Source: Antedon mediterranea | Lineage: Eukaryota; Animalia; Echinodermata | Length of the DNA: 64,000 nt | Assembly (NCBI RefSeq): GCF_964355755.1 | Contig: NC_092672.1 | Span: 25,116,437 to 25,180,436 of the forward strand | Direction: 5' to 3' | Shown here: one piece after another, positions 1 through 64,000 of the stretch | Position numbering within the stretch: position 1 is the first letter of the stretch | Layout of the letters: each line of letters begins with the position of its first letter | Notes under the pieces: model-generated | The model's database searches: none | The model's input: only the letters and a program-made list of their open reading frames with translations | Told to the model about the DNA's origin: nothing | Translations under genes and position numbers: made by a program

Positions 1-173
1 CACGACACTCATTCAGCTCTACTGCAAAGGTTTATATTATACAGATATTGCCTGCTTAGAGGTGAAATATAACAATTGACATCACAGAGGGAATGATATT
101 TTTCTCGAGGAACTAAATATTACATCTGTAAAATATGTAGCAAAGTGTAAGTAGACTTGGCTGGGTCGGTTAG

Positions 174-412
174 CCTAAGTAATAAGACTGCCTAGTTCAC
201 CTTACCTTGCCTAAGTAATAAGACTGCCTAGTTCACCTTACCTTGCCTAAGTAATAAGACTGCCTAGTTCACCTTACCTTGCCTAAGTAATAAGACTGCC
301 TAGTTCACCTTATAAGTAATAAGACTGCCTAGTTCACCTTACCTTGCCTAGGTAATAAGACTGCCTAGTTCACCTTACCTTGCCTAGGTAATAAGACTGC
401 CTAGTTCACCTT
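174..412. repeat. Intronic minisatellite, 36-bp unit, ~6.5 copies
   Basis: cctaagtaataagactgcctagttcaccttaccttg repeated. Confidence 0.95.
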
Positions 413-557
413 AGCTTGGCGAAAACTGACCGTATAAAGTCAAATAATTACTAATGATTCCTTTGCCATAAAATATTTACTTAAACTAATTAAAATTTAA
501 TTTATTCTACTGCAAATATAAAATAATTAAATTATTATTAAACTACTTTTAAGTACC

Positions 558-3500
558 TGTCCCTCTCTTAGGAATATCTTTGTTTTTCCAAACAAAAAGC
601 TTTTCAATTTATTTTCTTTGTCTGCTTCAGCTAAAACCAGATTCGTAATAACAGCACATTTACTTTTTGTATCCAAATCTTTTACATCTTCTGAGTTTGA
701 CCTTATTAATAATTCATACCTCTTAAGAAAATCACTGTACAACATTCTATAAGAAAATTGTCATTATCGTTCAGAATCAAGTATAACAAACAACACACTG
801 GCAAGTATGTTAGTAGGTGTTCAACAGGTACAGTATGCACAGGGATATATATAGTATATATTATAAACAACACACTAGCAAGTATGTTAGTAGGTGTTCA
901 ACATGTACAGTATGCACAGGGATATATATAGTATATATTATAAACAACACACTGGCAAGTATGTTAGTAGGTGTTCAACATGTACAGTATGCACAGGGAT
1001 ATATATAGTATATATTATAAACAACACACTGGCAAGTATGTTAGTAGGTGTTCAACATGTACAGTATGCACAGGGATATATATAGTATATATTATAAACA
1101 TCACACTGGCAAGTATGTTAGTAGGTGTTCAACATGTACAGTATACACAGGGATATATATAGTATATATTATAAACAACACACTGGCAAGTATGTTAGTA
1201 GGTGTTCAACATATACAGTATGCACAGGGATATATATAGTATATATTATAAACAACACACTGGCAAGTATGTTAGTAGGTGTTCAACATGTACAGTATGT
1301 ACAGGGATATATATAGTATATATTATAAACATCACAGGCACAGAATAAATTCTATACCGCCCGGTGATATACTGAAATTCAATTAATTAATTTGAAACGA
1401 TGAAGATGAGGAAATCTGTGAGAATGAGAAAAAGTCGCCTCCACCAAGATACAAACCCGGAACCTTCTGCTTGATGTCCTAACCATTAGACCACTGGGCT
1501 TTCATGGTATTGTTCAAACTCGATTGGATCGTCGTGGTAAGGCGGTATAGCACTAGTCCCTCAGTTGTACGCACACGCATCAGAGATCAAATTGATACGC
1601 CCTCATCTTTCAGTATATATATACATATATATATATATGTATTGTAAGTCCTATGAGCAAGCTGTTTAATTGGGATTGTAATAGTAAAAAATACAGTAAA
1701 ATACAAATTACAACAAATAAGAAGGTTGTAACATGTTTAGTGCAACCTATAAAACAATACAACACAACCATTTTAGTTTTTGCTTAATTATTCAATATCG
1801 AAAACAAACAGGTGTAAGCTGACCTGGTAGGGAAGCCTGTTGCACTGATATCAATTGTTTCAAGTTAACTTAACTAAACAAGGGTATCCACCAGTCATAG
1901 ATGGGTACATTGTTAGTATAAAAAGAACACAAAACAATAGCTGTAAGCTGACCTGGTAGGGAAGCCTGTTGCACTGATCTCAATTGTTTCAAGAACACCG
2001 CAAGCACGTAATTGATTTATAACATGAACATTATCAAAGCTGTCTGGTTGACACTCAAGACTTGGTTTGATACAGCGGATGTAGTGAGGTGTTGTTTCAT
2101 GTAAAGTAGCCATAAGACTGTCCAATGAATTCTAAGATATAAGATACAATTGTTAGATTGTTACCCCGAAGATTACATGTAAAAACTGAATGGTATCAAC
2201 CAAAATAAGTATAAGTAAATACAAAATGGATTGAGGAAATATGTCTGATAATCTAATAAAATATCTTGCATATATTTATTATTATAAGTTACATTTTCAA
2301 CAGAAGTTAAAAAAAAATTGGGAAGAAATAATTTGAGTGATCCTGCAGATGTTTATTTGATTTATTTCAGCGTCATAAAAAACAATTTACAGATAAAATA
2401 CAATTAATATAATATACAGGAAACAAAATATGAAACATCAACAATATACAAAAACAGGGATGCCGAGGATAAACCATAAAGGTCCTTGTTTCCATGTTTC
2501 TCCTTTTTTCAATAAAAAGCGAAAACAACAACAAAGCAAAAAAACCTATCTAAATTCTAAAGCAAGAGCTCAGTCTTGAAGCTATTTTTTCATACTAAAT
2601 TCATCAAGAGTCTAAATTAAGTTTTGAATGAGTTTCAACTTTCAGGATTCTGTACCTTAAATTTTGATACCACTGTAGAAGTAGTCTTTTTGCCTTTTGT
2701 TTTACTTGGACTCTGAAAAAAATTCATAAAATTAACCTATTTTAGGTTAAACAGAACTACACTGTATTAACATAACTGATGCAAAGGCATTATAAATATC
2801 ACACATTTATTCTTTGTTTAAAAGTTTCATGATGTAACATTGATGAAGACAGAACTTTAAAAGCAATGGTATAGTGTTAGTACAGTGTTACTACAGTGTT
2901 AGTACGGTGTTACTACAGTGTTAGTACGGTGTTACTACAGTGTTAGTATGTTGTTACTACATTGTTAGTATGGTGTTACTACATTGTTAGTATGGTGTTA
3001 CTACATTGTTAGTATGGTGTTACTACATTGTTAGTATGGTGTTACTACATTGTTAGTATGGTGTTACTACATTGTTAGTATGGTGTTACTACAGTGTTAG
3101 TATGGTGTTACTACAGTGTTAGTATGGTGTTACTACATTGTTAGTACGGTGTTACTACATTGTTAGTACGGTGTTACTACATTGTTAGTATGGTGTTACT
3201 ACATTGTTAGTATGGTGTTACTACAGTGTTAGTATGGTGTTACTACATTGTTAGTATGGTGTTACTACATTGTTAGTATGGTGTTACTACAGTGTTAGTA
3301 TGGTGTTACTACATTGTTAGTATGGTGTTACTACATTGTTAGTATGGTGTTACTACATTGTTAGTATGGTGTTACTACAGTGTTAGTATGGTGTTACTAC
3401 AGTGTTAGTATGGTGTTACTACATTGTTAGTATGGTGTTACTACATTGTTAGTATGGTGTTACTACAGTGTTAGTTTGATGTTACTATGGTGTTACTACA

Positions 3501-6500
3501 TTGTTAGTATGGTGTTAGTATAGTGTTACTATGGTGTTTAAAAACAAATGATAAGATCAATCACCTGTAAACTGGTAACATTAGCATCAACTAATTGTTG
3601 CACAAACTTCTTGCTGCTAATTTTAAGCAAATCTACAAGTTCTGCTGGAATACCATCCTAAAACCATCAAATGATACACAATAGATTAACTAGTAAATGA
3701 ACATTCACCTGTGTACACTGCACATCAAATCTAATGAGCAAATATAATGTAATAGCAATAAGGTTTCCATTCAAAGTAAATATTATAGGGATACTCGGAA
3801 AAAAAGCCATGGTAATAGGGCAGGAGGGCAAGTTGGTAAATTGATTGTTCGTTAACTTGATGAAATTGTAATATTGGAGAGCATATGTGGTTAAATAGGT
3901 TGAAACACTCTTGTCGTTTTCTAAATTGAATTGTGTTAGTGAACCAATTCTTATTTTGATATAAAAACAGAGAAATGTAATACTGTAAGCTGAGCACGTA
4001 CTCCAGACTGAAAAAAGATGGCAGCCGTAAATGTGTTCAAACATTATTTAACATAACAAATAATAATCTAATATAATACATTCACATATTCTTGTCAAAG
4101 AACAGTGAAGATTTATAAATCGCAATGGAATGAATAAATTCTAGGTAATCTAGCATTTTTGTATTTGAGGATCATATAGAATGCGTTCACGGTTATACGC
4201 TTAACACGCTGCATTGTGTATTGTTCTCACACAGATAGGCTCAACACAGGCATATAGCAGTGCGTACTGCGTAGGGCATATCTGATTGGTCGATTGAAAG
4301 CCGCTATTTTGTTGGTTTCCTCTCCATAGAGAATCACCTTTTGAACTGCGATAACAGAGCATAATAATAGATAGAGCATTACCTATAGCTACAAACAGCC
4401 ATTCATACATTTTACTGTGGTATTTATTTTCAGTTATAAGATTATGAGAAATGAGTTTAAACGAAGCAGATGCACTATTCCATAATTGTAATGCTTTGAG
4501 AAACTATTTATGAACTTCTAACCCCCTTTTTTTGTGAATATACTGTAAAACTGGCATTCAGTTGTAAGTATATTACCTTATTCTTTTCAATTAGACCATC
4601 CACTTGGTACGTAACTTTCTCTGCATAGTGATGCACAACAAAAGCTGGTGATGTCACTGATATATGTGCACGAGATAAGCTTGCACTGCTGATGGTGTCA
4701 AGAAGAAACTCACAAAATGAACTTGGATCTGAATGTCTGTTTAACTTGCATTGCTATAAACAAGATAAACTTGCAATTAGAAAGTAAATGACATAATAAC
4801 ATGATTGTGATCTTAGATGGACAGTCTAAGCACAACAACTTGTAGTTTGCAACTGGTTGTGGTGTTACTGTACTTTTGCACCTAACTCACTGGGCATAAG
4901 GTCCCTCACCATCACTGATGTGCAGCAGGTGAATATTGGGGTTAAGCTTGAGGTGCAAAAGTACATCAGCAGCAGGTTTTCTAGTGTAAACTAGGCTCAA
5001 AAGTCCATTATTTATCTTCTTACAAACTACAGTTTATTTATTGATTTGGGCAATCAAGACAAACTATGGTTTTCAAGACAAACTATGCCTGTCGGGTAAA
5101 AACCACTTTTTTTCAAAATGTAAAATTCAAAATAGGAAGGAGTTATTATTTTACGACATACTGTACTACGATTGAGAAAGGCGAATTCTTAATACAGCAC
5201 TGGGACAACTCATCTTTTTGTTGTCATACATGCAGCATGGTTTCATGGTACAGCAGTTTATCTTTCAATAATAAGTACAAACTACAGAATACAGGTTGTC
5301 TTTTTCAACCATTATTTTTCGTCTTGCGAAAAACTATGACTTAGAAACTTATTGTTTGTATTTTAATCGAAAGACAAACTACGACACCCCAATATTCAAC
5401 ATCAAAACATGTTTTATTGTCAGTGGAATAGCAACACTTACTTGATTCATGAGAGCAAATATACTGATGTTGCCTTCAATAACATCAAGACATGTTTTAT
5501 TGTCAGTAAAGTCTTCAAATTGCCATGGAATTCCCTCAGATTGACAGTCATCCTAGAATAATACAAACATGGCTGTTTAATCAGCAGTATAATTATGTTT
5601 ATAAAGGTTCATCATTATCACTGTTAGAGAAAAAAAGTGAAAGATAATTCTCATAAACTTTAATTATTATTGTTATCTTAATTATCATTTTATATTGTAT
5701 TATAATTATACTAGTATTTTGATATTATTAAGTTTTTACAAGATTTGTTTGATATCAACTAAAAGAAGTGCCATATTATTTTTCTCCATTTTTTTAAATG
5801 AATAAAAGAACTGTTGTTATTATCACTCTTATATGGTGCTAATAAAACACTGTTGCACCAACTGTATATTGGCATACTCTATATATAGAAAATAAGTTTG
5901 TTGGAATACCTGTTCTGCTTTGAGGAAGTTGTGCACAAAATGTTGCTGAAGTTTCTCATTTGCATAATTTATGCATAATTGCTCCAAACTGTTAAATGAA
6001 AAACTTTCAAATCCGTAGACATCCAGTAGACCAATGTAAGACTGCCAACTCCTGGCCATGGTACTGTCATTAATGAATCCAACGAGCCAATCAAAAACTC
6101 TGAAACATTAAAACATAATTTAGTCAGTCTTCAAAGCTAGTTTTTTTTGGTAAAACCAAAGTGGGGTTGAAAACGTGTGCATGTAAACATTTTCTCCTGT
6201 TACATACTAACTACATGACAAAGAAAGAAAGAGAGATTAGGCAGAATAAAAATTAAATTAAATTGACTAAGTATTAGAGTTTGCATGTATGTATGTTTAT
6301 TTTATTTTTGTGAATGTTTAAAGGTGTATGTAGGATTTGTTGTGGACAATCCGCCTCGGTGAAGACAAGCATGCATATGGGGAAGCAAATAAAAGTTATT
6401 GGATTTGTACAACATCTTCTGTGGGTTTGTTTTGAATGTATAACAGGTCAGTAAATAAGCAAATACTGCACAACAAGAATCATTTTCAAAAGAGTAAGTA

Positions 6501-9500
6501 GGTTTCTTTCACTACAAACAAATATAGCTTTAATGTTTGTAAAATACCTGGCATAGAGTAACTTTGCAAGACAATCTCTCCTTGTATGACATTCATCTTT
6601 TATGCAAGGTTTCATAAAGACACTCTTTCTACGCTTGTGAGATGCAGTGATTTGTCGGAATGCAAGACATCTAGTTAAGGCATCAACATCAAGACCAAGT
6701 AACTGTGCAGCAGCATTAACAGAGGTGTCAACTCCTGATGAAGCAACATCAATAGTACAACAATATGATATATTGAATAATTAGTAAATTAGAAAATCGC
6801 TCTTTGGCTGAAATATTTTATCAACATTTTTTGAAGATGGAGAAGAATATTAATAAGATTATTTAAGATTTTAAAATGATATAATTATTAACGATATTTT
6901 TTTAGATATTTTTTAACCAACCTACCATAACATTAAGGTATTCCTTATGTCCGTTTTAGTTATTTCTCATATATTATATTATGGTAGAAATAAAAACAAA
7001 TAAAAAAATACTTAAAAGATATATATACTGTTAATAGAATATTTTGAATTATAAGTAAACGCCAATTTATTATAAACATAATCTATTAAAACTTTAAGGT
7101 CGCAACTACTTTAAGCTAAACTATAAATACTGTATGCAATCTTAAAGGTCGCAACTACTTTAAGCTAAACTATAAATACTGTATGCAATCTTAAAGGTCG
7201 CAACTACTTTAAGCTAAACTATAAATACTGTATGCAATCTTAAAGGTCGCAACTACTTTAAGCTAAACTATAAATACTGTATGCAATCTTAAAGGTCGCA
7301 ACTACTTTAAGCTAAACTATAAATACTGTATGCAATCTTAAAGGTTGCAACTACTTTAAGCTAAACTATAAATACTGTATGCAATCTTAAAGGTTGCAAC
7401 TACTTTAAGCTAAACTATAAATACTGTATGCAATCTTAAAGCTTGCAACTACTTTAAGCTGAACTATAAATACTGTATGCAATCTTTTTATTGGTATAAT
7501 ACAGAAAATAATTAAACAGCATAACCTTTATATCATTTACCTTGTTTTTCAGAATCAATTTCACATGGTCCAGTGACATCATCACTAATAAACTCTACAT
7601 TTCCAAGATGAAGTATACCACTTAAAACCTACAAATAAACACATTTTCAAATTCAATTCAATAATTCAAAAAATAGAATTTATAACATTACTATTAGATG
7701 TATGTACTGTATAAAAAACATCAAAGTCTATTATCACTAATTTATATACTACCATATGGTTTTCATTACCATAAATTTGTAAAAGTTGTTTTGAATCAAT
7801 ATACTATCATAATTGTAAAAACTAGGTAAAAGTTCACTGATGTTTACTGTCCACATGTGCTGGATTAGTTCAACCAAGGCATCTAAACACATTGCTTTGG
7901 TTCAGTTAGTTCACTGATGCTTACTGTCCACATGTGCTGGATTAGTTCAACCAAGGCATCTAAACACATTGCTTTGGTTCAGTTAGTTCACTGATGTTTA
8001 CTGTCCACATGTGCTGGATTAGTTCAACCAAGGCATCTAAACACATTGCTTTGGTTCAGTTAGTTCACTGATGTTTACTGTTCACATGTGCTGGATTAGT
8101 TCAACCAAGGCATCTAAACACATTGCTTTGGTTCAGTTAGTTCACTGATGTTTACTGTCCACATGTGCTGGATTAGTTCACCCAAGGCATCTAAACACAT
8201 TGCTTTGGTTCAGTTAGTTCACTGATGTTTACTGTTCACATGTGCTGGATTAGTTCAACCAATGCATCTAAACACATTGCTTTGGTTCAGTTAGTTCACT
8301 GATGTTTACTGTCCACATGTGCTGGATTAGTTCAACCAAGGCATCTAAACACATTGCTTTGGTTCAGTATAGTTCACTGATGTTTACTGTCCACATGTGC
8401 TGGATTAGTTCAACCAAGGCATCTAAACACATTGCTTTGGTTCAGTTAGTTCACTGATGCTTACTGTCCACATGTGCTGGATTAGTTCAACCAAGGCATC
8501 TAAACACATTGCTTTGGTTCAGTTAGTTCACTGATGTTTACTGTCCACATGTGCTGGATTAGTTCAACCAAGGCATCTAAACACATTGCTTTGGTTCAGT
8601 TAGTTCACTGATGTTTACTGTTCACATGTGCTGGATTAGTTCAACCAAGGCATCTAAACACATTGCTTTGGTTCAGTTAGTTCACTGATGTTTACTGTCC
8701 ACATGTGCTGGATTAGTTCAACCAAGGCATCTAAACACATTGCTTTGGTTCAGTTAGTTCACTGATGTTTACTGTTCACATGTGCTGGATTAGTTCAACC
8801 AATGCATCTAAACACATTGCTTTGGTTCAGTTAGTTCACTGATGTTTACTGTCCACATGTGCTGGATTAGTTCAACCAAGGCATCTAAACACATTGCTTT
8901 GGTTCAGTATAGTTCACTGATGTTTACTGTCCACATGTGCTGGATTAGTTCAACCAAGGCATCTAAACACATTGCTTTGGTTCAGTTAGTTCACTGATGT
9001 TTACTGTCCACATGTGCTGGATTAGTTCAACCAAGGCATCTAAACACATTGCTTTGGTTCAGTTAGTTCACTGATGTTTACTGTTCACATGTGCTGGATT
9101 AGTTCAACCAAGGCATCTAAACACATTGCTTTGGTTCAGTTAGTTCACTGATGTTTACTGTTCACATGTGCTGGATTAGTTCAACCAAGGCATCTAAACA
9201 CATTGCTTTGGTTCAGTTAGTTCACTGATGTTTACTGTTCACATGTGCTAGATTAGTTCAACCAAGGCATCTAAACACATTGCTTTGGTTCAGTTAGTTC
9301 ACTGATGTTTACTGTCCACATGTGCTGGATTAGTTCAACCAAGGCATCTAAACACATTGCTTTGGTTCAGTTAGTTCACTGATGTTTACTGTCCACATGT
9401 GCTGGATTAGTTCAACCAAGGCATCTAAACACATTGCTTTGGTTCAGTTAGTTCAGTGATGTTTACTGTCCACATGTGCTGGATTAGTTCAACCAAGGCA

Positions 9501-12500
9501 TCTAAACACATTGCTTTGGTTCAGAATAGTTCACTGATGTTTATAATTCTTGTTGCTGTGACCTCCTGCTAAGTCCAACATTAGACATCGCTTACTAACT
9601 AATTAAGTAAAAGTGTCTTACTTTAAATAATTCTTGTTGCTGTGACCTGCTAAGTCCAACATTACACATTGCTTGCTTTGTAACTATAAAATCTTGTTTA
9701 TCCTTTTGATTACATGCATCTTCTGAACGGTTTAGTGGCACATAGTTTAAGTTGTCTGAACTCAATACATTTGGTAGTAACCAGTTCCTCCTTTCCCTTT
9801 CATTTGCGCCAAACAGCATCTATGATAATTTGAAAGAAGAAATGTTAATGATATTATTAAAAAGACTAATAATGAGAATAATATAAACTAATAAAATATT
9901 TCATGCTTTGATAACATTAGTAGAGTGAGTGCTTTCTTGCCCTATATTACAAAATATTACAAAGTGACAATTTTGTTTCAAGATGTTTAATATCAGTACC
10001 AGAAAGATCCTTTTCACATTTGCCTACATTGATCTCCAGACTTATTACATGTTTTCATATTTACTCACGAACCTTGTGAAATCACGGGACAAGTATTGTC
10101 ATTGTATAGTTGATGGTGCTATCATTAGTACAATCTCAAGTTTGTGAGGAAAAAAAAGTCACGCTTCAATACTTTCAAATAGGTGTACGGTCAGTTAAAT
10201 ACCAGGACAAAGCACAAATGCGCAGAACAAACAAAAAAACAGGCCCCTGTGAATATCAGTAGAATTTTAACAACCTGATTACAACCAAAGGTAGGCTATT
10301 AGCCTACACACTTTAGAAACATGGCAACAGAAATATATTGCAGGGTTTTCTCTAACCTGCAGAAAATATGCAAATGTGTCACAGTTCCAACAGTTAAGTT
10401 AAACAGTTGGTTATCCGGTTTAAAGGTACACAAAAATGAAACATAACTAATACTAACTTGGTAAAAAATGTGAAAATTCCTGGCACCATCACATTGATAA
10501 ACAACTCTAGTTTTCTCAAGAAGATATGTCTGAATAGAAGCAACAACAACATGATTTCCACTGAAAACAAAATTGTAAAGTTAAAATAAGAATTGCTCTT
10601 GTGTGTAATTTCATTCTTGCCTGCTATGACACACAAAATGGCATATGTAGAAACTCAAAATGCATGGCCTGTATACAGTATGTTGGTTGAACATTGACAA
10701 ATAAAAATAATGTATGAAACTTACCGACTGAATTGTAGCTGAATGTACTTTCCAAAGCGGCTACTATTGTGATTCCTGGTTGTGCTAGCATTGCCTAAGA
10801 AAATGAAATAATAGTTGTCTAACAGAGATGGAGTTGTAGGGAGGTGTAGGGTACTGGGTGGCAAAAGATTAATATTACTGTATATATATATACTGGAGTA
10901 GGCCATCAAATATTGCCATCAATTGCAATTAATTCTACTAGTCTTAATGATACCAAATCTGCCAAAAATTTAATTTGACCATAAAATCACACCAAATTCA
11001 TATTTAGAACATACTGTAAGTTGCCCACTGCTCATCAACAGTTTTAGCCTATATATTAGGAGTTTAAAGGATTTTGGCACCATGACTGAAGGTTAAAGAT
11101 ATGCTAGAATTACAAAATGTAAAATCAGTACACAAACTGCTTTAAATTAGCATTTTAAATTTCATTTTACATAAAGCGTTAATCAATTTTAGGTTAGGTG
11201 TAGCTTTATTTATTTATTTATTTTTAAATCAGTATGATACTTATTGACTTTTATATTTCAGTTTTTTCAGGGAAGAGTTAAATTACAATTTAATTTAACT
11301 CTTCCCTGGTTTTCTTGTAATTGTAATGGTACACTATCATTATGCTCATTTTTATTTGGTTCTCATCTCTTTATCGACTGTTCTTATTCTATTTTTTTCT
11401 TTATCTGTTGATGATAATGATGATGAATATAGAAAATTTGATATATTGATATGATTTAAAAATGCTGATTTTGTATATTTAACAAAAATAAAGGTCCAAC
11501 TTCTAGCGATGTTTCTTAGGACCATAACAGTACATAGATGTTTTTACATTTGAGAATGACATGTGTATCTTACTGTACTTTATTAAAGATAAACATAATA
11601 ATTACCAAATGCTTCAAGAATATGATTTGAGTCTAATATTCTACGTTCAATGCAATCTGCTGGTGATGGTGTAAAACCACTATGAACAAAAAAGACAACA
11701 AGTTATCACAAATAAGTAACAAAACAGAGACAAATCTATAATTATGATGAAATAAAAACTGTAATTTTACATACATGAGAGTGTTTAATGATATTAAATT
11801 AAATGTGTTTATTTTTATTACCCAGGGTTACATACTGCCACCATTGTCAGATATTTTAGTAAACATCTTGCATTCCATGTCTGTAATAAAACAATAATAA
11901 ATAACAGAGAATAACAAACGTTTTTGTATTTTCACAAAAAATATTGACAAACTGCCTTTGTGAAAATGGGTTGCCAACATTCCCTCTTTGCACGTCTGGC
12001 AAGCATTTATGTGACATTCAATAAATGCTGATTTTGTAACAGTGTCCTTTGAAACAGTAAAAACAAATTATAGCACTCTCTATTACTTGTCCATGCTTTT
12101 AGCCTCTCTATTTTTATTCAAGTTTGGGCCTCTCTATTATTTCCAAATAAACAAGAAATGGTTTTAAAGGTAAAAAATTGACTCTGATTACATTGGTGAA
12201 AACAAACGTAAAACAGAAATTGTTGAATTACCTTTCCAGAACCACTTTCACCGCTGACAATTATTGACTGATTAATCTTGTCTAGTCTTCTAGTAAGATT
12301 ACACAAAGCTGTTTCTGCAATTCCAAATACATGTGGTGGGTGTGCCTGAAAAAAAAAAAAATAAAGATGTATATTCCCCAAAAAACATGAAAATGAGGAT
12401 TAATAAAATCAAGCCATTTTGCTGTTTTAAAAAAGTTATTCATTTTAAAGAAATAAAAACAAACAAATATAGTGTTTTTACTTTAAAAAAAGACAAAATT

Positions 12501-15500
12501 AATGGTTAAACTTAACCAAATGTTAAAAAATTACAGTTTTTCAGGTAAATAATGTTTTTTTTCCAATTTTTGGTCAAAGTGAATAACTACAGTATTATGT
12601 GACATAAAATAGCATATTCAGCAAAACAATTATCTTTTCAGAGGAGCTCTGCATATATCTCTAAGTTCTCACTTCTAAGTGCAACTGAGGACATATTAAT
12701 ATTTTTGCCCAATATTGAAGATAAAGTGAAGTCAAGATTTTAATAGTGATGTCACCAACATATCAATTTTCCTAAAAATCAATAGTATACTAGCAAATTA
12801 TTGTTTACCTTTTGATCACTATGGTAACGATGAATCATATGAACATCAAAATGTCCAGTTTCTTTGAAAGGATTTAAAGTAACAAGGGTGTTGCCAGTCT
12901 GAGTGTGGTATCTACCAGCTAAGTAGCGCTCACGTAAACAGTTCAGCACTATGAACAGAAAACATTAGAAGTAACAAGTGTGTTGCCAGTCTGAGTGTGG
13001 TATCTACCAGCTAAGTACCGCTCATGTAAACAGTTCAGCACTATGAACAGAAAACATTTTGTTAAGTAACAAGTGTGTTGCCAGTCTGAGTGTGGTATCT
13101 ACCAGCTAAGTACCGCTCATGTAAACAGTTCAGCACTATGAACAGAAAACATTTTGTTAAGTAACAAGTGTGTTTCCAGTCTGAGTGTGGTATCTACCAG
13201 CTAAGTACCGCTCATGTAAACAGTTCAGCACTATGAACAGAAAACATTTTGTTAAGTAACAAGTGTGTTGCCAGTCTGAGTGTGGTATCTACCAGCTAAG
13301 TACCGCTCACATAAACAGTTCAGCACTATGAACAGAAAACATTAGAAGTAACAAGTGTGTTGCCAGTCTAAGTGTGGTATCTACCAGCTAAGTACTGCTC
13401 AAGTGTGTTGCCAATATTTTGTCAAATTTTCTTCAAATTATTCGCTGTTCTACTCTAAAAATGTATTACTGAACTATAAATTTTATTTTAAAGTGAGTAT
13501 TTAATTTGGAAAAATTTGAAGGAAAATGTTGGATTCATCCAAATTGTGGTCTTTGATCTCTAATTAGTTAGAGGGAGGCAACAGCTAATGGTAAAAAATA
13601 GGTGATCATCTGGCTTTAAATTAGATTGAGCTTTTAATTAAAGGGGTCTTTAATAGAAGGAAGACCTGTATAGTACTAACAACCATTGAAACATGTGTCT
13701 ACTATTAATTCACTTACCAGCAGGTTCTGAGAGAGGATTAAGTAAAACAAGATCATCTGTATTGATCCAATCTGTTTGAGTACACAGCACTGGATAGCCA
13801 GCATGACCACGTATCACAACCTCCTAGACAATGAAGTTACAAGCAATATTTAAAATACATTATATAGAATACTTAGTAGCAAGGTTGGGTTGTTGACATA
13901 GATGGTATGCTTCCCTCCCCTCCTTACCTCACAATTATATTTTGTGTCTATAATCTTGCTATCACTAAAACATGAATTAACACATGCTGGAACCCAAACC
14001 TCTTACCTGGCCATTAGATTTAGTGACTATAATCTTGCCATCACTAAAACATGAATCAACACACGCTGGAACCCAAACCTCTTACCTGGCCATTAGATTT
14101 AGTGACTATAATCTTGCCATCACTAAAACATGAATCAACACATGCTGGAACCCAAACCTCTTACCTGGCCATTAGATTTAGTGACTATAATCTTGCCATC
14201 ACTAAAACATGAATTAACACATGCTGGAACCCAAACCTCTTACCTGGCCATTCGATTTAGTGACTATAATTTTGCCATCACTAAAACATGAATTAACACA
14301 CGCTGGAACCCAAACCTCTTACCTGGCCATTAGATTTAGTGACTATAATCTTGCCATCACTAAACATGAATTAACACACGCTGGAACCCAAACCTCTTAC
14401 CTGGCCATTAGATTTAGTCACTATAATCTTGCCATCACTAAAACATGAATCAACACATGCTGGAACCCAAACCTCTTACCTGGCCATTAGATTTAGTGAC
14501 TATAATCTTGCCATCACTAAAACATGAATTAACACATGCTGGAACCCAAACCTCTTACCTGGCCATTCGATTTAGTGACTATAATCTTGCCATCACTAAA
14601 ACATGAATTAACACACGCTGGAACCCAAACCTCTTACCTGGCCATTAGATTTAGTAACTATAATCTTGCCATCACTAAACATGAATTAACACACGCTGGA
14701 ACCCAAACCTCTTACCTGGCCATTAGATTTAGTCACTATAATCTTGCCATCACTAAAACATGAATCAACACACACTGGAACCCAAACCTCTTACCTGGCC
14801 ATTAGATTTAGTGACTGTAATCTTGCCATCACTAAAACATGAATTAACACATGCTGGAACCCAAACCTCTTACCTGGTCATTAGATTTAGTGATTATAAT
14901 CTTGCCATCACTAAAACATGAATCAACACACACTGGAACCAAAACCTCTTACCTGGCCATTATATTTAGTGACTATAATCTTGTCATCACTAAAACATGA
15001 ATTAACACACGCTGGAACCCAAACCTCTTACCTGGCCATTAGATTTAGTGACTATAAACTTGCCATCACTAAAACATGAATTAACACACGCTGGAACCCA
15101 AACCTCTTACCTGGCCATTAGATTTAGTGACTATAATCTTGCCATCACTAAAACATGAACTAACACACGCTGGAACCCAAACCTCTTACCTGGCCATTAT
15201 ATTTAGTGACTATAATCTTGCCATCACTAAAACATGAATTAACACACGCTGGAACCCAAACCTCTTTTTCATCATGTATCCACACCATTAACCCCTGAAA
15301 GTACAGTAAACAGTTCATTATTCAATTCAATCAACTTTTATTATCCACAATCTGATTCTTTTGGTTGTGGCAGACTCACAAATGTAAACAAACATTTAAA
15401 ACAAACATTTAAAATACACATGTATACAAATTATTGCTAAAGAGTAATTTTTGTAAAGTCTAACAGCTTTCATAATAAATTATTCATTTGGAGCTTTGAG

Positions 15501-18500
15501 GACTAAAATATGTATTGAAAAGAGGATGTGTTTCATTTTGAAGGATCTAATAGTAATTATTCTGTATATAATTCTTTATGTTAAAACCATTCATGAATAC
15601 GTACATGTGTGACGTTTCAACTTGTTTTTAACAAGTCAGGCAATGACTATTTGTAATTTGTAATAGTCTGTGATTTTCCGAAGTTCTTTGCCTTTTTAGG
15701 GGGCGCTAATCTACAACTAGCAAAGCTACAGTACTCCTAGCAACTACTAACATCTAGTCAGTTGCCAGATGAAGACTTATTAAAAACAAGTTGAAACGTT
15801 GCACATGTACGTATTATTTTTAAACAATCTACTGACTTAAAGAAGGGCTAGACAGATGGAATTAGTAAATTAACCAGCCATGTGTGGGCAACCATTTCAT
15901 TCCATGTTTTAATACCCTAATGAATAACTGTGCCAAGTGTCAGAATTTTCACTTCAGGTCTACTAAAGTAGGCCTACTATGCATGACAGAGAGAATATCA
16001 ACAGCATTTTCCTTTACCTTTTTGAAACGACATGCTGGTTTCTTTTTAACTTGTGGTGGAATGCATCTAGGCCTAGATTTAGTAATAATCTGAAAAAAAT
16101 AGCGAAATGCTAAATTTTTACAAACAAATTTTTATGAACATATAACCACTTGTGACCTTGCCTAGCTAGGAATTTAAATGGTTATTTGGCCCTATACTAC
16201 TATTATAGCCTAGACAGGCCTGCCTATAGTACTAAGTACTAGGACCAGGCTAGGCTTTTGCAGAAAAGTGTAGTCGGTCTGATTTGATTTGAATTGATTA
16301 GAAAATCATCATAAAAAATACATACAAAAGAAAGTGATAACATAAATTACTGACATTACAAATAATACAATTATAAAAGATTTTGCAGGATAGCCCAAAA
16401 AGCTTAGGCCTAAATAAACATTCATCCCTTATAGTACCAAACAAATATTGACCAGAACCAGCAATCAGCAACGCTCCATACCGAACACCCGATTTTATCG
16501 GAACCAAAATAAAACGTTATCGATTTTACCATTATATCAAACATAAAACTACCGCATTGGGCCCTGCGCTAATACGATCGGGCCCAGCAAATGAGACGAT
16601 AGAGACCAAACTGGTTCCTAACACATGAGACGATCGGGCCAACGCATGAGACGATCGAGACCACGTTTTCTGGGCCCAAGACGATCGGGCAGCAAATAAA
16701 AAAAATTTACTGTGATAACCGGCCTAGACTTAGGTTAGGCCTAATATAGTAATAATACGATTTTGATCCAAGTCGGCCCTAAACCGTCTCAGCTAAAGTC
16801 AAGTTGGCCCCAAGTCAAGTCGGCCCCAAGTCAAGTCGGCCTCAAGTCAACTCGGCCTCAAGTCAACTCGGCCAAAAAATAATCGGTCAACTCGGCCCCG
16901 TTAAAGTATGGAACGCAAAAAGTGCAAATGAAGGGGATTGATAAAATAATATTTCTTCACAATTTTTTAACTATGAATAATTCTGACTTTTAATGAATAT
17001 TAATATTTAGACAATAATATATTTAGCAAAAAAAATAGGAATGATTTCACCAACTTTCCTTTATTTACGTTTAATAAAATTTCAAATTGCACAATTGAAA
17101 ACAATTCGTAGCTGCGCCTCCCTGCGCGTTTGGCAGCTTTTTCGATATCTACAACTGCTATGTGTTTTCGCTGACCGGGGGATTCCCCTTTTTTAAAAAC
17201 GCAAAGCATGGACAAAAACGATGTACGATCATTTTTTCTATGGCCAAATGTGATGGAACGTAGGCCTCCTTCTTCGATTTACTAAATGCAATAGGCCTAC
17301 CTGCACGTGTTTTTGTAACACGCGGGTACTTCTATTCATTCATTCATTCATTCATTTTTTTATATGATATTAATTTATTATTTAATTATATCAATTATTA
17401 TATTTTTTATTTCTTCATTTTTTAGAGTGGATAGGCCTAGGCCTAGTAATAATCATAATAACATTAAGTACTTTTTGCGTTCCATACTTTATTGTGGCCG
17501 AGTTGACCGATTAGTTTTTGGCCGAGGTTGACGTGAGGCCGAGTTGACTTGGGGCCGACTTGACGTGGGGCCGACTTGACGTGGGGCCGACTTGACTTTG
17601 GCCGAGACGGTTTGGGCCGACTTGACCCGCACCCAATAATACCCTACCCAGGCCTACCTACCTAGCCTAGCTGGGCCTAGAGGCTAGGCCTACTCTAGGG
17701 CCAGGCTATAGATGGGATCCAGTCAAGTCGCCCCATAGCAAAGTCGCCCCATACAAAGTCGCCCCATCGCAAAGTCGCCCCATCGCAAAGTCGCCCCGGC
17801 ACAGTCGCCCCATCGCAAAGTCGCCCCATCGCAAAGTCGCCCCATCGCAAAGTCGCCCAATCGCAAAGTCGCCCCATCGCAAAGTCGCCCACGGTTTTAA
17901 TCATATTGGTTGCGTTTGATATCGATTGCGTTGTTACTTTGGTCGCGCTAAATGTCGTATACAGTATAATGTTTATCCTATATACATAATTTGTGTTTTA
18001 ATTTTTATTTTACAGGTTTTAATGGAGTGATGTGCTTTTAAAAAATCATTAAAAAAATAGTCCCTTGTTTGAAAGTTCTAAAAAGATTATCCCTGATTTA
18101 TAGTTTCGAAAATGTTAATTTAATATGATTTTAAAATTAGTTACCACTGCCAGAGCCACAATTACGAATCTTTCTTCAACCTACGCGTGGATACCAGCTA
18201 ATTTTTTAGGATAATATAATAAATGTATAAATGTGTAGTAGCCTAGGCCTTCCTATAGATTTACAGTAGTTAAAACAATAACAGTGTTGTAAGACAATGA
18301 GTGTTATAGGCTACTTATTGATCATTTTGCATTCATCGACAAGTTATGTGTCTTAATTAATAATATTTGTAATGACTTTTCAAAATAAAGAAATAAAAAA
18401 AAAAGGATTTCATCGCCGATATGATTGTTTTACACGCAGGTATTTTAGTAAAATTAAAACGCTACATTTTGACCATGGAAAAACCATCGTACAGTATCGT

Positions 18501-19856
18501 GTGCGTGTTTTTTGAAAAGGGGAATCCCCGACGGTCAGCAGAAAGACGGCGCTGCTCCGATTGGTTTCAGAGAATGTTTCAGATGGCGAGTCGCCTTTTA
18601 TTCAACAGCACAATGATCATTTTACTGAAGAAATTCTTTTCAACCCTTTTGGTTAGGCCTAGAACATTCTAATTATCATGCCTAATAAATATCCTCATAT
18701 CGGGTATTTATTTAATTTTAAATTAAACAAGACCGTGAAGAGGCACGGAATAATACGTACACGGACGTACGACGAATACACACACGCACGTCATCATTTA
18801 CGACATATAGTGGTGATATGATGCAATTTTATAATGGATATAATGATGGGATTGTCTTTCCAGGCTTACAATCAATGTTCATTACGTAATACTATGTATA
18901 GTAAACTGAATGTTTATAAATAAATTGTTTTACGTGATTTGTTGCATATAAAATAAAAGACACAGACGTAGCCTACGTTTCCTAAAAAATATTTCACATT
19001 TAAATAATTATGTACTGTTAAATGACATTATGCTGGATAATATTATAATCTTAAACTATGTTTACCTAATAATAATAATACATATTCATCCACCAAAGTA
19101 AAAATAATCTAGATCGTATAACATCATTTTATCGCGACCAAATTTAAACGCGACCGATTTTGAACGCGACTGATATCATGGTAAAACTCCGGCGGGGTTT
19201 CCCCATCTTCAGTGGTGCGTTTGTAGTGCGACAACGGCGGAGTAATTACGGGGGTTTCCCTCTGGTAAGCTAGCACGTTAGTGCGACCGCGGAGTGATTA
19301 GTCAGGGGCTTCCTCTCTGATGATGGTGGTGCGTGCCGATCGTGTGACCTGAGACTACATGGCGGGGCTTCCCCTTTTTATGCCTACACGTTCCGTGTTA
19401 TTTTGTGTATCATTGAGACATTTTACGCACTTGTAAACTATTTTTTAACGTTTTGGGGCGAATTTGCGATAGGGCGACTTTGTGATGGGGCGACTTTGCG
19501 ATGGGGCGACTTTGCGTTGGGGCGACTTTGCGATGGGGCGACTTTGCGATGGGGCGACTGTGTCGGGGCGACTTTGTTTTGGGGCGACATTGCGATGGGG
19601 CGACTGTGTAAGGGGCGACTTTGTATGGGGCGACTTTGCGATGGGGCGACTTGACTAGCATCCCTCTAGATAGGCCTAGACTCTAGTATATAGGGGCCTA
19701 GCCTAGGCCTAGAGGCTAGCCTAGATTTATTGCACCTGACCTGCATTATCCTACATAATTGCCTGTACCTAGCCTAGCTAGGCGCCGCCTAGTAATTGCA
19801 TTAATTTAGTAACTTACTTTTTTGCCTACTGGAATGTAATTATTGCTTTTTTCCAT
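558..19856 (-). CDS. MYO19: Host unconventional myosin XIX, spliced, 3' part continues beyond the left edge. Exons approx: 19818-19856, 16018-16089, 13718-13823, 12809-12948, 12232-12345, 11822-11880, ~11606-11679, ~10725-10794, ~10459-10560, ~9622-9819, ~7521-7628, ~6549-6735, ~5909-6099, ~5442-5551, ~4578-4753, ~3565-3657, ~1953-2131, ~558-746
   Basis: GT-AG exons, phase-checked for the first seven, encode myosin motor motifs: [10 protein letters not shown]-loop [105 protein letters not shown]. The short N-terminus [33 protein letters not shown] and [12 protein letters not shown] fit class XIX. Confidence 0.88.
787..1337. repeat. Intronic minisatellite, 77-bp unit, ~7 copies
   Basis: aaacaacacactggcaagtatgttagtaggtgttcaacatgtacagtatgcacagggatatatatagtatatattat repeated; explains the staggered 63-aa ORFs. 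Confidence 0.95.
1425..1500 (-). mobile_element. Degenerate tRNA-derived SINE head (fragment)
   Basis: Minus strand reads cccagtggtctaatggttaggacatcaagcagaaggttccgggtttgtatcttgg, with A-box-like (TGGTCTAATGG) and degenerate B-box-like Pol III motifs. Confidence 0.4.
2870..3537. repeat. Intronic minisatellite, 22-bp unit built from two 11-bp halves, ~30 copies
   Basis: ttactacattgttagtatggtg repeated. Confidence 0.95.
7094..7485. repeat. Intronic minisatellite, 49-bp unit, ~8 copies
   Basis: aaggtcgcaactactttaagctaaactataaatactgtatgcaatctta repeated. Confidence 0.95.
7830..9543. repeat. Intronic minisatellite, 77-bp unit, ~22 near-identical copies
   Basis: agttcactgatgtttactgtccacatgtgctggattagttcaaccaaggcatctaaacacattgctttggttcagtt repeated. 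Confidence 0.97.
12878..13412. repeat. Tandem array (~90-94-bp unit, ~5.5 copies) made from the splice acceptor plus 5' half of MYO19 exon 4
   Basis: aagtaacaagtgtgttgccagtctgagtgtggtatctaccagctaagtaccgctcatgtaaacagttcagcactatgaacagaaaacatt repeated; the first copy overlaps the real exon. Confidence 0.9.
13947..15266. repeat. Intronic minisatellite, ~79-bp unit, ~16 copies
   Basis: catgctggaacccaaacctcttacctggccattagatttagtgactataatcttgccatcactaaaacatgaattaaca repeated. Confidence 0.95.
16758..17634. mobile_element. Non-autonomous foldback/MITE-like DNA transposon A
   Basis: Long imperfect TIRs (caagtcggccc..aaaccgtctc..15-bp aagtcaagtcggccc repeats..aaagtatggaacgcaaaaagt, mirrored at 17465-17634), flanked by a 7-bp direct repeat AATAATA (16751-16757 and 17635-17641). 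Confidence 0.8.
17714..19664. mobile_element. Non-autonomous foldback/MITE-like DNA transposon B
   Basis: TIRs gggatccagtcaagtcgcccc / ggggcgacttgactagcatccc with arrays of 16-bp aaagtcgccccatcgc subterminal repeats at both ends; near-TSD TATAGAT/TCTAGAT. Confidence 0.85.
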
Positions 19857-20136
19857 CAAAATAGTTGTCATTTTGATAGGCGCGCCTCCTCTCACTTCCC
19901 CAAAACCAACAGTTCCTTTTTTTTTTTCAAAAACACCGCCGCGCGCCACCTATAATACAAGTATCTAATAAAAAAATTAAAAAAACCGCTGTGTACCGCC
20001 CTCTCTGTTATGACTCGGCGGTGACCTTAAAATGTTTTGCTATGATTTTTGCGATCAATCAATCACACGCCACAAGCCAAGCTTTAGCTAGGCTACAGAA
20101 CAGTAAGCATACAGTTACGTAGGCCTAGAAAATAAA
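19857..20136. promoter_or_regulatory. Probable bidirectional promoter between MYO19 and OGFOD2
   Basis: Only 280 bp separate the two divergent start codons; local CpG/GC-rich patches (ggcgcgcc, cgccgcgcgcc, accgccctct). Confidence 0.6.
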
Positions 20137-21709
20137 ATGAGTCTTGATGATAGAAAGAGCTTCTATGTTTGTAGCTGTTACTACACCCATAACATATTTT
20201 TACCTAAGTTTAAACTGCATGTGACGTATATAGATGATAAAATATTTGCTGATATTTGGAAACCGGTAATAAAACCTGTTGCTGCCAAATCTTTGTACTA
20301 CTAGGCCAGGCCTAGTCTAGGCTGCCTAGACAGCAGAACCTGGTCTGGTCCTAGTTAAGTAAAGTAGAACTAGTAGGCCTGTCTAAACTAATCCTACCCT
20401 AGACCTAGGCCTTTATTTTGGAAATTAGATTCTTGCCGCTGTAGCCATACTGAAAACTTTACCTACCTATATGAATTTATGATATAGGCCTAGGCCTCTT
20501 ATAGTTAGGGTATGCAGTATTTTTATAATTTACATGCACAGGTCAAAATTAACAAATTATGCATTATGATGGTACGGTAGTACTGTAGTTTCCATCATAA
20601 GTGCTCCGTTTAAGCACTGAGTGAGTACATATATGGTATGTAATTTAAATGTGAATGGGAAATAGAGAGAAACAAGCTTCAAATTGGAGCTACTGTATAG
20701 TACATATAATATTAATAATAAAATGTGAATTGTTTGTGTATTATTTTGTAGATTCTTAAAAACAAAGGGTGTGACAATGAAGAAGGATTCACAGACGTTC
20801 TGAGAGTCGTAAGTAATTGATGTTTTAATTTATGTAATTATGTTAAGTTATCTGGCTGATAATGGTACAAGTAGCAAAATACAGTTCATGTGTGTGTTGT
20901 AGCAGAATACGGTACATGTGTAGCAGAATACGGTACATGTGTAGCAGAATACGGTACATGTGTAGCAGAATACGGTACCTGTGTAGCAGAATACGGTACC
21001 TGTGTAGCAGAATACGGTACCTGTGTATCAGAATATGGTACCTGTGTAGCAGAATACAGTACCTGTCTAGCAGACAATTTTCCTTTTTTGTCAATAAACT
21101 CTTCTAGGAATAAAACAGAATTTGGCTCATGCAGACAATTTTCCTCATAGTGGGACATTCAAATGCAAAACTATATTTTCTTTATTTTATTTCATACCAT
21201 TAAACACATGTTATCTCACTAACAATTCATTTCAGGTTAAAACAGAAGTAGAACGTAGAAAATCACTTGGCCGAGATTATTTAAAGAGAAAAGAGACAAT
21301 TTTAAAATATTACACACCACTCAATCAAGAGATATACAAACTACAGGTATGGAATTAAGTAGTTAAAAAAATGAAATAAATATTTTACCTGTTAACTACA
21401 CCTTGCTGATGGAATACAACTATGAATGCATGTCTGATTTTGTAAAGACCAACTATTACAACAAATGTTTAGCTTGACTACTACAACTGACAAGGACAAC
21501 TTCCCCTTTAGTTATATGTTTAGTTAAATATCTTGACTAAAAATATTTGAAATAGTTGGAAAGTTTTACTTCTTTATGGTATTATATTTTCTCGTTGAGA
21601 TTGTTATAGATTTCATTTCTGAGCCTAAAATTTCTGAAGTTGGTTGAACATAGCAAGCAGAAAAATGCATCAATGCAAAGTTTGATAAAACTCATGAGTA
21701 CTGAAAAAG
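20137..21709 (+). CDS. OGFOD2: Host OGFOD2 (2-oxoglutarate/Fe-dependent oxygenase domain protein 2), exons 1-4 only: 20137-20265, 20752-20808, 21236-21346, 21610-21709
   Basis: Spliced product MSLDDRKSFYVCSCYYTHNIFLPKFKLHVTY..KP/ILKNKGC../VKTEVERRKSLG..YTPLNQEIYKLQ/ISFLSLKFLKLVEHS.. aligns by eye with the human OGFOD2 N-terminus (CxCxxTxN..LHV, ILRSRGC, EVERRQRLG); canonical GT-AG with matching phases. No downstream catalytic exons were found in the window. Confidence 0.85.
20895..21073. repeat. Intronic minisatellite, 21-bp unit, ~8 copies
   Basis: tgtagcagaatacggtac(a/c)tg repeated. Confidence 0.95.
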
Positions 21710-22084
21710 GTTTGTTGATAGTTGACCTATTGTAATCAAATTCTATAAAAAATTAGTAAAGGATTCTAACTTAAATAACTGTACATTGTGAAGCTCATTC
21801 TGCCGTGGAACAGTAATCGAAAAAGATAAAAATCAAAGCTATACACTAGTAGAGCAAGCTTTCCTATATGATTAAAACTATTTGACGAAAAGGCATATTT
21901 CAAACACATTAAAGGAAAAGTTAAGCACACAAAAAATGGCAAAATTACATGTTTTTGCATTGTTATTTTGTGAACAATGGAATAGCCCGTCGCCTGTGTG
22001 AGATATCTTTTGTGTCCACCTGACATTTTTTTTTTGTAATGTTTTTGTTTGTTTTTTTTTTTAAAAGACAAATACACTTAAATA

Positions 22085-22834
22085 CTATCGTCGAGTCATG
22101 TTTCTGTGCGTTCTTCCTCCTCCTCCTCCTCCTCCTCCTCCTCCTCTTCCGGTAGAACGTCTCTCGTCCGACACGTTAAGAAGACTCGAGTATTCGTAAT
22201 CGTTTTCATCATCCATCGCTGTAGAATTTTTTGAATGCACGGTACTGGTGGAGCGCCAATGATGATAAACGCCGTATATCATATGGCATACAGACGCTAC
22301 GACGGTGAGTATGAGTAGAACGCGGTCGGTGGTTGGCGTGAATGAAGAGCTGCAGAAAGGTTCGTTCATGTATTGCGTTGTCAAGTAACAGTACGGTATA
22401 CTGTACGCCAAAAGGCCAAGCAATACGGCAGCGATAACTGGTACGGTGTGCAGCACCATGCGTTCCCATACGGCCGGTTGTTTGTATCTGATCAAATGTT
22501 TCTCCAACGTGAAACGAGTCATGAGATAAAGAAAGTTTACGATGATCGTAAACACATCTGCTCCAACGGCGTACAAAAGTGGACGACTGACAAACACAAA
22601 ATCAATCTGACCTGGATGTCGTTCAACTCGTTCACTTTCGTTCACAAGAAATATGGCAGAAATCAACACGCCCAACATGTAAAACAGTTTCTGAAGATGC
22701 AACACAAAATGATCGTGCCATGCTCGTATACCTTTCAGAGAGTATACCTCATGCATGGCATCGGTCAAAACGCTTGGAATCTCGGCCAATGTATTTCCAA
22801 ACGAACGAAGGCTAATTTCGTCTCCGTACCCCAT
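22085..22834 (-). CDS. Viral multi-pass (~4 TM) membrane protein
   Basis: 249-aa ATG ORF with four hydrophobic segments and a hydrophilic C-tail. Confidence 0.7.
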   Translation of the reverse strand: MGYGDEISLRSFGNTLAEIPSVLTDAMHEVYSLKGIRAWHDHFVLHLQKLFYMLGVLISAIFLVNESERVERHPGQIDFVFVSRPLLYAVGADVFTIIVNFLYLMTRFTLEKHLIRYKQPAVWERMVLHTVPVIAAVLLGLLAYSIPYCYLTTQYMNEPFCSSSFTPTTDRVLLILTVVASVCHMIYGVYHHWRSTSTVHSKNSTAMDDENDYEYSSLLNVSDERRSTGRGGGGGGGGGGRTHRNMTRR

Positions 22835-22997
22835 CGTTTGATCTATTTCTTCTCTATAATTAACATGGAATAAAAAAACAAAAACAAAACACTAATGGTT
22901 TTCAACAAACACACGCACGCACACACAAATTCTATTTATTTTATTTTATTTTTTTTTATTATAAATGTACAACGCATGAAAAATAAAAGCATAAAGC

Positions 22998-23789
22998 ATG
23001 TTAAGTAATCGGCGTGTAAGGATAAGCAGAGGCGCTGGTCGCTCGTATACTGTTGACGGTAAGAAACTGATTTCGGTAACAAAACAGATTTGCAACAGAC
23101 TGTACGTTGACAAACGATGGAAAATAAAGCGAGCGCGTCACATTGGGTCAGCTTCGCTTTCCAGTGAGAATGCCATGGAAGTCGGTCGTCAGATGGACGC
23201 TCAAGTTTGTTGCATGGCCAACGAGGAAGTGAATAAAGAGTTGCAAAAGTTAGACTTGGAGTTTATGAAGGCGCAGTGTGCTGTCACCAACGCCACCGTA
23301 GATAACGATGGTGATGCGTCTGTGGCAATCATAGATCTTGTGATGCAGAATCGTACGAGTGGAGATGCGGTGGTGGTTGAGTTTAAAAACACGTCCATGA
23401 CCGTTTCCCAGCTGATAAAAGAACGTGATCTTGCTCCTCGAAAACGTAGTGTCGGCTTCAAACCATGTCTTTTGGATAGAGCAAAGATTCAGGCACAATT
23501 GGGCGCTTTGTTTATGGCCAACACGTACGCTTTATCCACACGTCCATCGGCAGTCGTCTTGATTCGATGCAAAGGCGGTCAGATGCACAGTGAATGCTAC
23601 GAGGATTTCGACGAGAAAGAATTTCAATGGATCGCAGGATACAAAAGGTATAATTTCCTAAGGTCTATATCGCTTTCTAAGACCCGTTTTGATGAGTTGA
23701 TCGTCCGTTCCACGACCTGTGGGCAGACAGGTTGTGGGATCGACGAGCACCATGCCTTCATCAAATCTAGCCGTGGAAACGTCCAATAG
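22998..23789 (+). CDS. Viral PD-(D/E)xK nuclease (RecB/Cas4/UL24-like fold)
   Basis: IIDLVM..AVVVEFKNT core followed by a QAQLG motif; TATA-like tattataaa upstream. Confidence 0.7.
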   Translation: MLSNRRVRISRGAGRSYTVDGKKLISVTKQICNRLYVDKRWKIKRARHIGSASLSSENAMEVGRQMDAQVCCMANEEVNKELQKLDLEFMKAQCAVTNATVDNDGDASVAIIDLVMQNRTSGDAVVVEFKNTSMTVSQLIKERDLAPRKRSVGFKPCLLDRAKIQAQLGALFMANTYALSTRPSAVVLIRCKGGQMHSECYEDFDEKEFQWIAGYKRYNFLRSISLSKTRFDELIVRSTTCGQTGCGIDEHHAFIKSSRGNVQ

Positions 23790-25006
23790 GTTACGAAACG
23801 AAGACGAACTGTGTTCGTGTTCTCCGTAAAATCCCTTGTTGACAGACTTGAAGGCGCACGGCTCAAATTGTGAACTGTCGTAATACTGTCGACCTTGCAT
23901 TGCAACGTTACTGTCTTCCTGTAAACCGTGATGACTGATGGGTTTCATGAACACGTCCACGTCGGCCTTGTACTGTGTCGGTGGATTTCTGGTGGATAGA
24001 AACGTGGTGTGAACACCTGTCGTTCTGCTGGTGTCGTTCATCCACAACGGATGATGAAGACCGAGTGTTATGTGCGCCTCTGACGCTCCGACCGTGGCGT
24101 ATGGATTGGTGGTGAACTTGTTTGTGATTTCGTCGAGTAGATCCAGAGACTGGTTGGAATTACCGTCGCCGACAGACGCTCGACCGTTCAACTGCATTAT
24201 GTCAGTAGACTCTGGATTGAACGAGGACGGAATGGGAACGGCTACAAAATCTCCGTGTCCTTGTCTTGTGTGTGTCTGTTTAAAATTCATTATCGAACTT
24301 CCCATGCCGCGCATGTAGCCTATTCCCGCTAGATTGTTTTGAACGCGTGTATTGTCGATTGGACTAGTGTCCACGTACGTCATTTCGATGCGTGACGTCG
24401 TCTTGTAGGAACAGGCGTTCGTTTCGATCGTGCCGATTTTTCCGTTACCCAAAAACATGTATCGATAATTAGGTCCCGAACGGCACATGATGGCGCTGCA
24501 CGTTTTCTGTATGGGCATTCGAAAGAGTAAAAAGGTTGTGTTCGGAAACACATTTGCCTCTGTCAACATCTTGGTGGTGGTGGGATTCTGCAACATTGAC
24601 AGAAACAGCAACGTGCTTGCTTTTACGCCGTTTGTCAGCGGCATTGAAACCACCGTTTCAACTCGATGCGAATAGTTTCTGTTCACAAACAACTCGCGTG
24701 CCGTTCTCGGGCAATCGGTCGAAAAATACGGAAAATGTGTCGTGACATCTTTCGCTTCATTCACACAGTTTGGAGTGGTGGTGGTGAAAAAAGTGCTCGT
24801 TCCATCATTGCCAATCAGTCTACAGTTGACGTTGGTGTGATCGGATAAAAAGTGACAAAACGTCACGTTCTCTTCGTGCACTTTCGGTTTCCAATTCGTT
24901 TCGGTGACGGCGTAGATTCGTGGCGACAATAATCTGAGTACCACACGATCAAAGAGAATCTCTTTTACGCGACTTAAATGAATCCTATCGTCATCGTCAT
25001 CACCAT

Positions 25007-25047
<41 letters not shown>

Positions 25048-26933
25048 TTTCTTCGGCATGAAACTTGCGCGGCTTTGGAGAAAAACCAAGAATGCGTGTA
25101 GTTTGGACATTTCTTTGTCAACGACATAATCATCTCGTGCAGTCGGTCAGTGATGGAAAGCGCACTTTCGATGGCAATGCACGTCTCCAATATGCGTTTA
25201 TCTTCTTTGGCTTGAGTTTGGAAAATGTCATGAATGCGCGTGAGATATCGATGTCTAACGAAATGCGTCAATCCATCGTTTTTTTCAACGTCGTGTTTTA
25301 GCGTTTCATCGATTGTTAGCGGATCTTCGTCCATTTTCCTCAATGATAAGCACGTTTGCGCGTCCCATTTCAACGCCAAACAGTTGCGCAGATACTGAAA
25401 GCCACATTCGTAGAGTTTATCAAATTTATCTTCGGACGAGAAAAACTTTGCCATCAACGTCATGCCGGCTGTCACGTCACCACCTTCAACCGGTGATTCG
25501 GGAAGCTCACTGTGTCCGTACGTGATGGCCGGCATAAACTTTTTCTCGATCGGATTGTAGAAAACCTTCCGACTGGGTCGAAGCAGACACGATCGATTAC
25601 TCAGATTCTGTTCCTGCAGACAGTCTCGATCAAACATTGCCGCCGTCATCTGGTTTCGGACGCGACACAGTGCGGGCGTATCGGTGAACATGCGTTGGTA
25701 TCGAGATGTTTGATAGGTTTCGGGTGAATAGTATCCACTTCGTTCCATTACCTCACACAGTCGAATGGTACCGTCTATGCCCTTGTCTAGATCGGTGACT
25801 CGAATCTCGTTCCACGGAACGTTCGTGATGCGTTCAAAGTCCGGGGGTCTTGATCGACCGCGGCTTAACGGGATCAGTCCCGAGAGGACGTAACTCTTGA
25901 AACTTGCCGTCGTTTCGGAGAGGTTACTTCGACAGCCGTCGTCGTCGATGGAAGCATTTGGCATTGACATGACATATCGTTCGGAACCGTTGACGAGCAT
26001 CGTTTTGTTCGGAGCTGGTGCCTGACATTCGGCACCCGTCAACACTTTGATGTCCGATTCGTCGAGTTCTTTTTGATCTTTCGTGCAACGATAGAAGACT
26101 TGTCGTGTAGGGCGATGAGTGGCATTTTTCAAAGGCAATTCACTCATCAGCGCCGGATGTACGATGATGGTGTCGGGTGGTGTGCACATGGTAGACGTGT
26201 TTCCGAATCTCAACGACTTGTCCAGATCGATGAAGGTGGCCAGTGGACCGGTTCGTCGAAGATTGAAAGACATGAATTCGTCCTTGTCCTGTCGAAAACG
26301 CTTGTAAAACATGTCCGATTTGCTCATTCGATCGTTCTGAACGTTACACATTTCCGCAAACGTTATGGTTGGCGCCATCATCATGCTACTGAACATGTCA
26401 TGTTTTTGTGTTACATCCATTGAAGCGCTCAGTTGTCGTTCTTTTAGCATAAACAGCTTGTGTAGGGCCTCGTCGGTGCTGCGCTGTATCGCTTCGGCCG
26501 AAATGACTATTGCACCTCCTCTCATGTTGCCGCTGTACTGTCTACAGCTGGTTCTGGTACGCAGCGCCGACACGTCCGATGCTGCGGTGCATCGATCCAA
26601 CACCACGGCCTCTGCCACTTTTGTCGTTATACTGAACGTGGACAATCCCCTGTATATGACTCGCGGACATAGCCATAGCGAATGATCGTTTGGATCTTCG
26701 GTGCACATGGAATTCATCAAAATTCTCGTTTTCAATCGTAAATCCTTCATCAAACATACATCTCGGTCAGTCACGGCCGCTCCTCTGTCCGAGTATCCAA
26801 CATAGTCAGGATGACCGCTGATGGCTCGCATCTCATCGATCGGGTACAGATTGTCATTGTTGACCACATCTCTGAGATCTACGCAAGCACGACCGAGAAA
26901 CGGTGCGATCGTGTACTTTGTGTCCATCATCAT
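23658..26933 (-). CDS. Candidate HK97-fold major capsid protein (~1090 aa)
   Basis: Size; position in a cluster with triplex- and protease-like genes; N-terminal R.G.AI...E...(helix)..QLSAS...T segment, PPDTIIVHP, and C-terminal QGRQ..VNKGFYG motif, as recalled for herpes/mirusvirus-type MCP floor domains. Confidence 0.65.
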
Positions 26934-27001
26934 CGTCGTCGTCGTCGTCGTAAAAACACACACACACACACACACAGATGACACAAAGATGTTAATGGTA
27001 T

Positions 27002-27925
27002 TTAAACGTTTGTTTGCAATATTATTCGGCCAGATTGCCAAGGTTTCGTGTCTCCGCACGCGAATCCTAACACGGCCATGCCAAACTTGCTCGTTGCAAT
27101 GTCTCCAACACGTAACATATGACCCATCATATCGGCAAGATCATCTTTCGATTGATCGTTGGTGAAAACTTCGGCAACGTCTTCGCCCAAGTAACCGTTT
27201 TCCGGCCAATGTGCATCATCAGGAATCAGCCTATTTTTTTGAAACTTGTTAACATGTTTACAGATTGCAATAACAGACATTCTGGCCATCTCAAACTGTG
27301 CGTTGTTTGCTGCCTCTGCTGTACCTTTGTTCAGTGCCATGTATCTGAGCATACTGTCAATTCGCGACGAATCCGATGACGGATTTAGACCGTACGTGAC
27401 CCATTTTAATGTTCTATATCTGGCCATGTGCTCGTCGCATTCACTCTGCGTTGGATATCGAACGCAAACTATTTGTCCGTCGAGTATTGTGCGAGAGCCG
27501 GTGTTGATATACTTGCAGCCGGTAGATTGAGTGATAACGGAAAAGAGTTTATTGGACGGCCAGTCTGTAAGCTCTGTACCGGCGACTCCCAGTACCATGT
27601 ATTTCTTCATGTCACTCTCCTTAATCAGACGCTGTCTTTCCGCATCGTCTACGTCTTTGTGATGTGGCGTTTCCATGCCGTTCGGACCCGGAACGAATCC
27701 AGTTTGATTATATGTCAAACTGTATATTCCCAGTAATACCTGTCCGGATTGAATCAATGTATTGTCCGATGGAGGATATAGTTTTCCACGTACGTCGTTC
27801 GAGCCCCTTTCAAAGTTGGCACTCAGATACGCTTGATCGACATAGAATGCTCGATTAGGTCCTTCGAGCGACGGTTCTTTGATACTTTCCATCGTCTTCA
27901 TCATCATCATCATCATCAACATCAT
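27002..27925 (-). CDS. Candidate capsid triplex subunit (beta-tulip/decoration fold)
   Basis: ~307 aa, co-oriented directly upstream of the MCP; GQVLL..VLGVA..FSVITQ..INTG..I.DGQIV..P and terminal VLGFA..GRIIL pattern. Confidence 0.5.
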   Translation of the reverse strand: MMLMMMMMMKTMESIKEPSLEGPNRAFYVDQAYLSANFERGSNDVRGKLYPPSDNTLIQSGQVLLGIYSLTYNQTGFVPGPNGMETPHHKDVDDAERQRLIKESDMKKYMVLGVAGTELTDWPSNKLFSVITQSTGCKYINTGSRTILDGQIVCVRYPTQSECDEHMARYRTLKWVTYGLNPSSDSSRIDSMLRYMALNKGTAEAANNAQFEMARMSVIAICKHVNKFQKNRLIPDDAHWPENGYLGEDVAEVFTNDQSKDDLADMMGHMLRVGDIATSKFGMAVLGFACGDTKPWQSGRIILQTNV

Positions 27926-28010
27926 TTGATTCAAATATAGACACTAATAACGATGTTTTCTTACTTTGTTAGGCACGTCAAACTGTCGACACCACAACGA
28001 CCAGCGAGTA

Positions 28011-28904
28011 ATGGACGGCTTGGAGGAGGAGGTAATGTATCGACAGCTGATGAGGAACCTTCCCAGAATGGTGGGACTACAGGAACCGATAGTAGACGTA
28101 ATAGGCAACGTGGAGCCTCTAAAAAAGTTATACGAAGAAGGAAAAAGATCCGTGTTAGAATCGTTGGAATTGATGGCACTTTTTATGTCTGCAAACCAAA
28201 ACAGGCGAGCAAATGACGTACCCACGCTGATTGCATGTCGTCGTTGCAGTATACAACAATCGGATTATGAAGAGGACGAAATGTACTTTAAAGTGTGTTC
28301 TCCGAGAGAGGGTAGCGGTCTGCTTGTTTCACACGTAGAAAACACGCTGATGGCCGGATTGAACGAGAGTGAAGTTATTCAAAGACTGAAACAAGTCGGT
28401 CGAGAGAACGTTTACATGACCGTACCGCATCAGCCGAGAAACAACGCTCGTGTCGCCGATTTTCTGGACGCCTCACCGTCTGATCTGCCGGTTCCATTGA
28501 TTACCTGGACCGAAGACAGCGTTTGGGTGCTTATGGCGTGCGTTTGTCTGTACACGCCGGACAAGACAATTGTACCGGGCACTGTACAGTTATTTGCCGA
28601 TGACGGTAGTTTATATTATGCAATAATTGCACCGTTTGCGATCGGTAAACGGTACTCGCAAACGTTGCACACGAACCGAGGAAGTGTACGCTTTCTGTCT
28701 TTGGACAGTGGCAGACGTATGAAATGGGGCCATGGGCTATGTAAAATGTTTGGCATTCCACCTAGATGTTTTCCCGGCGGAGGCGAGTACAAACGAATGC
28801 ATTCAGCGTCTGCATTTCGTGGTTCTGTTGAACATAAGATTAAACGGAGTATAATCGGTAGTTTTTCAACGTTTGTAAAAGACTGTTTAGAGAAAAACGA
28901 ATAA
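28011..28904 (+). CDS. Candidate capsid maturation protease (assemblin/HK97-type)
   Basis: Order of motifs MTVPH ... PGTV..DDGSLY ... FLSL ... GHGLC..PPR resembles the assemblin His..Ser(LSL)..His(xLC)..R arrangement; divergent from the triplex/MCP pair. Confidence 0.4.
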   Translation: MDGLEEEVMYRQLMRNLPRMVGLQEPIVDVIGNVEPLKKLYEEGKRSVLESLELMALFMSANQNRRANDVPTLIACRRCSIQQSDYEEDEMYFKVCSPREGSGLLVSHVENTLMAGLNESEVIQRLKQVGRENVYMTVPHQPRNNARVADFLDASPSDLPVPLITWTEDSVWVLMACVCLYTPDKTIVPGTVQLFADDGSLYYAIIAPFAIGKRYSQTLHTNRGSVRFLSLDSGRRMKWGHGLCKMFGIPPRCFPGGGEYKRMHSASAFRGSVEHKIKRSIIGSFSTFVKDCLEKNE

Positions 28905-28944
28905 ATAGCACAAACAATTTCACTTTGACTGTCATTTCGATATC

Positions 28945-30177
28945 ATGTCTACTTCGTTCATACATCCTAATCTGAAAATTGATTTCACAGTCTACGTGAG
29001 AGACATATTATCGGAATCCATCACTCCAGACATAATCAGCAGGTTTGTTTCCTACTTGTTGAACGGCGGTGATTTCGATTTGAAATTAAAGGACATTGGC
29101 GATTATGCTGACTTGATATTGCTCAATACGCGCATAAAACCAACGATTACCGATGACTTTCGAACGGTAGTAGAATCGAAGTTGCGTATGCTCCGTTGTG
29201 AACATGCAATACTCGATTTGAACCGTTTTGCCGATCGTTTCATGAAGCATTACGATTCGGAAAAAATCCAGGGTGTATATTGGTTACAGGTTCTCGCACC
29301 ATGCCAACCGTTTCTATTCAATGACAATCTAAAGCAGCTACTGACGAAAACTTTCAACGACACAGATGAGACAATAGTATACGACCAACTTATTCAGAGC
29401 CTTTCAAAAATGGATGGAAAGTTGCTTAGACCCGATGCAAGTAATTGCGAAGTAATATGGTTTAAGATTTTGAACGGAGACGAGACAATGAAACGGCTGT
29501 ATTTATTGTCAACCGTCCGTTTTACTTTTAATAAAAATGCCAAAGATGTGATATTATACCACGTGCTGTTGGAACTCGGTAAATATCCAAAAGTTTTACA
29601 CATTGATCAGGTTTGTGAACGTGAAATGGTATGCGGATCATCAAAACCCGAAATATTTACCTGTAAACACTCCAACTCGGTACGGATTAAGTATGGCACA
29701 TGCAACGCAGATTGTCAACAGACAAAAAAGAAAGGATACACACTGTGGCTGGATGAGGCGAGAGTTGAACTTCCACGTTCCGACTGGGAAGATGTAGAGT
29801 TGAAGAGGTTGATTGAACGAAGAAATTTGATCGAATCGAACATGTATGACAAAACTATATATGACGAGCGTCTTCGGAACATAGCGTCTGTTATGGCCGA
29901 ACAAGTGTCTGAACATCACGTTCACGAATGGAAATCAGACTTTGAGCAACGTGTCAAGTCTACGCAGATGGAATTGGACAAGAGAATAGATTCAATTGAA
30001 AAATCCCTATTGTCAGACGATGCCATAAACGCGGAAAGGGAGTGTCAGTTTCACATACCAGTCCATTCGTTCACTTACAAACCGATTCGGCAGATACGTA
30101 TTGAAGACATTTTTAGTGAACTTGTCGCGAAAGCAATTGACGAGGAAAAAGAAAACATACCAGATTGTTTTTTCTAG
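28945..30177 (+). CDS. Viral protein of unknown function (Cys cluster, C-terminal coiled coil)
   Basis: 410-aa ATG ORF with no long competing ORF. Confidence 0.7.
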   Translation: MSTSFIHPNLKIDFTVYVRDILSESITPDIISRFVSYLLNGGDFDLKLKDIGDYADLILLNTRIKPTITDDFRTVVESKLRMLRCEHAILDLNRFADRFMKHYDSEKIQGVYWLQVLAPCQPFLFNDNLKQLLTKTFNDTDETIVYDQLIQSLSKMDGKLLRPDASNCEVIWFKILNGDETMKRLYLLSTVRFTFNKNAKDVILYHVLLELGKYPKVLHIDQVCEREMVCGSSKPEIFTCKHSNSVRIKYGTCNADCQQTKKKGYTLWLDEARVELPRSDWEDVELKRLIERRNLIESNMYDKTIYDERLRNIASVMAEQVSEHHVHEWKSDFEQRVKSTQMELDKRIDSIEKSLLSDDAINAERECQFHIPVHSFTYKPIRQIRIEDIFSELVAKAIDEEKENIPDCFF

Positions 30178-30243
30178 TACGCTTGACGTGGCCTACGAGA
30201 AGACAAAAAAAAAACATATAATTATAACAATCGTTATCGTAGT

Positions 30244-30588
30244 ATGAAGTGTTATCTGTTTGCGGTCGTATTGAACTCGGACAAGCATATGCTGTTGTCG
30301 GAATCGTTTTGTGGAACGCGCTACTTATGCAACTACAACGGTGAAAGTATAAAAGGAATCGTTCAATTTCGGCAGACAATGCAATATTTTTACGGACTGT
30401 TTGAGTCACCGTTTGTGATGGCAACACTGCACGTAAACGATGAAGATGTTGATCACGTACACGTTTTCAACATGTTTGTAGATTTTCTTAAGATTATCGG
30501 ATACAATGGACCGCAAAATGATGTTGTCATGTTCAAAGATCGTTGTCTTTCCTATTGGAACCAACGACTTGTAGACCATATGAAATAA
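30244..30588 (+). CDS. Small viral hypothetical protein
   Basis: 114-aa ATG ORF; AATAAA at the stop codon. Confidence 0.55.
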   Translation: MKCYLFAVVLNSDKHMLLSESFCGTRYLCNYNGESIKGIVQFRQTMQYFYGLFESPFVMATLHVNDEDVDHVHVFNMFVDFLKIIGYNGPQNDVVMFKDRCLSYWNQRLVDHMK

Positions 30589-30627
30589 AATGAATATACA
30601 AACTAGTTTGTGTTGTTTTCTTTATTG

Positions 30628-31504
30628 TTATATCTCGTTTGATAAATAATACACTCTATCGGTCGGTATGCCGTAATATTTAATGCTATGATAGTAGTGA
30701 ACGGATACTATGGGCTTCATCGGTTGTTTGAATGCAACATTAACCATTCTACCGACAAACGCTAAACTAGACTTGTCTTTGACGACTGCCGTTACGTTTA
30801 AATGATGATGATGATGATGATGATGATTAGAGGAGATGCGAATAACCCGATGATCGTGGTACACGTGTGATTCGATGTTGACGTTACATTCGTCAACAAG
30901 CAATCGCATTTGCTCGCCATTGATTTTCCATTCAACTTTGGCTGTACTTGGTACACCGATGAGATACAGGATGTTTGACGTACCTGTGACGTTCCATTGT
31001 TCGCTGTAGGTGAGTAGCTGTACACTCGATATGTTCTCGATGGAAAAGCGCGATGGCATATTGTACGAAATGATATCAATATGGTCAACAGTATGCCATA
31101 ATACAGGCAATTTATATGCGCACAATTCAGTGGCGACAAAGGTCGGTGCATTGTCTTGTTTATGCAATTTTAATTCTTTTAAAATGGTAAGATTTTTAGC
31201 GGAGAAGATTACTTGAAGAAACAAATAATCGGTCGTGACATCGTAAAATTCTTGATAGTTTGTGTTTACGCGGACCGTAACCATTCTGCCTCGAGCGCAA
31301 TGTCTAATCGTTAGTAAGTTATCGTTTACGAGTACTTTGTCATTTTCTTGTGTTGTAAAGTATTTTACAGTTAGATTGTACAGTTTTGCAATGACTGACT
31401 CGTAGTAAAAATTGAAAGTTACTGACTCTCCAAGTACCGGATGTAGACTAGACATTACAATCGAGCCTATCGTTGATGCGTCCCGATTGCATGGATGAGT
31501 CGCG

Positions 31505-31535
<31 letters not shown>

Positions 31536-33057
31536 AATCGAGAATATGTGACGGATGATCGCATCTGTCTTTAATGTTCACTACACACATGCCGTCATCG
31601 TAACACGTTCCCGGTCGATTGAAATTCACGTTTCTTTTGTTGAAATAATAACAGTAACGCAAACTGTTTGAATCCACCTGCTTCGGACCTGTATTCTGCC
31701 ACGGATTCGAGTCTTTACACACGTCGACCAAATGATCGATGAAAAGAGATGGGTTAGATGGTTCGTTTAAAACCTGCACGTGTGCCCTACCCCAATATGT
31801 TTTGTTAACAATACACTCGTAACCTCCCGTATCCCAGCGATTGGCATCGAAAATTGTCAGTGTATGCTCGTGATAGTTGTTACAAGACGCCTCTATCGCT
31901 CTTGAATGTTCAATTTGCTTTCCGTTCCGTATCCACAGAACATTATTTGAGGACGTGGACGTGGTGCAACGTAAAAGTATCATTCCTTTCGGTTTTACAA
32001 TTTGTATCGCGGGTGACAGTATCGCCGGCATTCTCTTAATGGTACCAAATTCTTCTGTCAATGTCGTTGCACACACGTTTCCGATAGTCAACGACGACGA
32101 CGACGACGGTTTCACCTGTTCTTCTATTGTGTTTACCACTCGAACGTGTACAGATATCGATTCATAATCACTGGATCCTATGCACGAGTACAAGCCTTGA
32201 TCGCGAACCGTGATCTGTTCCAGTAGAAGCGAATGTGTTTTGTTTGTTCTACACTGTTCACCTCTCATGGTACCGTGACGTTTCGGATCGGGTATCATCC
32301 ACGTCACTAAAGTTTCTCTCGGAAACTGACATAGTAGATTCAACGTTTGTCCGATGGCCACGGTTTCGGCGTCCACCGTTATCGTTGCAATTCGAGCCGG
32401 TACCTCCCTTCTACACGGATCATCCGGAACGATGCAACACACAGAATATTTTGTTTCTAAAAGTGCACATAGGCTGTCGTATGGCCATGATCGAACCTTC
32501 CTCACTGATATCGTATCGTATCCACAGATGCGTACTTGATCAATAATTACATTTCTGTCTGTAGACGCTATTGCCAGTGAATAACACGTCTCGAACATAG
32601 AAGAAGACGGTTCGGACGTAACCCTTTGGCTATTGCGTAACACTTGAATGCTTGAAAAGTTTCGAGAACCGGACGAAATGGTGATGGTGGCGACTTCTCG
32701 AGGTTGCATGATGTACGCGTCGACGACTTGTACGACAGCATCTTTTTGCGTTCGTGTCCACGTTCTACGCGATCGATTGTATTCATCGATGTAACACGAG
32801 TACGTTCCAGTGGCATCCTTTGTCATGGCCATTACCTTCAGCATACTTGATGTCATGTCCAACGTGATGTGGGCGATAACCATACCCACGTCACGCTTCG
32901 GTAGATTCCATCGTATGTGAGAAGCTCTTCTGCTGTCCGTTGTGCATCTCAATTCGAACGACGTGTATGGTCTTGCAACCACGTACTCTCTGTCCATTGT
33001 CAACGTACCGCGTGTAGTAGCACTACAAAGTAGAGTAATCAGGCAAAGTCGAAACAT
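30628..33057 (-). CDS. Viral secreted/surface multi-immunoglobulin-domain glycoprotein
   Basis: Signal peptide MFRLCLITLLCSATTRG; three clear Ig domains (FELRC..IRW..ATGTYSC; LNLLC..VTW..DQGLYSC; ILLRC..VLWIRNG..DTGGYEC); many NxS/T sites; no C-terminal TM seen. Confidence 0.85.
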
Positions 33058-33166
33058 TGTCCCGTAGTTGCCTGCGCGCGCGCACACACACACACCCACA
33101 CACACACCCACACACAAACAAAATATTATATAAATACAAATATGTTTATAAATTTTGGTTCAAATC

Positions 33167-34426
33167 ATGGCTTTCATCATCAACGTAAAGTCAGAAGATG
33201 ATGAATGTCAATTGTTTACGCCAGAACAGAGTCTATTACAATGGACTGAGCTATGCGGGATGGTAAATGGTTGGAACAGATTTCGTCGAACTGCAATAAT
33301 GAGTATCAAAGTACCAGTCTCGATGCATGTAACCGAACGGCTTTTCATGTTCATCGAGAGCGACGGTAAACTGGAATTGGCGTACAGCGACGCCGCCATG
33401 TACGTTGACGCGATGATACTTTCTTCGTACATGTTACTTTGCAATCGACTGTACACGGCCCTTTACGCTCAGGTGGAACGTGTAGTGCTTGGATACGTCA
33501 ATGATTTTGACGTGTTGAACGTCAACACGTTCGCTAAACATCTTTCCGCGTGTACGGAAATGATTATCGACTACACCAACAGTTTGATGTCTTATTGTGA
33601 GCCGATGTTGTTTGCCTCCAATACTACTGATAATCGTATCGAAATGGAAATGAATTCGCATACAATCTCGGCTAGTGTAAACGGTAAACGGTTGTTTGGA
33701 TGGAATATACAGAGGAGTGGAGACATGGAATGCAAGCTGCTTTGGTGGAAGATCATAACCGAAGACGCAACAGAGAATAATGTGTACGCGATAGTAGTGT
33801 ACTGTCAAACAGTATTTGTCTGGGAAGGTACGGGAACGCATTTGCGTTTGATTACACTACTCGAGAATACGATTCACGCCGTGTACCAGCTACGTTCACC
33901 TTCTCCTCGACTGATTAAATCGTTTGTGATTTGCAAATATCCATGTACACATAGCAGATTTCAACCGAAAATTGTACCTCTTCCAGAGACAAACTCGATT
34001 TGGGTGGATGTATACTATTGTCATCCTCGATGTTACCGAAAAGGTTATAAATTGTGCTTGAGTGATGGTGAAATTGGACGTGTGAAAGTCAACGAAGTAA
34101 TGCATGTCTATCAGAGAGAAAAGACTGAGATGTTGCTGTGTTCGTGTTATCTAACAAGAGACGGTGAACGTGGAATGATGGATATCGAAACGTTGGCACT
34201 GTCGATTGCTAACAGATTGAAAGACGTAGAAGTGATCGAAAGGTGGAAACGTGAGTACAGATATCGTATGGAAGAAATATTGTACGACATAAACAATCGA
34301 ACATTATCGATTCAGTCTTCAGTGTGTTCGCGTGTCAAGGTGCCGAGAAAACGTAAAGTAGAAACGACGTCGTCGATACGTGACTGTTACAACGAACATT
34401 TGCATTTTAAAACATATTGCGTGTAA
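33167..34426 (+). CDS. Viral protein with N-terminal BTB/POZ (Skp1-like) domain
   Basis: INVKSEDD..F..EQSLL..L..M....SIKVPVS..VTERLFMFI...AMILSSYMLL pattern. Confidence 0.55.
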   Translation: MAFIINVKSEDDECQLFTPEQSLLQWTELCGMVNGWNRFRRTAIMSIKVPVSMHVTERLFMFIESDGKLELAYSDAAMYVDAMILSSYMLLCNRLYTALYAQVERVVLGYVNDFDVLNVNTFAKHLSACTEMIIDYTNSLMSYCEPMLFASNTTDNRIEMEMNSHTISASVNGKRLFGWNIQRSGDMECKLLWWKIITEDATENNVYAIVVYCQTVFVWEGTGTHLRLITLLENTIHAVYQLRSPSPRLIKSFVICKYPCTHSRFQPKIVPLPETNSIWVDVYYCHPRCYRKGYKLCLSDGEIGRVKVNEVMHVYQREKTEMLLCSCYLTRDGERGMMDIETLALSIANRLKDVEVIERWKREYRYRMEEILYDINNRTLSIQSSVCSRVKVPRKRKVETTSSIRDCYNEHLHFKTYCV

Positions 34427-34434
34427 ACACAAGA

Positions 34435-34851
34435 ATGTCTGATCGGCAATACGCTTGGCTTCGTGAAAGACGAATGGAGTTGTTTGACGAAGCTTTACGG
34501 TACGGTGTAGAGATATTTCACTTGCTTCAATCATTTTCCAGAGTCATGGAAATACAGTCAAACCGTGAACAATTGCAGGCGTTTCGAAGATCGTTTAAAT
34601 TTGACTTGATGAACTTGTTGGATATGTTGGAATATAGCATGATTATGAAGAAGAAGAAGAAGAAGAAGAATAAGAGGAGGAATAAGAAAAAGGACAAAAT
34701 TAGCGAATACAATAGACTAGTACATAAGATATGGAGATTAATTAAATTTACCGACACGAAATTATCTGAACATTTTGTAAAATCTAAACGATCACAATAC
34801 GAAAAAAGACAGAAATCGTGCCGATTTTATAAAAGAATAAATCAAACATAG
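34435..34851 (+). CDS. Small basic viral protein (poly-Lys, NLS-like)
   Basis: ~138-aa ATG ORF; AATAAA near the stop. Confidence 0.55.
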   Translation: MSDRQYAWLRERRMELFDEALRYGVEIFHLLQSFSRVMEIQSNREQLQAFRRSFKFDLMNLLDMLEYSMIMKKKKKKKNKRRNKKKDKISEYNRLVHKIWRLIKFTDTKLSEHFVKSKRSQYEKRQKSCRFYKRINQT

Positions 34852-34877
34852 CCTATATTGTTGTTTTCTTTTTTTAT

Positions 34878-35744
34878 TTATTTCTGACAATGACGAGGAC
34901 GAAGAAGATTACGTCGACGACGTCCATGTACGTTTACAGTATTGTATACGTTCCATAGAACATTGCGCAAACATTCGATAGCATCCGTCTGACCGTGTCC
35001 AAAGAATCCTTGTTTATTCGACGACTGATAACGTTGTCGTAATATAAAAAACGATCGGACGTAATTGTATACGTCCGATTGATTTCTGGAAGTCCATATC
35101 TCATTTCGGAAAGCATCGATGTCGGCGTGAAAATCTAACACTTCTCCTTGTTCTCGTTCTTTACACTCATGAGTCCAGTCGCCGTTATAGAGCAGAGTCT
35201 GAAACGAATAAGCGACGTGTCGATTCAACAAATTCTGTTGCTCCTCCATCGATGAGAATTTTCGTTGCTCGTTACATTGCTGAAATGTTTGTACGTCGTC
35301 GTATTCATGCATGGCATAGAAAACGTTCTTTAGTGCGTCCAACACGTCCGAATTGCCGTATCCAAAGTAGAGGGACAACGAAGACGTTTGGTAATCTTGA
35401 TAGGACTCTCGGATACGAAGAAAACGACGTATAACATCGGCAGCCGTGTTACGTCCCTTTATTTCCCACATACTACTTCTCAATCGTTGTAACTCACGAT
35501 GAAGGTTCAACTGTCTCGGATCGTAACCGCTAATCTCCCAAAAATTGACGAGATTCCCATGCAAGGCAGCCGATAGATATTCGAAAACTTCGGCACTGAC
35601 ATCTTCTTGTGAGATTTGTTTACGTTTTTCTATCAGATAGTTCATGTCCACGGTATTAGCGCCATTATGACGAGCGTAACATCTATGAATTTCAGATTTC
35701 ATGATGTCCAATCGAACAGAGTTGCGTGGCCTCTCGTGTGACAC
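34878..35744 (-). CDS. Viral protein with an internally duplicated helical domain
   Basis: Two copies of (L/F)R..(M/I)W......(I/V)R.F..(I/L)R..YQ.....FG.G..D....L.NV. Confidence 0.75.
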   Translation of the reverse strand: MSHERPRNSVRLDIMKSEIHRCYARHNGANTVDMNYLIEKRKQISQEDVSAEVFEYLSAALHGNLVNFWEISGYDPRQLNLHRELQRLRSSMWEIKGRNTAADVIRRFLRIRESYQDYQTSSLSLYFGYGNSDVLDALKNVFYAMHEYDDVQTFQQCNEQRKFSSMEEQQNLLNRHVAYSFQTLLYNGDWTHECKEREQGEVLDFHADIDAFRNEIWTSRNQSDVYNYVRSFFILRQRYQSSNKQGFFGHGQTDAIECLRNVLWNVYNTVNVHGRRRRNLLRPRHCQK

Positions 35745-36792
35745 AAAACGTCCTTTTTATAATATACAACGGAAATTTTTACAACGAGAGCTGTTACCAA
35801 ATGTGCTGTTTTCACGATACGTGTCGTCCGTCAACGCTCCAATGGGGTTGTATGGCCGAAATGAAATTGTTTACGCGGTAGAAAAACCATCCGATCGTGA
35901 TGATGTACGTCTGAATATGCGATGGCCGGAAAATGCCATGGTTTTGGACGAACGAAACGCAGTTAGATGTAACGTTCGTCTTAAAGAAGCCGTCATGGAT
36001 GGATGTCATGCTGTAGTTCGTATGGTCTCCGGCAACCGAGTTGCGTGGCGCATACTCGATCCTAAACTGCACATAGCTTACGTTGGCGACTGCGATGAAA
36101 GAGGAGGAGGAGGAGGAGGAGAAGCAGGAGAAGAAGAATATAATGGTGACGCATTTGAAGAAAAAGAAGAAGAAGAAAACCCATCATGGACTATACATCG
36201 TCGTCGTAGTCGTCGTTTTTATCGTGCTGGTGGTGATGGTGGTTGTGGTAGAATGTCGTATACAGACTATGACTTTTCGTTAGAAAAATCTCTTTGCGAA
36301 CATTTCGGTGAACGTTACTACGACAAAACACTCGATAAAATGTACGTGTCTGCAATTGCAATACGTACAGGTGAACAGCCGGAAAAGTTGTTGAAAGAGA
36401 TGACAAAGAAGCTGACAAAGTGTCGAGTGTTTCCTACGAGCGGTTGTTGGTTATCGACCAGTAAGAGTTTCTACAGAACGACGGCCACGTGGAAGTATGC
36501 CGGACTTAAACCAAAAGAGCTGTTTTCGCACGACGGGAAAAACAACGAACGCCACGTTGTACGACACGATCCAATGAGATGCGAACTGTGCGTCGAAGAG
36601 CATTCGAGATGTTGCCGTCCGTCTCATCTATGTTATGGATCGACAAAGTCCAACGTGAAAGATATGCGTTTGCGCCAGGGTGTTGCCGACATAGTGCACG
36701 GTCTACGTGACGATGAAAACATAGACAAATTCCGAAATCTTGTCGATTCGTTTGCAACGCTCGTCATACGAGAAGAGAACACTTCACGATGA
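35701..36792 (+). CDS. Viral protein with C-terminal His-Me finger (HNH / His-Cys box) endonuclease domain
   Basis: SGCW..VVRH..C..C..CCRPSHLCYGS..SNVKD matches the His-Me finger consensus. Confidence 0.75.
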   Translation: MMSNRTELRGLSCDTKRPFYNIQRKFLQRELLPNVLFSRYVSSVNAPMGLYGRNEIVYAVEKPSDRDDVRLNMRWPENAMVLDERNAVRCNVRLKEAVMDGCHAVVRMVSGNRVAWRILDPKLHIAYVGDCDERGGGGGGEAGEEEYNGDAFEEKEEEENPSWTIHRRRSRRFYRAGGDGGCGRMSYTDYDFSLEKSLCEHFGERYYDKTLDKMYVSAIAIRTGEQPEKLLKEMTKKLTKCRVFPTSGCWLSTSKSFYRTTATWKYAGLKPKELFSHDGKNNERHVVRHDPMRCELCVEEHSRCCRPSHLCYGSTKSNVKDMRLRQGVADIVHGLRDDENIDKFRNLVDSFATLVIREENTSR

Positions 36793-37572
36793 TGACGCCA
36801 AAGACCGCCGTTGACCGTCTTCAATCTGATGATGATGATGATGATGTTGATGCTGCGTTTCACCGTTTCGACTAAGCAGAATCGCCACTCTATCGTCCAC
36901 GACTCGAGAAGATTCTGATTCCGAGCACAGAGTTTCGGTGTCGAGAGGAAGTTTTACGTTCTGTGCCATCTCGTTGACTTTATCGTTGTAGATTGTGGCC
37001 AATGTCAACGTTTTCTTGTAATTCTCTTCGCTGACGTGAGGAGGTAGATTCAACAGTGTCGACTGTAAAGAATTGCTCAGACTGTGCGTGTCTATTTTGA
37101 TTTTCATATCGTTCAGATTACCGTCCATCGAGTTTAGCATACTGAACATTTGCTCGTATTGTATTTTTTTTCGCATTAATGTACGTATCTCAACCTTTAC
37201 GGTTTCCTTGTCAAATTCATCTTCAGCACTAATGTCTTCGTCGTACATACGATTGCGTAGACATATCATTTCGGATTGAATCTTTTGCATACAGTCTTTG
37301 GTGTCTTGCTTTTTGGCGTCAAGCAATCGAACGTATCCTTCGAGACGACTGTGGAACTCTGTTATCTTTTCACAAACTTTACTCGGATCTTGTACCTTAT
37401 TCACCGCTGCTTCTTCGTTTTCATCATTATCATTTTCATCTCCTAGCAATCGATATCGTCCACAGTTGCAAATCGTCGACATGATCCACGAGAACATTTT
37501 GAAAACGTTTCGTCTCTTTTCAGCGGTGGTGATGGTGGTGGTGGCGGTGATAGAAGGTCGAACGGTTGTCAT
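36784..37572 (-). CDS. Viral Snf7/CHMP4-like ESCRT-III protein
   Basis: Helical hairpin followed by IRTLMRKKIQYEQMFSMLNSMDGNLNDMKIKID, similar to the CHMP4 segment ALQALKRKKRYEKQLAQIDGTLSTIE. Confidence 0.6.
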   Translation of the reverse strand: MTTVRPSITATTTITTAEKRRNVFKMFSWIMSTICNCGRYRLLGDENDNDENEEAAVNKVQDPSKVCEKITEFHSRLEGYVRLLDAKKQDTKDCMQKIQSEMICLRNRMYDEDISAEDEFDKETVKVEIRTLMRKKIQYEQMFSMLNSMDGNLNDMKIKIDTHSLSNSLQSTLLNLPPHVSEENYKKTLTLATIYNDKVNEMAQNVKLPLDTETLCSESESSRVVDDRVAILLSRNGETQHQHHHHHHQIEDGQRRSLASSS

Positions 37573-37872
37573 GTCAAAACAAGGTGTGCTGAATCAAGAG
37601 ATTTTCCACCTTAATAACACGTGGTACGTGATCGGCGCTAATCCAGTGATCGTAACCTTTCCCGAAAATAACTGTTTACATTACGCGGAGAGCGTATGTT
37701 ATAGACTTGCAGACACCAGCAGGCACCAAATCATAGTGTCTAGACACACGCCACATCATCGCAAATATCAACCGTTTGTTCGTCTCAGCAGCTTTCCCGA
37801 TAGACTGATGTATGCGATCGAAAAACACGGATGGAAGATTGTTGGACGTTTAGCGCGTGTTAGAGGACTGAA

Positions 37873-37911
<39 letters not shown>

Positions 37912-38137
37912 CAGCAGCAGTAGTATCATCGATACATCTACATTACGATCAAAATACATATGGGTGTCAGAAGGACTTCCAAAATCAGTAGCAGAAAGAG
38001 ACGAGGTTCTGTGCACAATCGTCATCCTTATCGTGATCGTCACATGTATAGCGTGGTCAGTACATCAAATTACAACAAACAATCGATGTTTCTCACCAAC
38101 ATTAGCAGCAGCAGTACACTCGATTAGAGACCATTGA
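37571..38137 (+). CDS. Viral membrane protein with near-C-terminal TM helix
   Basis: ATG at 37571; poly-Ser tract; TM VLCTIVILIVIVTCIAWSV. Confidence 0.6.
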
Positions 38138-38583
38138 CTGGACGTAACGTTGTACATTGCATCGTATCCGTTGCTACACGAAACGTATGTTATGCACACT
38201 GGAGGAGGTTCGCGTACGCACCGTACGCCCAACAACGTACGCAGTTCTTTACAGCCAAGCGTACAATGAATCATAGTCGATGACGGTGGCTTACCTCGTA
38301 TCCTCAACGAATCTCCTACCTTTCGGTAAACGCTCTCGGTCACCAACGTTAAACGTTCTCGGCTTGTGATCGTTTGCGTTGTATCTAAGACCACGACCGG
38401 AATGATCCCCAACACCACCGCCACCACCAGCACGTTGATGATGACGAGGTAATACAGGTGTTTTTTCATCACTATGCTCGTCGTCGTCGTCATCATCATC
38501 GCTACTTTCGCACAGTCCCCCGGTAAATACGTCGGTGAGCGTCTTGTCGAATTGTAACACGTTACTTCTGATGAGCTGATCAA
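38065..38583 (-). CDS. Viral type II membrane protein, Cys-rich ectodomain
   Basis: Long hydrophobic stretch LYYLVIINVLVVAVVLGIIPVVVL followed by a Cys-rich region; true start uncertain; overlaps its neighbours. Confidence 0.45.
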   Translation of the reverse strand: MISSSEVTCYNSTRRSPTYLPGDCAKVAMMMTTTTSIVMKKHLYYLVIINVLVVAVVLGIIPVVVLDTTQTITSRERLTLVTESVYRKVGDSLRIRGKPPSSTMIHCTLGCKELRTLLGVRCVREPPPVCITYVSCSNGYDAMYNVTSSQWSLIECTAAANVGEKHRLFVVI

Positions 38584-39625
38584 CGCTCAAAGGCCGGTCA
38601 GTGGGCAGAGGAAATGGATCCGACACGTATTCGTAGATTAACTCTATCGAACCGAAACAATTGTTTTGCTTGTTGTTGATGTCCAGCTCCAGCACAAGAC
38701 TTTTATCTTTCATGAGAACGTAATTCGACTGTGAATGTAAAGTCTTTGTGACACTCACCAGCGACTGTACGACCGGAAAAGGAACAATGTACTCGTTCTT
38801 GTTACTACTCTTGAAGTTATCCTTGTCGAAATGATTCCTGTCCGAGATGGCCATCAACAAGCGACCGTTTGACTTGAGCGCTGCGTGAACAACGTTCTCA
38901 AAGTGTGCCGTGTTAATTTCGTCGATACCGTAACCGTCATCTTGCATGTACTTTGCGTATTCTTCAAAGTTTTCATGTCTTTTTGGCATGATGATTGACT
39001 GAGTGTCGTGATCGACTCTTTGGAAATCATCGATGACAACGCGAAAATCTCGTTCCACAAGATGTTTTACTAGAGACGTGCCAAACACTTGACGTACGTT
39101 ATCACTCTTGATTTTGTTCATCATACTCGGTACGGCCACGTCGCAAGTCTTCTTGTCCGTCAGCGTTCCGTGGTACTCGACCCTCCATGCCGTTCTTACT
39201 CCTTTCTCGACAGTCTTGTCGGCCGTAACGTTTTGACGAATTACGTCGGCCGTACCCGCCCATGTGATGGCAGCCTTTTGGCAAAAGGCCGGCGTCATTA
39301 ATCTGGTCTTTTTGTCGATCACCATCAATCGCCATCCGTACAGCGTTGACGGATCAAAGGTGCCTGCGTTCAATGTCACCGACACCTTATCGAACCGCCA
39401 AACACTACAGCCGGCATCAACATCGATTGGAAACAGCGCCCTCGACGGTTGACAGTCGGAATGCAGTTCAGTTTGTATGGCATAGTCGCCCGGTTTCTTT
39501 GCAGGACAAACGTCTCGCGATACGTCGTCTATTTTAGCAAAACATGAGTTTTGAAACTGAAACATTTCATGATGTCGACGAATGTTTTCGTAATCTCCAT
39601 CATCACCTATCACGATATTTGCCAT
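38291..39625 (-). CDS. Viral protein of unknown function
   Basis: ~444-aa ORF from the ATG just after a (GT)n tract. Confidence 0.7.
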   Translation of the reverse strand: MANIVIGDDGDYENIRRHHEMFQFQNSCFAKIDDVSRDVCPAKKPGDYAIQTELHSDCQPSRALFPIDVDAGCSVWRFDKVSVTLNAGTFDPSTLYGWRLMVIDKKTRLMTPAFCQKAAITWAGTADVIRQNVTADKTVEKGVRTAWRVEYHGTLTDKKTCDVAVPSMMNKIKSDNVRQVFGTSLVKHLVERDFRVVIDDFQRVDHDTQSIIMPKRHENFEEYAKYMQDDGYGIDEINTAHFENVVHAALKSNGRLLMAISDRNHFDKDNFKSSNKNEYIVPFPVVQSLVSVTKTLHSQSNYVLMKDKSLVLELDINNKQNNCFGSIELIYEYVSDPFPLPTDRPLSVDQLIRSNVLQFDKTLTDVFTGGLCESSDDDDDDDEHSDEKTPVLPRHHQRAGGGGGVGDHSGRGLRYNANDHKPRTFNVGDRERLPKGRRFVEDTR

Positions 39626-39641
39626 TTTCACACGCTTACAC

Positions 39642-39673
<32 letters not shown>

Positions 39674-39755
39674 GCACACACATTTATACGTTATTGAAAT
39701 AAAAGAAAAGAAAAACAAAAATGGTATTTGCTTTTGTCTTTATTTTTCTAATTTC

Positions 39756-41255
39756 TTAAAACCCATATTTTTTTCGAAGTGAACCGTTGTTTCGTAGACG
39801 ATCATCTATTCCGGAATCAGTGATGGTCATGTATTCGATAAAAAAGAACATTTTCCGCAAATGTCGATCCAAACTCTCCAGGTCTTTAGCGTTCTTTTCC
39901 ACTCGATCCTTCCACGACTTTGCCGTCATCTGAACAATGTCTTCTGCATAAGAAGCAATGTTCTCCTGAACGTACCTGAACGGTATCAGAGAATCTTTGT
40001 ATCGAAAACAGAACATGTTGTTGTATTGTGCCAACAAATTGTGCCACTTGGTCAATGTCGTATCATCTTCTCGACAGAATGAATATATCGGTTTCACAAC
40101 GTTCGACGATACTTCGATGAATGGAAATGCGTATCCTGACTCGAATATGTTAACTTGCGTCTTTACACCGACGCCAACGACATGCGTGTGAAAATCGGAT
40201 CCTAGAAAAGAGGCTGCAATCAAAGTGTTGAGACTAGCGTATGGACAGTACAGCGTGTCTCTCGCCCATTTGCCTAGCCTGTAACACGAAGTGATCCTGG
40301 GCAGTTTGCGTACCAGTAGAGCGTCTGATTGAAGGGTGGTGAGCGTAAACAAACAGTCACTGTCACACGTTTCCATTAGAATGTTGGACGAAGGAATCTG
40401 TACGTTGAAGCGTAGAATATCATGAAATGTGCCAAACAGTATGTCTGATTCCGATGATACGTTTCGATCGGGCAGAAAACTCTCGAAATCACAGCACCAC
40501 TTTTCCAGCGTTGACGAAAGGCATGTGGACAGACGACACCAGTCTCGTGTCGTGCTGTTATCAAAACCGGCTCCGACGACCGTGTAAACGGCGTATTCGC
40601 GGTCGTATTGTCGATCCTTTTCGAACGTTGATCGAAGAGCTTGAACGACACCCGATTTGTTTTCTCTGCTACTGATGAACGATTCTATACTGCCGATGTA
40701 ACTGCCGTCTTCTTGTCGACACACAGACGTGCCCTTTTCAGCGGCAATCGCGCACAGATTCTCGTCTACACTACCTAATTTGTTCACTTGGTTTTGAACT
40801 CCCTTTTTTTTAACGCTTCGTCTACGTTTCAATTCCACTGACTTTGCATACGGAGCTGCGCCGTCCACAAACAACAGCAGTGCCTTCAGCGAAACATTAT
40901 CACTTTTCCGTCGTTGCACTTTTAAAACGTCATCCGCGCATGCCAGTGCGTCTTTGAGAAATTCTGTTAGTACATCTTGAACGGTGAAATGTTGATACAC
41001 GTTCACCACACCGTTGTCTGTATTGCGCCAATTCTTACTTTCCAGGTTTCCGATAACGCTCGAGTTTTCGATACAGGATTGTAGGTCTGGAAAACATTTC
41101 TTAACACGAACTCCTATATTACGTTTAACGATCTTGTGAAATGTCTGCGTAGCGTCCACCATCACGGCCACAATATCGTTACAGTTTTCACCAAACGATT
41201 GATTAATCTTAGCATTGCTGTCAATGACGTCAGAGAATTTTCCCTTGAGCCCCAT
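39756..41255 (-). CDS. Viral FEN1/XPG/XRN-type PIN-fold 5'-3' nuclease (herpes vhs/UL41-like fold)
   Basis: MGLKG start, MVDA, LFVDGAAPYAKSVELKRRR, ESD, CDSDCL and LGSDF acidic motifs in canonical order. Confidence 0.85.
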   Translation of the reverse strand: MGLKGKFSDVIDSNAKINQSFGENCNDIVAVMVDATQTFHKIVKRNIGVRVKKCFPDLQSCIENSSVIGNLESKNWRNTDNGVVNVYQHFTVQDVLTEFLKDALACADDVLKVQRRKSDNVSLKALLLFVDGAAPYAKSVELKRRRSVKKKGVQNQVNKLGSVDENLCAIAAEKGTSVCRQEDGSYIGSIESFISSRENKSGVVQALRSTFEKDRQYDREYAVYTVVGAGFDNSTTRDWCRLSTCLSSTLEKWCCDFESFLPDRNVSSESDILFGTFHDILRFNVQIPSSNILMETCDSDCLFTLTTLQSDALLVRKLPRITSCYRLGKWARDTLYCPYASLNTLIAASFLGSDFHTHVVGVGVKTQVNIFESGYAFPFIEVSSNVVKPIYSFCREDDTTLTKWHNLLAQYNNMFCFRYKDSLIPFRYVQENIASYAEDIVQMTAKSWKDRVEKNAKDLESLDRHLRKMFFFIEYMTITDSGIDDRLRNNGSLRKKYGF

Positions 41256-41473
41256 GGCGATTTTATGTCTCGCGTAATACACCTACGACTGACGTATATA
41301 ATAATTATTATTATTGTAACGTGGCGTCAAGTTACCAAGATGATACTTGATTGGTTCGATTGATTATGATGGACGAAATAGTATGCGTGAAATGCAATTT
41401 GTCGTCGTCGTCATCATGAACACACACACACACACACACATAAAACACATATATGTTTGTTTAAATTTTTATT

Positions 41474-42397
41474 TCATCGACGTAAATTTGAAAAATCAAT
41501 TCTATGCAATTCTGAACTTTTTTCTTTCACCCATTGCAGTACATCAACGATAGCATCCACGTTCACGTAACTGTACTCGAACTGTACATCGGAATCGTCC
41601 AGTGTCATCTGACATTTCAATTCGTACTCTTTTTTCACGTCGATGATTTGAAAAGAGAATGATGTGATGTAGTCACAAAGTGTAATTCGACGATCTCCCA
41701 ACGGATTTGAACATGTTAGGTAAGCATTCGATATGGTACATAATACACAATAGGGTCGTCCGTAGTAGTTTGACGCTCCTACGTCTGTCAGATTACAACC
41801 CATGATAATAGTTTTCATTGCGTCCACGTTCATGCATTCTCCCAACGTATAACTGTTGCCGTCGTCACTTTTTACGTATCGAGATACACAGTCGGCTGAA
41901 GCGCATCGACGAACGTTTGCACGCACGTCCGATCTGTATCCGTGTTCGTACCCGTTGAAATTGAGCATGTCTATCGTCCACTGATCTGGAACGAGTGATT
42001 CGTTCGGTACGTTGCGTACACGATCTAGAAAGTGTTCATGAACTTTCAGTTGCTTGAGTACTCGTCGTAAGTTCAACTCGTACATTTCTGATGTTGGTCC
42101 TTCTTCTTCTTCTTCTTCTTCTTTCTGATATTCGTGTACGCTTTTTGTGAGAATGTCTGACTCACCTCTGGTCCTTTTAAGTTCGTCGACAATCTGTTTT
42201 ATATCGCACGTAGACTGAACCAAAGACACGTTACCACCGGCGTTCATTCTCTGTCTAAATCTTGTGCCTGCACTGCGACTCGCCGCGTGACAAGTCGAGT
42301 CTGTCTTTTGAGCAGCAAAACATATCTTTCGCTCTTTTCGTTCTCTCTGAATTATTGGCGCAAAAGCACCATCTTGATCGTCAACGTTTCTTTTCAT
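41474..42397 (-). CDS. Viral Cys-motif protein (CxxxxC...CxxC), possible UL95/ORF34-like late transcription factor
   Basis: RRCASADC ... YCVLC putative Zn site; ORF intact; family call is inference. Confidence 0.45.
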   Translation of the reverse strand: MKRNVDDQDGAFAPIIQRERKERKICFAAQKTDSTCHAASRSAGTRFRQRMNAGGNVSLVQSTCDIKQIVDELKRTRGESDILTKSVHEYQKEEEEEEEGPTSEMYELNLRRVLKQLKVHEHFLDRVRNVPNESLVPDQWTIDMLNFNGYEHGYRSDVRANVRRCASADCVSRYVKSDDGNSYTLGECMNVDAMKTIIMGCNLTDVGASNYYGRPYCVLCTISNAYLTCSNPLGDRRITLCDYITSFSFQIIDVKKEYELKCQMTLDDSDVQFEYSYVNVDAIVDVLQWVKEKSSELHRIDFSNLRR

Positions 42398-42948
42398 GTT
42401 ACCGAATGAAACCTGCAATGCACTCACACACCTTTTTATGACTCTTCACACACAATTGAGTCACTGCACGGTATTCGTTGCTTCAACGACGGTTCTTTCA
42501 TCGAAGAATAACGAGAACATACGTTTTCCATGAGTTTAGGATGGAATGCTAAAAAAAAAAAACTGCGTTGGTCACATGAAAGGTTTGATGAAGTTTACGA
42601 CCCATAAAGCGACGAGTATCATGACGACACACACTACAAACCATATTAGATAACAGACACATTGACATGTCTTTGAAAGTACCTTAAATGGTGCGGTAAC
42701 AGTCTCTACGATCATGGTTGTTTCTTTAACGACAATGTAAACAACGTTAACGTGGGCAACGGTGGTGCTGGTGGTGATGATGACATGTACGTTTCTGTCG
42801 CCCTTTTTTCAATCCTTCTATTATCGTGTTTGTCTATTCTCGTGCACGACATACGCGTTGGCTTTAAGAAATTGTCATCGATAGACGATTTGCTCGTAAA
42901 AGACTTTAGTGACAGAACCAGCGCGAATATCTTATACTACGAAGACGG

Positions 42949-43656
42949 ATGGAGGGAAGACAATCCGTTACTCGCAGTGATCTGTACAGCGGCGACGACA
43001 CCGAGTCGATCGGCTCCAGTGAAAAGAAGAAGGGTCGGTTGGCTGGCAGAATCACTACTCGTAGGTCCGATAGAAGCAAAGTTAGGAGTGACATCCATCA
43101 TGATGATAGACGTAACGACAAGTTTTGCCTACTCCTCTGCGGCATCCAAATCGTGCTCATAATTCTCGTGTGCACGATTCACGTTCATCTGAAACGTGCC
43201 TATCGCTCGTTGGATGATCACAAATGTAGACTGAACTTTGGCGACGTTGTCGTCACCTCGGACACGGGATATCGAATCGTGTCGGACGAAGGGCAATCGC
43301 TTCTGATGCGCTCCATCGATCGAACGTGGATGCCTTCCGAACCATGTCGAGGATCCGAAGATGATCATCAACAGTTCACGTGCATTTCTAAAATGTCATT
43401 GTACTCAACAAAAAACGCGTACGTGTTCACATTGTTCAACGACACAGATAGCGGTAATGTTATACTGGTGCAAGGACCCGGTTACGACGCTGACGACGAC
43501 CAAGTACCCATCTACATGCGCACAGACTTGGACAGTGGCAAGATAAGCATTGGATATCCACCGGTGCCAAACGATTACGGACACAGGTTTTCAAACGATT
43601 CGATGATCTACGTTGACGGTCGTGTCGTGTCGCAGACAACGTCCAAGAATTTGTGA
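42949..43656 (+). CDS. Viral type II membrane glycoprotein
   Basis: Basic N-tail, TM FCLLLCGIQIVLIILVCTIHV, beta-rich ectodomain with NxT/S sites. Confidence 0.7.
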   Translation: MEGRQSVTRSDLYSGDDTESIGSSEKKKGRLAGRITTRRSDRSKVRSDIHHDDRRNDKFCLLLCGIQIVLIILVCTIHVHLKRAYRSLDDHKCRLNFGDVVVTSDTGYRIVSDEGQSLLMRSIDRTWMPSEPCRGSEDDHQQFTCISKMSLYSTKNAYVFTLFNDTDSGNVILVQGPGYDADDDQVPIYMRTDLDSGKISIGYPPVPNDYGHRFSNDSMIYVDGRVVSQTTSKNL

Positions 43657-44007
43657 GCACATTTCGACGACCAACATTCCCTTCTCACATAACCTGAACG
43701 CAAGGTATATTGCAATTTCTGTCTGGATGAACGATGACATCGACCTGACATTTGGCAGAAACTTTCATTGGTGTCAAAGAAGAAACGATTGCCTCGTCTC
43801 GTCGTTCGCGTTATTTCCATGCCGGTGACACGTTGCACGTCGTCCACAATATTTCTCAACTGCTCTTCGGACAAAACTTCTTCGGTGGTGGTTGTTGTTG
43901 TTGATACATCTTTCTTTGGCTTTTTTACCAAATGTGACAGATCGTATGGTGTTTGACAAACGCTGTCGGAGCAGTAGTGCGCCAATGCTCGACGAACATC
44001 GACGCCT

Positions 44008-44042
<35 letters not shown>

Positions 44043-44804
44043 TACACGACGCAAAAGTTTAATAGGTTTCGATGAGATTTTGTAACATCCCGGCAAACGC
44101 AACGATCTACCACCGGCGTAAATGGACAGATCGACGCATCTCATCTCCGGATAGACTTTGCACAAAGCTGTCATCATGGACGAGAGAACGTCAATGTTTT
44201 CAATCGGTCTCGGTAAACGTTGGTATACGTGTAAAGAAAACTTGTCGCTTCCTTGGCTCGAGTATACGTGTGGATTGTCGGGCAAATGGCCGAGCTCGGC
44301 CGAAAGTGCACGCTTGATGCTTTCGGCCGTTCTCAGGGCAGATTCATCGCTGCACTGAAGTCTGTTTGCATCGTCGATGTCGATCGGTATGTTGTGAATG
44401 TGGAGGTTTTCGTTAAACACTTCGCTGTACGACGACACGGAGCATGATTGAATACTACGCTCTAGTGCGGTCGGTGACGCAACCACAAAACTTCTACTGC
44501 CGCTGCCCGCTTGGCACATCTGAGATGCCAACACGGATATGCGTCTAGGTACATCGAGAGCGAAACAAGTCCACGCTCCAACGTCCCTACTGGCTGGAGG
44601 AGGTTGACACCGGGCGTACGTCTGTGCCACGGTATAGGCACGAGGAAGTTTAGCGTGACTGGCCAGCAGACCGACGGATGCGAATCGATCTGTGTTGTAA
44701 TAGTTGACGATACGCTGTTGAATGCCGTTCTGATGAGTGAAGCGATCGACGATCGTATCATCATCATCATCATCATCAGTGTCCTGGTAACAACTGTAGT
44801 CCAT
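43608..44804 (-). CDS. Viral archaeo-eukaryotic primase (herpes UL52 / PrimPol clade) with C-terminal Zn finger
   Basis: SEVF..NIPIDID (motif I), KFSLH (II), VDLSIY..GRSLRLP..YK (III) and C....H....C.S..C Zn finger. Confidence 0.88.
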
Positions 44805-45288
44805 GAATAAATTTTGCTATTTTCACACTGCTCTCTTTTGCCAGTATATTGTACTCTATAATCAAATCTAAATTGATCATGATCCATGCCTTTCGCAACT
44901 GTTTTATAAGAGCCCTAGGAACGAGTATGTGGTCTACATGTGAACCTCCTCCTCCTCCTACTCCTCCTCCAAATTCAAATCTTGGATAGAGAAGAAGAGG
45001 AACGTCTACTATACCACCACCACCACCACCACCACCACCGTCTGTTACCAATTCCTCCGCAACTACCTTGTCGCGAATAATGTGAAACGTGTAGTCGCAA
45101 TGTTCACTGGCAATTCGCCAAGCTTCGCACGTTGATCTTTTGCATAGTACGTCGAATTCATCCTGCATGGCCATATAACCACGAACATCGACTCTATCGA
45201 TTACATTCTCGTCACGATCGCAGGCGTCAGAAAAGTCACTGTCAAACGTCCAGTAGCGTCTCCACTCCAAGTACTTTTCTAACGACAT
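44776..45288 (-). CDS. Viral hypothetical protein
   Basis: 170-aa ATG ORF overlapping the primase start. Confidence 0.6.
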   Translation of the reverse strand: MSLEKYLEWRRYWTFDSDFSDACDRDENVIDRVDVRGYMAMQDEFDVLCKRSTCEAWRIASEHCDYTFHIIRDKVVAEELVTDGGGGGGGGGIVDVPLLLYPRFEFGGGVGGGGGSHVDHILVPRALIKQLRKAWIMINLDLIIEYNILAKESSVKIAKFIHGLQLLPGH

Positions 45289-46225
45289 GCTGTCAGAATA
45301 CTATCTGGACGCGGATGCAATAGAACGCGAATATTACCAGCACAGAATCGTCGCTTGCAAACGTAACGATATGGTGTACGTTTACGAGTCTTTAGTCACA
45401 TTTCAAACGGTGCCTGTACTTTTACCAACACCACCACGACTCAATTGGATTAAATTTCCAACGTTCCAGACGAGCGATGAAGTAGTTCGAAGAGCAAGAG
45501 AAATAGAAAGAGTCGGCTACGATCCCTATCCGTTCCTGGAATCTGTCGTTATGAATCGTCTATGGAACAGACTGAACGATCGCGTTCGTGTACTCACCGA
45601 TTTCAGAAGTCATGCACACAAACATAACTTGGCGTCGATAAAGTGTTTCGATCGTCTCTTTGTCTCCTTCGTACCAGCCATCCACATGCATTTGTTCAAC
45701 GTCGCACAGTCAACGTATAACGCACGCATACGAACGAGTGTAACGCTGGTGGGAAGAGTGTTGAGAGATTGGGGAAAAGGTGGTAGAGCCGACGAGTTTG
45801 TTAAAGCGTTACTGAAACCGTTGGTTCTTGAGACCGAAGCAGAGACGGGTATCGTGCAGTCGTTTCGACGATCATGTGGAATCTATAACCGAACGGTCAA
45901 GACAAAAAGGAACGTCGTCACAATTCAATCGGAGCCTATTTCGTGGACATTCAATTGGAACGATTGTCGATTGAAGCAACACGATCAACTTGTACTTTAC
46001 GAACGTGAAGATGAACGGTTAAAGTGGACGTGCTGCATGTTTTTCGACAGACGAGTACCCATCGAACGTATTCCAATAAATCTTCTCATTTCACTCATTT
46101 CGGTGATACACATTGAGAAGAATGGAGAAACGATCGATAGAGGCCTCACCTCGTGCTTCACGCGGTCGTGTAATTCATTATTGTCTAAGAGAATCATGAG
46201 AAGAATTATTAAAAAAAATATATAA
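45287..46225 (+). CDS. Viral hypothetical protein
   Basis: 312-aa ATG ORF. Confidence 0.7.
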   Translation: MLSEYYLDADAIEREYYQHRIVACKRNDMVYVYESLVTFQTVPVLLPTPPRLNWIKFPTFQTSDEVVRRAREIERVGYDPYPFLESVVMNRLWNRLNDRVRVLTDFRSHAHKHNLASIKCFDRLFVSFVPAIHMHLFNVAQSTYNARIRTSVTLVGRVLRDWGKGGRADEFVKALLKPLVLETEAETGIVQSFRRSCGIYNRTVKTKRNVVTIQSEPISWTFNWNDCRLKQHDQLVLYEREDERLKWTCCMFFDRRVPIERIPINLLISLISVIHIEKNGETIDRGLTSCFTRSCNSLLSKRIMRRIIKKNI

Positions 46226-46330
46226 AACGATTTATTGTAGCTTTTTTTTAAATTTATTTTGTTCGTCCAAGAGTCATTATAAAAAAAAAAACACAATGTA
46301 ACGCACGTCTTTGCTTTTGGTTTTATTTGT

Positions 46331-46377
<47 letters not shown>

Positions 46378-46665
46378 TTTAATTTAGATTATGGTAAAAG
46401 ATTTGTTTCAATTCATGAATCAAAGTAAACAATCCGATAAACAACATGTGTAATAGATAGATCATGAAAACACAGTTTCAAGATCTCTAGCGTTTATACC
46501 CGTTATCAATTCTTCACAATCACTATATATAAAAAAAAAAAAAAAAACAAACAGCAGCACATCGATGATTCCAATATACGTACCAACTATTGAGTAACAC
46601 AGTCGTCGTAACGGCAAACATGTTCGTAGTTCTATTGTGTAAAGGCAACAGTAAGTTTAAACGTG

Positions 46666-47637
46666 CTAGGTAGTAGGTAGACACGGACACTGAGAGAATC
46701 CATCCCATACGTTCATGCACGCGTCACACGTAATCAAATGGTCTTCTTCGTCGCTTACCACCGTCGCTGACGATTGTGGTGAATCAACAAAGATTATTGG
46801 CGAATCGGTAATCGATTGGTCATTCAATGTATTACTACTATACGTTTCTTCGCATAACATTGGATCCAAATCGATATGGTTCAACTTTCTTGTTATCTCA
46901 TGATCAACGATGTCATCATCATCATCATGATATTCCCGGGCGTTGTCGGCATGTAAACATTCTTCATTATTGTACTGCAACACTGGATCGTTTTCGTATT
47001 GTATTTCAGTCACTGTATCGTTGCGCGTGTACCAACAAGGACATTGACCGTTTCCGTCCCATGTCTGTAAACAGTGTTCGCATTGAAAGTGATCTGTCAA
47101 TTCTGCCTTATAGCTATTTTTCTTCTCTTCCTCAACGAACAGCACCTTTATACTATCGTTATCAATTGGCAAATCAATATTGTACAATCTTCTTGTCATC
47201 TCACCATCATCATCATGACATTCCCCGGCATGTAAACTTTCTTCATCACCAGCGTCGTACTGCATTTCAGTCACTATATAGTTGCAACAAGGACATTGAC
47301 CGTTTCCGTCCCATGCCTGTAAACAATATTCGCATTGAAAGAGATCTGTCAATTCTGCCATATAGCTATTTTTCTTCTCTTCCTCAACGAACAGCACCTT
47401 TATACTATCGTTATCAATTGGAAAATCAATATTGTACAATCTTCTTGTCATCTCACCATCATCATCATGACATTCCCCGGCATGTAAACTTTCTTCATCA
47501 CCAGCGTCGTACTGCATTTCAGTCACTATATAGTTGCAACAAGGACATTGACCGTTTCCTTCCCATGTCCGTAAACAATATTCGCATTGAAAGAGATCTG
47601 TTAATTCTGCCATATTTCTTTCCCAAACGAACAGCAT
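46666..47637 (-). CDS. Viral acidic protein with four CxxCxxxW(D/E)GxxQCPC modules; three lie in 252-bp tandem repeats
   Basis: Repeat anchors at 47079, 47331 and 47583 (252-bp period, frame preserved); fourth diverged motif CDACMNVWDGFSQCPC at the C-terminus. Confidence 0.8.
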   Translation of the reverse strand: MLFVWERNMAELTDLFQCEYCLRTWEGNGQCPCCNYIVTEMQYDAGDEESLHAGECHDDDGEMTRRLYNIDFPIDNDSIKVLFVEEEKKNSYMAELTDLFQCEYCLQAWDGNGQCPCCNYIVTEMQYDAGDEESLHAGECHDDDGEMTRRLYNIDLPIDNDSIKVLFVEEEKKNSYKAELTDHFQCEHCLQTWDGNGQCPCWYTRNDTVTEIQYENDPVLQYNNEECLHADNAREYHDDDDDIVDHEITRKLNHIDLDPMLCEETYSSNTLNDQSITDSPIIFVDSPQSSATVVSDEEDHLITCDACMNVWDGFSQCPCLPTT

Positions 47638-47696
47638 CTCTATACGACGATGCGTAATCAACTAACTAATGTCATCTCATTGCCTCTTTTTAAGTA

Positions 47697-47951
47697 CTAC
47701 AAATAGCCTCCTCGTAACAAAATAGAAAATTCGTCCTCGTACCCTAAACAATGCGGATCCTCGTAGCAAAAAAGAAATTCGTCTTCGAACTCAAGAAGAC
47801 CGTGCGGATCCTCGTAGCAAAAAAGAAAATCGTCCTCGAACTCGAGAAGACCGTGCGCATCCTCGTTGCAAAAAAGAAAATCGTCCTCGAACTCGAGAAG
47901 ACCGTGCGGATCTTCGTAGCAAAAAAGAAAATCTATCGATAGGTCCTTCAT
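47697..47951 (-). CDS. 84-aa microprotein with four tandem LxCxE motifs (51-bp repeat)
   Basis: ATG at 47951; (D/E)FLFC(Y/N)ED repeated four times, each followed by an acidic stretch. Confidence 0.6.
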   Translation of the reverse strand: MKDLSIDFLFCYEDPHGLLEFEDDFLFCNEDAHGLLEFEDDFLFCYEDPHGLLEFEDEFLFCYEDPHCLGYEDEFSILLRGGYL

Positions 47952-47985
47952 AGTGTTTTGCTTGACAAAAATAAAATATACATAC

Positions 47986-48016
<31 letters not shown>

Positions 48017-48463
48017 ATGTATGATGCAACATCCGTGATGGCAGCAGGGTGTAGACTGTGCTCGTATGACGTTGACAGTAAGCAGAGACAATTTTGCAAC
48101 AATGATCCTAGTTCACAAAACTATCATCCCGTGTTGCACGGTGAGCACATATTCGAAAAGTACGGCGGTAGAAATCAAAAAGAGATCCTTCAGAGTATCA
48201 CAACCAGCATAGCTACAATAGACACATCAATGAACGATATCACGTTGGACGAGGTTCGTCTTCATTTCGATCAGCACATTATACCCAGCTATCGTCGAGT
48301 GTGTGAAGAGCAATTGTTGATTTGCAGACGTTTAGAGAGATTCATGGCGGATACGGTGATGATGGAAGACGAAGTACCGTCACCGAGTGATTTTAAAACG
48401 TATAGAACCGTGTGTCAGGATACACAAAAACTTGCCAAAGAGATTGAGCAAATAAACGCTTAA
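48017..48463 (+). CDS. Viral small protein with CxxC...HxxxH putative Zn site
   Basis: GCRLC ... EVRLHFDQH; helical C-terminus. Confidence 0.65.
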   Translation: MYDATSVMAAGCRLCSYDVDSKQRQFCNNDPSSQNYHPVLHGEHIFEKYGGRNQKEILQSITTSIATIDTSMNDITLDEVRLHFDQHIIPSYRRVCEEQLLICRRLERFMADTVMMEDEVPSPSDFKTYRTVCQDTQKLAKEIEQINA

Positions 48464-48488
48464 TTTACACACGAGCACTTGCAATACT

Positions 48489-48851
48489 ATGAGTTCGATA
48501 TACATTCATTGTATTCATACACAGACAATCTACCGCATAATAAAATGTACTCGAGATGCAGAAAGCACGTTAGTTGAAATCGTTTTATTTTTTCTCTGTT
48601 GTGAAGGAAATGAATTTGTACGCACTGAACATCTAAAACCATCCAGATATCCGTCTTGGATCAATTCGATCGTTGTTCTAACTACCAGAAAATTAAAATC
48701 CATTCGACATGGGGCAGATTTTGTTAACTCACGGCAGCACAGTTTCACGAGTTTGCTTACGTTGGAAAGAAACAACGTCGTCGCGGGCTCATCAGCGGCT
48801 TTAACTGTAGTTAAGTGTAGTGAAGGCCAACAAACAAACCGTTCAAAATAA
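48489..48851 (+). CDS. Small viral hypothetical protein
   Basis: 120-aa ATG ORF ending at AATAAA. Confidence 0.4.
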   Translation: MSSIYIHCIHTQTIYRIIKCTRDAESTLVEIVLFFLCCEGNEFVRTEHLKPSRYPSWINSIVVLTTRKLKSIRHGADFVNSRQHSFTSLLTLERNNVVAGSSAALTVVKCSEGQQTNRSK

Positions 48852-49266
48852 AGGTGAAGAGAAAACGCAGACCAATTTGTTGTGTATTTTTTAATTGGTA
48901 GTGGAATAATAAAAAACAAAAACAAACATGTGCCTCAACCAATTCTTTATAATTATTATCATCATCATCATCGGTATTTGAGCACCAACTAAGTATTCGG
49001 TAGTTACTACTGGTTTTTTTTTAATACCACTTACGTTTTTGTCGGTCATGTGTATTACATAGTTTGTTACCATCATCAACGTCCACTCAGATAATTTACG
49101 TTTTTGCTTCTCTGGCCGTTGTTATTTGTATCGTTTACAGTACTACTAGCTGTCATCGATATTACAAACACACGCGCACAGTAATGAAATAAGAAGAAGA
49201 CATTAAGGTTTGTGGTGCATTTATTTTTACTTTCTTATGTTATACATGACATTTTACACAATTGTT

Positions 49267-49908
49267 TCACACCACCGTTGCTCCGTATTCGGCCATCAGT
49301 TGATCGCACGTGTCTAGTAATGGATCTTCAGGAAACTGCACCGGTTCAATTGCATGACAAACATTTGCTTCTATTTGATTGACGTCGGCACAGTCTGTTT
49401 CAAGATCACCATCAACATAATCCTGTCCGATCAATAGATTCAGCTTTCGTATGACTTCTGTAACGGTTTGTTTGTACGGTAAGTTTGCTCTTCTGGCCAA
49501 CATTTGACGATCCGCTTGCTCCTTCATAAAGTCTTGTTTGTTGATTTCACATTGAATTTTTAAAAGTTTGATCATCTCGGTCGCCCCCTTGTATTTGGAA
49601 CATAATTCCAAAGTTTCGGGCAGTTTCCTTCGCAACTGTTCATACTTCACAGTCATTTCAGCGAGTCTTGCCTTTAGGCTGTCTATCTCGTATCGTTGTG
49701 TCTCCTCCTTTACCACATCCCTATGCGCGTCCATGGCGGCATGTGTCAAGTCTTTGTACATGTTTTGCGGTAACGAGTTGGCGTACTTTTCGGCAGCGAT
49801 TACTCTTCCTCTCAGTCGATCTTGTTCTTGTAACATACTCAACTTATCAACTTGCATAGCTTCAAGTTCCTGTTTCAATTCCGCAATCATATCCTTTGAC
49901 TTTCCCAT
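49267..49908 (-). CDS. Viral coiled-coil protein with NEMO/optineurin/ABIN-type UBAN motif
   Basis: IKLLKIQCEINKQDFMKEQADRQML compared with NEMO [25 protein letters not shown]. Confidence 0.75.
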   Translation of the reverse strand: MGKSKDMIAELKQELEAMQVDKLSMLQEQDRLRGRVIAAEKYANSLPQNMYKDLTHAAMDAHRDVVKEETQRYEIDSLKARLAEMTVKYEQLRRKLPETLELCSKYKGATEMIKLLKIQCEINKQDFMKEQADRQMLARRANLPYKQTVTEVIRKLNLLIGQDYVDGDLETDCADVNQIEANVCHAIEPVQFPEDPLLDTCDQLMAEYGATVV

Positions 49909-49992
49909 ACCGAACGAATCTGAATGATTTTTTTTTTTTGCTCTGACACGTTATTATATAGTGTGTGTGTGTGTGTGTGTGTGTGTGTCGCG

Positions 49993-50979
49993 TCAAGAAA
50001 AGTGATACGGTCGAAAGTATCTGTTCATAAACAGTTCAATCTCGGGACTGCGAACGTTACCGTAGAAATCGGTAGCAAACTCTCCGATGGCTTTCACCAT
50101 ACACGGCGTCACACAACCGTTTCTCGATCGACAAACAAATCCCATAGACTTTAGTTGATTGGGAATATAATGATCGTTGCTAAAAAACAGCGAAGGATAT
50201 GGATAGTTAAGAGCGTCGGTTACTCCGGGTAGCATGCCTACGGCCAAGTACAGTTTAGTACCCGCTTTTGCATTCAATCGACACGATTCGTGAACTCCAG
50301 ACAGTGTTGTAATCATCTTACCGAAATGTTGCGTTGTTATGCACGGATACGATTCGTTCGTAAACCATTGATTGCCACCGAAAGAAAGCTGATAGCCGAT
50401 AGGCAGAAAGTAAGAGAGGAAATCTCTAGGAGTTTTCATGCGTGCCAGTACGGCTCCAAAGCTGTCGAATCCACGTCGTTGACACACCGTTTTGATGTAT
50501 TCGTTGTGCGGCACGTCGCGATCGAAACAGTCGTTGATGTCGAGTGTAACCTCTTCTTTGATGATGTTTTGGAGGTGAGGCAACGGCACCGTTGCCTTGT
50601 CCGTACTCGCTTTAAAACTGGGTTCGGGTAACGCGTAACAGTTTACAGGAGCCGGTGTTGCAGTAGACATTTTCCTTTGACCGTTGTAAAGAAACAGCAT
50701 ATCGCCTCGATTGAATTGAATGGATCTGTTGAAGAATTCGTGATACGTTGTTATGTCACGAACACCGTCCGTATCCTTTTGTGCGTGAGTTGACGTTGGA
50801 TACATAAAGTTTCTTCTATCGCCGAAATTTGGTATACGCGACGTACCGGCCGTCATGTCTGTCTCATCGAGTCTGTACTCGCCACGACGTTCTGTCGCTT
50901 TGATCGGTGAATTTGGCTGTATGCCCGTGTACCATCTAATACCATCACCGGCGGCGTAAGGATGGAATCGTGATACCAT
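49993..50979 (-). CDS. Candidate second capsid triplex subunit
   Basis: ~328 aa; RGDMLF..FLPIGY..ITTQHFG..AGTKLYL..KAIG beta-strand/Gly pattern similar in spacing to the 27002-27925 protein. Confidence 0.35.
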   Translation of the reverse strand: MVSRFHPYAAGDGIRWYTGIQPNSPIKATERRGEYRLDETDMTAGTSRIPNFGDRRNFMYPTSTHAQKDTDGVRDITTYHEFFNRSIQFNRGDMLFLYNGQRKMSTATPAPVNCYALPEPSFKASTDKATVPLPHLQNIIKEEVTLDINDCFDRDVPHNEYIKTVCQRRGFDSFGAVLARMKTPRDFLSYFLPIGYQLSFGGNQWFTNESYPCITTQHFGKMITTLSGVHESCRLNAKAGTKLYLAVGMLPGVTDALNYPYPSLFFSNDHYIPNQLKSMGFVCRSRNGCVTPCMVKAIGEFATDFYGNVRSPEIELFMNRYFRPYHFS

Positions 50980-51043
50980 TATTATTTGTGTGTGTGTGCG
51001 TTTTACGAAAACAAACAAAGAAAACCGGGACGTTAACAACAAG

Positions 51044-52870
51044 ATGGAAGAGAAACGTTTGCTTGTCAATCATCACAAAGCGCGTGAAGATCTAGCATAC
51101 GTCGGTCAACGACCGAGAACGTTGGGCTACAAAGGATCTGAACAGATTCGAGTATGTACATCGAAAGACAAAACGATTATGGTTTGGATAATACCCACGT
51201 ACGAGAGTAAAAAGCCTAAAGGGTGCGTAAACATTATTGGAATGGCAAACGATCAACTTGTTGACGCGTTGTTGACGTTCATGAACACGAATAGAAACTC
51301 ATACTTTGTCGCCACTCTTTCCTATCAGGATCGAATCTCTTGCTTGAGTATAGCCGAGAAGATTGGCTGCAAGGACACCATCTGCGTGTTTACGTCTGCC
51401 GTGTACGAGATGTGCATGCACGATCTGCTGAAAGCCAGAAGAACCGCCGACAGAATTTCATCTTGGTCGTTGACGAATGTCGTCGACTCGGCCATTTGCA
51501 GAACGTTTGGCAAAATTAAACTGCACGAACAGGAACTCAAGTGGGAAGAGTTGATGACCTGGCTGGATACGGCCAGACACGATCAGCCGACAGAAGTAAA
51601 ATCGCACGACAGTGTGTACTATATGCCAGAATCGTATCTTTGGCATCTTGTGCACACATGGATTAACAAAAACGGCAAAACGGAACATCGAAGAAAACAA
51701 CACGCTCTCGTTAAACTCATACGAGGCAGATTACTGAACGATTCGGAAATGCTGTACAGAATCGCGTTTGTACGTCTCTCCTCCATCAATCAACTGGTTC
51801 AAGATTTGAGACATTATGTAAAACAAGTGTTTCATCATCATCGATTGAACGAGCAATCGGCGTTGGGTGTTCGTCACAGTCATCGACAAATTGCCACTTT
51901 CGGAACAACAACGCCACCTCCACCACCATCAATACCACAACAGCAGCTGGAAGAATACGTACACGTTACCGCTTCGTTCATGACGGCACCGTTCTATCGA
52001 ACTACCGTAGTTCGGAATCTGGCGTACACAGTATCTCCAGCAGACGAGGAGAACGCGACGATGCGTCTTCATCGATACAATGCCATCGTTGGAACGTTCG
52101 TAAGATTGCAAAACTCTACAACGAAGCGTACAGACGAATCGGTATGCCTGACGAGAATGAACGAAGATTTGTTGATACTAAGCGGTGGTGGAGCTAAAGA
52201 ATTTGAAACGTTCGATTTGGATAGTGGTGCGTGGAGCGTGGAACAGTCATTGGATACGGGCGTCGGCGGTGAATTGTACACGTCGCACGCAACGTGTCAA
52301 CACGGCCGCGACCTATGCGCATGGTACGTGGATCAAGCGGGTGATCATCTTCTGGTGATGTTGCGACGTACCCGAACAACGTGGAACGTCCTACTCAGAC
52401 ATCCAATTTCCATGGACGAAAACGAAAAGCAAAAGAATGTGAAACGTACCAGTGTGCATTCGTTCTTTGACGCAAACACGATTGTAGCGTTCCACGGCAA
52501 CACCGTCATCACTGTACACGTACCGTCGGGAAGGTTCGTGAAAACAACGGCACCATTGCATCCTACGCCCGGTGAATGGATAGGCGAGGTGAAACACGAA
52601 AACACTGTTCAACGCATCGGCTGTAACGGCATTGTAGACACTTTTGTTTTCCAACAGTCTGTTGCTGCTGCTGCTGCTTCTTCTGCTGCTGTCGACGAAT
52701 TTCGAATACAGATTGTCAACAGAAAAATAAAACTCGAGCACGGTACTATTGTTGCGTGCGCACCGCTTCTCTTTCCCGATGGTACAGTGCGACCGACAGT
52801 GCTGCATGCATCCGTTTTAAATTCCACAAAGAAACAACACAGATTCTCTCTCTTTCGACGATCAAGAAGA

Positions 52871-52901
<31 letters not shown>

Positions 52902-52915
52902 AGCTGAAAAGTTGA
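51044..52915 (+). CDS. Viral BTB-BACK-Kelch-like protein (putative Cullin-3 adaptor)
   Basis: VDALLTFM..CLSIAEKIGC (BTB end), ESYLWHLVHTWI..R..LVKLIR (BACK), LILSGG..FETFDLDSGAW..SHATC (degenerate Kelch). Confidence 0.65.
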
Positions 52916-54391
52916 CGTGAAATCATGTTCAGAAACGTCGAGCATTTCGGCGAGCATACGCCGTCCACAGCCTGATCGAAAGTAGGGCAGAAGAGGCATC
53001 ATCATTTCAATGTCCTCAAACGCTCTCTTTGTCCACGGTTTCAGCGGTACGCCGTATTCTTTCATCCAATCGTCGAGCAGTGAACTGACGATGAAATCTT
53101 GCCACGATGCCGAACAATCGCTGACAATCTGCTGTAACATTTTCGCTGGAAGCGCAGACGTTGTTCCGTGGCGTGCAACGTTGCCGGCGCCTCCCCCTGA
53201 CACCGGTATTGATCCCAATAGAACGTTTCTGACGAGAACATCGAGAGAGGCGGATGCCTGTTCGAGTCCCGATTGAGTTTTTACATCCAATCTGGACGCC
53301 AACATACTTCTCTCATCACCAACATCCTCGGTCGTCATAACCGGTAACAAGTGTCGTTCACGTCTTTTATCGAAAAGAAAACTCTTTCTCAACTTTTCCT
53401 TCTCCTTTCTGCATCTGACTAGATCGCCGATAAGTTTCTCTTTTTCGTCTACTGTGCTCGTTTTGTTAACGTCGTCCAGTAGAGAAGTTGCCATTGGAAC
53501 GCCCATGGTTCTGGCTTTGATCAGATTCGCTACGGCTGCTCCGGTAACCAAGTCTTCTGTGTTGTTGTTGTTGTTGTTGTTGTTGTCATCTTCGCCATCA
53601 TTCATGCCGTTAGATTTCGATTGAATTTTAGGACCGGTCACAATAATGTTCGTGGCCGAATTGCGCACGGCCGCCAAATGATATTCGGTCAAGAGACGTA
53701 CGTTTTCACAGCTGGCGAGCAGATTTGATAGAGCGCTGTGCATTCTACCGTCAACGCCTGGCCGATGAACGACAACGACACGCAAACGAGATTGGCTTTT
53801 AATCGATCTAGCATACAGATCACCTTCGTCGTCTCTGAATACTAAACATTCGTCCATGTCGACGGCAACCGGACGACCATCGACACACGTCGTCACCACA
53901 AATCCATAGATCCATATACATCGAATGGTGTCGCGTATGAAACGTTCGATGGATTCCTTGTACGTTTGACAAAAGACGGCAACTGTACATGAAGTCGGCG
54001 ATGGTATTTCGACGGTTGTGCACTGCGTTCTAACGATCGCTTCGGCACTAGCACGCATTCCATGTTCAAACATTGATTTTACCGAGATGGATGCACACAG
54101 TCTATTGAGTATACACATGCACATTGGCAACTGATCGAACGTTCGACGCAATAGTTTGGCGTGCTCTTCGTCGAGTAGATAAAACGTTTTGTTCTTAAAC
54201 TCTTCATTGACGGCCGTCATGCATGTTTTGCGTTTTTCAAACACATGTCGTGCATAGTCTTTTGCGTCGAGGAACATGTTAGCGTCTCGAGTCTCTGAAT
54301 CAATGGATGCTCTAATGCTGTCAACAGTCTTTTTGGTCACGTTACTATCGACCGTAGTCAGGGGCATTACTTTCCCGCCCAGAAGATTCAT
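52862..54391 (-). CDS. Candidate portal protein
   Basis: ~510 aa; FIRDTIRCIWIYGFVV..GRP (wing-like), PGVDGRMHSALSNLL followed by a long helix and NIIVT (stem/clip-like); lies near the terminase. Confidence 0.5.
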
Positions 54392-54522
54392 TTTGGCCAG
54401 AGGTGATGTGATTTCCACCGATTCGATTCACTTTCAAACAATTGACTACTTTGAGTATTCGTTGCCGATAACCACACATTTCAGAAGCAGCAGCAGCAGC
54501 AGCAGCAGCAGCGGTCATAAAA

Positions 54523-55185
54523 ATGTTGATTGATGCTTGGAAAAGATTTACGGATAGTCTGCCTAGTGGACTTGTCGAAAAGTCAAAGCCTATCTTGATA
54601 ACGGACGACTTGTGGGGTGCAACGCTGACGGGTGACGGTCGAACAGAGATCGATCTCACGCAATTGTATGCCGTCACAAAATCGGCTGGAATTTCAATTA
54701 ACGTATCCATGCCAAAAAGTACAAACAAGAAAATCAAATATATTTTATATATCGAACCTTCAAAAGAAGAAGAAGAAGAAGAAGAAGACGATGACGACGA
54801 TGAGGAGGAGGAGGAGGAGGAAGAGGAGGTGGTGATGGGTGTGAACGGTACTAAAGAATTAGAGATGGCCGAGTGTACGTACGAAACGCCAGAAACTATA
54901 CATTATAAATTCTATGTTCACACTTCTTTCTGGTTACCAGCCATAATCTCAAAGTTACGTAAAAAGTTTGGCGTCAACTTTCAAAAGTTGATTATTGCAC
55001 CAAGATTAACGGAGAAAGGTATTGAGCTGTTTGTTGCAGTAAATGTGCGCGAACGACGAACGTCCTCCACCTCCTCCTCCTCGTCGTCCTTCTCCTCAGC
55101 ACGACGAGTACGATCGAAATTGATGATTAAGATGATGATAATTGTGTTTGTGGCTGGAATCGGCTTCTTGAAATATCGAACATAG
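54523..55185 (+). CDS. Viral tail-anchored membrane protein with acidic tract
   Basis: C-terminal TM MMIIVFVAGIGFL preceded by a basic/Ser stretch. Confidence 0.65.
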   Translation: MLIDAWKRFTDSLPSGLVEKSKPILITDDLWGATLTGDGRTEIDLTQLYAVTKSAGISINVSMPKSTNKKIKYILYIEPSKEEEEEEEDDDDDEEEEEEEEEVVMGVNGTKELEMAECTYETPETIHYKFYVHTSFWLPAIISKLRKKFGVNFQKLIIAPRLTEKGIELFVAVNVRERRTSSTSSSSSSFSSARRVRSKLMIKMMIIVFVAGIGFLKYRT

Positions 55186-55266
55186 ACATGTATCGATTTT
55201 AAAAGCAAATAGACTCGAGAAGTAGACAAAAGAAAGGAAGTTGAAACTGTTTTTTTTTTTTTTTTT

Positions 55267-55909
55267 TTATTGATAAACTTTATTAGAAAGAAAGCAAGTC
55301 CACGCCAACCACAGAATAAACGTCATGGCAAGATCATCACGAACACCAGCCGTCTTTCCACTTATCGTGATTTTACCGTCGGATTTTACGAGTCTTCTGA
55401 AGTTACACAGTTGATCCTGTAAAATGCTCATCTGTCCGTCATCGATGTCTTGTGCAAACACGACTCGATCGTTCTCCAGCAACATTTGTGACAAATGTAC
55501 CAGATTTCCTTTGTCTCTTGTCCAAATTCCGACACACCTACGCCCGTCCGTTCGACGTCTCTCCTTTTCGAAAGATATGTCTACTGACGTACCGGCAAAA
55601 CGATCCGTTACTTGCTTTGCCATGCGAGCGGCGTGTGCGTGCGATGTATTACGTTCTACGTACACACGAACTGGCATGAATGTCAACTGATTGTACGTAG
55701 CCAAGGTCCTGTTCACCGTGTCTATTATTAGTTGGGCGTGCATGTCCAGTAAAGAATCCATACGATCCATATGTGCAACGTGGTGTTTCAAAGCAAGTAT
55801 CTGCGTAGTAAAATAAAGGTTATTACGATTAATAAATGCTTTTCTTTTCTTTTTTTCGTCTCAACGTATAGTAGGGAGAGAGAGAGAGAGTGAGAGAGAG
55901 AAACTGTAT

Positions 55910-55991
<82 letters not shown>

Positions 55992-57265
55992 AAAAGAAAA
56001 GGAAAAAGAGAATCAATTGGTAGCGTAATGTTGACGAATGCATTTCATCCCGTGTATTGCAATCTGGAATTTCTACAAGAACGACAAAGAATGTTTTTCG
56101 AATGGAAGAGCGCTATAGATAAGGCGGCTATAACGGACGAGATTAACGCATCCGCATTACCTATTGTCGAAAAGATTGTGAGAACGTGTGGTAGAGAGAC
56201 AGTGTTGTTGGTGGAAATGAATGATGCAACCGTACAAGATATGGTCGAACAACGACAAAAACAATCGATTCTGGCTTACACAAGAACGGCAATGATGGCC
56301 GCCACGCAATTTGAATTGGGTCGACAACGAGAGATATCGCAATTGAACACGTTTCTCTTACAGGCAATAGAAATGTTCAATTTGACATTTTTACCAGATG
56401 TAGAACGTGAGTACAGAGCATCAACGCCAACCGATAAACATTGGATAATAGATAGCATTCGCAATATCATCGTACAGCTGTTGACCAACACGTACGATCA
56501 ACCAATGTGGCATTCCGTCGGATGCGGATCACCGTTGGCCGTGGCCGTTGCAACGATTCGAAATCGAGTACAGAATACCAGTTGTTGTGGTGGTCTGTCT
56601 ACGATTCGGGCCGGGCTCCCAGGGCACGCTACGTACGCGCTTCGAAGAATTATGGAGAGAAGAGGCGCCGCGTGCAAAATACCATCCGTTCGACTTACCT
56701 GCCTAACGTCCGACGTCGTTAACACACCGGCAACCAATCCAATGCCGGACACGTCCGACGGAGTTGGATCGACGGCAATCAACAGACCCGATGAGAAGCC
56801 AGATCTTGTAGTGGATCTTCTTTCGTCTGAAAACAGTTTGGTTAGCAATTTACCGGAAAAAAGTCGTTCGGCGAGTGAAGACGGTGAACAGACGGGAATG
56901 CCCATACACTCTAGTTCATAGCTTCCGGTGGCTATGAGGTTCATCATCTGCTGAACGACATTACCGTCGTTTCCATCAATGTGTTCCGGTACCAAATGTC
57001 GCCTGTGAGCGCACACTGTTCGCGTTCCTTTCTCGAAGCACGCATCGCACAGGTACGACTGAGTAATGTATTTAACCAGTGCACGTCCATCGTGTTTAAT
57101 ATTCACAAACTCTTGCGACCAGTGATCACTCGAAGTCATCGACGATGTTAAAAGAACCGACACGTTCTTAGGTTGAAAGATTGGCAGAGTTGATAGCATA
57201 GCCGTTTGCTTTATCCACGGATACTCGTCCATCCATCCCATATCACAACCGGTTCCTCTTGAAGC
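55267..57265 (-). CDS. Herpes-type terminase large subunit (UL15/UL89/ORF29-like), last two exons: 56699-57265 and 55267-55800; the Walker A exon lies upstream, probably beyond the window
   Basis: ttttcag|ASRGTGCDMGWMDE (Walker B)..LTSS (motif III)..YLC..C..C.H..P..SYELECMG..IAVDP..SGIG..VRQ|gtaagt, then cgcag|ILALKH..VYVERN..QLCNF..ISGK..RDDLAMT. Colinear with HSV UL15 exon 2; both exons are phase 0. Confidence 0.93.
55913..55986. repeat. (TA)n microsatellite, preceded by (GA)n, in the terminase intron
   Basis: Pure TA run of about 70 bp. Confidence 0.95.
56028..56921 (+). CDS. Viral hypothetical protein nested antisense in the last terminase intron, overlapping the preceding exon
   Basis: ~297-aa ATG ORF; its last 223 nt overlap terminase exon 56699-57265. 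Confidence 0.65.
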   Translation: MLTNAFHPVYCNLEFLQERQRMFFEWKSAIDKAAITDEINASALPIVEKIVRTCGRETVLLVEMNDATVQDMVEQRQKQSILAYTRTAMMAATQFELGRQREISQLNTFLLQAIEMFNLTFLPDVEREYRASTPTDKHWIIDSIRNIIVQLLTNTYDQPMWHSVGCGSPLAVAVATIRNRVQNTSCCGGLSTIRAGLPGHATYALRRIMERRGAACKIPSVRLTCLTSDVVNTPATNPMPDTSDGVGSTAINRPDEKPDLVVDLLSSENSLVSNLPEKSRSASEDGEQTGMPIHSSS

Positions 57266-57283
57266 CTGAAAACAAAAATAAAG

Positions 57284-58180
57284 ATGACAACAGCTGCTCT
57301 GAACGCGTATCTACAAGCAAATCGTTTCGACATATATCACGTGGACGAACTTCACGAATGTGTACCGAATAGATGTACGTTCGTGCAACCCATGCAAGAC
57401 GGTGAGAATTTCGTGTGCATGTCGTCGCTACGCACGCACACCTGTACATTGTCGGCAGACTGCGTCATGGAAAATTTAGATCACAACACTCGAAGATGCG
57501 CATTGACTGGTAAAGAATTCTATACAGACGAATATGAACCGATTGTCGTTGGACTCGATACGCCGCTATACGACAACATGCAAGAGGTTAGAAAGACGAC
57601 AACGACGCGAAATAAACACGATAAAATGTTTCGTTTCGGCACAACCGTACGTCAGGTTCTGGAACGATTGTACGATCGAAAGAAACGATGCAAGTACAAC
57701 AACGTAAATTTCTTTGAACACAAGGCCTGTGAAATGATTTTGGAGAACATGGGCAAACAGAACATCGTGTCCGTAATCAGATACACCTTTCTAAAACACG
57801 TATCAGCAAACAGATTACCGGATACAGCGCTTCCAGAGGAAAACATGCTGGACGACGTGGTAGACTTTATTTTTGACGTTATGTCTGTGTTTATGTACTA
57901 CTCGACGTTACAATATTCCAAGAAAGACTTTCTACTCAGCAACGGTCACGAAACGGTCGTGTACTTACTAAAGAGCACGTTGAATGGTATTCGTTCGGCG
58001 GAAAGCGTCATTCTAAAACCACGCTTTCCTCAACTGAAACCCATGCCAGGTGATCGGTTGATGTTTCCGATATTTCAGGTGTCGACCTCTCAACTGACAG
58101 CGTGCTCGAGGTTGTTACAGAGCATGGCGAATGAAAAGATTTGTCGTTATCATTTGGCAAAATTAAATCGAGAATCTTAG
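57284..58180 (+). CDS. Candidate UL92/ORF31-like late-gene transcription factor nested in the terminase intron
   Basis: HEC..C.F...FVC....HTC....C.....RRCALTG Cys/His pattern, as in the HCMV UL92 and KSHV ORF31 N-termini. Confidence 0.6.
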   Translation: MTTAALNAYLQANRFDIYHVDELHECVPNRCTFVQPMQDGENFVCMSSLRTHTCTLSADCVMENLDHNTRRCALTGKEFYTDEYEPIVVGLDTPLYDNMQEVRKTTTTRNKHDKMFRFGTTVRQVLERLYDRKKRCKYNNVNFFEHKACEMILENMGKQNIVSVIRYTFLKHVSANRLPDTALPEENMLDDVVDFIFDVMSVFMYYSTLQYSKKDFLLSNGHETVVYLLKSTLNGIRSAESVILKPRFPQLKPMPGDRLMFPIFQVSTSQLTACSRLLQSMANEKICRYHLAKLNRES

Positions 58181-58454
58181 TACGTTTTCGTTTGTGTTTT
58201 TTCTTCTTGATTACGTTTTCTTTCTTCAACAACGATTTTGATGATGATGATGATTGTGTCGTTGTTGTTGTTGTTGTTGTTGGTGGTGGTGTTGATGATG
58301 ATGAATTTACAGTTGATGTGGTCATGTACCAGAAATTACGTTGAATTAGTTCATCGGCCGATCGACGCCATGACATTTTCTCGTTCTTCTTCTTCTTCTT
58401 CTTCTTCTTCTTCACACGACGTACGTATATGCGCAACATGTCATTAATGACATA

Positions 58455-61400
58455 ATGGTAAATTCGAAGACAATCATCATCATCATCATGTATACATCAT
58501 CACAGACCGAAACGTTGATGGACACGACGGCTGTTAGACAGAGGCCGACAAAGAGAAAAGGACGGGACGATAATAAAGAGGTTGGCAAACAGTCGAAAAA
58601 AATGACGCCGTATCTTGGACGAGTTCTCGACGAACTCGCAGACCCGACGCTCACAACAACGACGCTCATGAGAATGGTATCGACTGCTTACAGATCCGGC
58701 TACCCTCCAGATGGATCCATGCTGGGTCTAAAAGCGCAGCTACTTCGAATGGACGGCTTTTCAAAACAGTTTTCAAACGCGTTCGTTTCTGGTCGCATAG
58801 TTGTTGTCGACGCAAAGAATCTTAAAAGCTTGTACGAAAGTCTGTGTGAAATAATCAAAATGATTGAAATCATCACAGAAATCAACAAACATGCTGACAT
58901 GAAAGAGAGAACGCGTAAATTGTGCGACAGTTTGTTTCTCGGCGGTAGCTTTCTAAATTCGAAACAAGTTCGGGTCTCAATCGTCATCAAAGACGGTAAT
59001 CTAATACAACAAAAGATACACTTTGCAAAACATCTCAAGACAATGACTGCCGTTCCAGGTATACATTCACAGTCGCCTGTAATAGGCGGTGGCGGCGCAG
59101 GAAAAGAGAAATCGTTTCTACAGCTAGGAAAGTTTCAGGCCGGCAATAGACTGACAATGAAAGATTTTTTTCTGAAACACTACACATCTACGCAAGGTAA
59201 CAATTCCAGCGATCGTGATGCTCTCTTCAACGAAACCGGATTAAGTAAAGACGATTTCGAGAGATTGTTGAAAGCGTGTACGCACATTCAAAACGTGGAA
59301 ATTGGAACCACGTTTCGATTGATGAAATACGTGTGCGCGCTGTTCGACAAAAGACCGAATCTGTACATGATTTTCGCTTGCCTCGTACTACATCGCATAG
59401 TTCATCACATCGGCGATGCTACACTGCTCGCCAGAGCCGACATGTGGAATCTCGTGTTGGGACAGAGTGAAGAGATCACAAACAGTTGGAACTTTGAAAG
59501 AATCGACGCGGAAATCACGGCAGCTGAGAGTAAATGGAACGCGGCACATGCTCCGTGGTTGACCGTTGACTCGGCGGAACGTCCCACCGTCGAATGGATC
59601 AGAAAGTTGGCAAAAAAGATACAAGAGGACTTTGCGCCATACGAAAGAAATGCTTTGGACATTGACTTTGACCATTTGTTTGGTGCGCTCGTGTCGTACA
59701 TTAAAAAACACGAATTTCTCAAGATTCGTCTAAGAGATCATGCACTCGTTACTGGAACGATCGACGAACTTAAACCGTTTCAATGTGAACGACCTCCGTT
59801 CGGAACGCCCACTGCACAAGATGACATGCCATGGAGAGACTGTTGCCATTACGAGGCGAACGTATGTGCTATTCTACTCAACGCTCTTTGCAATATACCG
59901 GTTAGATCTCCTGAATCAACGCGCAAGATTTCACTCGACACGGCCACCGAAGGCATGGCAATGGTCGAACAAAGTCGGTTCGAAATAACGCAACTCAGTT
60001 ACCAACATCTGCTAAGTTTGGAGGCTAAAGCGCGTGAACGTGCCGCCAACATCACTACTACCGATTCTGAATCTCGTATGCCGGTGATGAACACAGAATC
60101 TGCTGATAATATGTCGGTGGTGCAGCAGCAGGTGAACACCGAAACTGTTGACGACGAGGCGCGTACTACAAACGCATCAGATACGCTTTCTGTTCTCGAA
60201 CCTCTGGTCATCATGGAAGGTATGCCGGCAAATACCACCCAAGACACACTACTTTCTGTGCTTGAATCTGGTACGACGCCGGCGGTGATGAACACCGAAA
60301 CTGCTGACGCGCTTACTACTCACACCGATGATGCAATTTCTGTGCTCGAATCTATTGACATAGCAAGCATGCCGGCAAACACCACCCAAGACACACTTTC
60401 TGTGCTTGAATCGGGTACGACGCCGGCGGTGATGAACACCGAAACGCGTACACACACCGATGATACAATTTCTGTGCTCGAATCTATTGCCATAGCAAGC
60501 ATGCCGGTGAACACCGCAATTGTACACGAAGAAGAAGAAGAAGAAGAAAAAGAAGGTGACGGTGATGATGATTTACCTAGCATCGGTCAACTGCTCGCTC
60601 CTTACGTGAACACGGCCAACAGCATCTTACCTTCAACAAACGACGATTTGCCCATCTTGGACGAAGACACCGTTCAAAGATTGCGTGAAATCTCGGACGA
60701 TGTGAACGCTCACAATAGTACAATGCACGTAAAACTCTACGATATTGAAGATTGGATATCATCTCAGCCCGATTCTAATGCCGAATCCCAATCGCAGATT
60801 GAAGTCATGCAATGGACAAAGGCAAAAGCCGAAGAAGAACGACGGACGGCTTTGAACACGCTCGAGACTCAACGAGTAGAACACGAAGAGTTCAAGAAGA
60901 CCATGGCCACCAGGAATGCAGAGTCGACGAGAGAAAATGAAAAAAAGACGCGAGTGAGCGACGCAAAAATTAAAGAGTTGGAAACGAAACTGGACAAGAC
61001 CGAAGGCGAACTGCGAAACAGTAAACGTTTGGTGGACGAAATGAAGCAACAACTTCACGACACCGAAATGCAAAATGTCGACGAGTCAGACACTCTAAAA
61101 GCCTTGCTTAACAAAAAGACGGACGAAGCACGTGCACATGAATTGATTTTGAAGCGCAAGCAATCCGAATTGATATCGTCAAAAGAACACGTTGACGAGC
61201 AGACGAGTCGTCGCATCGAAGCGCTCACAAACGAAGTTGGTGAATTGCGCGTGCTGAACAGAAGATTGGACACGGCCAACACGCTTTCGGAGACAACGTA
61301 CAGGCAGCGAATTCAACAGTTGGAAACTGATTTGCAAACGTACGAAGAAAAGAGCAGATTGTATCAGTCGAGCGTACAAAAAAATGAACAGTTGATGAGC

Positions 61401-63503
61401 CGACATGTTGACGATTTGGCATCGCAACTTGATGCCGAAAAAATAAACTCTGCTTCGTTAAAACATGATGCAGAGAACATGTTAAAATCTCGAGAGCAGG
61501 CGTATTTGACCGATCTGAGAAAATTGAACAATGAGCTGCAAAACGAGAAGAAAAACGTACAGAAACTCGGTCGTGACTTGCAACAGACCACCGATTCGGC
61601 GCATCTGCAAAGAGAACAACTCAACAATAAACTGATGAACGCAAACACGACGTTCACCATCAAGCTGGACGAAATGAGAAGGGAGATTGAAGAACAGGAC
61701 AAGAGGCAAAACTCGGTTCAACACGAAAAGAATCTAGATGCGGTTCAACACGAAAAGAATCTAGATGATTTGAAACAAACTCTTGTCGAGACCGAACAGA
61801 AGGTAGCGCAACTGAAACGAGATGGCGACGAAAAAATAGATGAATGGAAGAAACGTGTTGAAGAAGTGAAGATGGAGCGTGACAAAGCAGCTCAACATCG
61901 TGTCCTGTTGGAAAGACAGGTTCGAGAGTTGACGAGCAAAGCTGCAGAGGACAATTTCACTCGAAAACGTTTAGAAGAGCGACTGAAAAAGTCAATCGAG
62001 ACACACGCCGAGTACGTGTCGGAAGCTAAACAGAGCACGAAGAAAGAGACTGAAAAGAAGATGCTCGACATGTTGACACAGGCCGAGAAACAGCACACGC
62101 GGGAACGTGACGAGGAACGTGATCGACTCGAAAAACAACTGAAATCTGAAGTAACTAAACTAGGACAAAAACACGACGCAGAGATGAAACGTGTCGCGAA
62201 AGAACACAGCACTGCTATACAGCGACAGTTGACGTCGGCAGCGAACGCGTCGAGCAATCACAAAACAGAATTGAAGTCGACAATACGTGATCTAGAAGAA
62301 GCGCGAAAAGCTCGTGACTCGTTGTGTACGCAAAACGCTAAACTTCAAGAGAAGTTTACTGCCAAGGAAAAAAGTTTAGCTGAAACACATCGGTTATCCG
62401 ACGACAAGAATACAGAAATATCCTCTCTTGCCGCTCAGGTAATTATTTTAAAAAATCACAGCTTGACTGCACAAAAGCGCATCGAAAGTCTCGAAAAGGA
62501 ATTGGAACATTCGCAGCGAAAAGTATCCGAATCCTATCTGAAACTGTCTGAATTCATAAAGAATCAAAGCGACGGAGGCGGTGGAGGAGGAGGAGATGGT
62601 GGATCTGATGTGTTACATGAAAGAATGAAAGATATCGAAGCGTCATTGGAGCAAGAAAAGCGCCAAAATCTATATAAAGATGGACAGATTGCACATTTGA
62701 AGTCTGATGTTAAATTTTTAACTAGTAAAGTTGAAACTGCAAACAGCGAACGAGAACGACAGGTTGCAAACTTACAACGGAAACTTTTCAATAAAAAACG
62801 TACGTCGCATTCGTTATATACGTTACATCATGATGAAGATGAAGAGGATAAAGTGGAGGAGGAAGAGATATACGATGAAGCTGAGTACAATCATGACTAT
62901 TACGGTGATGAACATGATGATGATAATGAGCATAATGGTGGCAATGAGGATGATGATGAATACAAAATACAATTTGTTGTCGATTACAGTCCAAGTAATA
63001 CGTCCTATCATCAGTTATTCGGAACCGGAGAGTTTACTTTCAACGAAGTGATTAATCAAGCAAGACATTACATCAATTCCACCGATGATGAAGATGTATC
63101 AACAGTAGAAGCAGCAGCAAAATTGACCGACAGATGTGGCTCGACATATTTTGCGCCTATGGTCGTACGCAAAGGCAATGTAACCGAAGGCGATAGAACT
63201 GTAATGAAAGTGATTTCGTTCATGGGAAAAATACCGGGCGTGACATTGGTAAAACCGAGTCAAAGTAGCGTTCCCATTTGTTTTCTTGCGTCAGACAATT
63301 CGTGCAAGTATCGCCGTAGAGGTGATGCACGATACGTAATTTTTGGCAAGGATATGCGTATAGATTGGTCGGAGAAAGATTGGTATGTACAATTGGTCGG
63401 ACGTATTCTCGAAAACAATCTTAGACACAATCCAAAGGTAATCACTGCAGCACCATGTTTGACCCAACAGACGATCCAGTTACCAGCTCCGATAACTTTC
63501 TAA
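58455..63503 (+). CDS. Very large viral protein (1682 aa): helical N-domain, Thr/acidic repeat linker, long coiled coil, C-terminal globular domain; tegument/scaffold-like
   Basis: Uninterrupted ORF; heptad-rich region about aa 790-1440; internal DNA duplications at ~60220-60515 and 61713-61768. Confidence 0.85.
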   Translation: MVNSKTIIIIIMYTSSQTETLMDTTAVRQRPTKRKGRDDNKEVGKQSKKMTPYLGRVLDELADPTLTTTTLMRMVSTAYRSGYPPDGSMLGLKAQLLRMDGFSKQFSNAFVSGRIVVVDAKNLKSLYESLCEIIKMIEIITEINKHADMKERTRKLCDSLFLGGSFLNSKQVRVSIVIKDGNLIQQKIHFAKHLKTMTAVPGIHSQSPVIGGGGAGKEKSFLQLGKFQAGNRLTMKDFFLKHYTSTQGNNSSDRDALFNETGLSKDDFERLLKACTHIQNVEIGTTFRLMKYVCALFDKRPNLYMIFACLVLHRIVHHIGDATLLARADMWNLVLGQSEEITNSWNFERIDAEITAAESKWNAAHAPWLTVDSAERPTVEWIRKLAKKIQEDFAPYERNALDIDFDHLFGALVSYIKKHEFLKIRLRDHALVTGTIDELKPFQCERPPFGTPTAQDDMPWRDCCHYEANVCAILLNALCNIPVRSPESTRKISLDTATEGMAMVEQSRFEITQLSYQHLLSLEAKARERAANITTTDSESRMPVMNTESADNMSVVQQQVNTETVDDEARTTNASDTLSVLEPLVIMEGMPANTTQDTLLSVLESGTTPAVMNTETADALTTHTDDAISVLESIDIASMPANTTQDTLSVLESGTTPAVMNTETRTHTDDTISVLESIAIASMPVNTAIVHEEEEEEEKEGDGDDDLPSIGQLLAPYVNTANSILPSTNDDLPILDEDTVQRLREISDDVNAHNSTMHVKLYDIEDWISSQPDSNAESQSQIEVMQWTKAKAEEERRTALNTLETQRVEHEEFKKTMATRNAESTRENEKKTRVSDAKIKELETKLDKTEGELRNSKRLVDEMKQQLHDTEMQNVDESDTLKALLNKKTDEARAHELILKRKQSELISSKEHVDEQTSRRIEALTNEVGELRVLNRRLDTANTLSETTYRQRIQQLETDLQTYEEKSRLYQSSVQKNEQLMSRHVDDLASQLDAEKINSASLKHDAENMLKSREQAYLTDLRKLNNELQNEKKNVQKLGRDLQQTTDSAHLQREQLNNKLMNANTTFTIKLDEMRREIEEQDKRQNSVQHEKNLDAVQHEKNLDDLKQTLVETEQKVAQLKRDGDEKIDEWKKRVEEVKMERDKAAQHRVLLERQVRELTSKAAEDNFTRKRLEERLKKSIETHAEYVSEAKQSTKKETEKKMLDMLTQAEKQHTRERDEERDRLEKQLKSEVTKLGQKHDAEMKRVAKEHSTAIQRQLTSAANASSNHKTELKSTIRDLEEARKARDSLCTQNAKLQEKFTAKEKSLAETHRLSDDKNTEISSLAAQVIILKNHSLTAQKRIESLEKELEHSQRKVSESYLKLSEFIKNQSDGGGGGGGDGGSDVLHERMKDIEASLEQEKRQNLYKDGQIAHLKSDVKFLTSKVETANSERERQVANLQRKLFNKKRTSHSLYTLHHDEDEEDKVEEEEIYDEAEYNHDYYGDEHDDDNEHNGGNEDDDEYKIQFVVDYSPSNTSYHQLFGTGEFTFNEVINQARHYINSTDDEDVSTVEAAAKLTDRCGSTYFAPMVVRKGNVTEGDRTVMKVISFMGKIPGVTLVKPSQSSVPICFLASDNSCKYRRRGDARYVIFGKDMRIDWSEKDWYVQLVGRILENNLRHNPKVITAAPCLTQQTIQLPAPITF

Positions 63504-63613
63504 TCCTAATCAATCTTCTCTTGACCAATCTAATAGCGAATACTCGTCGACATGAGCAGAAGAAGGAGAAGAAGGAAGAGGAGAGACAACTGATTACCTC
63601 CATATTTTAGATT

Positions 63614-64000
63614 ATGTCGTTTGATTTATGGAAAAGTTTAGAGTCACGCGTTGAACGTAGATGGATAGAATGGTCTCATCATCATCATCATCATCATCAC
63701 GACGACGACGACGAGGAAGAAGAAGAAGAAGACAACGCTTACTTGAAAGAATTGTTGAAGGAATTCAAAGGAAATTTGGAGAGTATATGTACCAAAAAAG
63801 GCGATGAACAAGATGTTCTCTATTACGCACGATGCATTGCGCTCATCGAACGTCTCTTGTTCGACACAACCACGATAACGTCCGAGTGTTGTACAATGGC
63901 CGACATGGACAGTATATTGAAACGCAATGTTCTCTTTGCCTGGACCAATGTGCACTCTTTCAAAATTCTCGAAAGATTATCAACAATTTGGAGATTTGTG
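63614..64000 (+). CDS. Viral hypothetical protein, truncated by the window edge
   Basis: Frame MSFDLWKSLESRVERRWIEWS(H)nDDDDEEEEEEDNAYLKELL.. stays open to base 64000; absent from the ORF track because it has no stop. Confidence 0.6.
   Translation, partial: MSFDLWKSLESRVERRWIEWSHHHHHHHHDDDDEEEEEEDNAYLKELLKEFKGNLESICTKKGDEQDVLYYARCIALIERLLFDTTTITSECCTMADMDSILKRNVLFAWTNVHSFKILERLSTIWRFV

Follow-up and report, generated by a model that had tools for sequence, protein, structure and literature searches.

A block of viral genes in the feather star Antedon mediterranea, a crinoid, is likely a recent chromosomal insertion of a virus from an undescribed lineage of Herpesvirales, abutting intron 4 of a host OGFOD2-like gene, with no gap, at 21981/21982. 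The block was found in a window of 64,000 nucleotides, to which all coordinates refer, and runs from 21982 to 64000, where it is still open at the right window edge. The insertion itself is probably real. The lineage and the host class are probably new; the kind of element is already known.

The two sides of the join differ in composition and coding density. The host part (1-21981) has a GC content of 34.4% and an observed/expected (o/e) CpG ratio of 0.50, against 43.8% and 1.43 in the viral part, and the host motif TAGGCCTA occurs 12 times in the host part and never in the viral part. The compositional flip reported in a preliminary description stands for the CpG-rich viral side, but the CpG poverty of the host is uneven, positions 16001-20000, which harbour inverted-repeat elements, having ratios of 1.11-1.25. 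The viral part is covered to 92.3% by ORFs of at least 100 aa, the host part to 1.7%; in all ten mononucleotide shuffles the cover was 1.5-4.4% and the longest ORF 156 aa. A greedy non-nested set of the viral part holds 40 ORFs, of which a few are probably spurious frames on the antisense strand, which makes the earlier count of about 35 tightly packed ORFs a fair one. The genes look intact, as had been described, and five ORFs are similar in size to full-length counterparts in relatives (the major capsid protein, MCP, at 1091 vs 1088-1130 aa; the others at 307 vs 299/308, 263 vs 231, 249 vs 266, and 312 vs 268 aa). The block is gene-dense and intact-looking, but to call it a herpesvirus-related genome of more than 42 kb is too strong: motif scans of the window detected neither a DNA polymerase B motif nor, in open frames longer than 106 aa, a Walker A motif, and no counterpart of the protease of two unnamed relatives (L001 and L002) was found in the window.

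On the host side, exons 1-4 of the OGFOD2-like gene (20137..21709, plus strand; 20137-20265, 20752-20808, 21236-21346, and 21610-21709, with GT-AG boundaries) match P0016, the 348-aa OGFOD2-like isoform X2 of Antedon mediterranea, at 43/43, 19/19, 37/37, and 33/33 residues (132/132 in total). For residues 134-348 of P0016, tblastn of the window gave no match better than E 1.7. Both the identification of the host gene as an invertebrate OGFOD2 joined to the virus within an intron, and the absence of an exon after the one ending at 21709, are borne out. OGFOD2 is multi-copy in this animal, with eight RefSeq proteins and about six gene models on a single contig, and sample X1 shows three variant types at depths near 960, 2140, and 2710. 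The cluster comprises about five near-identical copies.

Intron 4 reaches the junction as 21710..21981 (plus strand), where contigs of two independent samples match the window and then depart from it at the same base. The X8 contig tracks the window up to 21981 and then has a loose end of 255 letters; the X9 contig equals 21681-21981 with 1 differing letter, and its next 120 letters are unlike the window. Depths in the last bin are those expected for cover stopping at 21981; those of X1 (3295) and X5 (1505) are compatible with the insertion or with overlapping host contigs. The virus had first been placed as starting at 21913; this position was rejected, the host intron contigs continuing to 21981, and the junction lies 69 bases further right. 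The window contains no N, and the join is gapless. Every 11-mer in the first 30 viral bases is unique within the window. TTAA, the target at the element ends of Teratorn-like herpes-piggyBac fusions (Teratorn being an integrating herpes-transposon of the Alloherpesviridae), is absent from the bases flanking 21981/21982. Other samples (X8 and X9) do have an uninterrupted intron 4, as an empty site would, but because OGFOD2 is multi-copy in Antedon these contigs may be paralogues rather than alleles of the insertion site.

The viral sequence is not confined to one sample. Of the words from 18000-27900, a share of 0.48-0.80 occurs in seven runs, which come from samples S1-S3 and carry two organism labels; since the host fraction of that interval is 0.40, these runs must contain viral words. 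The runs with near-identical viral words bear two, probably three, different organism labels. No RNA run was among those listed with words of this interval. Sample X9 looks RNA-like, with exon bins up to 210 vs 25 in the adjoining intron, and its low word share (0.28) was therefore not counted as absence of the virus; the small shares of X10 and X11 (0.11 and 0.09) were not used as evidence. A common free or episomal infection fits the presence of viral words in several samples equally well.

The 1091-aa ORF at 23658..26933 (minus strand) is predicted to encode an MCP with a large herpesvirus-type upper (tower) domain. Taken as a whole, its structural model has low confidence (mean pLDDT 43, pTM 0.38); over residues 400-800 it is partly confident. 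The top Foldseek matches of the model in BFVD were alloherpesvirus and HHV-1 MCPs (E 4e-6 to 8e-4), with TM-scores of only 0.12-0.24 and 10-12% structural-alignment identity to the alloherpesvirus MCPs, and 28 of the 28 PDB rows listed were herpesvirus capsids. VIA aligned residues 468-796 to the upper domain of HSV-1 VP5 (1no7) with Z 15.9 and rmsd 4.5 over 285 residues, and the model to the MCPs of HHV-6B, PRV, and KSHV with Z 14.9, 14.5, and 11.2. Among 48,161 chains four rows reached Z of at least 8, all of them herpesvirus MCPs, and the next row had Z 5.7. The residues aligned to the herpes upper domain number 285-354, over a model span of about 330-400. This modelled fold, together with the terminase, supports the earlier view of a herpes-related virus; all Pfam herpes matches of the viral ORFs are below cut-off.

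Relatives of the MCP are few and unnamed. A phmmer search of 1.84 billion representatives retrieved 11 at E ≤ 0.001 (22-63% identical), and none of the 13 clusters looked up bore a name; the virus is remote from named viruses, in keeping with its description as deeply divergent. Because all of these capsid relatives are unnamed, the virus looks like a member of an undescribed family-level lineage. The MCP alignment and terminase exon 2 found no relative in viral_contigs, and the MCP profile no relevant match among PDB sequences. A quick, unrooted MCP tree of 13 rows, without named references and with P0003, P0006, P0008, P0011, and P0024 omitted, cannot place the lineage. The capsid gene order is the same in the window, L001, and L002: in each, a homologous ORF (307 aa at 27002..27925, minus strand, in the window; 31-32% identity) lies directly upstream of the MCP. 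We take it to be a candidate capsid triplex protein; it has no PDB or Pfam match, profile searches included. In L001 and L002 the protease adjoins these two genes, its best Pfam match being Herpes_ORF28 (E 4e-6 and 0.015, below cut-off), and profiles of the relatives' protease and triplex protein had no relevant match among PDB sequences. A second candidate triplex protein (328 aa, 49993..50979, minus strand; no Pfam or NCBIfam match) and a candidate portal protein (509 aa, 52862..54391, minus strand, next to the terminase on its downstream side; unmatched in Pfam, NCBIfam, and PDB sequences) are likewise presumed identities, based on position and motifs.

Canonical in-frame splice signals alone predict, on the minus strand, a terminase gene split into three or more exons whose introns harbour antisense genes. 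The middle exon (56699..57265) contains a Walker-B-like motif, a Cys/His cluster, and the start of the nuclease between a polypyrimidine-AG acceptor and a GTAAGT donor, and was scored by Atlas as a terminase large subunit (0.96-0.98, recognition 2798, Terminase_6N clusters). The last exon (55267..55800), with an in-frame AG acceptor, would encode the C-terminal part of the nuclease; its best Pfam match is the herpes family DNA_pack_C (E 0.0012, 18.3 bits, below the cut-off of 22.8). These scores fit an ATPase-nuclease terminase subunit and agree with the terminase proposed before; an exon with Walker A was not found in the window. Nested in the predicted 898-nt intron between them (55801-56698), and overlapping the preceding exon, is an antisense ORF of 297 aa (56028..56921, plus strand) with a weak Atlas lead only (0.91, recognition 1910; Phage_Mu_F on 36% of one cluster). 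The predicted first intron holds an antisense UL92/VLTF3-like late transcription factor (57284..58180, plus strand), whose best Pfam match, like that of exon 3, is a herpes-type family below threshold (Herpes_UL92, E 4e-4, 20.7 bits vs a cut-off of 21). In the Atlas, the clusters closest to exon 2 are not herpes but terminase fragments of phages or bacteria. In tblastn at E ≤ 1, neither exon matched any of 50,697 phage records. The exons had no relevant match among PDB sequences, and a word-indexed search with exon 2 among longer proteins found none, which is weak evidence. A spliced terminase with nested genes had been taken for a Herpesvirales hallmark; it is not exclusive to that order, since mirusviruses have such terminases too (PMC12768974).

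The remaining ORFs give few firm identities. The gene nearest the junction (22085..22834, minus strand, 249 aa, stop 103 bases from it), by eye a multi-pass membrane protein, has a homologue after the MCP in L002 (32%, E 2e-25), whose genome extends past this gene. Antisense to the MCP end, an ORF at 22998..23789 (plus strand) is presumably, by its motifs, a PD-(D/E)XK-type nuclease; a homologue occupies the same place in L001 (29%, E 2e-16), and Pfam gave no family match. From motifs we likewise assume an HNH-type endonuclease at 35701..36792 (plus strand; weak PHROG endonuclease match, E 0.025) and an archaeo-eukaryotic primase at 43608..44804 (minus strand; no Pfam, NCBIfam, or PDB sequence match). 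A putative FEN1/XPG-like 5'-3' nuclease lies at 39756..41255 (minus strand; Pfam XRN_N E 0.009, below cut-off; no PDB sequence match). An 809-aa protein with a signal-peptide-like start (30628..33057, minus strand) has immunoglobulin domains (Pfam Ig_3 E 4e-19, I-set E 5e-17), and the C-terminal 85 aa of a coiled-coil-rich protein of 1682 aa (58455..63503, plus strand) match a large L002 ORF (E 2e-5). A comparison of 37481-38137 with an L002 ORF lent no support to homology (E 0.23). NCBIfam and PHROGs were uninformative for the viral ORFs, the best PHROG match among 29 ORFs having E 0.0026, and no transposase or integrase family was matched in Pfam or PHROGs among the 40 ORFs.

These features suggest how the insertion may have arisen. 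The virus would replicate in the nucleus, and we lean slightly towards non-homologous repair of a chromosome break as the step that captured its genome: telomeric repeats, TTAA, and visible target homology are all lacking at the left end, which closely follows an ordinary gene, and in a relative the genome runs on beyond that gene. TRF found no telomeric arrays at the viral left end, and the 42-kb viral part contains TTAGGG 0 times and CCCTAA once. The insertion would be tolerated through OGFOD2 redundancy, given about five near-identical copies, and may be young or remain under selection, as the viral block has undepleted CpG and contains no host repeat.

Three other readings were weighed against this insertion. 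The virus could be real but free or episomal, its join to OGFOD2 an assembly chimera. A cluster of near-identical gene copies is error-prone for assemblers, none of the contigs listed spans the junction into viral sequence, and viral words appear to be present in a sample whose listed contigs lack the insertion here (X8, judging from its share of 0.40). However, the join falls at a single clean base inside an intron, without an N, shared repeat, or overlap able to seed a false join. The annotation of an intact 348-aa protein with identical exons (P0016) favours a chimera but would be expected just as well if intron 4 of that gene ran across the virus; we consider a chimera quite unlikely. Somewhat less unlikely is a self-mobile herpes-transposon or integrase-bearing provirus, Teratorn-like and with copies at several sites, in place of accidental capture. 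The intact-looking genes, the two putative endonucleases, and the spread of viral words across organism labels would suit it, as would the enrichment of mobility genes in embedded deep-branching Herpesvirales regions reported in a preprint (10.1101/2025.04.19.649669); the missing TTAA, the 40 ORFs without a transposase or integrase match, and the continuation of the L002 genome past the gene that is terminal here argue against it.

The virus could also be a mirusvirus, or belong between mirusviruses and herpesviruses, and infect an animal. Both triplex candidates resemble mirusvirus triplex motifs, a VLTF3/UL92-like factor is present, and the MCP (1091 aa) is shorter than the herpes MCPs matched in PDB (1155-1381 aa). 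Mirusvirus terminases are split near Walker B, and an intron in their nuclease region carries a gene (MING-1; PMC12768974); the terminase span of one mirusvirus genome includes a 441-nt antisense gene, as here, which would correspond to MING-1. Alloherpesvirus terminases, however, can likewise have three exons (PMC12567609), only 11 phmmer relatives were found in a metagenome-rich library, and the mirusvirus tower, compared here by its published description, is substantially smaller (PMC10132985), against 285-354 residues aligned to the herpes upper domain. No mirusvirus MCP was named in the fold matches, from libraries in which its presence is unconfirmed. A mirusvirus is, in our judgment, very unlikely. 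It is also unlikely, though less so, that a bolder reading holds in full: the first herpes-type virus of a crinoid, from an undescribed family (at least ten relatives, all unnamed) that branches off between mirusviruses and classical herpesviruses, with a herpes-size capsid tower but a gene-bearing terminase nuclease intron that is the ancestral MING-1 intron of mirusviruses, circulating in Antedon and integrating without telomeric repeats or piggyBac ends.

Invertebrate herpesviruses are known from few hosts, and the gene-dense, apparently intact crinoid example preferred here points to a missing family, for which the unnamed relatives at 22-63% capsid identity provide new markers. The combination of a herpes-size tower with a mirusvirus-like terminase architecture bears on the origin of herpesviruses from protist-infecting ancestors. 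With a junction known to the base in a tractable coastal animal, integration, inheritance, and expression can be put to the test.

Among known systems, Malacoherpesviridae were not named in the MCP fold matches, the libraries being unconfirmed as to malacoherpesvirus MCPs, and the telomeric arrays at the viral end of telomere-integrating herpesviruses (HHV-6, MDV, AciHV-3) are absent from the viral part of the window. An MCP without tower and a phage-like gene set, as in Caudoviricetes, are not seen either, although the phage-type Atlas neighbours of exon 2 point the other way. Large endogenous herpes-like elements had been described as best known from fish; in invertebrates, reports of large integrated herpes-like genomes already exist for lancelet, starfish, and ribbon worm. 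Herpes-like genomes embedded in invertebrate assemblies, one of them from an echinoderm, represent divergent lineages between Ortho- and Malacoherpesviridae, according to the preprint (10.1101/2025.04.19.649669). The Antedon virus shares that setting and may be of the same lineage; it differs in host class, Crinoidea (neither 'crinoid' nor 'Antedon' occurs in the preprint's main text), and in lacking from the window their marker, DNA polymerase. BelcheriHV-1 of the lancelet Branchiostoma belcheri is integrated, polymorphic, gene-dense, of about 45% GC, and hosted by an invertebrate deuterostome, much as the Antedon virus appears to be; 27 of its 62 ORFs match malacoherpesviruses and its flanks are repeat-rich (PMC12373286), whereas no named relative was found for the Antedon virus, whose site lies within a protein-coding gene, in an intron, and whose left junction is fixed to the base. 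Alloherpesviridae share the best MCP fold matches, a three-exon terminase as predicted here, the ORF28-type protease of the relatives, and chromosomal integration, likely in this case; unlike Teratorn and AciHV-3 (PMC12031113), the Antedon virus has an invertebrate host and a left junction without piggyBac signature or telomeric repeats. With Mirusviricota (PMC10132985; PMC12768974), it shares, by prediction, an HK97 MCP with tower, a split terminase whose nuclease region has an intron carrying a gene, and a VLTF3-like factor, but it differs in its predicted large herpes-like tower, its animal host, and core genes that appear intron-free beyond the terminase.

The two parts of the window differ in composition. 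The host part (1-21981) is AT-rich, with a GC content of 34.4% and a CpG observed/expected ratio of 0.50, and the viral part (21982-64000) is gene-dense, with values of 43.8% and 1.43, which bears out the flip to CpG-rich, ORF-packed sequence reported in the preliminary description. ORFs of at least 100 aa cover 92.3% of the viral part (n=40 non-nested ORFs) versus 1.7% of the host part; cover was 1.5-4.4% in all ten shuffles of a control. Many short trinucleotide and CA/AT microsatellites occur in the viral part, coding and intergenic, and give rise to poly-D, -S, -E and -H runs. At 46666-47933, a Cys-rich ORF on 252-nt repeats precedes a stretch of lower GC content with a 51-nt tandem array, a possible origin-like or regulatory region.

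Thirteen sequencing runs were listed, 11 with part of window 18000-27900, and the contigs of four were compared with the flanking host sequence plus a few dozen bases at the start of the viral part. One contig of run X8 (record 23) runs along the window over 21088-21981, and beyond that point 255 letters are left as a loose end. A contig of X9 (record 31), from a different sample than run X1 with the same organism label, matches 21681-21981 with one other letter, followed by 120 further letters. The last-bin depths of X8 and X9 (2.97 and 13.7) correspond to cover stopping at 21981. Since both contigs part from the window here and the depths agree, the host/virus junction is at 21981/21982. The viral block had been placed in an OGFOD2 intron from 21913 onward; the abrupt join stands, and the X8 and X9 contigs move the start to 21981/21982. 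The intron also occurs uninterrupted, in copies that could be alleles or, because the gene is multi-copy, paralogues.

The four host exons (GT-AG) were compared with both candidate proteins retrieved by exon 1. Exons 1-4 equal P0016, an OGFOD2-like protein (isoform X2) of Antedon mediterranea, a crinoid echinoderm, at 132/132 residues; P0016 residues 134-348 have no match in the window better than E 1.7. The seven OGFOD2-like proteins of the P0016 cluster and P0017, eight in all, map to one 38.96-Mb contig. Judged by isoform labels and differences, their alignment (P0016-P0023) suggests about six near-identical gene models, some truncated. In X1, the window type has a depth of 2709, a type with the P0023 substitutions 2144, and a deletion joint fitting P0017 960. 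These three read-supported types and the multiple gene models make about five copies a reasonable inference, and the variants suggest a real, recent tandem expansion.

A myosin gene lies head to head with OGFOD2 and runs away from it, with minus-strand exons in 540-13800 (e.g., 12232-12348 and 4577-4753; Pfam Myosin_head E 1e-8 and 1e-6); we take it, as a guess, to be myosin XIX. Two adjacent CpG-rich, MITE-like elements (16778-17616 and 17709-19668) have long inverted arms made of 16-nt repeats, and the latter is high-copy in 4/4 runs compared. Host intronic minisatellites are found at about 7080-7470, 7840-9540, 13990-15266 and 20898-21074, with units of roughly 58, 70, 79 and 21 nt.

Host bases make up 0.40 of the searched words (18000-27900), even sampling assumed. 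The share found is 0.78-0.80 in X1-X4 (sample S1) and 0.48-0.49 in X5-X7 (S2 and S3, of another organism label and study); as these exceed 0.40, viral words must be present in X1-X7. The share in X8 is 0.40, yet its host contig differs from the window at 28/894 letters, which by a rough estimate puts a ceiling near 0.25 on its host share, so X8 probably holds viral words as well. More than one sample thus carries this virus or one nearly identical to it, which fits an inherited element and a common infection equally.

A search of 1.84 billion representatives gave the predicted major capsid protein (MCP; 1091 aa, 23658-26933, minus strand) 11 relatives at 22-63% identity, and a profile search added two; all 13 clusters examined are unnamed. 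In BFVD, a structure model built on an alignment of 15 sequences (mean pLDDT 43) best matches the MCPs of Lake sturgeon herpesvirus (E 4e-6), ranid herpesvirus 2, cyprinid herpesvirus 1 and HHV-1. Herpesvirus MCPs also rank first in the PDB, and against 48,161 chains VIA-align gives four rows with Z of at least 8, all herpesvirus MCPs (next row 5.7), the best being the upper domain of HSV-1 VP5 (Z 15.9, rmsd 4.5, with 285 residues aligned over 468-796 of the model). Among 447 pattern matches are the related contigs L001 (38%) and L002 (33%), in which the order protease, 300-aa gene, MCP is kept and the protease has a sub-threshold match to Pfam Herpes_ORF28. A quick MCP tree, with no named reference, places the window with P0001 and P0004 within a 10-row set, three distant rows standing apart. 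The unnamed capsid proteins (P0001-P0015 and P0024; L001 10007-13375; L002 8229-11618) are 1090-1180 aa long, on contigs of 1-52 kb, and the set marks out a virus group not yet described. L001, at 56% GC, carries a BTB-BACK-Kelch gene; L002 has a GC content of 41%. A putative BACK-domain ORF in the window (51044-52915, plus strand; weak match, E 0.013) perhaps encodes a host-interaction protein of diverged BTB-Kelch type, comparable to the one in L001. A coiled-coil protein (36784-37572, minus strand), conserved at L001 20861-21679 (28%, E 2e-12), has no family match and may resemble ESCRT-III/Snf7.

The predicted terminase is encoded on the minus strand in two segments, 57265-56699 and 55800-55267, between which lies an 898-nt intron with in-frame AG/GT signals on either side. 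The former scores in the Atlas as a terminase large subunit (0.96-0.98, recognition 2798) with phage-type nearest clusters, and the latter matches herpes DNA_pack_C below cut-off (E 0.0012); a search of 50,697 phage records at E<=1 gave no match to either. The Walker A exon was not found in the window. The intron interrupts the nuclease region and contains an antisense ORF (56028-56921); a UL92-like ORF (E 4e-4), also antisense, is found upstream. Triplex, portal, primase and nuclease labels of window ORFs are candidate assignments from motifs.

Nested antisense genes in a spliced terminase had been taken as a hallmark of Herpesvirales. Published accounts describe orthoherpesvirus terminases as mainly split into two exons by an intron that holds genes (PMC6466031) and alloherpesvirus ones as having three exons (PMC12567609), and also mirusvirus terminases as trans-spliced, often with the gene MING-1 in a nuclease-region intron (PMC12768974), one having a 441-nt antisense gene inside (PMC12768974 supplement). 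The trait alone is therefore not an indication of Herpesvirales. That the virus is a mirusvirus or an intermediate lineage is unlikely. The join could instead be an assembly chimera, which we consider doubtful: among the records listed for the four runs none crosses it into viral sequence, as a chimera would predict, but the whole 64-kb window holds no N base and none of the 11-mers in the first 30 viral bases occurs elsewhere in it. A self-mobile element, a reading that overlaps an integrated herpes-type virus on taxonomy, is unlikely; TTAA is absent at the junction. Given integration, the most likely mechanism, held with modest confidence, is capture of a nucleus-replicating herpes-type genome at a chromosome break within one of the OGFOD2 copies, the redundancy of which would buffer the damage. 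A dedicated terminus is disfavoured, since an ordinary gene stops 103 bases from the left viral end and, in L002, more genome follows the homologue of that gene. The high CpG content, the full-length ORFs and the lack of the host TAGGCCTA motif (0 in the viral part versus 12 in the host part) suggest that the viral block is young or under continued selection.

In the literature searched, with subscription literature mostly outside it, no crinoid or Antedon herpesvirus was found; matches to crinoid and herpesvirus were, by title, natural-product or peptide reviews. Published work reports integration of AciHV-3 in sturgeon via telomere-like ends (PMC12031113), rare malacoherpesvirus reads (PMC11097642) and a mirusvirus screen with Metazoa excluded (PMC10827195). 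The viral part here holds no telomeric array (TTAGGG 0, CCCTAA 1). The element is of a known kind, but its family-level lineage and its host class are probably new. PMC10132985 describes phage MCPs as being without the herpes-type tower (the MCP upper domain) and the mirusvirus tower as substantially smaller than that of herpesviruses, whereas the model here matches the large herpesvirus tower.

Follow-up and report, generated by a model that had tools for sequence, protein, structure and literature searches.

Is a short coiled-coil gene, set in what appears to be viral DNA, a captured copy of the UBAN domain found in NEMO, optineurin and the ABINs, and could its product still bind ubiquitin chains? 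This question is raised by the open reading frame P0001 in the 64-kb window, by which we mean the whole stretch of DNA that was analysed. Judged by sequence comparison, P0001 is homologous to the CC2-UBAN region of NEMO and optineurin; since three features that define a canonical UBAN are missing from it, it is best classed as UBAN-derived. The features on which the following sections draw are listed here.

22085–64000, no strand assigned: gene-dense herpes-like viral block, coding fraction 0.91, CpG observed/expected 1.43, running off the window end
49267–49908, minus strand: P0001, single-exon ORF of 213 aa without internal stop, a viral UBAN-family gene
49954–49960, minus strand: TATA-like element about 50 bases upstream of the P0001 ATG, a consensus match from a motif scan only
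49774–49908, minus strand: N-terminal coiled coil, residues 1–45, 20/43 identical to P0003, helix 2–45 in the model, no family
49576–49707, minus strand: CC2-like coiled coil, residues 68–111, in ungapped register with animal NEMO/optineurin-type proteins, within the Pfam stretch 68–155
49489–49575, minus strand: degenerate UBAN core, residues 112–140, by alignment to NEMO
49477–49479, minus strand: proline at the NEMO L329 position, the leucine zipper beyond it not kept
49270–49323, minus strand: short C-terminal helix behind an acidic linker, 8/18 identical to P0003 (linker 5/34)
49220–49225, minus strand: AATAAA polyadenylation-like signal about 40 bases past the P0001 stop, a consensus match from a motif scan only

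P0001 lies in a herpes-like viral block next to animal DNA

Bases 1 to approximately 22,000 of the window are animal DNA, in which all seven scanned exon-like frames match Myosin_head, the coding fraction is 0.02 and the CpG observed/expected ratio is 0.50. An abrupt switch at about 21960–22110 leads from this host part (myosin exons at 0.5–12.4 kb, then repeats) into the viral block, and represents either an integration or an assembly join. The rise in coding density and the CpG shift relative to the host part support the viral setting that had been assumed for P0001. The more specific label, herpesvirus, holds in part: the block is viral, herpes-like, intron-poor and dense, whereas membership in the Herpesvirales would rest on two sub-threshold matches, one to DNA_pack_C, the C-terminal part of a herpes-type terminase (E 0.001 and 18.4 bits, where the cut-off is 22.8), and one to Herpes_UL92 in a gene at 57284–58180 (E 0.0004, 20.7 bits, cut-off 21). 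No capsid or polymerase gene was identified in the viral block, PHROGs and NCBIfam scans (21 and 23 ORFs, respectively) did not place the virus, and a literature search gave no match identifying it. The terminase segment had no relative in the protein and contig collections covered by word-index and viral-contig searches.

The terminase-like gene (55267–57298, minus strand) is apparently broken up into two or more pieces: a Cys/His segment comes first and the DNA_pack_C segment second, and the interval separating them contains a 297-aa ORF on the opposite strand as well as a (TA)n run. The Cys/His segment carries what we take to be a nuclease-like DP motif, and no Walker A segment was found in the long frames of the window. 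Elsewhere in the block, an 809-aa protein (30628–33057, minus strand) that begins like a signal peptide and contains three Ig domains (Ig_3, E 4e-19) is probably a second host-derived gene. A 262-aa coiled-coil ORF (36784–37572, minus strand) resembles ESCRT-III when judged by eye, a likeness for which Pfam and the PDB gave no support. Weak matches were seen within 39756–41255 (XRN_N nuclease, E 0.009), 35701–36792 (PHROG endonuclease, E 0.025) and 51044–52915 (BACK, E 0.013). Most viral ORFs, including those of 1091 and 1682 aa, have no family, and the fold model of a 328-aa ORF neighbouring P0001, with a pLDDT of 29.6, gives no information.

Parts of the region are contained in nine public runs from four studies and three coded organisms; none of these is listed as RNA, and X9 is guessed to be RNA. 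Two contigs of organism B (X5 and X6, from two runs of one study) span the whole P0001 ORF with seven substitutions and no listed indel. Relative to the window, codons 1–140 contain two synonymous and no non-synonymous changes, and codons 141–213 one synonymous and four non-synonymous changes, a pattern that may fit constraint on the coiled coil, given small numbers and a boundary chosen afterwards. The organism B contigs and one organism C contig leave the window sequence at 49172, just downstream of P0001. P0001 thus borders an isolate-variable region, as would be expected of an accessory gene more than of a core gene. The adjoining interval, 46666–49170, contains an ORF of 323 aa in which Cys-rich units recur (zf-C3HC4_3, E 1e-4) and an 84-aa tandem-repeat ORF; with the organism B and C contigs diverging at its edge, it is a probable variable accessory region.

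Architecture of P0001

The initial annotation described a coiled coil that ends in a UBAN-like motif. This description suits the helix and not the protein: the motif (residues 115–137, 49498–49566) ends a long helix of residues 109–141 in a low-confidence model, but 76 residues follow it. The single-chain model contains helices 2–45 and 109–141 at a pLDDT of 57.5, a low confidence, and a Foldseek search with it returned nothing at E ≤ 0.001 in BFVD or the PDB. Residues 1–67 and 145–213 have no informative Pfam or PDB match. Neither an N-terminal kinase (IKK)-binding region nor a C-terminal zinc finger was detected in Pfam and PDB searches, in agreement with the stand-alone architecture proposed earlier. 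The short C-terminal helix is a candidate partner-binding motif, and could possibly act as one.

The CC2-UBAN region stands out from the coiled-coil background

CC2-LZ (PF16516, the NEMO UBAN family) is the best of six Pfam families for P0001, with an E value of 9.2e-7 and 29.7 bits, and the second-best family reaches E 0.009. The score lies below the curated CC2-LZ cut-off of 35.3 bits, also for the isolated stretch (31.6 bits). All five PDB sequence matches are to NEMO, at weak E values of 0.11–0.65, and none of the 34 other ORFs of the window matches CC2-LZ at E ≤ 0.1. The initial annotation had reasoned that a generic coiled coil would give no UBAN profile match; the Pfam search did give one, below the cut-off. 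Among 31 scanned frames, 29 match CC2-LZ, at 26.7–77.3 bits, and of 29 motif-canonical animal segments, nine fall below the cut-off and two below P0001.

A UBAN profile was built from 57 animal UBAN segments. A metagenome motif scan yielded 112 loci, which together with one viral-contig match gave 113 translated frames; seven were dropped (three chance non-animal matches and four short or odd frames), and the remaining 106 condensed to 57 non-redundant rows. P0001 scores 11.2 bits on this profile, a value reached by none of 36,836 windows drawn from the other frames of the 64-kb stretch, none of 95,678 from other locus frames, and none of 3,663 coiled-coil-like decoy windows (maximum 0.5). It was reached by 0 of 5,000 column permutations, and by 18 of 5,000 when the heptad class was preserved. 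Canonical UBAN rows, each of them itself inside the profile, score at least 47, which marks the P0001 copy as degenerate. With scoring restricted to columns not fixed by the search pattern, 2.5% of the decoys reach the P0001 score. When HMM scores were compared, P0001 (15.0 bits) came behind two host pieces (16.5 bits), which probably correspond to a second UBAN-like motif in a host protein. Two animal UBAN proteins (L052 and L066) show an apparent second, degenerate UBAN-like stretch right after the first; the top-scoring decoy window falls there.

Profile alignment of P0001 against 20 host proteins with hhalign gave a probability of 74% over 69 ungapped columns, compared with 0.2% and 9.6% for two viral coiled-coil controls. 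For the 42 residues upstream of the motif, which lie outside the search selection, the exact register was the best of 171 registers against the host rows. This register score was equalled by 12 of 780 and 8 of 333 decoy windows, so that the upstream signal is modest. The top five of the 31 host rows in the register comparison are presumably of NEMO/optineurin type, a label assigned from their motif, and identity to the best-aligned host row is 26%. With P0001 alone as query, a search of 1.84 billion proteins returned no host UBAN at E ≤ 0.001, and the ESM Atlas returned generic coiled coils only.

P0001 could also be an ordinary coiled coil that resembles the UBAN motif by accident, a reading that draws on its score below the Pfam cut-off and on the blank Atlas and Foldseek searches. 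The motif alone can indeed arise by chance, since a phage Mu gp48-like protein (L001:1257–1793, also L058) contains a perfect UBAN consensus match without a CC2-LZ match. However, the absence of a CC2-LZ match is common to the chance cases L001 and L064, the decoys miss the P0001 score, and the orthologue P0003, described below, carries the full motif in the same register with its own CC2-LZ match, which largely refutes a chance likeness. We regard a generic coiled coil as highly improbable. The UBAN origin claimed in the initial annotation is upheld by the rank of CC2-LZ among the Pfam families, by the lower scores of the decoys and by the canonical motif of the orthologue.

The orthologue P0003 retains a canonical UBAN motif

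An exhaustive search of 1.84 billion protein representatives with P0001 produced two matches, P0003 and P0004. The UBAN profile gives P0004 a score of −36.6; this protein, a repeat coiled coil that bears the name CEP290-like, was rejected because its match reflects composition. With 253 aa and an E value of 1e-16, P0003 is a singleton encoded on a 24,652-base Logan/ENA contig, and its alignment with P0001 is collinear, starting at residue 1 and reaching the C-terminal helix, with 30–32% identity; from this shared architecture and its low-complexity runs, we infer that it is viral. Its UBAN keeps the equivalents of NEMO Y308, D311, F312, E315, R316, R319 and E320. P0003 matches CC2-LZ with an E value of 9e-8 and 32.9 bits (cut-off 35.3), and its first 16 PDB matches are all NEMO, ABIN-1 or optineurin (best E 6e-4). 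The two-sequence profile of P0001 and P0003 aligned to the host alignment with a probability of 94.5%, and matches optineurin and ABIN1/2. Of all the evidence, P0003 with its canonical motif speaks most strongly for descent of the family from a true UBAN.

Further viral relatives were not retrieved: word-index searches had no match for P0001, whether limited to similar lengths or extended to longer ones; viral contigs were searched with P0001, with P0003 and with the terminase segment, each time without a match; and when IMG/VR was scanned for the UBAN motif, the sole match was a phage sequence that fits it by chance. IMG/VR contains few animal viruses, so the blanks in that collection weigh little. 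In IMG/VR, 18 loci (L114–L131), several of them on long contigs, match a head-to-tail polyubiquitin junction pattern, and two of these were confirmed by translation.

Identity between P0001 and P0003 peaks in four segments, residues 1–43 (20/43), 87–111 (10/25), 112–140 (13/29) and 196–213 (8/18), and is 15–24% outside them; the UBAN core is therefore among the most conserved parts. The N-terminal coil and the C-terminal helix are conserved like the UBAN, which suggests further partners. P0001 might accordingly be a ubiquitin-reading adaptor for viral assembly or trafficking, much as CEP55 and optineurin serve the cell, in which the terminal segments link ubiquitinated cargo to viral or ESCRT/autophagy machinery and immune evasion is not the main role; CEP55, a divergent UBAN that works outside immunity, lends this some plausibility. 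No EABR, LIR-flanked or zinc-finger module was found in P0001, however, the ESCRT-III likeness of the nearby ORF lacks database support, and a position bordering an isolate-variable region suits an accessory gene better than a core one. We consider such an adaptor distinctly unlikely.

UBAN contacts kept and lost in P0001

Using NEMO numbering anchored on F312 from the cited papers, P0001 keeps the equivalents of L301, K302, Q304, I307, K309, D311, F312, E315, R319, L322 and A323. These include the distal-ubiquitin residues, present as Q119 (Q304), D126 (D311), F127 (F312) and E130 (E315). Three motif positions are lost, with Y308 replaced by N123, R316 by Q131 and E320 by Q135. In the proximal, M1-selective patch formed by R316, R319 and E320, P0001 keeps only R134 (R319), whereas P0003 keeps the whole patch. 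The NEMO alignment confirms the earlier reading that the DF core, the glutamate and the distal arginine are kept while tyrosine has become asparagine and ER has become EQ, and it adds two departures that had been missed, the change of E320 to Q and the proline at L329 that breaks the zipper. The zipper half scores −24.4 in P0001 and −19.3 in P0003, whereas the lowest value among 56 host rows is 1.7, and a proline within the zipper stretch occurs in one of 57 host rows. A continuous leucine zipper after the motif is absent from both P0001 and P0003.

Published mutants bear on several of these positions. Recognition of K63 chains is lost in the NEMO mutants Y308S, F312A and L329P (PMC3406058), and the effect of Y308S also appears in the accessible part of another (PMC3743401). 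F312, R316, R319 and E320 are described as forming the M1-binding surface, and the Drosophila Kenny equivalent of R316A/R319A/E320A as losing M1-chain accumulation (excerpt of PMC6462001). In the optineurin–diubiquitin structure, the contacts to the tail of the distal ubiquitin come from D474 and E478, and those to the proximal ubiquitin from R479 and R482 (PMC4999505); in P0001, D474 (D126), E478 (E130) and R482/R319 (R134) are kept, and R479/R316 and E320 are lost. Two positions mutated in patients, E315 and R319 (PMC2118353, available text), are both kept.

Since Y308, R316 and E320 are lost and mutants impair binding, an M1-selective decoy fits P0003 better than P0001. The initial proposal of an M1-ubiquitin decoy thus stands in so far as most distal-ubiquitin contacts and R319 are kept, and does not stand in its M1 selectivity, which the loss of R316, E320 and Y308 leaves unsupported for P0001. 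Taken together, the four departures may have abolished ubiquitin binding. A complex prediction for two copies of P0001 residues 72–146 (no alignment) with natural linear di-ubiquitin scored 0.43, and an unrelated control partner scored 0.52; these values count neither for nor against binding.

Two readings take the loss of ubiquitin contacts at face value. P0001 could be a relic, from a family that began as a UBAN, whose own lineage no longer binds ubiquitin or NEMO-family proteins and whose helix serves as a dimerising scaffold for the terminal motifs. The loss of three motif positions and the zipper, and a score that is a quarter of that of the weakest canonical row, agree with a relic; against it, the motif residues Q, D, F, E, D and R persist over about 70% divergence from P0003, with only 15–24% identity on either side, and we judge it unlikely. 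The second reading, which seems to us unlikely but slightly less so than the relic, is a ubiquitin-blind dominant negative, in which the P0001 CC2-UBAN pairs with host NEMO or optineurin into mixed dimers that cannot read chains, the contact loss being the purpose. Preservation of the coiled-coil register and core over about 70 residues, combined with loss of known binding-dead positions, would be expected of such a protein, and both protomers build the binding site in UBAN dimers, with dimerisation coupled to binding (PMC6817665, available text). Yet P0003 keeps the canonical contacts, so the family did not start in this way; P0001 itself retains the D311, F312, E315 and R319 equivalents; and 26% identity to the best-aligned host row is low for selective heterodimerisation.

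A possible ubiquitin-chain decoy

Our first-ranked reading, held tentatively and with somewhat less than even confidence, is that P0001 acts as a weak, non-M1-selective ubiquitin-chain decoy against ubiquitin-dependent immune signalling. The virus would have captured the domain from an animal gene of NEMO, optineurin or ABIN type. P0001 would form a parallel dimer, with its CC2 part and the conserved coil at the N terminus taking over from the lost zipper in holding the chains together, and the retained D-F-E-R and L-Q patch would grip the distal ubiquitin together with its tail; on long chains, avidity would make up for the low affinity. Having no IKK-binding region or zinc finger, P0001 would occupy chains on signalling complexes or on viral cargo without relaying the signal, and chain occupation could dampen NF-kB or selective autophagy. 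At best, P0001 would resemble an inhibitory UBAN protein. Two cellular proteins speak for this decoy: optineurin suppresses NF-kB by competing with NEMO (PMC5413910, available text), and the divergent NOA of CEP55 binds M1-Ub4 with a KD of 27 µM (PMC6817665, available text).

A broader proposal, which we consider possible though doubtful, is that the block belongs to an undescribed herpes-like animal-virus lineage with a captured NEMO-type UBAN family, in which P0003 is a canonical linear-ubiquitin sponge and P0001 has been retuned to linkage-blind binding or to NEMO-dimer poisoning.

A search of the full-text literature, with most subscription journals outside its scope, found no virus-encoded UBAN, NEMO, optineurin or ABIN homologue, and a virus-encoded UBAN is provisionally new to the literature. 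If true, a captured and conserved viral UBAN family would add a new class of mimic, and would mean that DNA viruses of the host group are restricted by proteins reading linear or K63 chains. A viral decoy would then hit the ubiquitin-reading step of NF-kB signalling and xenophagy, marking it as an antiviral bottleneck in that group. The pair of P0003, canonical, and P0001, degenerate, offers a natural comparison of which contacts are needed by a decoy. Having no relative in the protein and contig collections searched, the surrounding virus also deserves interest in its own right.

Comparison with known UBAN proteins and viral antagonists

The closest likeness of P0001 is to the CC2-LZ region of NEMO/IKK-gamma, its best Pfam and PDB match, with which it aligns without gaps through CC2 and the UBAN core and shares the equivalents of D311, F312, E315, R319, Q304 and L301. 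Unlike NEMO, P0001 is virus-encoded and single-exon, has no IKK-binding region or zinc finger, and has a zipper interrupted at the L329 position; it has also lost Y308, R316 and E320, all of which P0003 keeps. Optineurin and ABIN1/2 resemble it in having a UBAN without a kinase-activating module, which makes them competitors of NEMO. P0001 is much shorter than these proteins, its contacts are degenerate, and no LIR, TBK1-binding or A20-binding module was detected in it.

The NOA of CEP55, like P0001, probably lacks the motif tyrosine and the last glutamate. It is a divergent UBAN/NOA that keeps L, Q, D and F, and the weak M1 binding (27 µM) is a property of CEP55 (PMC6817665, available text). 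P0001 differs in having no EABR or UBZ domain, and CEP55 is a cellular protein that acts in cytokinesis. Known viral antagonists of NEMO or optineurin include MCMV M45, molluscum MC005 and MC159, HCV NS3, bluetongue NS3 and viral proteases, as set out in a 2025 review (PMC11854354). These proteins bind, degrade or cleave NEMO or optineurin, and none is a captured UBAN homologue as far as the available text of that review describes them (PMC11854354); what P0001 would have in common with them is the presumed target pathway.

Follow-up and report, generated by a model that had tools for sequence, protein, structure and literature searches.

A putative UL92-family gene set head-to-head with an exon of a probably spliced herpesvirus-type terminase gene in a herpes-like viral region beside animal-like DNA

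The window (the whole stretch of 64,000 nucleotides analysed here) is likely to carry the 3' part of a spliced, herpesvirus-type terminase gene, with a UL92-family, TFIIB-like gene head-to-head with one of its exons and a second antisense gene beside it, the whole forming a cassette that comes from an early herpesvirus. The footing of this proposal is the homology of the exons, the splice signals, which are conserved in L001, a contig of a distant virus, and the homology of the UL92-like gene as traced through its relatives, all of which could be demonstrated at the level of sequence.

Bases 1 to ~22040 of the window are AT-rich and repeat-rich, host-like DNA, in which a unit of ~60 bp forms a tandem array at 14000-15265 and TAGGCCTA, which we take to be a motif of echinoderm DNA, occurs 12 times, compared to no occurrence in the viral part. 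At ~22040 there is a sharp switch from host-like to viral DNA, and the herpes-like, gene-dense region that follows (22085..64000, assigned to neither strand) was delimited by coding cover (92% in 22085-64000 versus 1.7% in the host-like part), GC (0.44 versus 0.34) and CpG o/e (1.43 versus 0.5). The window looks like the sequence of a large DNA virus that was either inserted into animal-like DNA or joined to it in assembly. An Ig-domain gene is present among the ORFs of the viral part (by Pfam) and fits an animal host, and the label "invertebrate" for the virus is plausible. Endogenous herpesviruses branching between the Ortho- and Malacoherpesviridae have been described from starfish and ribbon-worm genomes (available part of 10.1101/2025.04.19.649669), and the virus in the window may be of the same kind.

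Both terminase exons lie on the minus strand and were analysed separately throughout. The middle exon (exon A, 56699..57265, -, 567 nt, 189 codons), recognised by its alignment with the duck enteritis virus (DEV) UL15 gene and by its splice signals, encodes R-G, Walker B (GWMDE), the TSS motif, a CxxC and the first nuclease Asp (AVDP). The last exon (exon B, 55267..55800, -, 534 nt, 177 codons and the stop), recognised by matches to PF02499 and to HSV UL15 in the PDB, encodes the C-terminal part of the nuclease with VERN and RDDL motifs, and AATAAA is present at 55266 and 55279. The 3' end of intron 1 (57266..57283, -) consists of a polypyrimidine tract and AG, the acceptor being identical in place in L001, and on the plus strand these same bases form the A-rich leader that precedes the UL92-like gene; this acceptor reads ...tttttgttttcag/GCT and the exon from 57265 reads ASRGTGCDMGWMDE. 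Intron 2 (55801..56698, -, 898 nt, phase 0, GTAAGT...YAG) lies inside the nuclease domain, with its boundaries kept in L001, a CAG/gtaagt donor at 56699/56698 and an acceptor of ...tactacgcag/ATA at 55801/55800, and it contains the greater part of an antisense gene as well as runs of (GA)n and (TA)n. These microsatellites are found at 55872-55988, upstream of the nested gene, and not in L001. The coordinates given by the original prediction were all correct, including the exon start at 57265 and the intron at 55801-56698, and all the junctions are in phase 0. The antisense ORF does open with an ATG at 57284, only 19 nt away from where the exon starts, and has 10 Cys/His within residues 1-85.

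Splice signals of this kind are sparse, with five GTAAGT sites and 34 strong YAG acceptors (strong meaning at least 11/14 pyrimidines) on the minus strand over the 42 kb of viral DNA; acceptor 2 of the window, with 10/14, is slightly under that bar, and there are in-frame rival AGs at 57311, 57299 and 55849. The best argument that the splice signals are not due to chance is their conservation in L001. As far as sequence analysis can take it, the presence of canonical phase-0 splice signals on the two terminase exons is confirmed. An exon carrying Walker A is absent from the window (six-frame regular expressions gave one match only, in a non-coding frame, and Pfam searches of 123 further window frames gave no terminase N-terminal match) and was also not found upstream in L001; no full-length spliced terminase relative was seen among 2484 longer candidates, which is weak evidence.

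The last exon matched PF02499 weakly (E 1.2e-3), its orthologue in L001 passed the cut-off of this family (E 3.9e-6), and a profile built from the two had HSV UL15 as all 4 of its 4 PDB matches (best E 0.009). The acidic triad of the RNase H-like nuclease was located at D166 of exon A and at E49 and D155/156 of exon B. Single exons searched against the PDB by phmmer gave no terminase, and neither did the exon A profile. As the middle exon had no match in the family libraries, it was compared with the DEV UL15 locus, which was located through the acceptor printed in the accessible text of PMC3079670. The exon A profile (window and L001) aligned with residues 3-182 of DEV UL15 exon II (E 1.2e-7), with residue 3 on residue 3 and gap-free for 66 residues; the pairwise score of 59 against DEV was reached by 0/500 shuffles (the L001 score by 1/500), and the exons open on A-S-R-G here and on S-L-R-G in DEV exon II at the acceptor. 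The frame-consistent DEV donor (GTAAGT) is in phase 0 after codon 345 and yields the 739 amino acids stated in PMC3079670. The UL15 donor printed in that paper misfits the DEV frame, being 211 nt off (L002 9284 versus 9495). The DEV alignment and the donor frame together place intron 1 at the UL15 codon, bearing out the earlier claims of terminase identity and of an intron at the UL15 position, and the comparison with IcHV-1 that had been suggested alongside them gave, in IcHV-1 exon 1, a candidate GTGAGT donor in phase 0 at the corresponding position, after SSSPN. That a split near Walker B is common to ortho-, allo- and mirusviruses has already been argued (PMC12768974, accessible part), and a 2026 review describes the split terminase gene structure as conserved (PMC13595911, likewise in part); the case for the antiquity of the Walker B split has already been made in print for allo- and mirusviruses.

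The locus of one relative was available for comparison, on the 10.6-kb contig L001, which carries the UL92-like protein P0005. Order and strands in L001 are as in the window (last exon, antisense gene, middle exon, UL92-like gene), with protein identities of 52% for exon A, 43% for exon B and 29% for the UL92-like gene. The exons begin with the same residues at both acceptors (ASRG and ILAL), and a GTAAGT donor makes the middle exon again 567 nt long, while intron 2, at 676 nt, is unlike that of the window. In L001, 40 nt separate acceptor 2 from the ATG of the intron-2 gene, a gap that the microsatellites widen in the window, and the spacing in the two loci indicates that each acceptor has an antisense gene facing away from it. 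The other 30 window ORFs had no match in L001 at E<=1e-3, the last 915 nt of L001 (AT-rich) hold no gene next after the UL92-like gene, and more loci, sought in viral contigs, a metagenome and genome contigs, were not found. L001 4332-5138 (-) was tried as exon 1 on account of a faint TerL_ATPase match (E 0.13) and was rejected, being without GKT and downstream of the terminase; it has a P-x-R-R motif and is possibly a degenerate ATPase paralogue.

The ORF facing the middle exon (57284..58180, +, 298 aa) was assigned to the UL92/ORF31 family through the PF03048 matches of its relatives, its Cys/His pattern and its structural model, in agreement with the original prediction, although its own PF03048 score of 20.7 is just under the curated cut-off of 21. 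This cut-off was exceeded by 3/11 scanned relatives (P0004 at 34.7 bits, P0005 at 33.9 and P0006 at 23.5), which align to the window ORF near full length with blastp E values, taken from a 20-protein set, of 1e-21 to 1e-31. HMMER with the UL92-like ORF against 1.84 billion representatives gave 12 matches, one of which (P0010) was a false positive due to LRRs and was excluded from the alignments. The protein is predicted to have a Cys/His N-terminal domain, a linker and a helical, TFIIB/cyclin-like C-terminal domain; C26, C31, C45, H52, C54, C60 and C72 are invariant in 10 aligned relatives and mark a putative zinc-type domain. For the modelled C-terminal domain, TFIIB took ranks 1 and 2 among 48,161 chains and cyclin folds made up most of the top 30, a TFIIB-like fold which matches the placement of UL92 at TFIIB's site by AlphaFold 3 (PMC12197705). 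A single-sequence model of the UL92-like protein was unusable (pLDDT 37).

Foldseek against BFVD returned, among its top 8 matches, two alloherpesvirus ORF68s, one UL92 and one viral TFIIB, none of them significant: black bullhead herpesvirus ORF68 at rank 1 (E 0.017, prob 0.57), wood mouse herpesvirus UL92 at rank 5, the salmonid herpesvirus 2 ORF68 homologue at rank 7 (E 0.11) and a marseillevirus TFIIB at rank 8. A poor model got E 0.029 on unrelated proteins in such searches, and as the matches are non-significant they carry weight only in which proteins appear. Foldseek gave nothing against the PDB at E<=1e-3, the ESM Atlas gave no usable match, and PHROGs and NCBIfam were uninformative. 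No vPIC partner family was found by Pfam among the 35 window ORFs, the rest of the genome being outside the window.

A second conserved antisense gene, missed by the original prediction, is found in intron 2 (56028..56921, +, 297 aa), its last 223 nt overlapping the middle exon. Its counterpart in L001 is at 7540-8169 (24% identity over 156 aa, E 4.5e-12), it has no Pfam family, and by numbering it is the positional counterpart of IcHV-1 ORF70. It was also considered as a paralogue of the UL92-like gene, which was rejected (hhalign probability 0.4). The gap between acceptor 1 and the UL92-like gene is 19 nt in the window and 70 nt in L001, and no ATG ORF of >40 aa lies there in either, leaving no room for UL91. 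After the UL92-like gene comes a low-complexity/coiled-coil ORF of 1682 aa (58455..63503, +, from the ORF list), presumably inside intron 1, which as a whole has no Pfam family at E<=0.1, hence no herpes one, and no match in L001; UL93 and UL94 were looked for at this place, and the next two window ORFs have no Pfam match. The original prediction had supposed that both intron position and nested-gene order may be shared with beta- and gammaherpesviruses, and this stands for intron position; for gene order it is not supported in that form, since one gene (UL92) is common to both and no UL91, UL93 or UL94 was found.

Elsewhere in the viral part, an ORF of 1091 aa (23661-26933, -) has two short motifs at residues 315 and 1005, NGSER and GLQEDS, which resemble motifs of RNA polymerase second-largest subunits, and the 509-aa ORF directly downstream of the terminase (52862-54391, -), without a library match, presumably follows a portal-like pattern, judged by eye. 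Candidate host-interaction genes, all from Pfam, encode the Ig-domain protein (30628-33057, -, E 4e-19), a repeated Cys-finger protein (46666-47637, -), a NEMO-like coiled coil (49267-49908, -) and a BACK/Kelch-like protein (51044-52915, +). By eye, there are also a primase-like ORF (43608-44804, -), an XRN/FEN-like ORF (39756-41255, -, with Pfam XRN_N at E 0.009) and a PD-(D/E)XK nuclease-like ORF (22998-23789, +).

In the mechanism that we propose, a minus-strand transcript from outside the window would bring the Walker A exon and would be joined to 57265 by splicing, either in trans or in cis across >6.7 kb, the exon there supplying the R-G and Walker B residues; trans-splicing of the terminase has been inferred for ranid herpesviruses (PMC3230846, available text). 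Host splicing would build the terminase mRNA, and removal of intron 2 would complete the RNase H-like nuclease. The UL92-like gene would be transcribed from the opposite strand, which means that its promoter would have to lie inside the terminase exon. Its A-rich leader would be complementary to the polypyrimidine tract of the acceptor, and by this overlap the two genes would be held together, which would explain why the pair persists. The UL92-like product would act as UL92/ORF31 does, at TFIIB's place on viral late promoters. The KSHV terminase is reported to potentiate late gene expression (PMC10138851, accessible part), and by analogy with KSHV a functional tie between the terminase and the UL92-like gene is plausible.

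The cassette was most likely inherited from an early herpesvirus, and the slot kept in the window and in beta- and gammaherpesviruses suggests that the pairing is likely to be very old. We suggest more tentatively, as a possibility, that a TFIIB-like UL92 gene in head-to-head orientation behind terminase exon 2 was an ancestral cassette of the Herpesvirales, kept here, in beta- and gammaherpesviruses and, as the orphan ORF68, among alloherpesviruses, and lost in alphaherpesviruses.

Herpesviruses generally pack antisense genes behind this acceptor, and a UL92-related gene could have gained the slot independently here and in beta- and gammaherpesviruses. The slot does take different genes, as 51 nt behind the DEV acceptor stands an ORF of 684 aa (UL17 according to the available part of PMC3079670), UL91/ORF30 stands first in the beta/gamma block, and in the 2 mirusvirus genomes listed the UL92-like genes are, unlike that of the window, 17-62 kb from the terminase pieces. 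Independent gain is nevertheless unlikely, given that the slot is kept in L001 despite 29% protein identity, that UL92 stands second in the beta/gamma block, where it overlaps ORF30 (PMC10138851, accessible part), and that alloherpesvirus ORF68 is placed before exon 2 (ORF69) by numbering (PMC3230846, available text) and came top of the fold search.

The gene product could also serve a virus-encoded RNA polymerase as its TFIIB-like factor, and not host Pol II in a vPIC of beta/gamma type. The NGSER and GLQEDS motifs of ORF 23661-26933 (-), the lack of a vPIC partner among the window ORFs and the RNA polymerase columns alongside UL92 matches in the mirusvirus tables point this way, but that ORF has no notable Pfam, PHROG, NCBIfam or PDB match to a polymerase subunit, GDK and DFDGD motifs are absent from the window, and a polymerase of the virus's own seems improbable as the partner. 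It is highly improbable that the terminase pieces are separate or decayed, unspliced ORFs of an old insertion: exon 1 is outside the window, intron 2 has microsatellites and each piece has an internal ATG (57241, 55770), yet the splice signals are at the same codons in L001, a start at ATG 57241 would lose the conserved R-G, and the viral part is 92% coding. The preferred reading is a spliced terminase with an inherited, UL92/ORF31-like neighbour.

UL92 has so far been treated as one of six beta- and gammaherpesvirus late-transcription factors, and its presence in the same terminase-intron slot of a deep-branching herpes-like lineage would give a testable identity to alloherpesvirus ORF68. If ORF68 is UL92, the TFIIB-like gene, together with its linkage to the terminase, would be older than the herpesvirus families; if the ancestral cassette is true, so would virus-directed late transcription, and the second intron with its gene (ORF70-like, perhaps MING-1-like) would count as another ancient feature. 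The viral pre-initiation complex would have a far earlier origin, and gene order and intron position could be used as characters for rooting the Herpesvirales, where the sequence signal is nearly gone. Compared to the original prediction, one shared gene and three exons are corrections and the ORF68/ORF70 parallel is an extension.

Among known systems, beta- and gammaherpesviruses (HCMV UL89 with UL91-UL94; KSHV and BoHV-4 ORF29 with ORF30-33) are like the window in having an intron just before x-x-R-G and Walker B and an antisense UL92/ORF31-family gene near the acceptor, following the layout in the available part of PMC3079670, which places four antisense genes in this intron (R91-R94 in RCMV, ORF30-33 in BoHV-4). 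They differ in that the window is without UL91/ORF30 before the UL92-like gene, with UL93/UL94 not found after it, in protein size (298 aa in the window versus 194-230, PMC12197705 Table 1), and in that the window has an extra intron carrying its own gene. Alphaherpesvirus UL15 (HSV-1, DEV) has the identical acceptor codon and phase, but its intron holds UL17/UL16, and alphaherpesviruses are described as without UL92 (PMC4893493, in the part available).

Mirusviruses are like the window in having a terminase split near Walker B, in their case trans-spliced, and a gene-carrying intron in the nuclease region (MING-1) (PMC12768974, accessible part), and their hosts are protists, unlike the animal-like DNA here. 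Two mirusvirus genes are listed as PF03048 matches (supplementary file 10, accessible part), and the orthogroup of one of them spans 313 genomes, which argues that UL92-like genes are older than beta- and gammaherpesviruses. Abalone and amphioxus terminases are reported to be intronless, unlike that of the window (PMC2994540, in part), annelid herpes-like terminases are known (PMC6950620, in part), and malacoherpesviruses and invertebrate herpes-like sequences are possible kin, judged by their descriptions.

Alloherpesvirus ORF68 and ORF70 were not among the HMMER matches, as far as matches without names can tell. The available main text of a 2026 structure survey of SalHV-1 mentions no UL92, ORF79 or ORF81 (PMC13030845), there are no occurrences in the AciHV-3 and EsHV-1 supplements, and no literature linking UL92 to allo- or invertebrate herpesviruses was found in a search whose coverage took in few subscription journals. 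In IcHV-1 the exons of the terminase correspond to ORFs 62, 69 and 71 (PMC3230846, available text), and alloherpesviruses (IcHV-1 62/69/71; SalHV-1 ORFs 72/80/82) are like the window in having at least three exons and, by numbering, one ORF between exons 2 and 3. In IcHV-1 this numbering puts ORF68 before exon 2 and ORF70 in intron 2, which is the layout of the window, and in its three-exon layout with an intron-2 gene the terminase locus looks closer to alloherpesviruses than to beta- and gammaherpesviruses.
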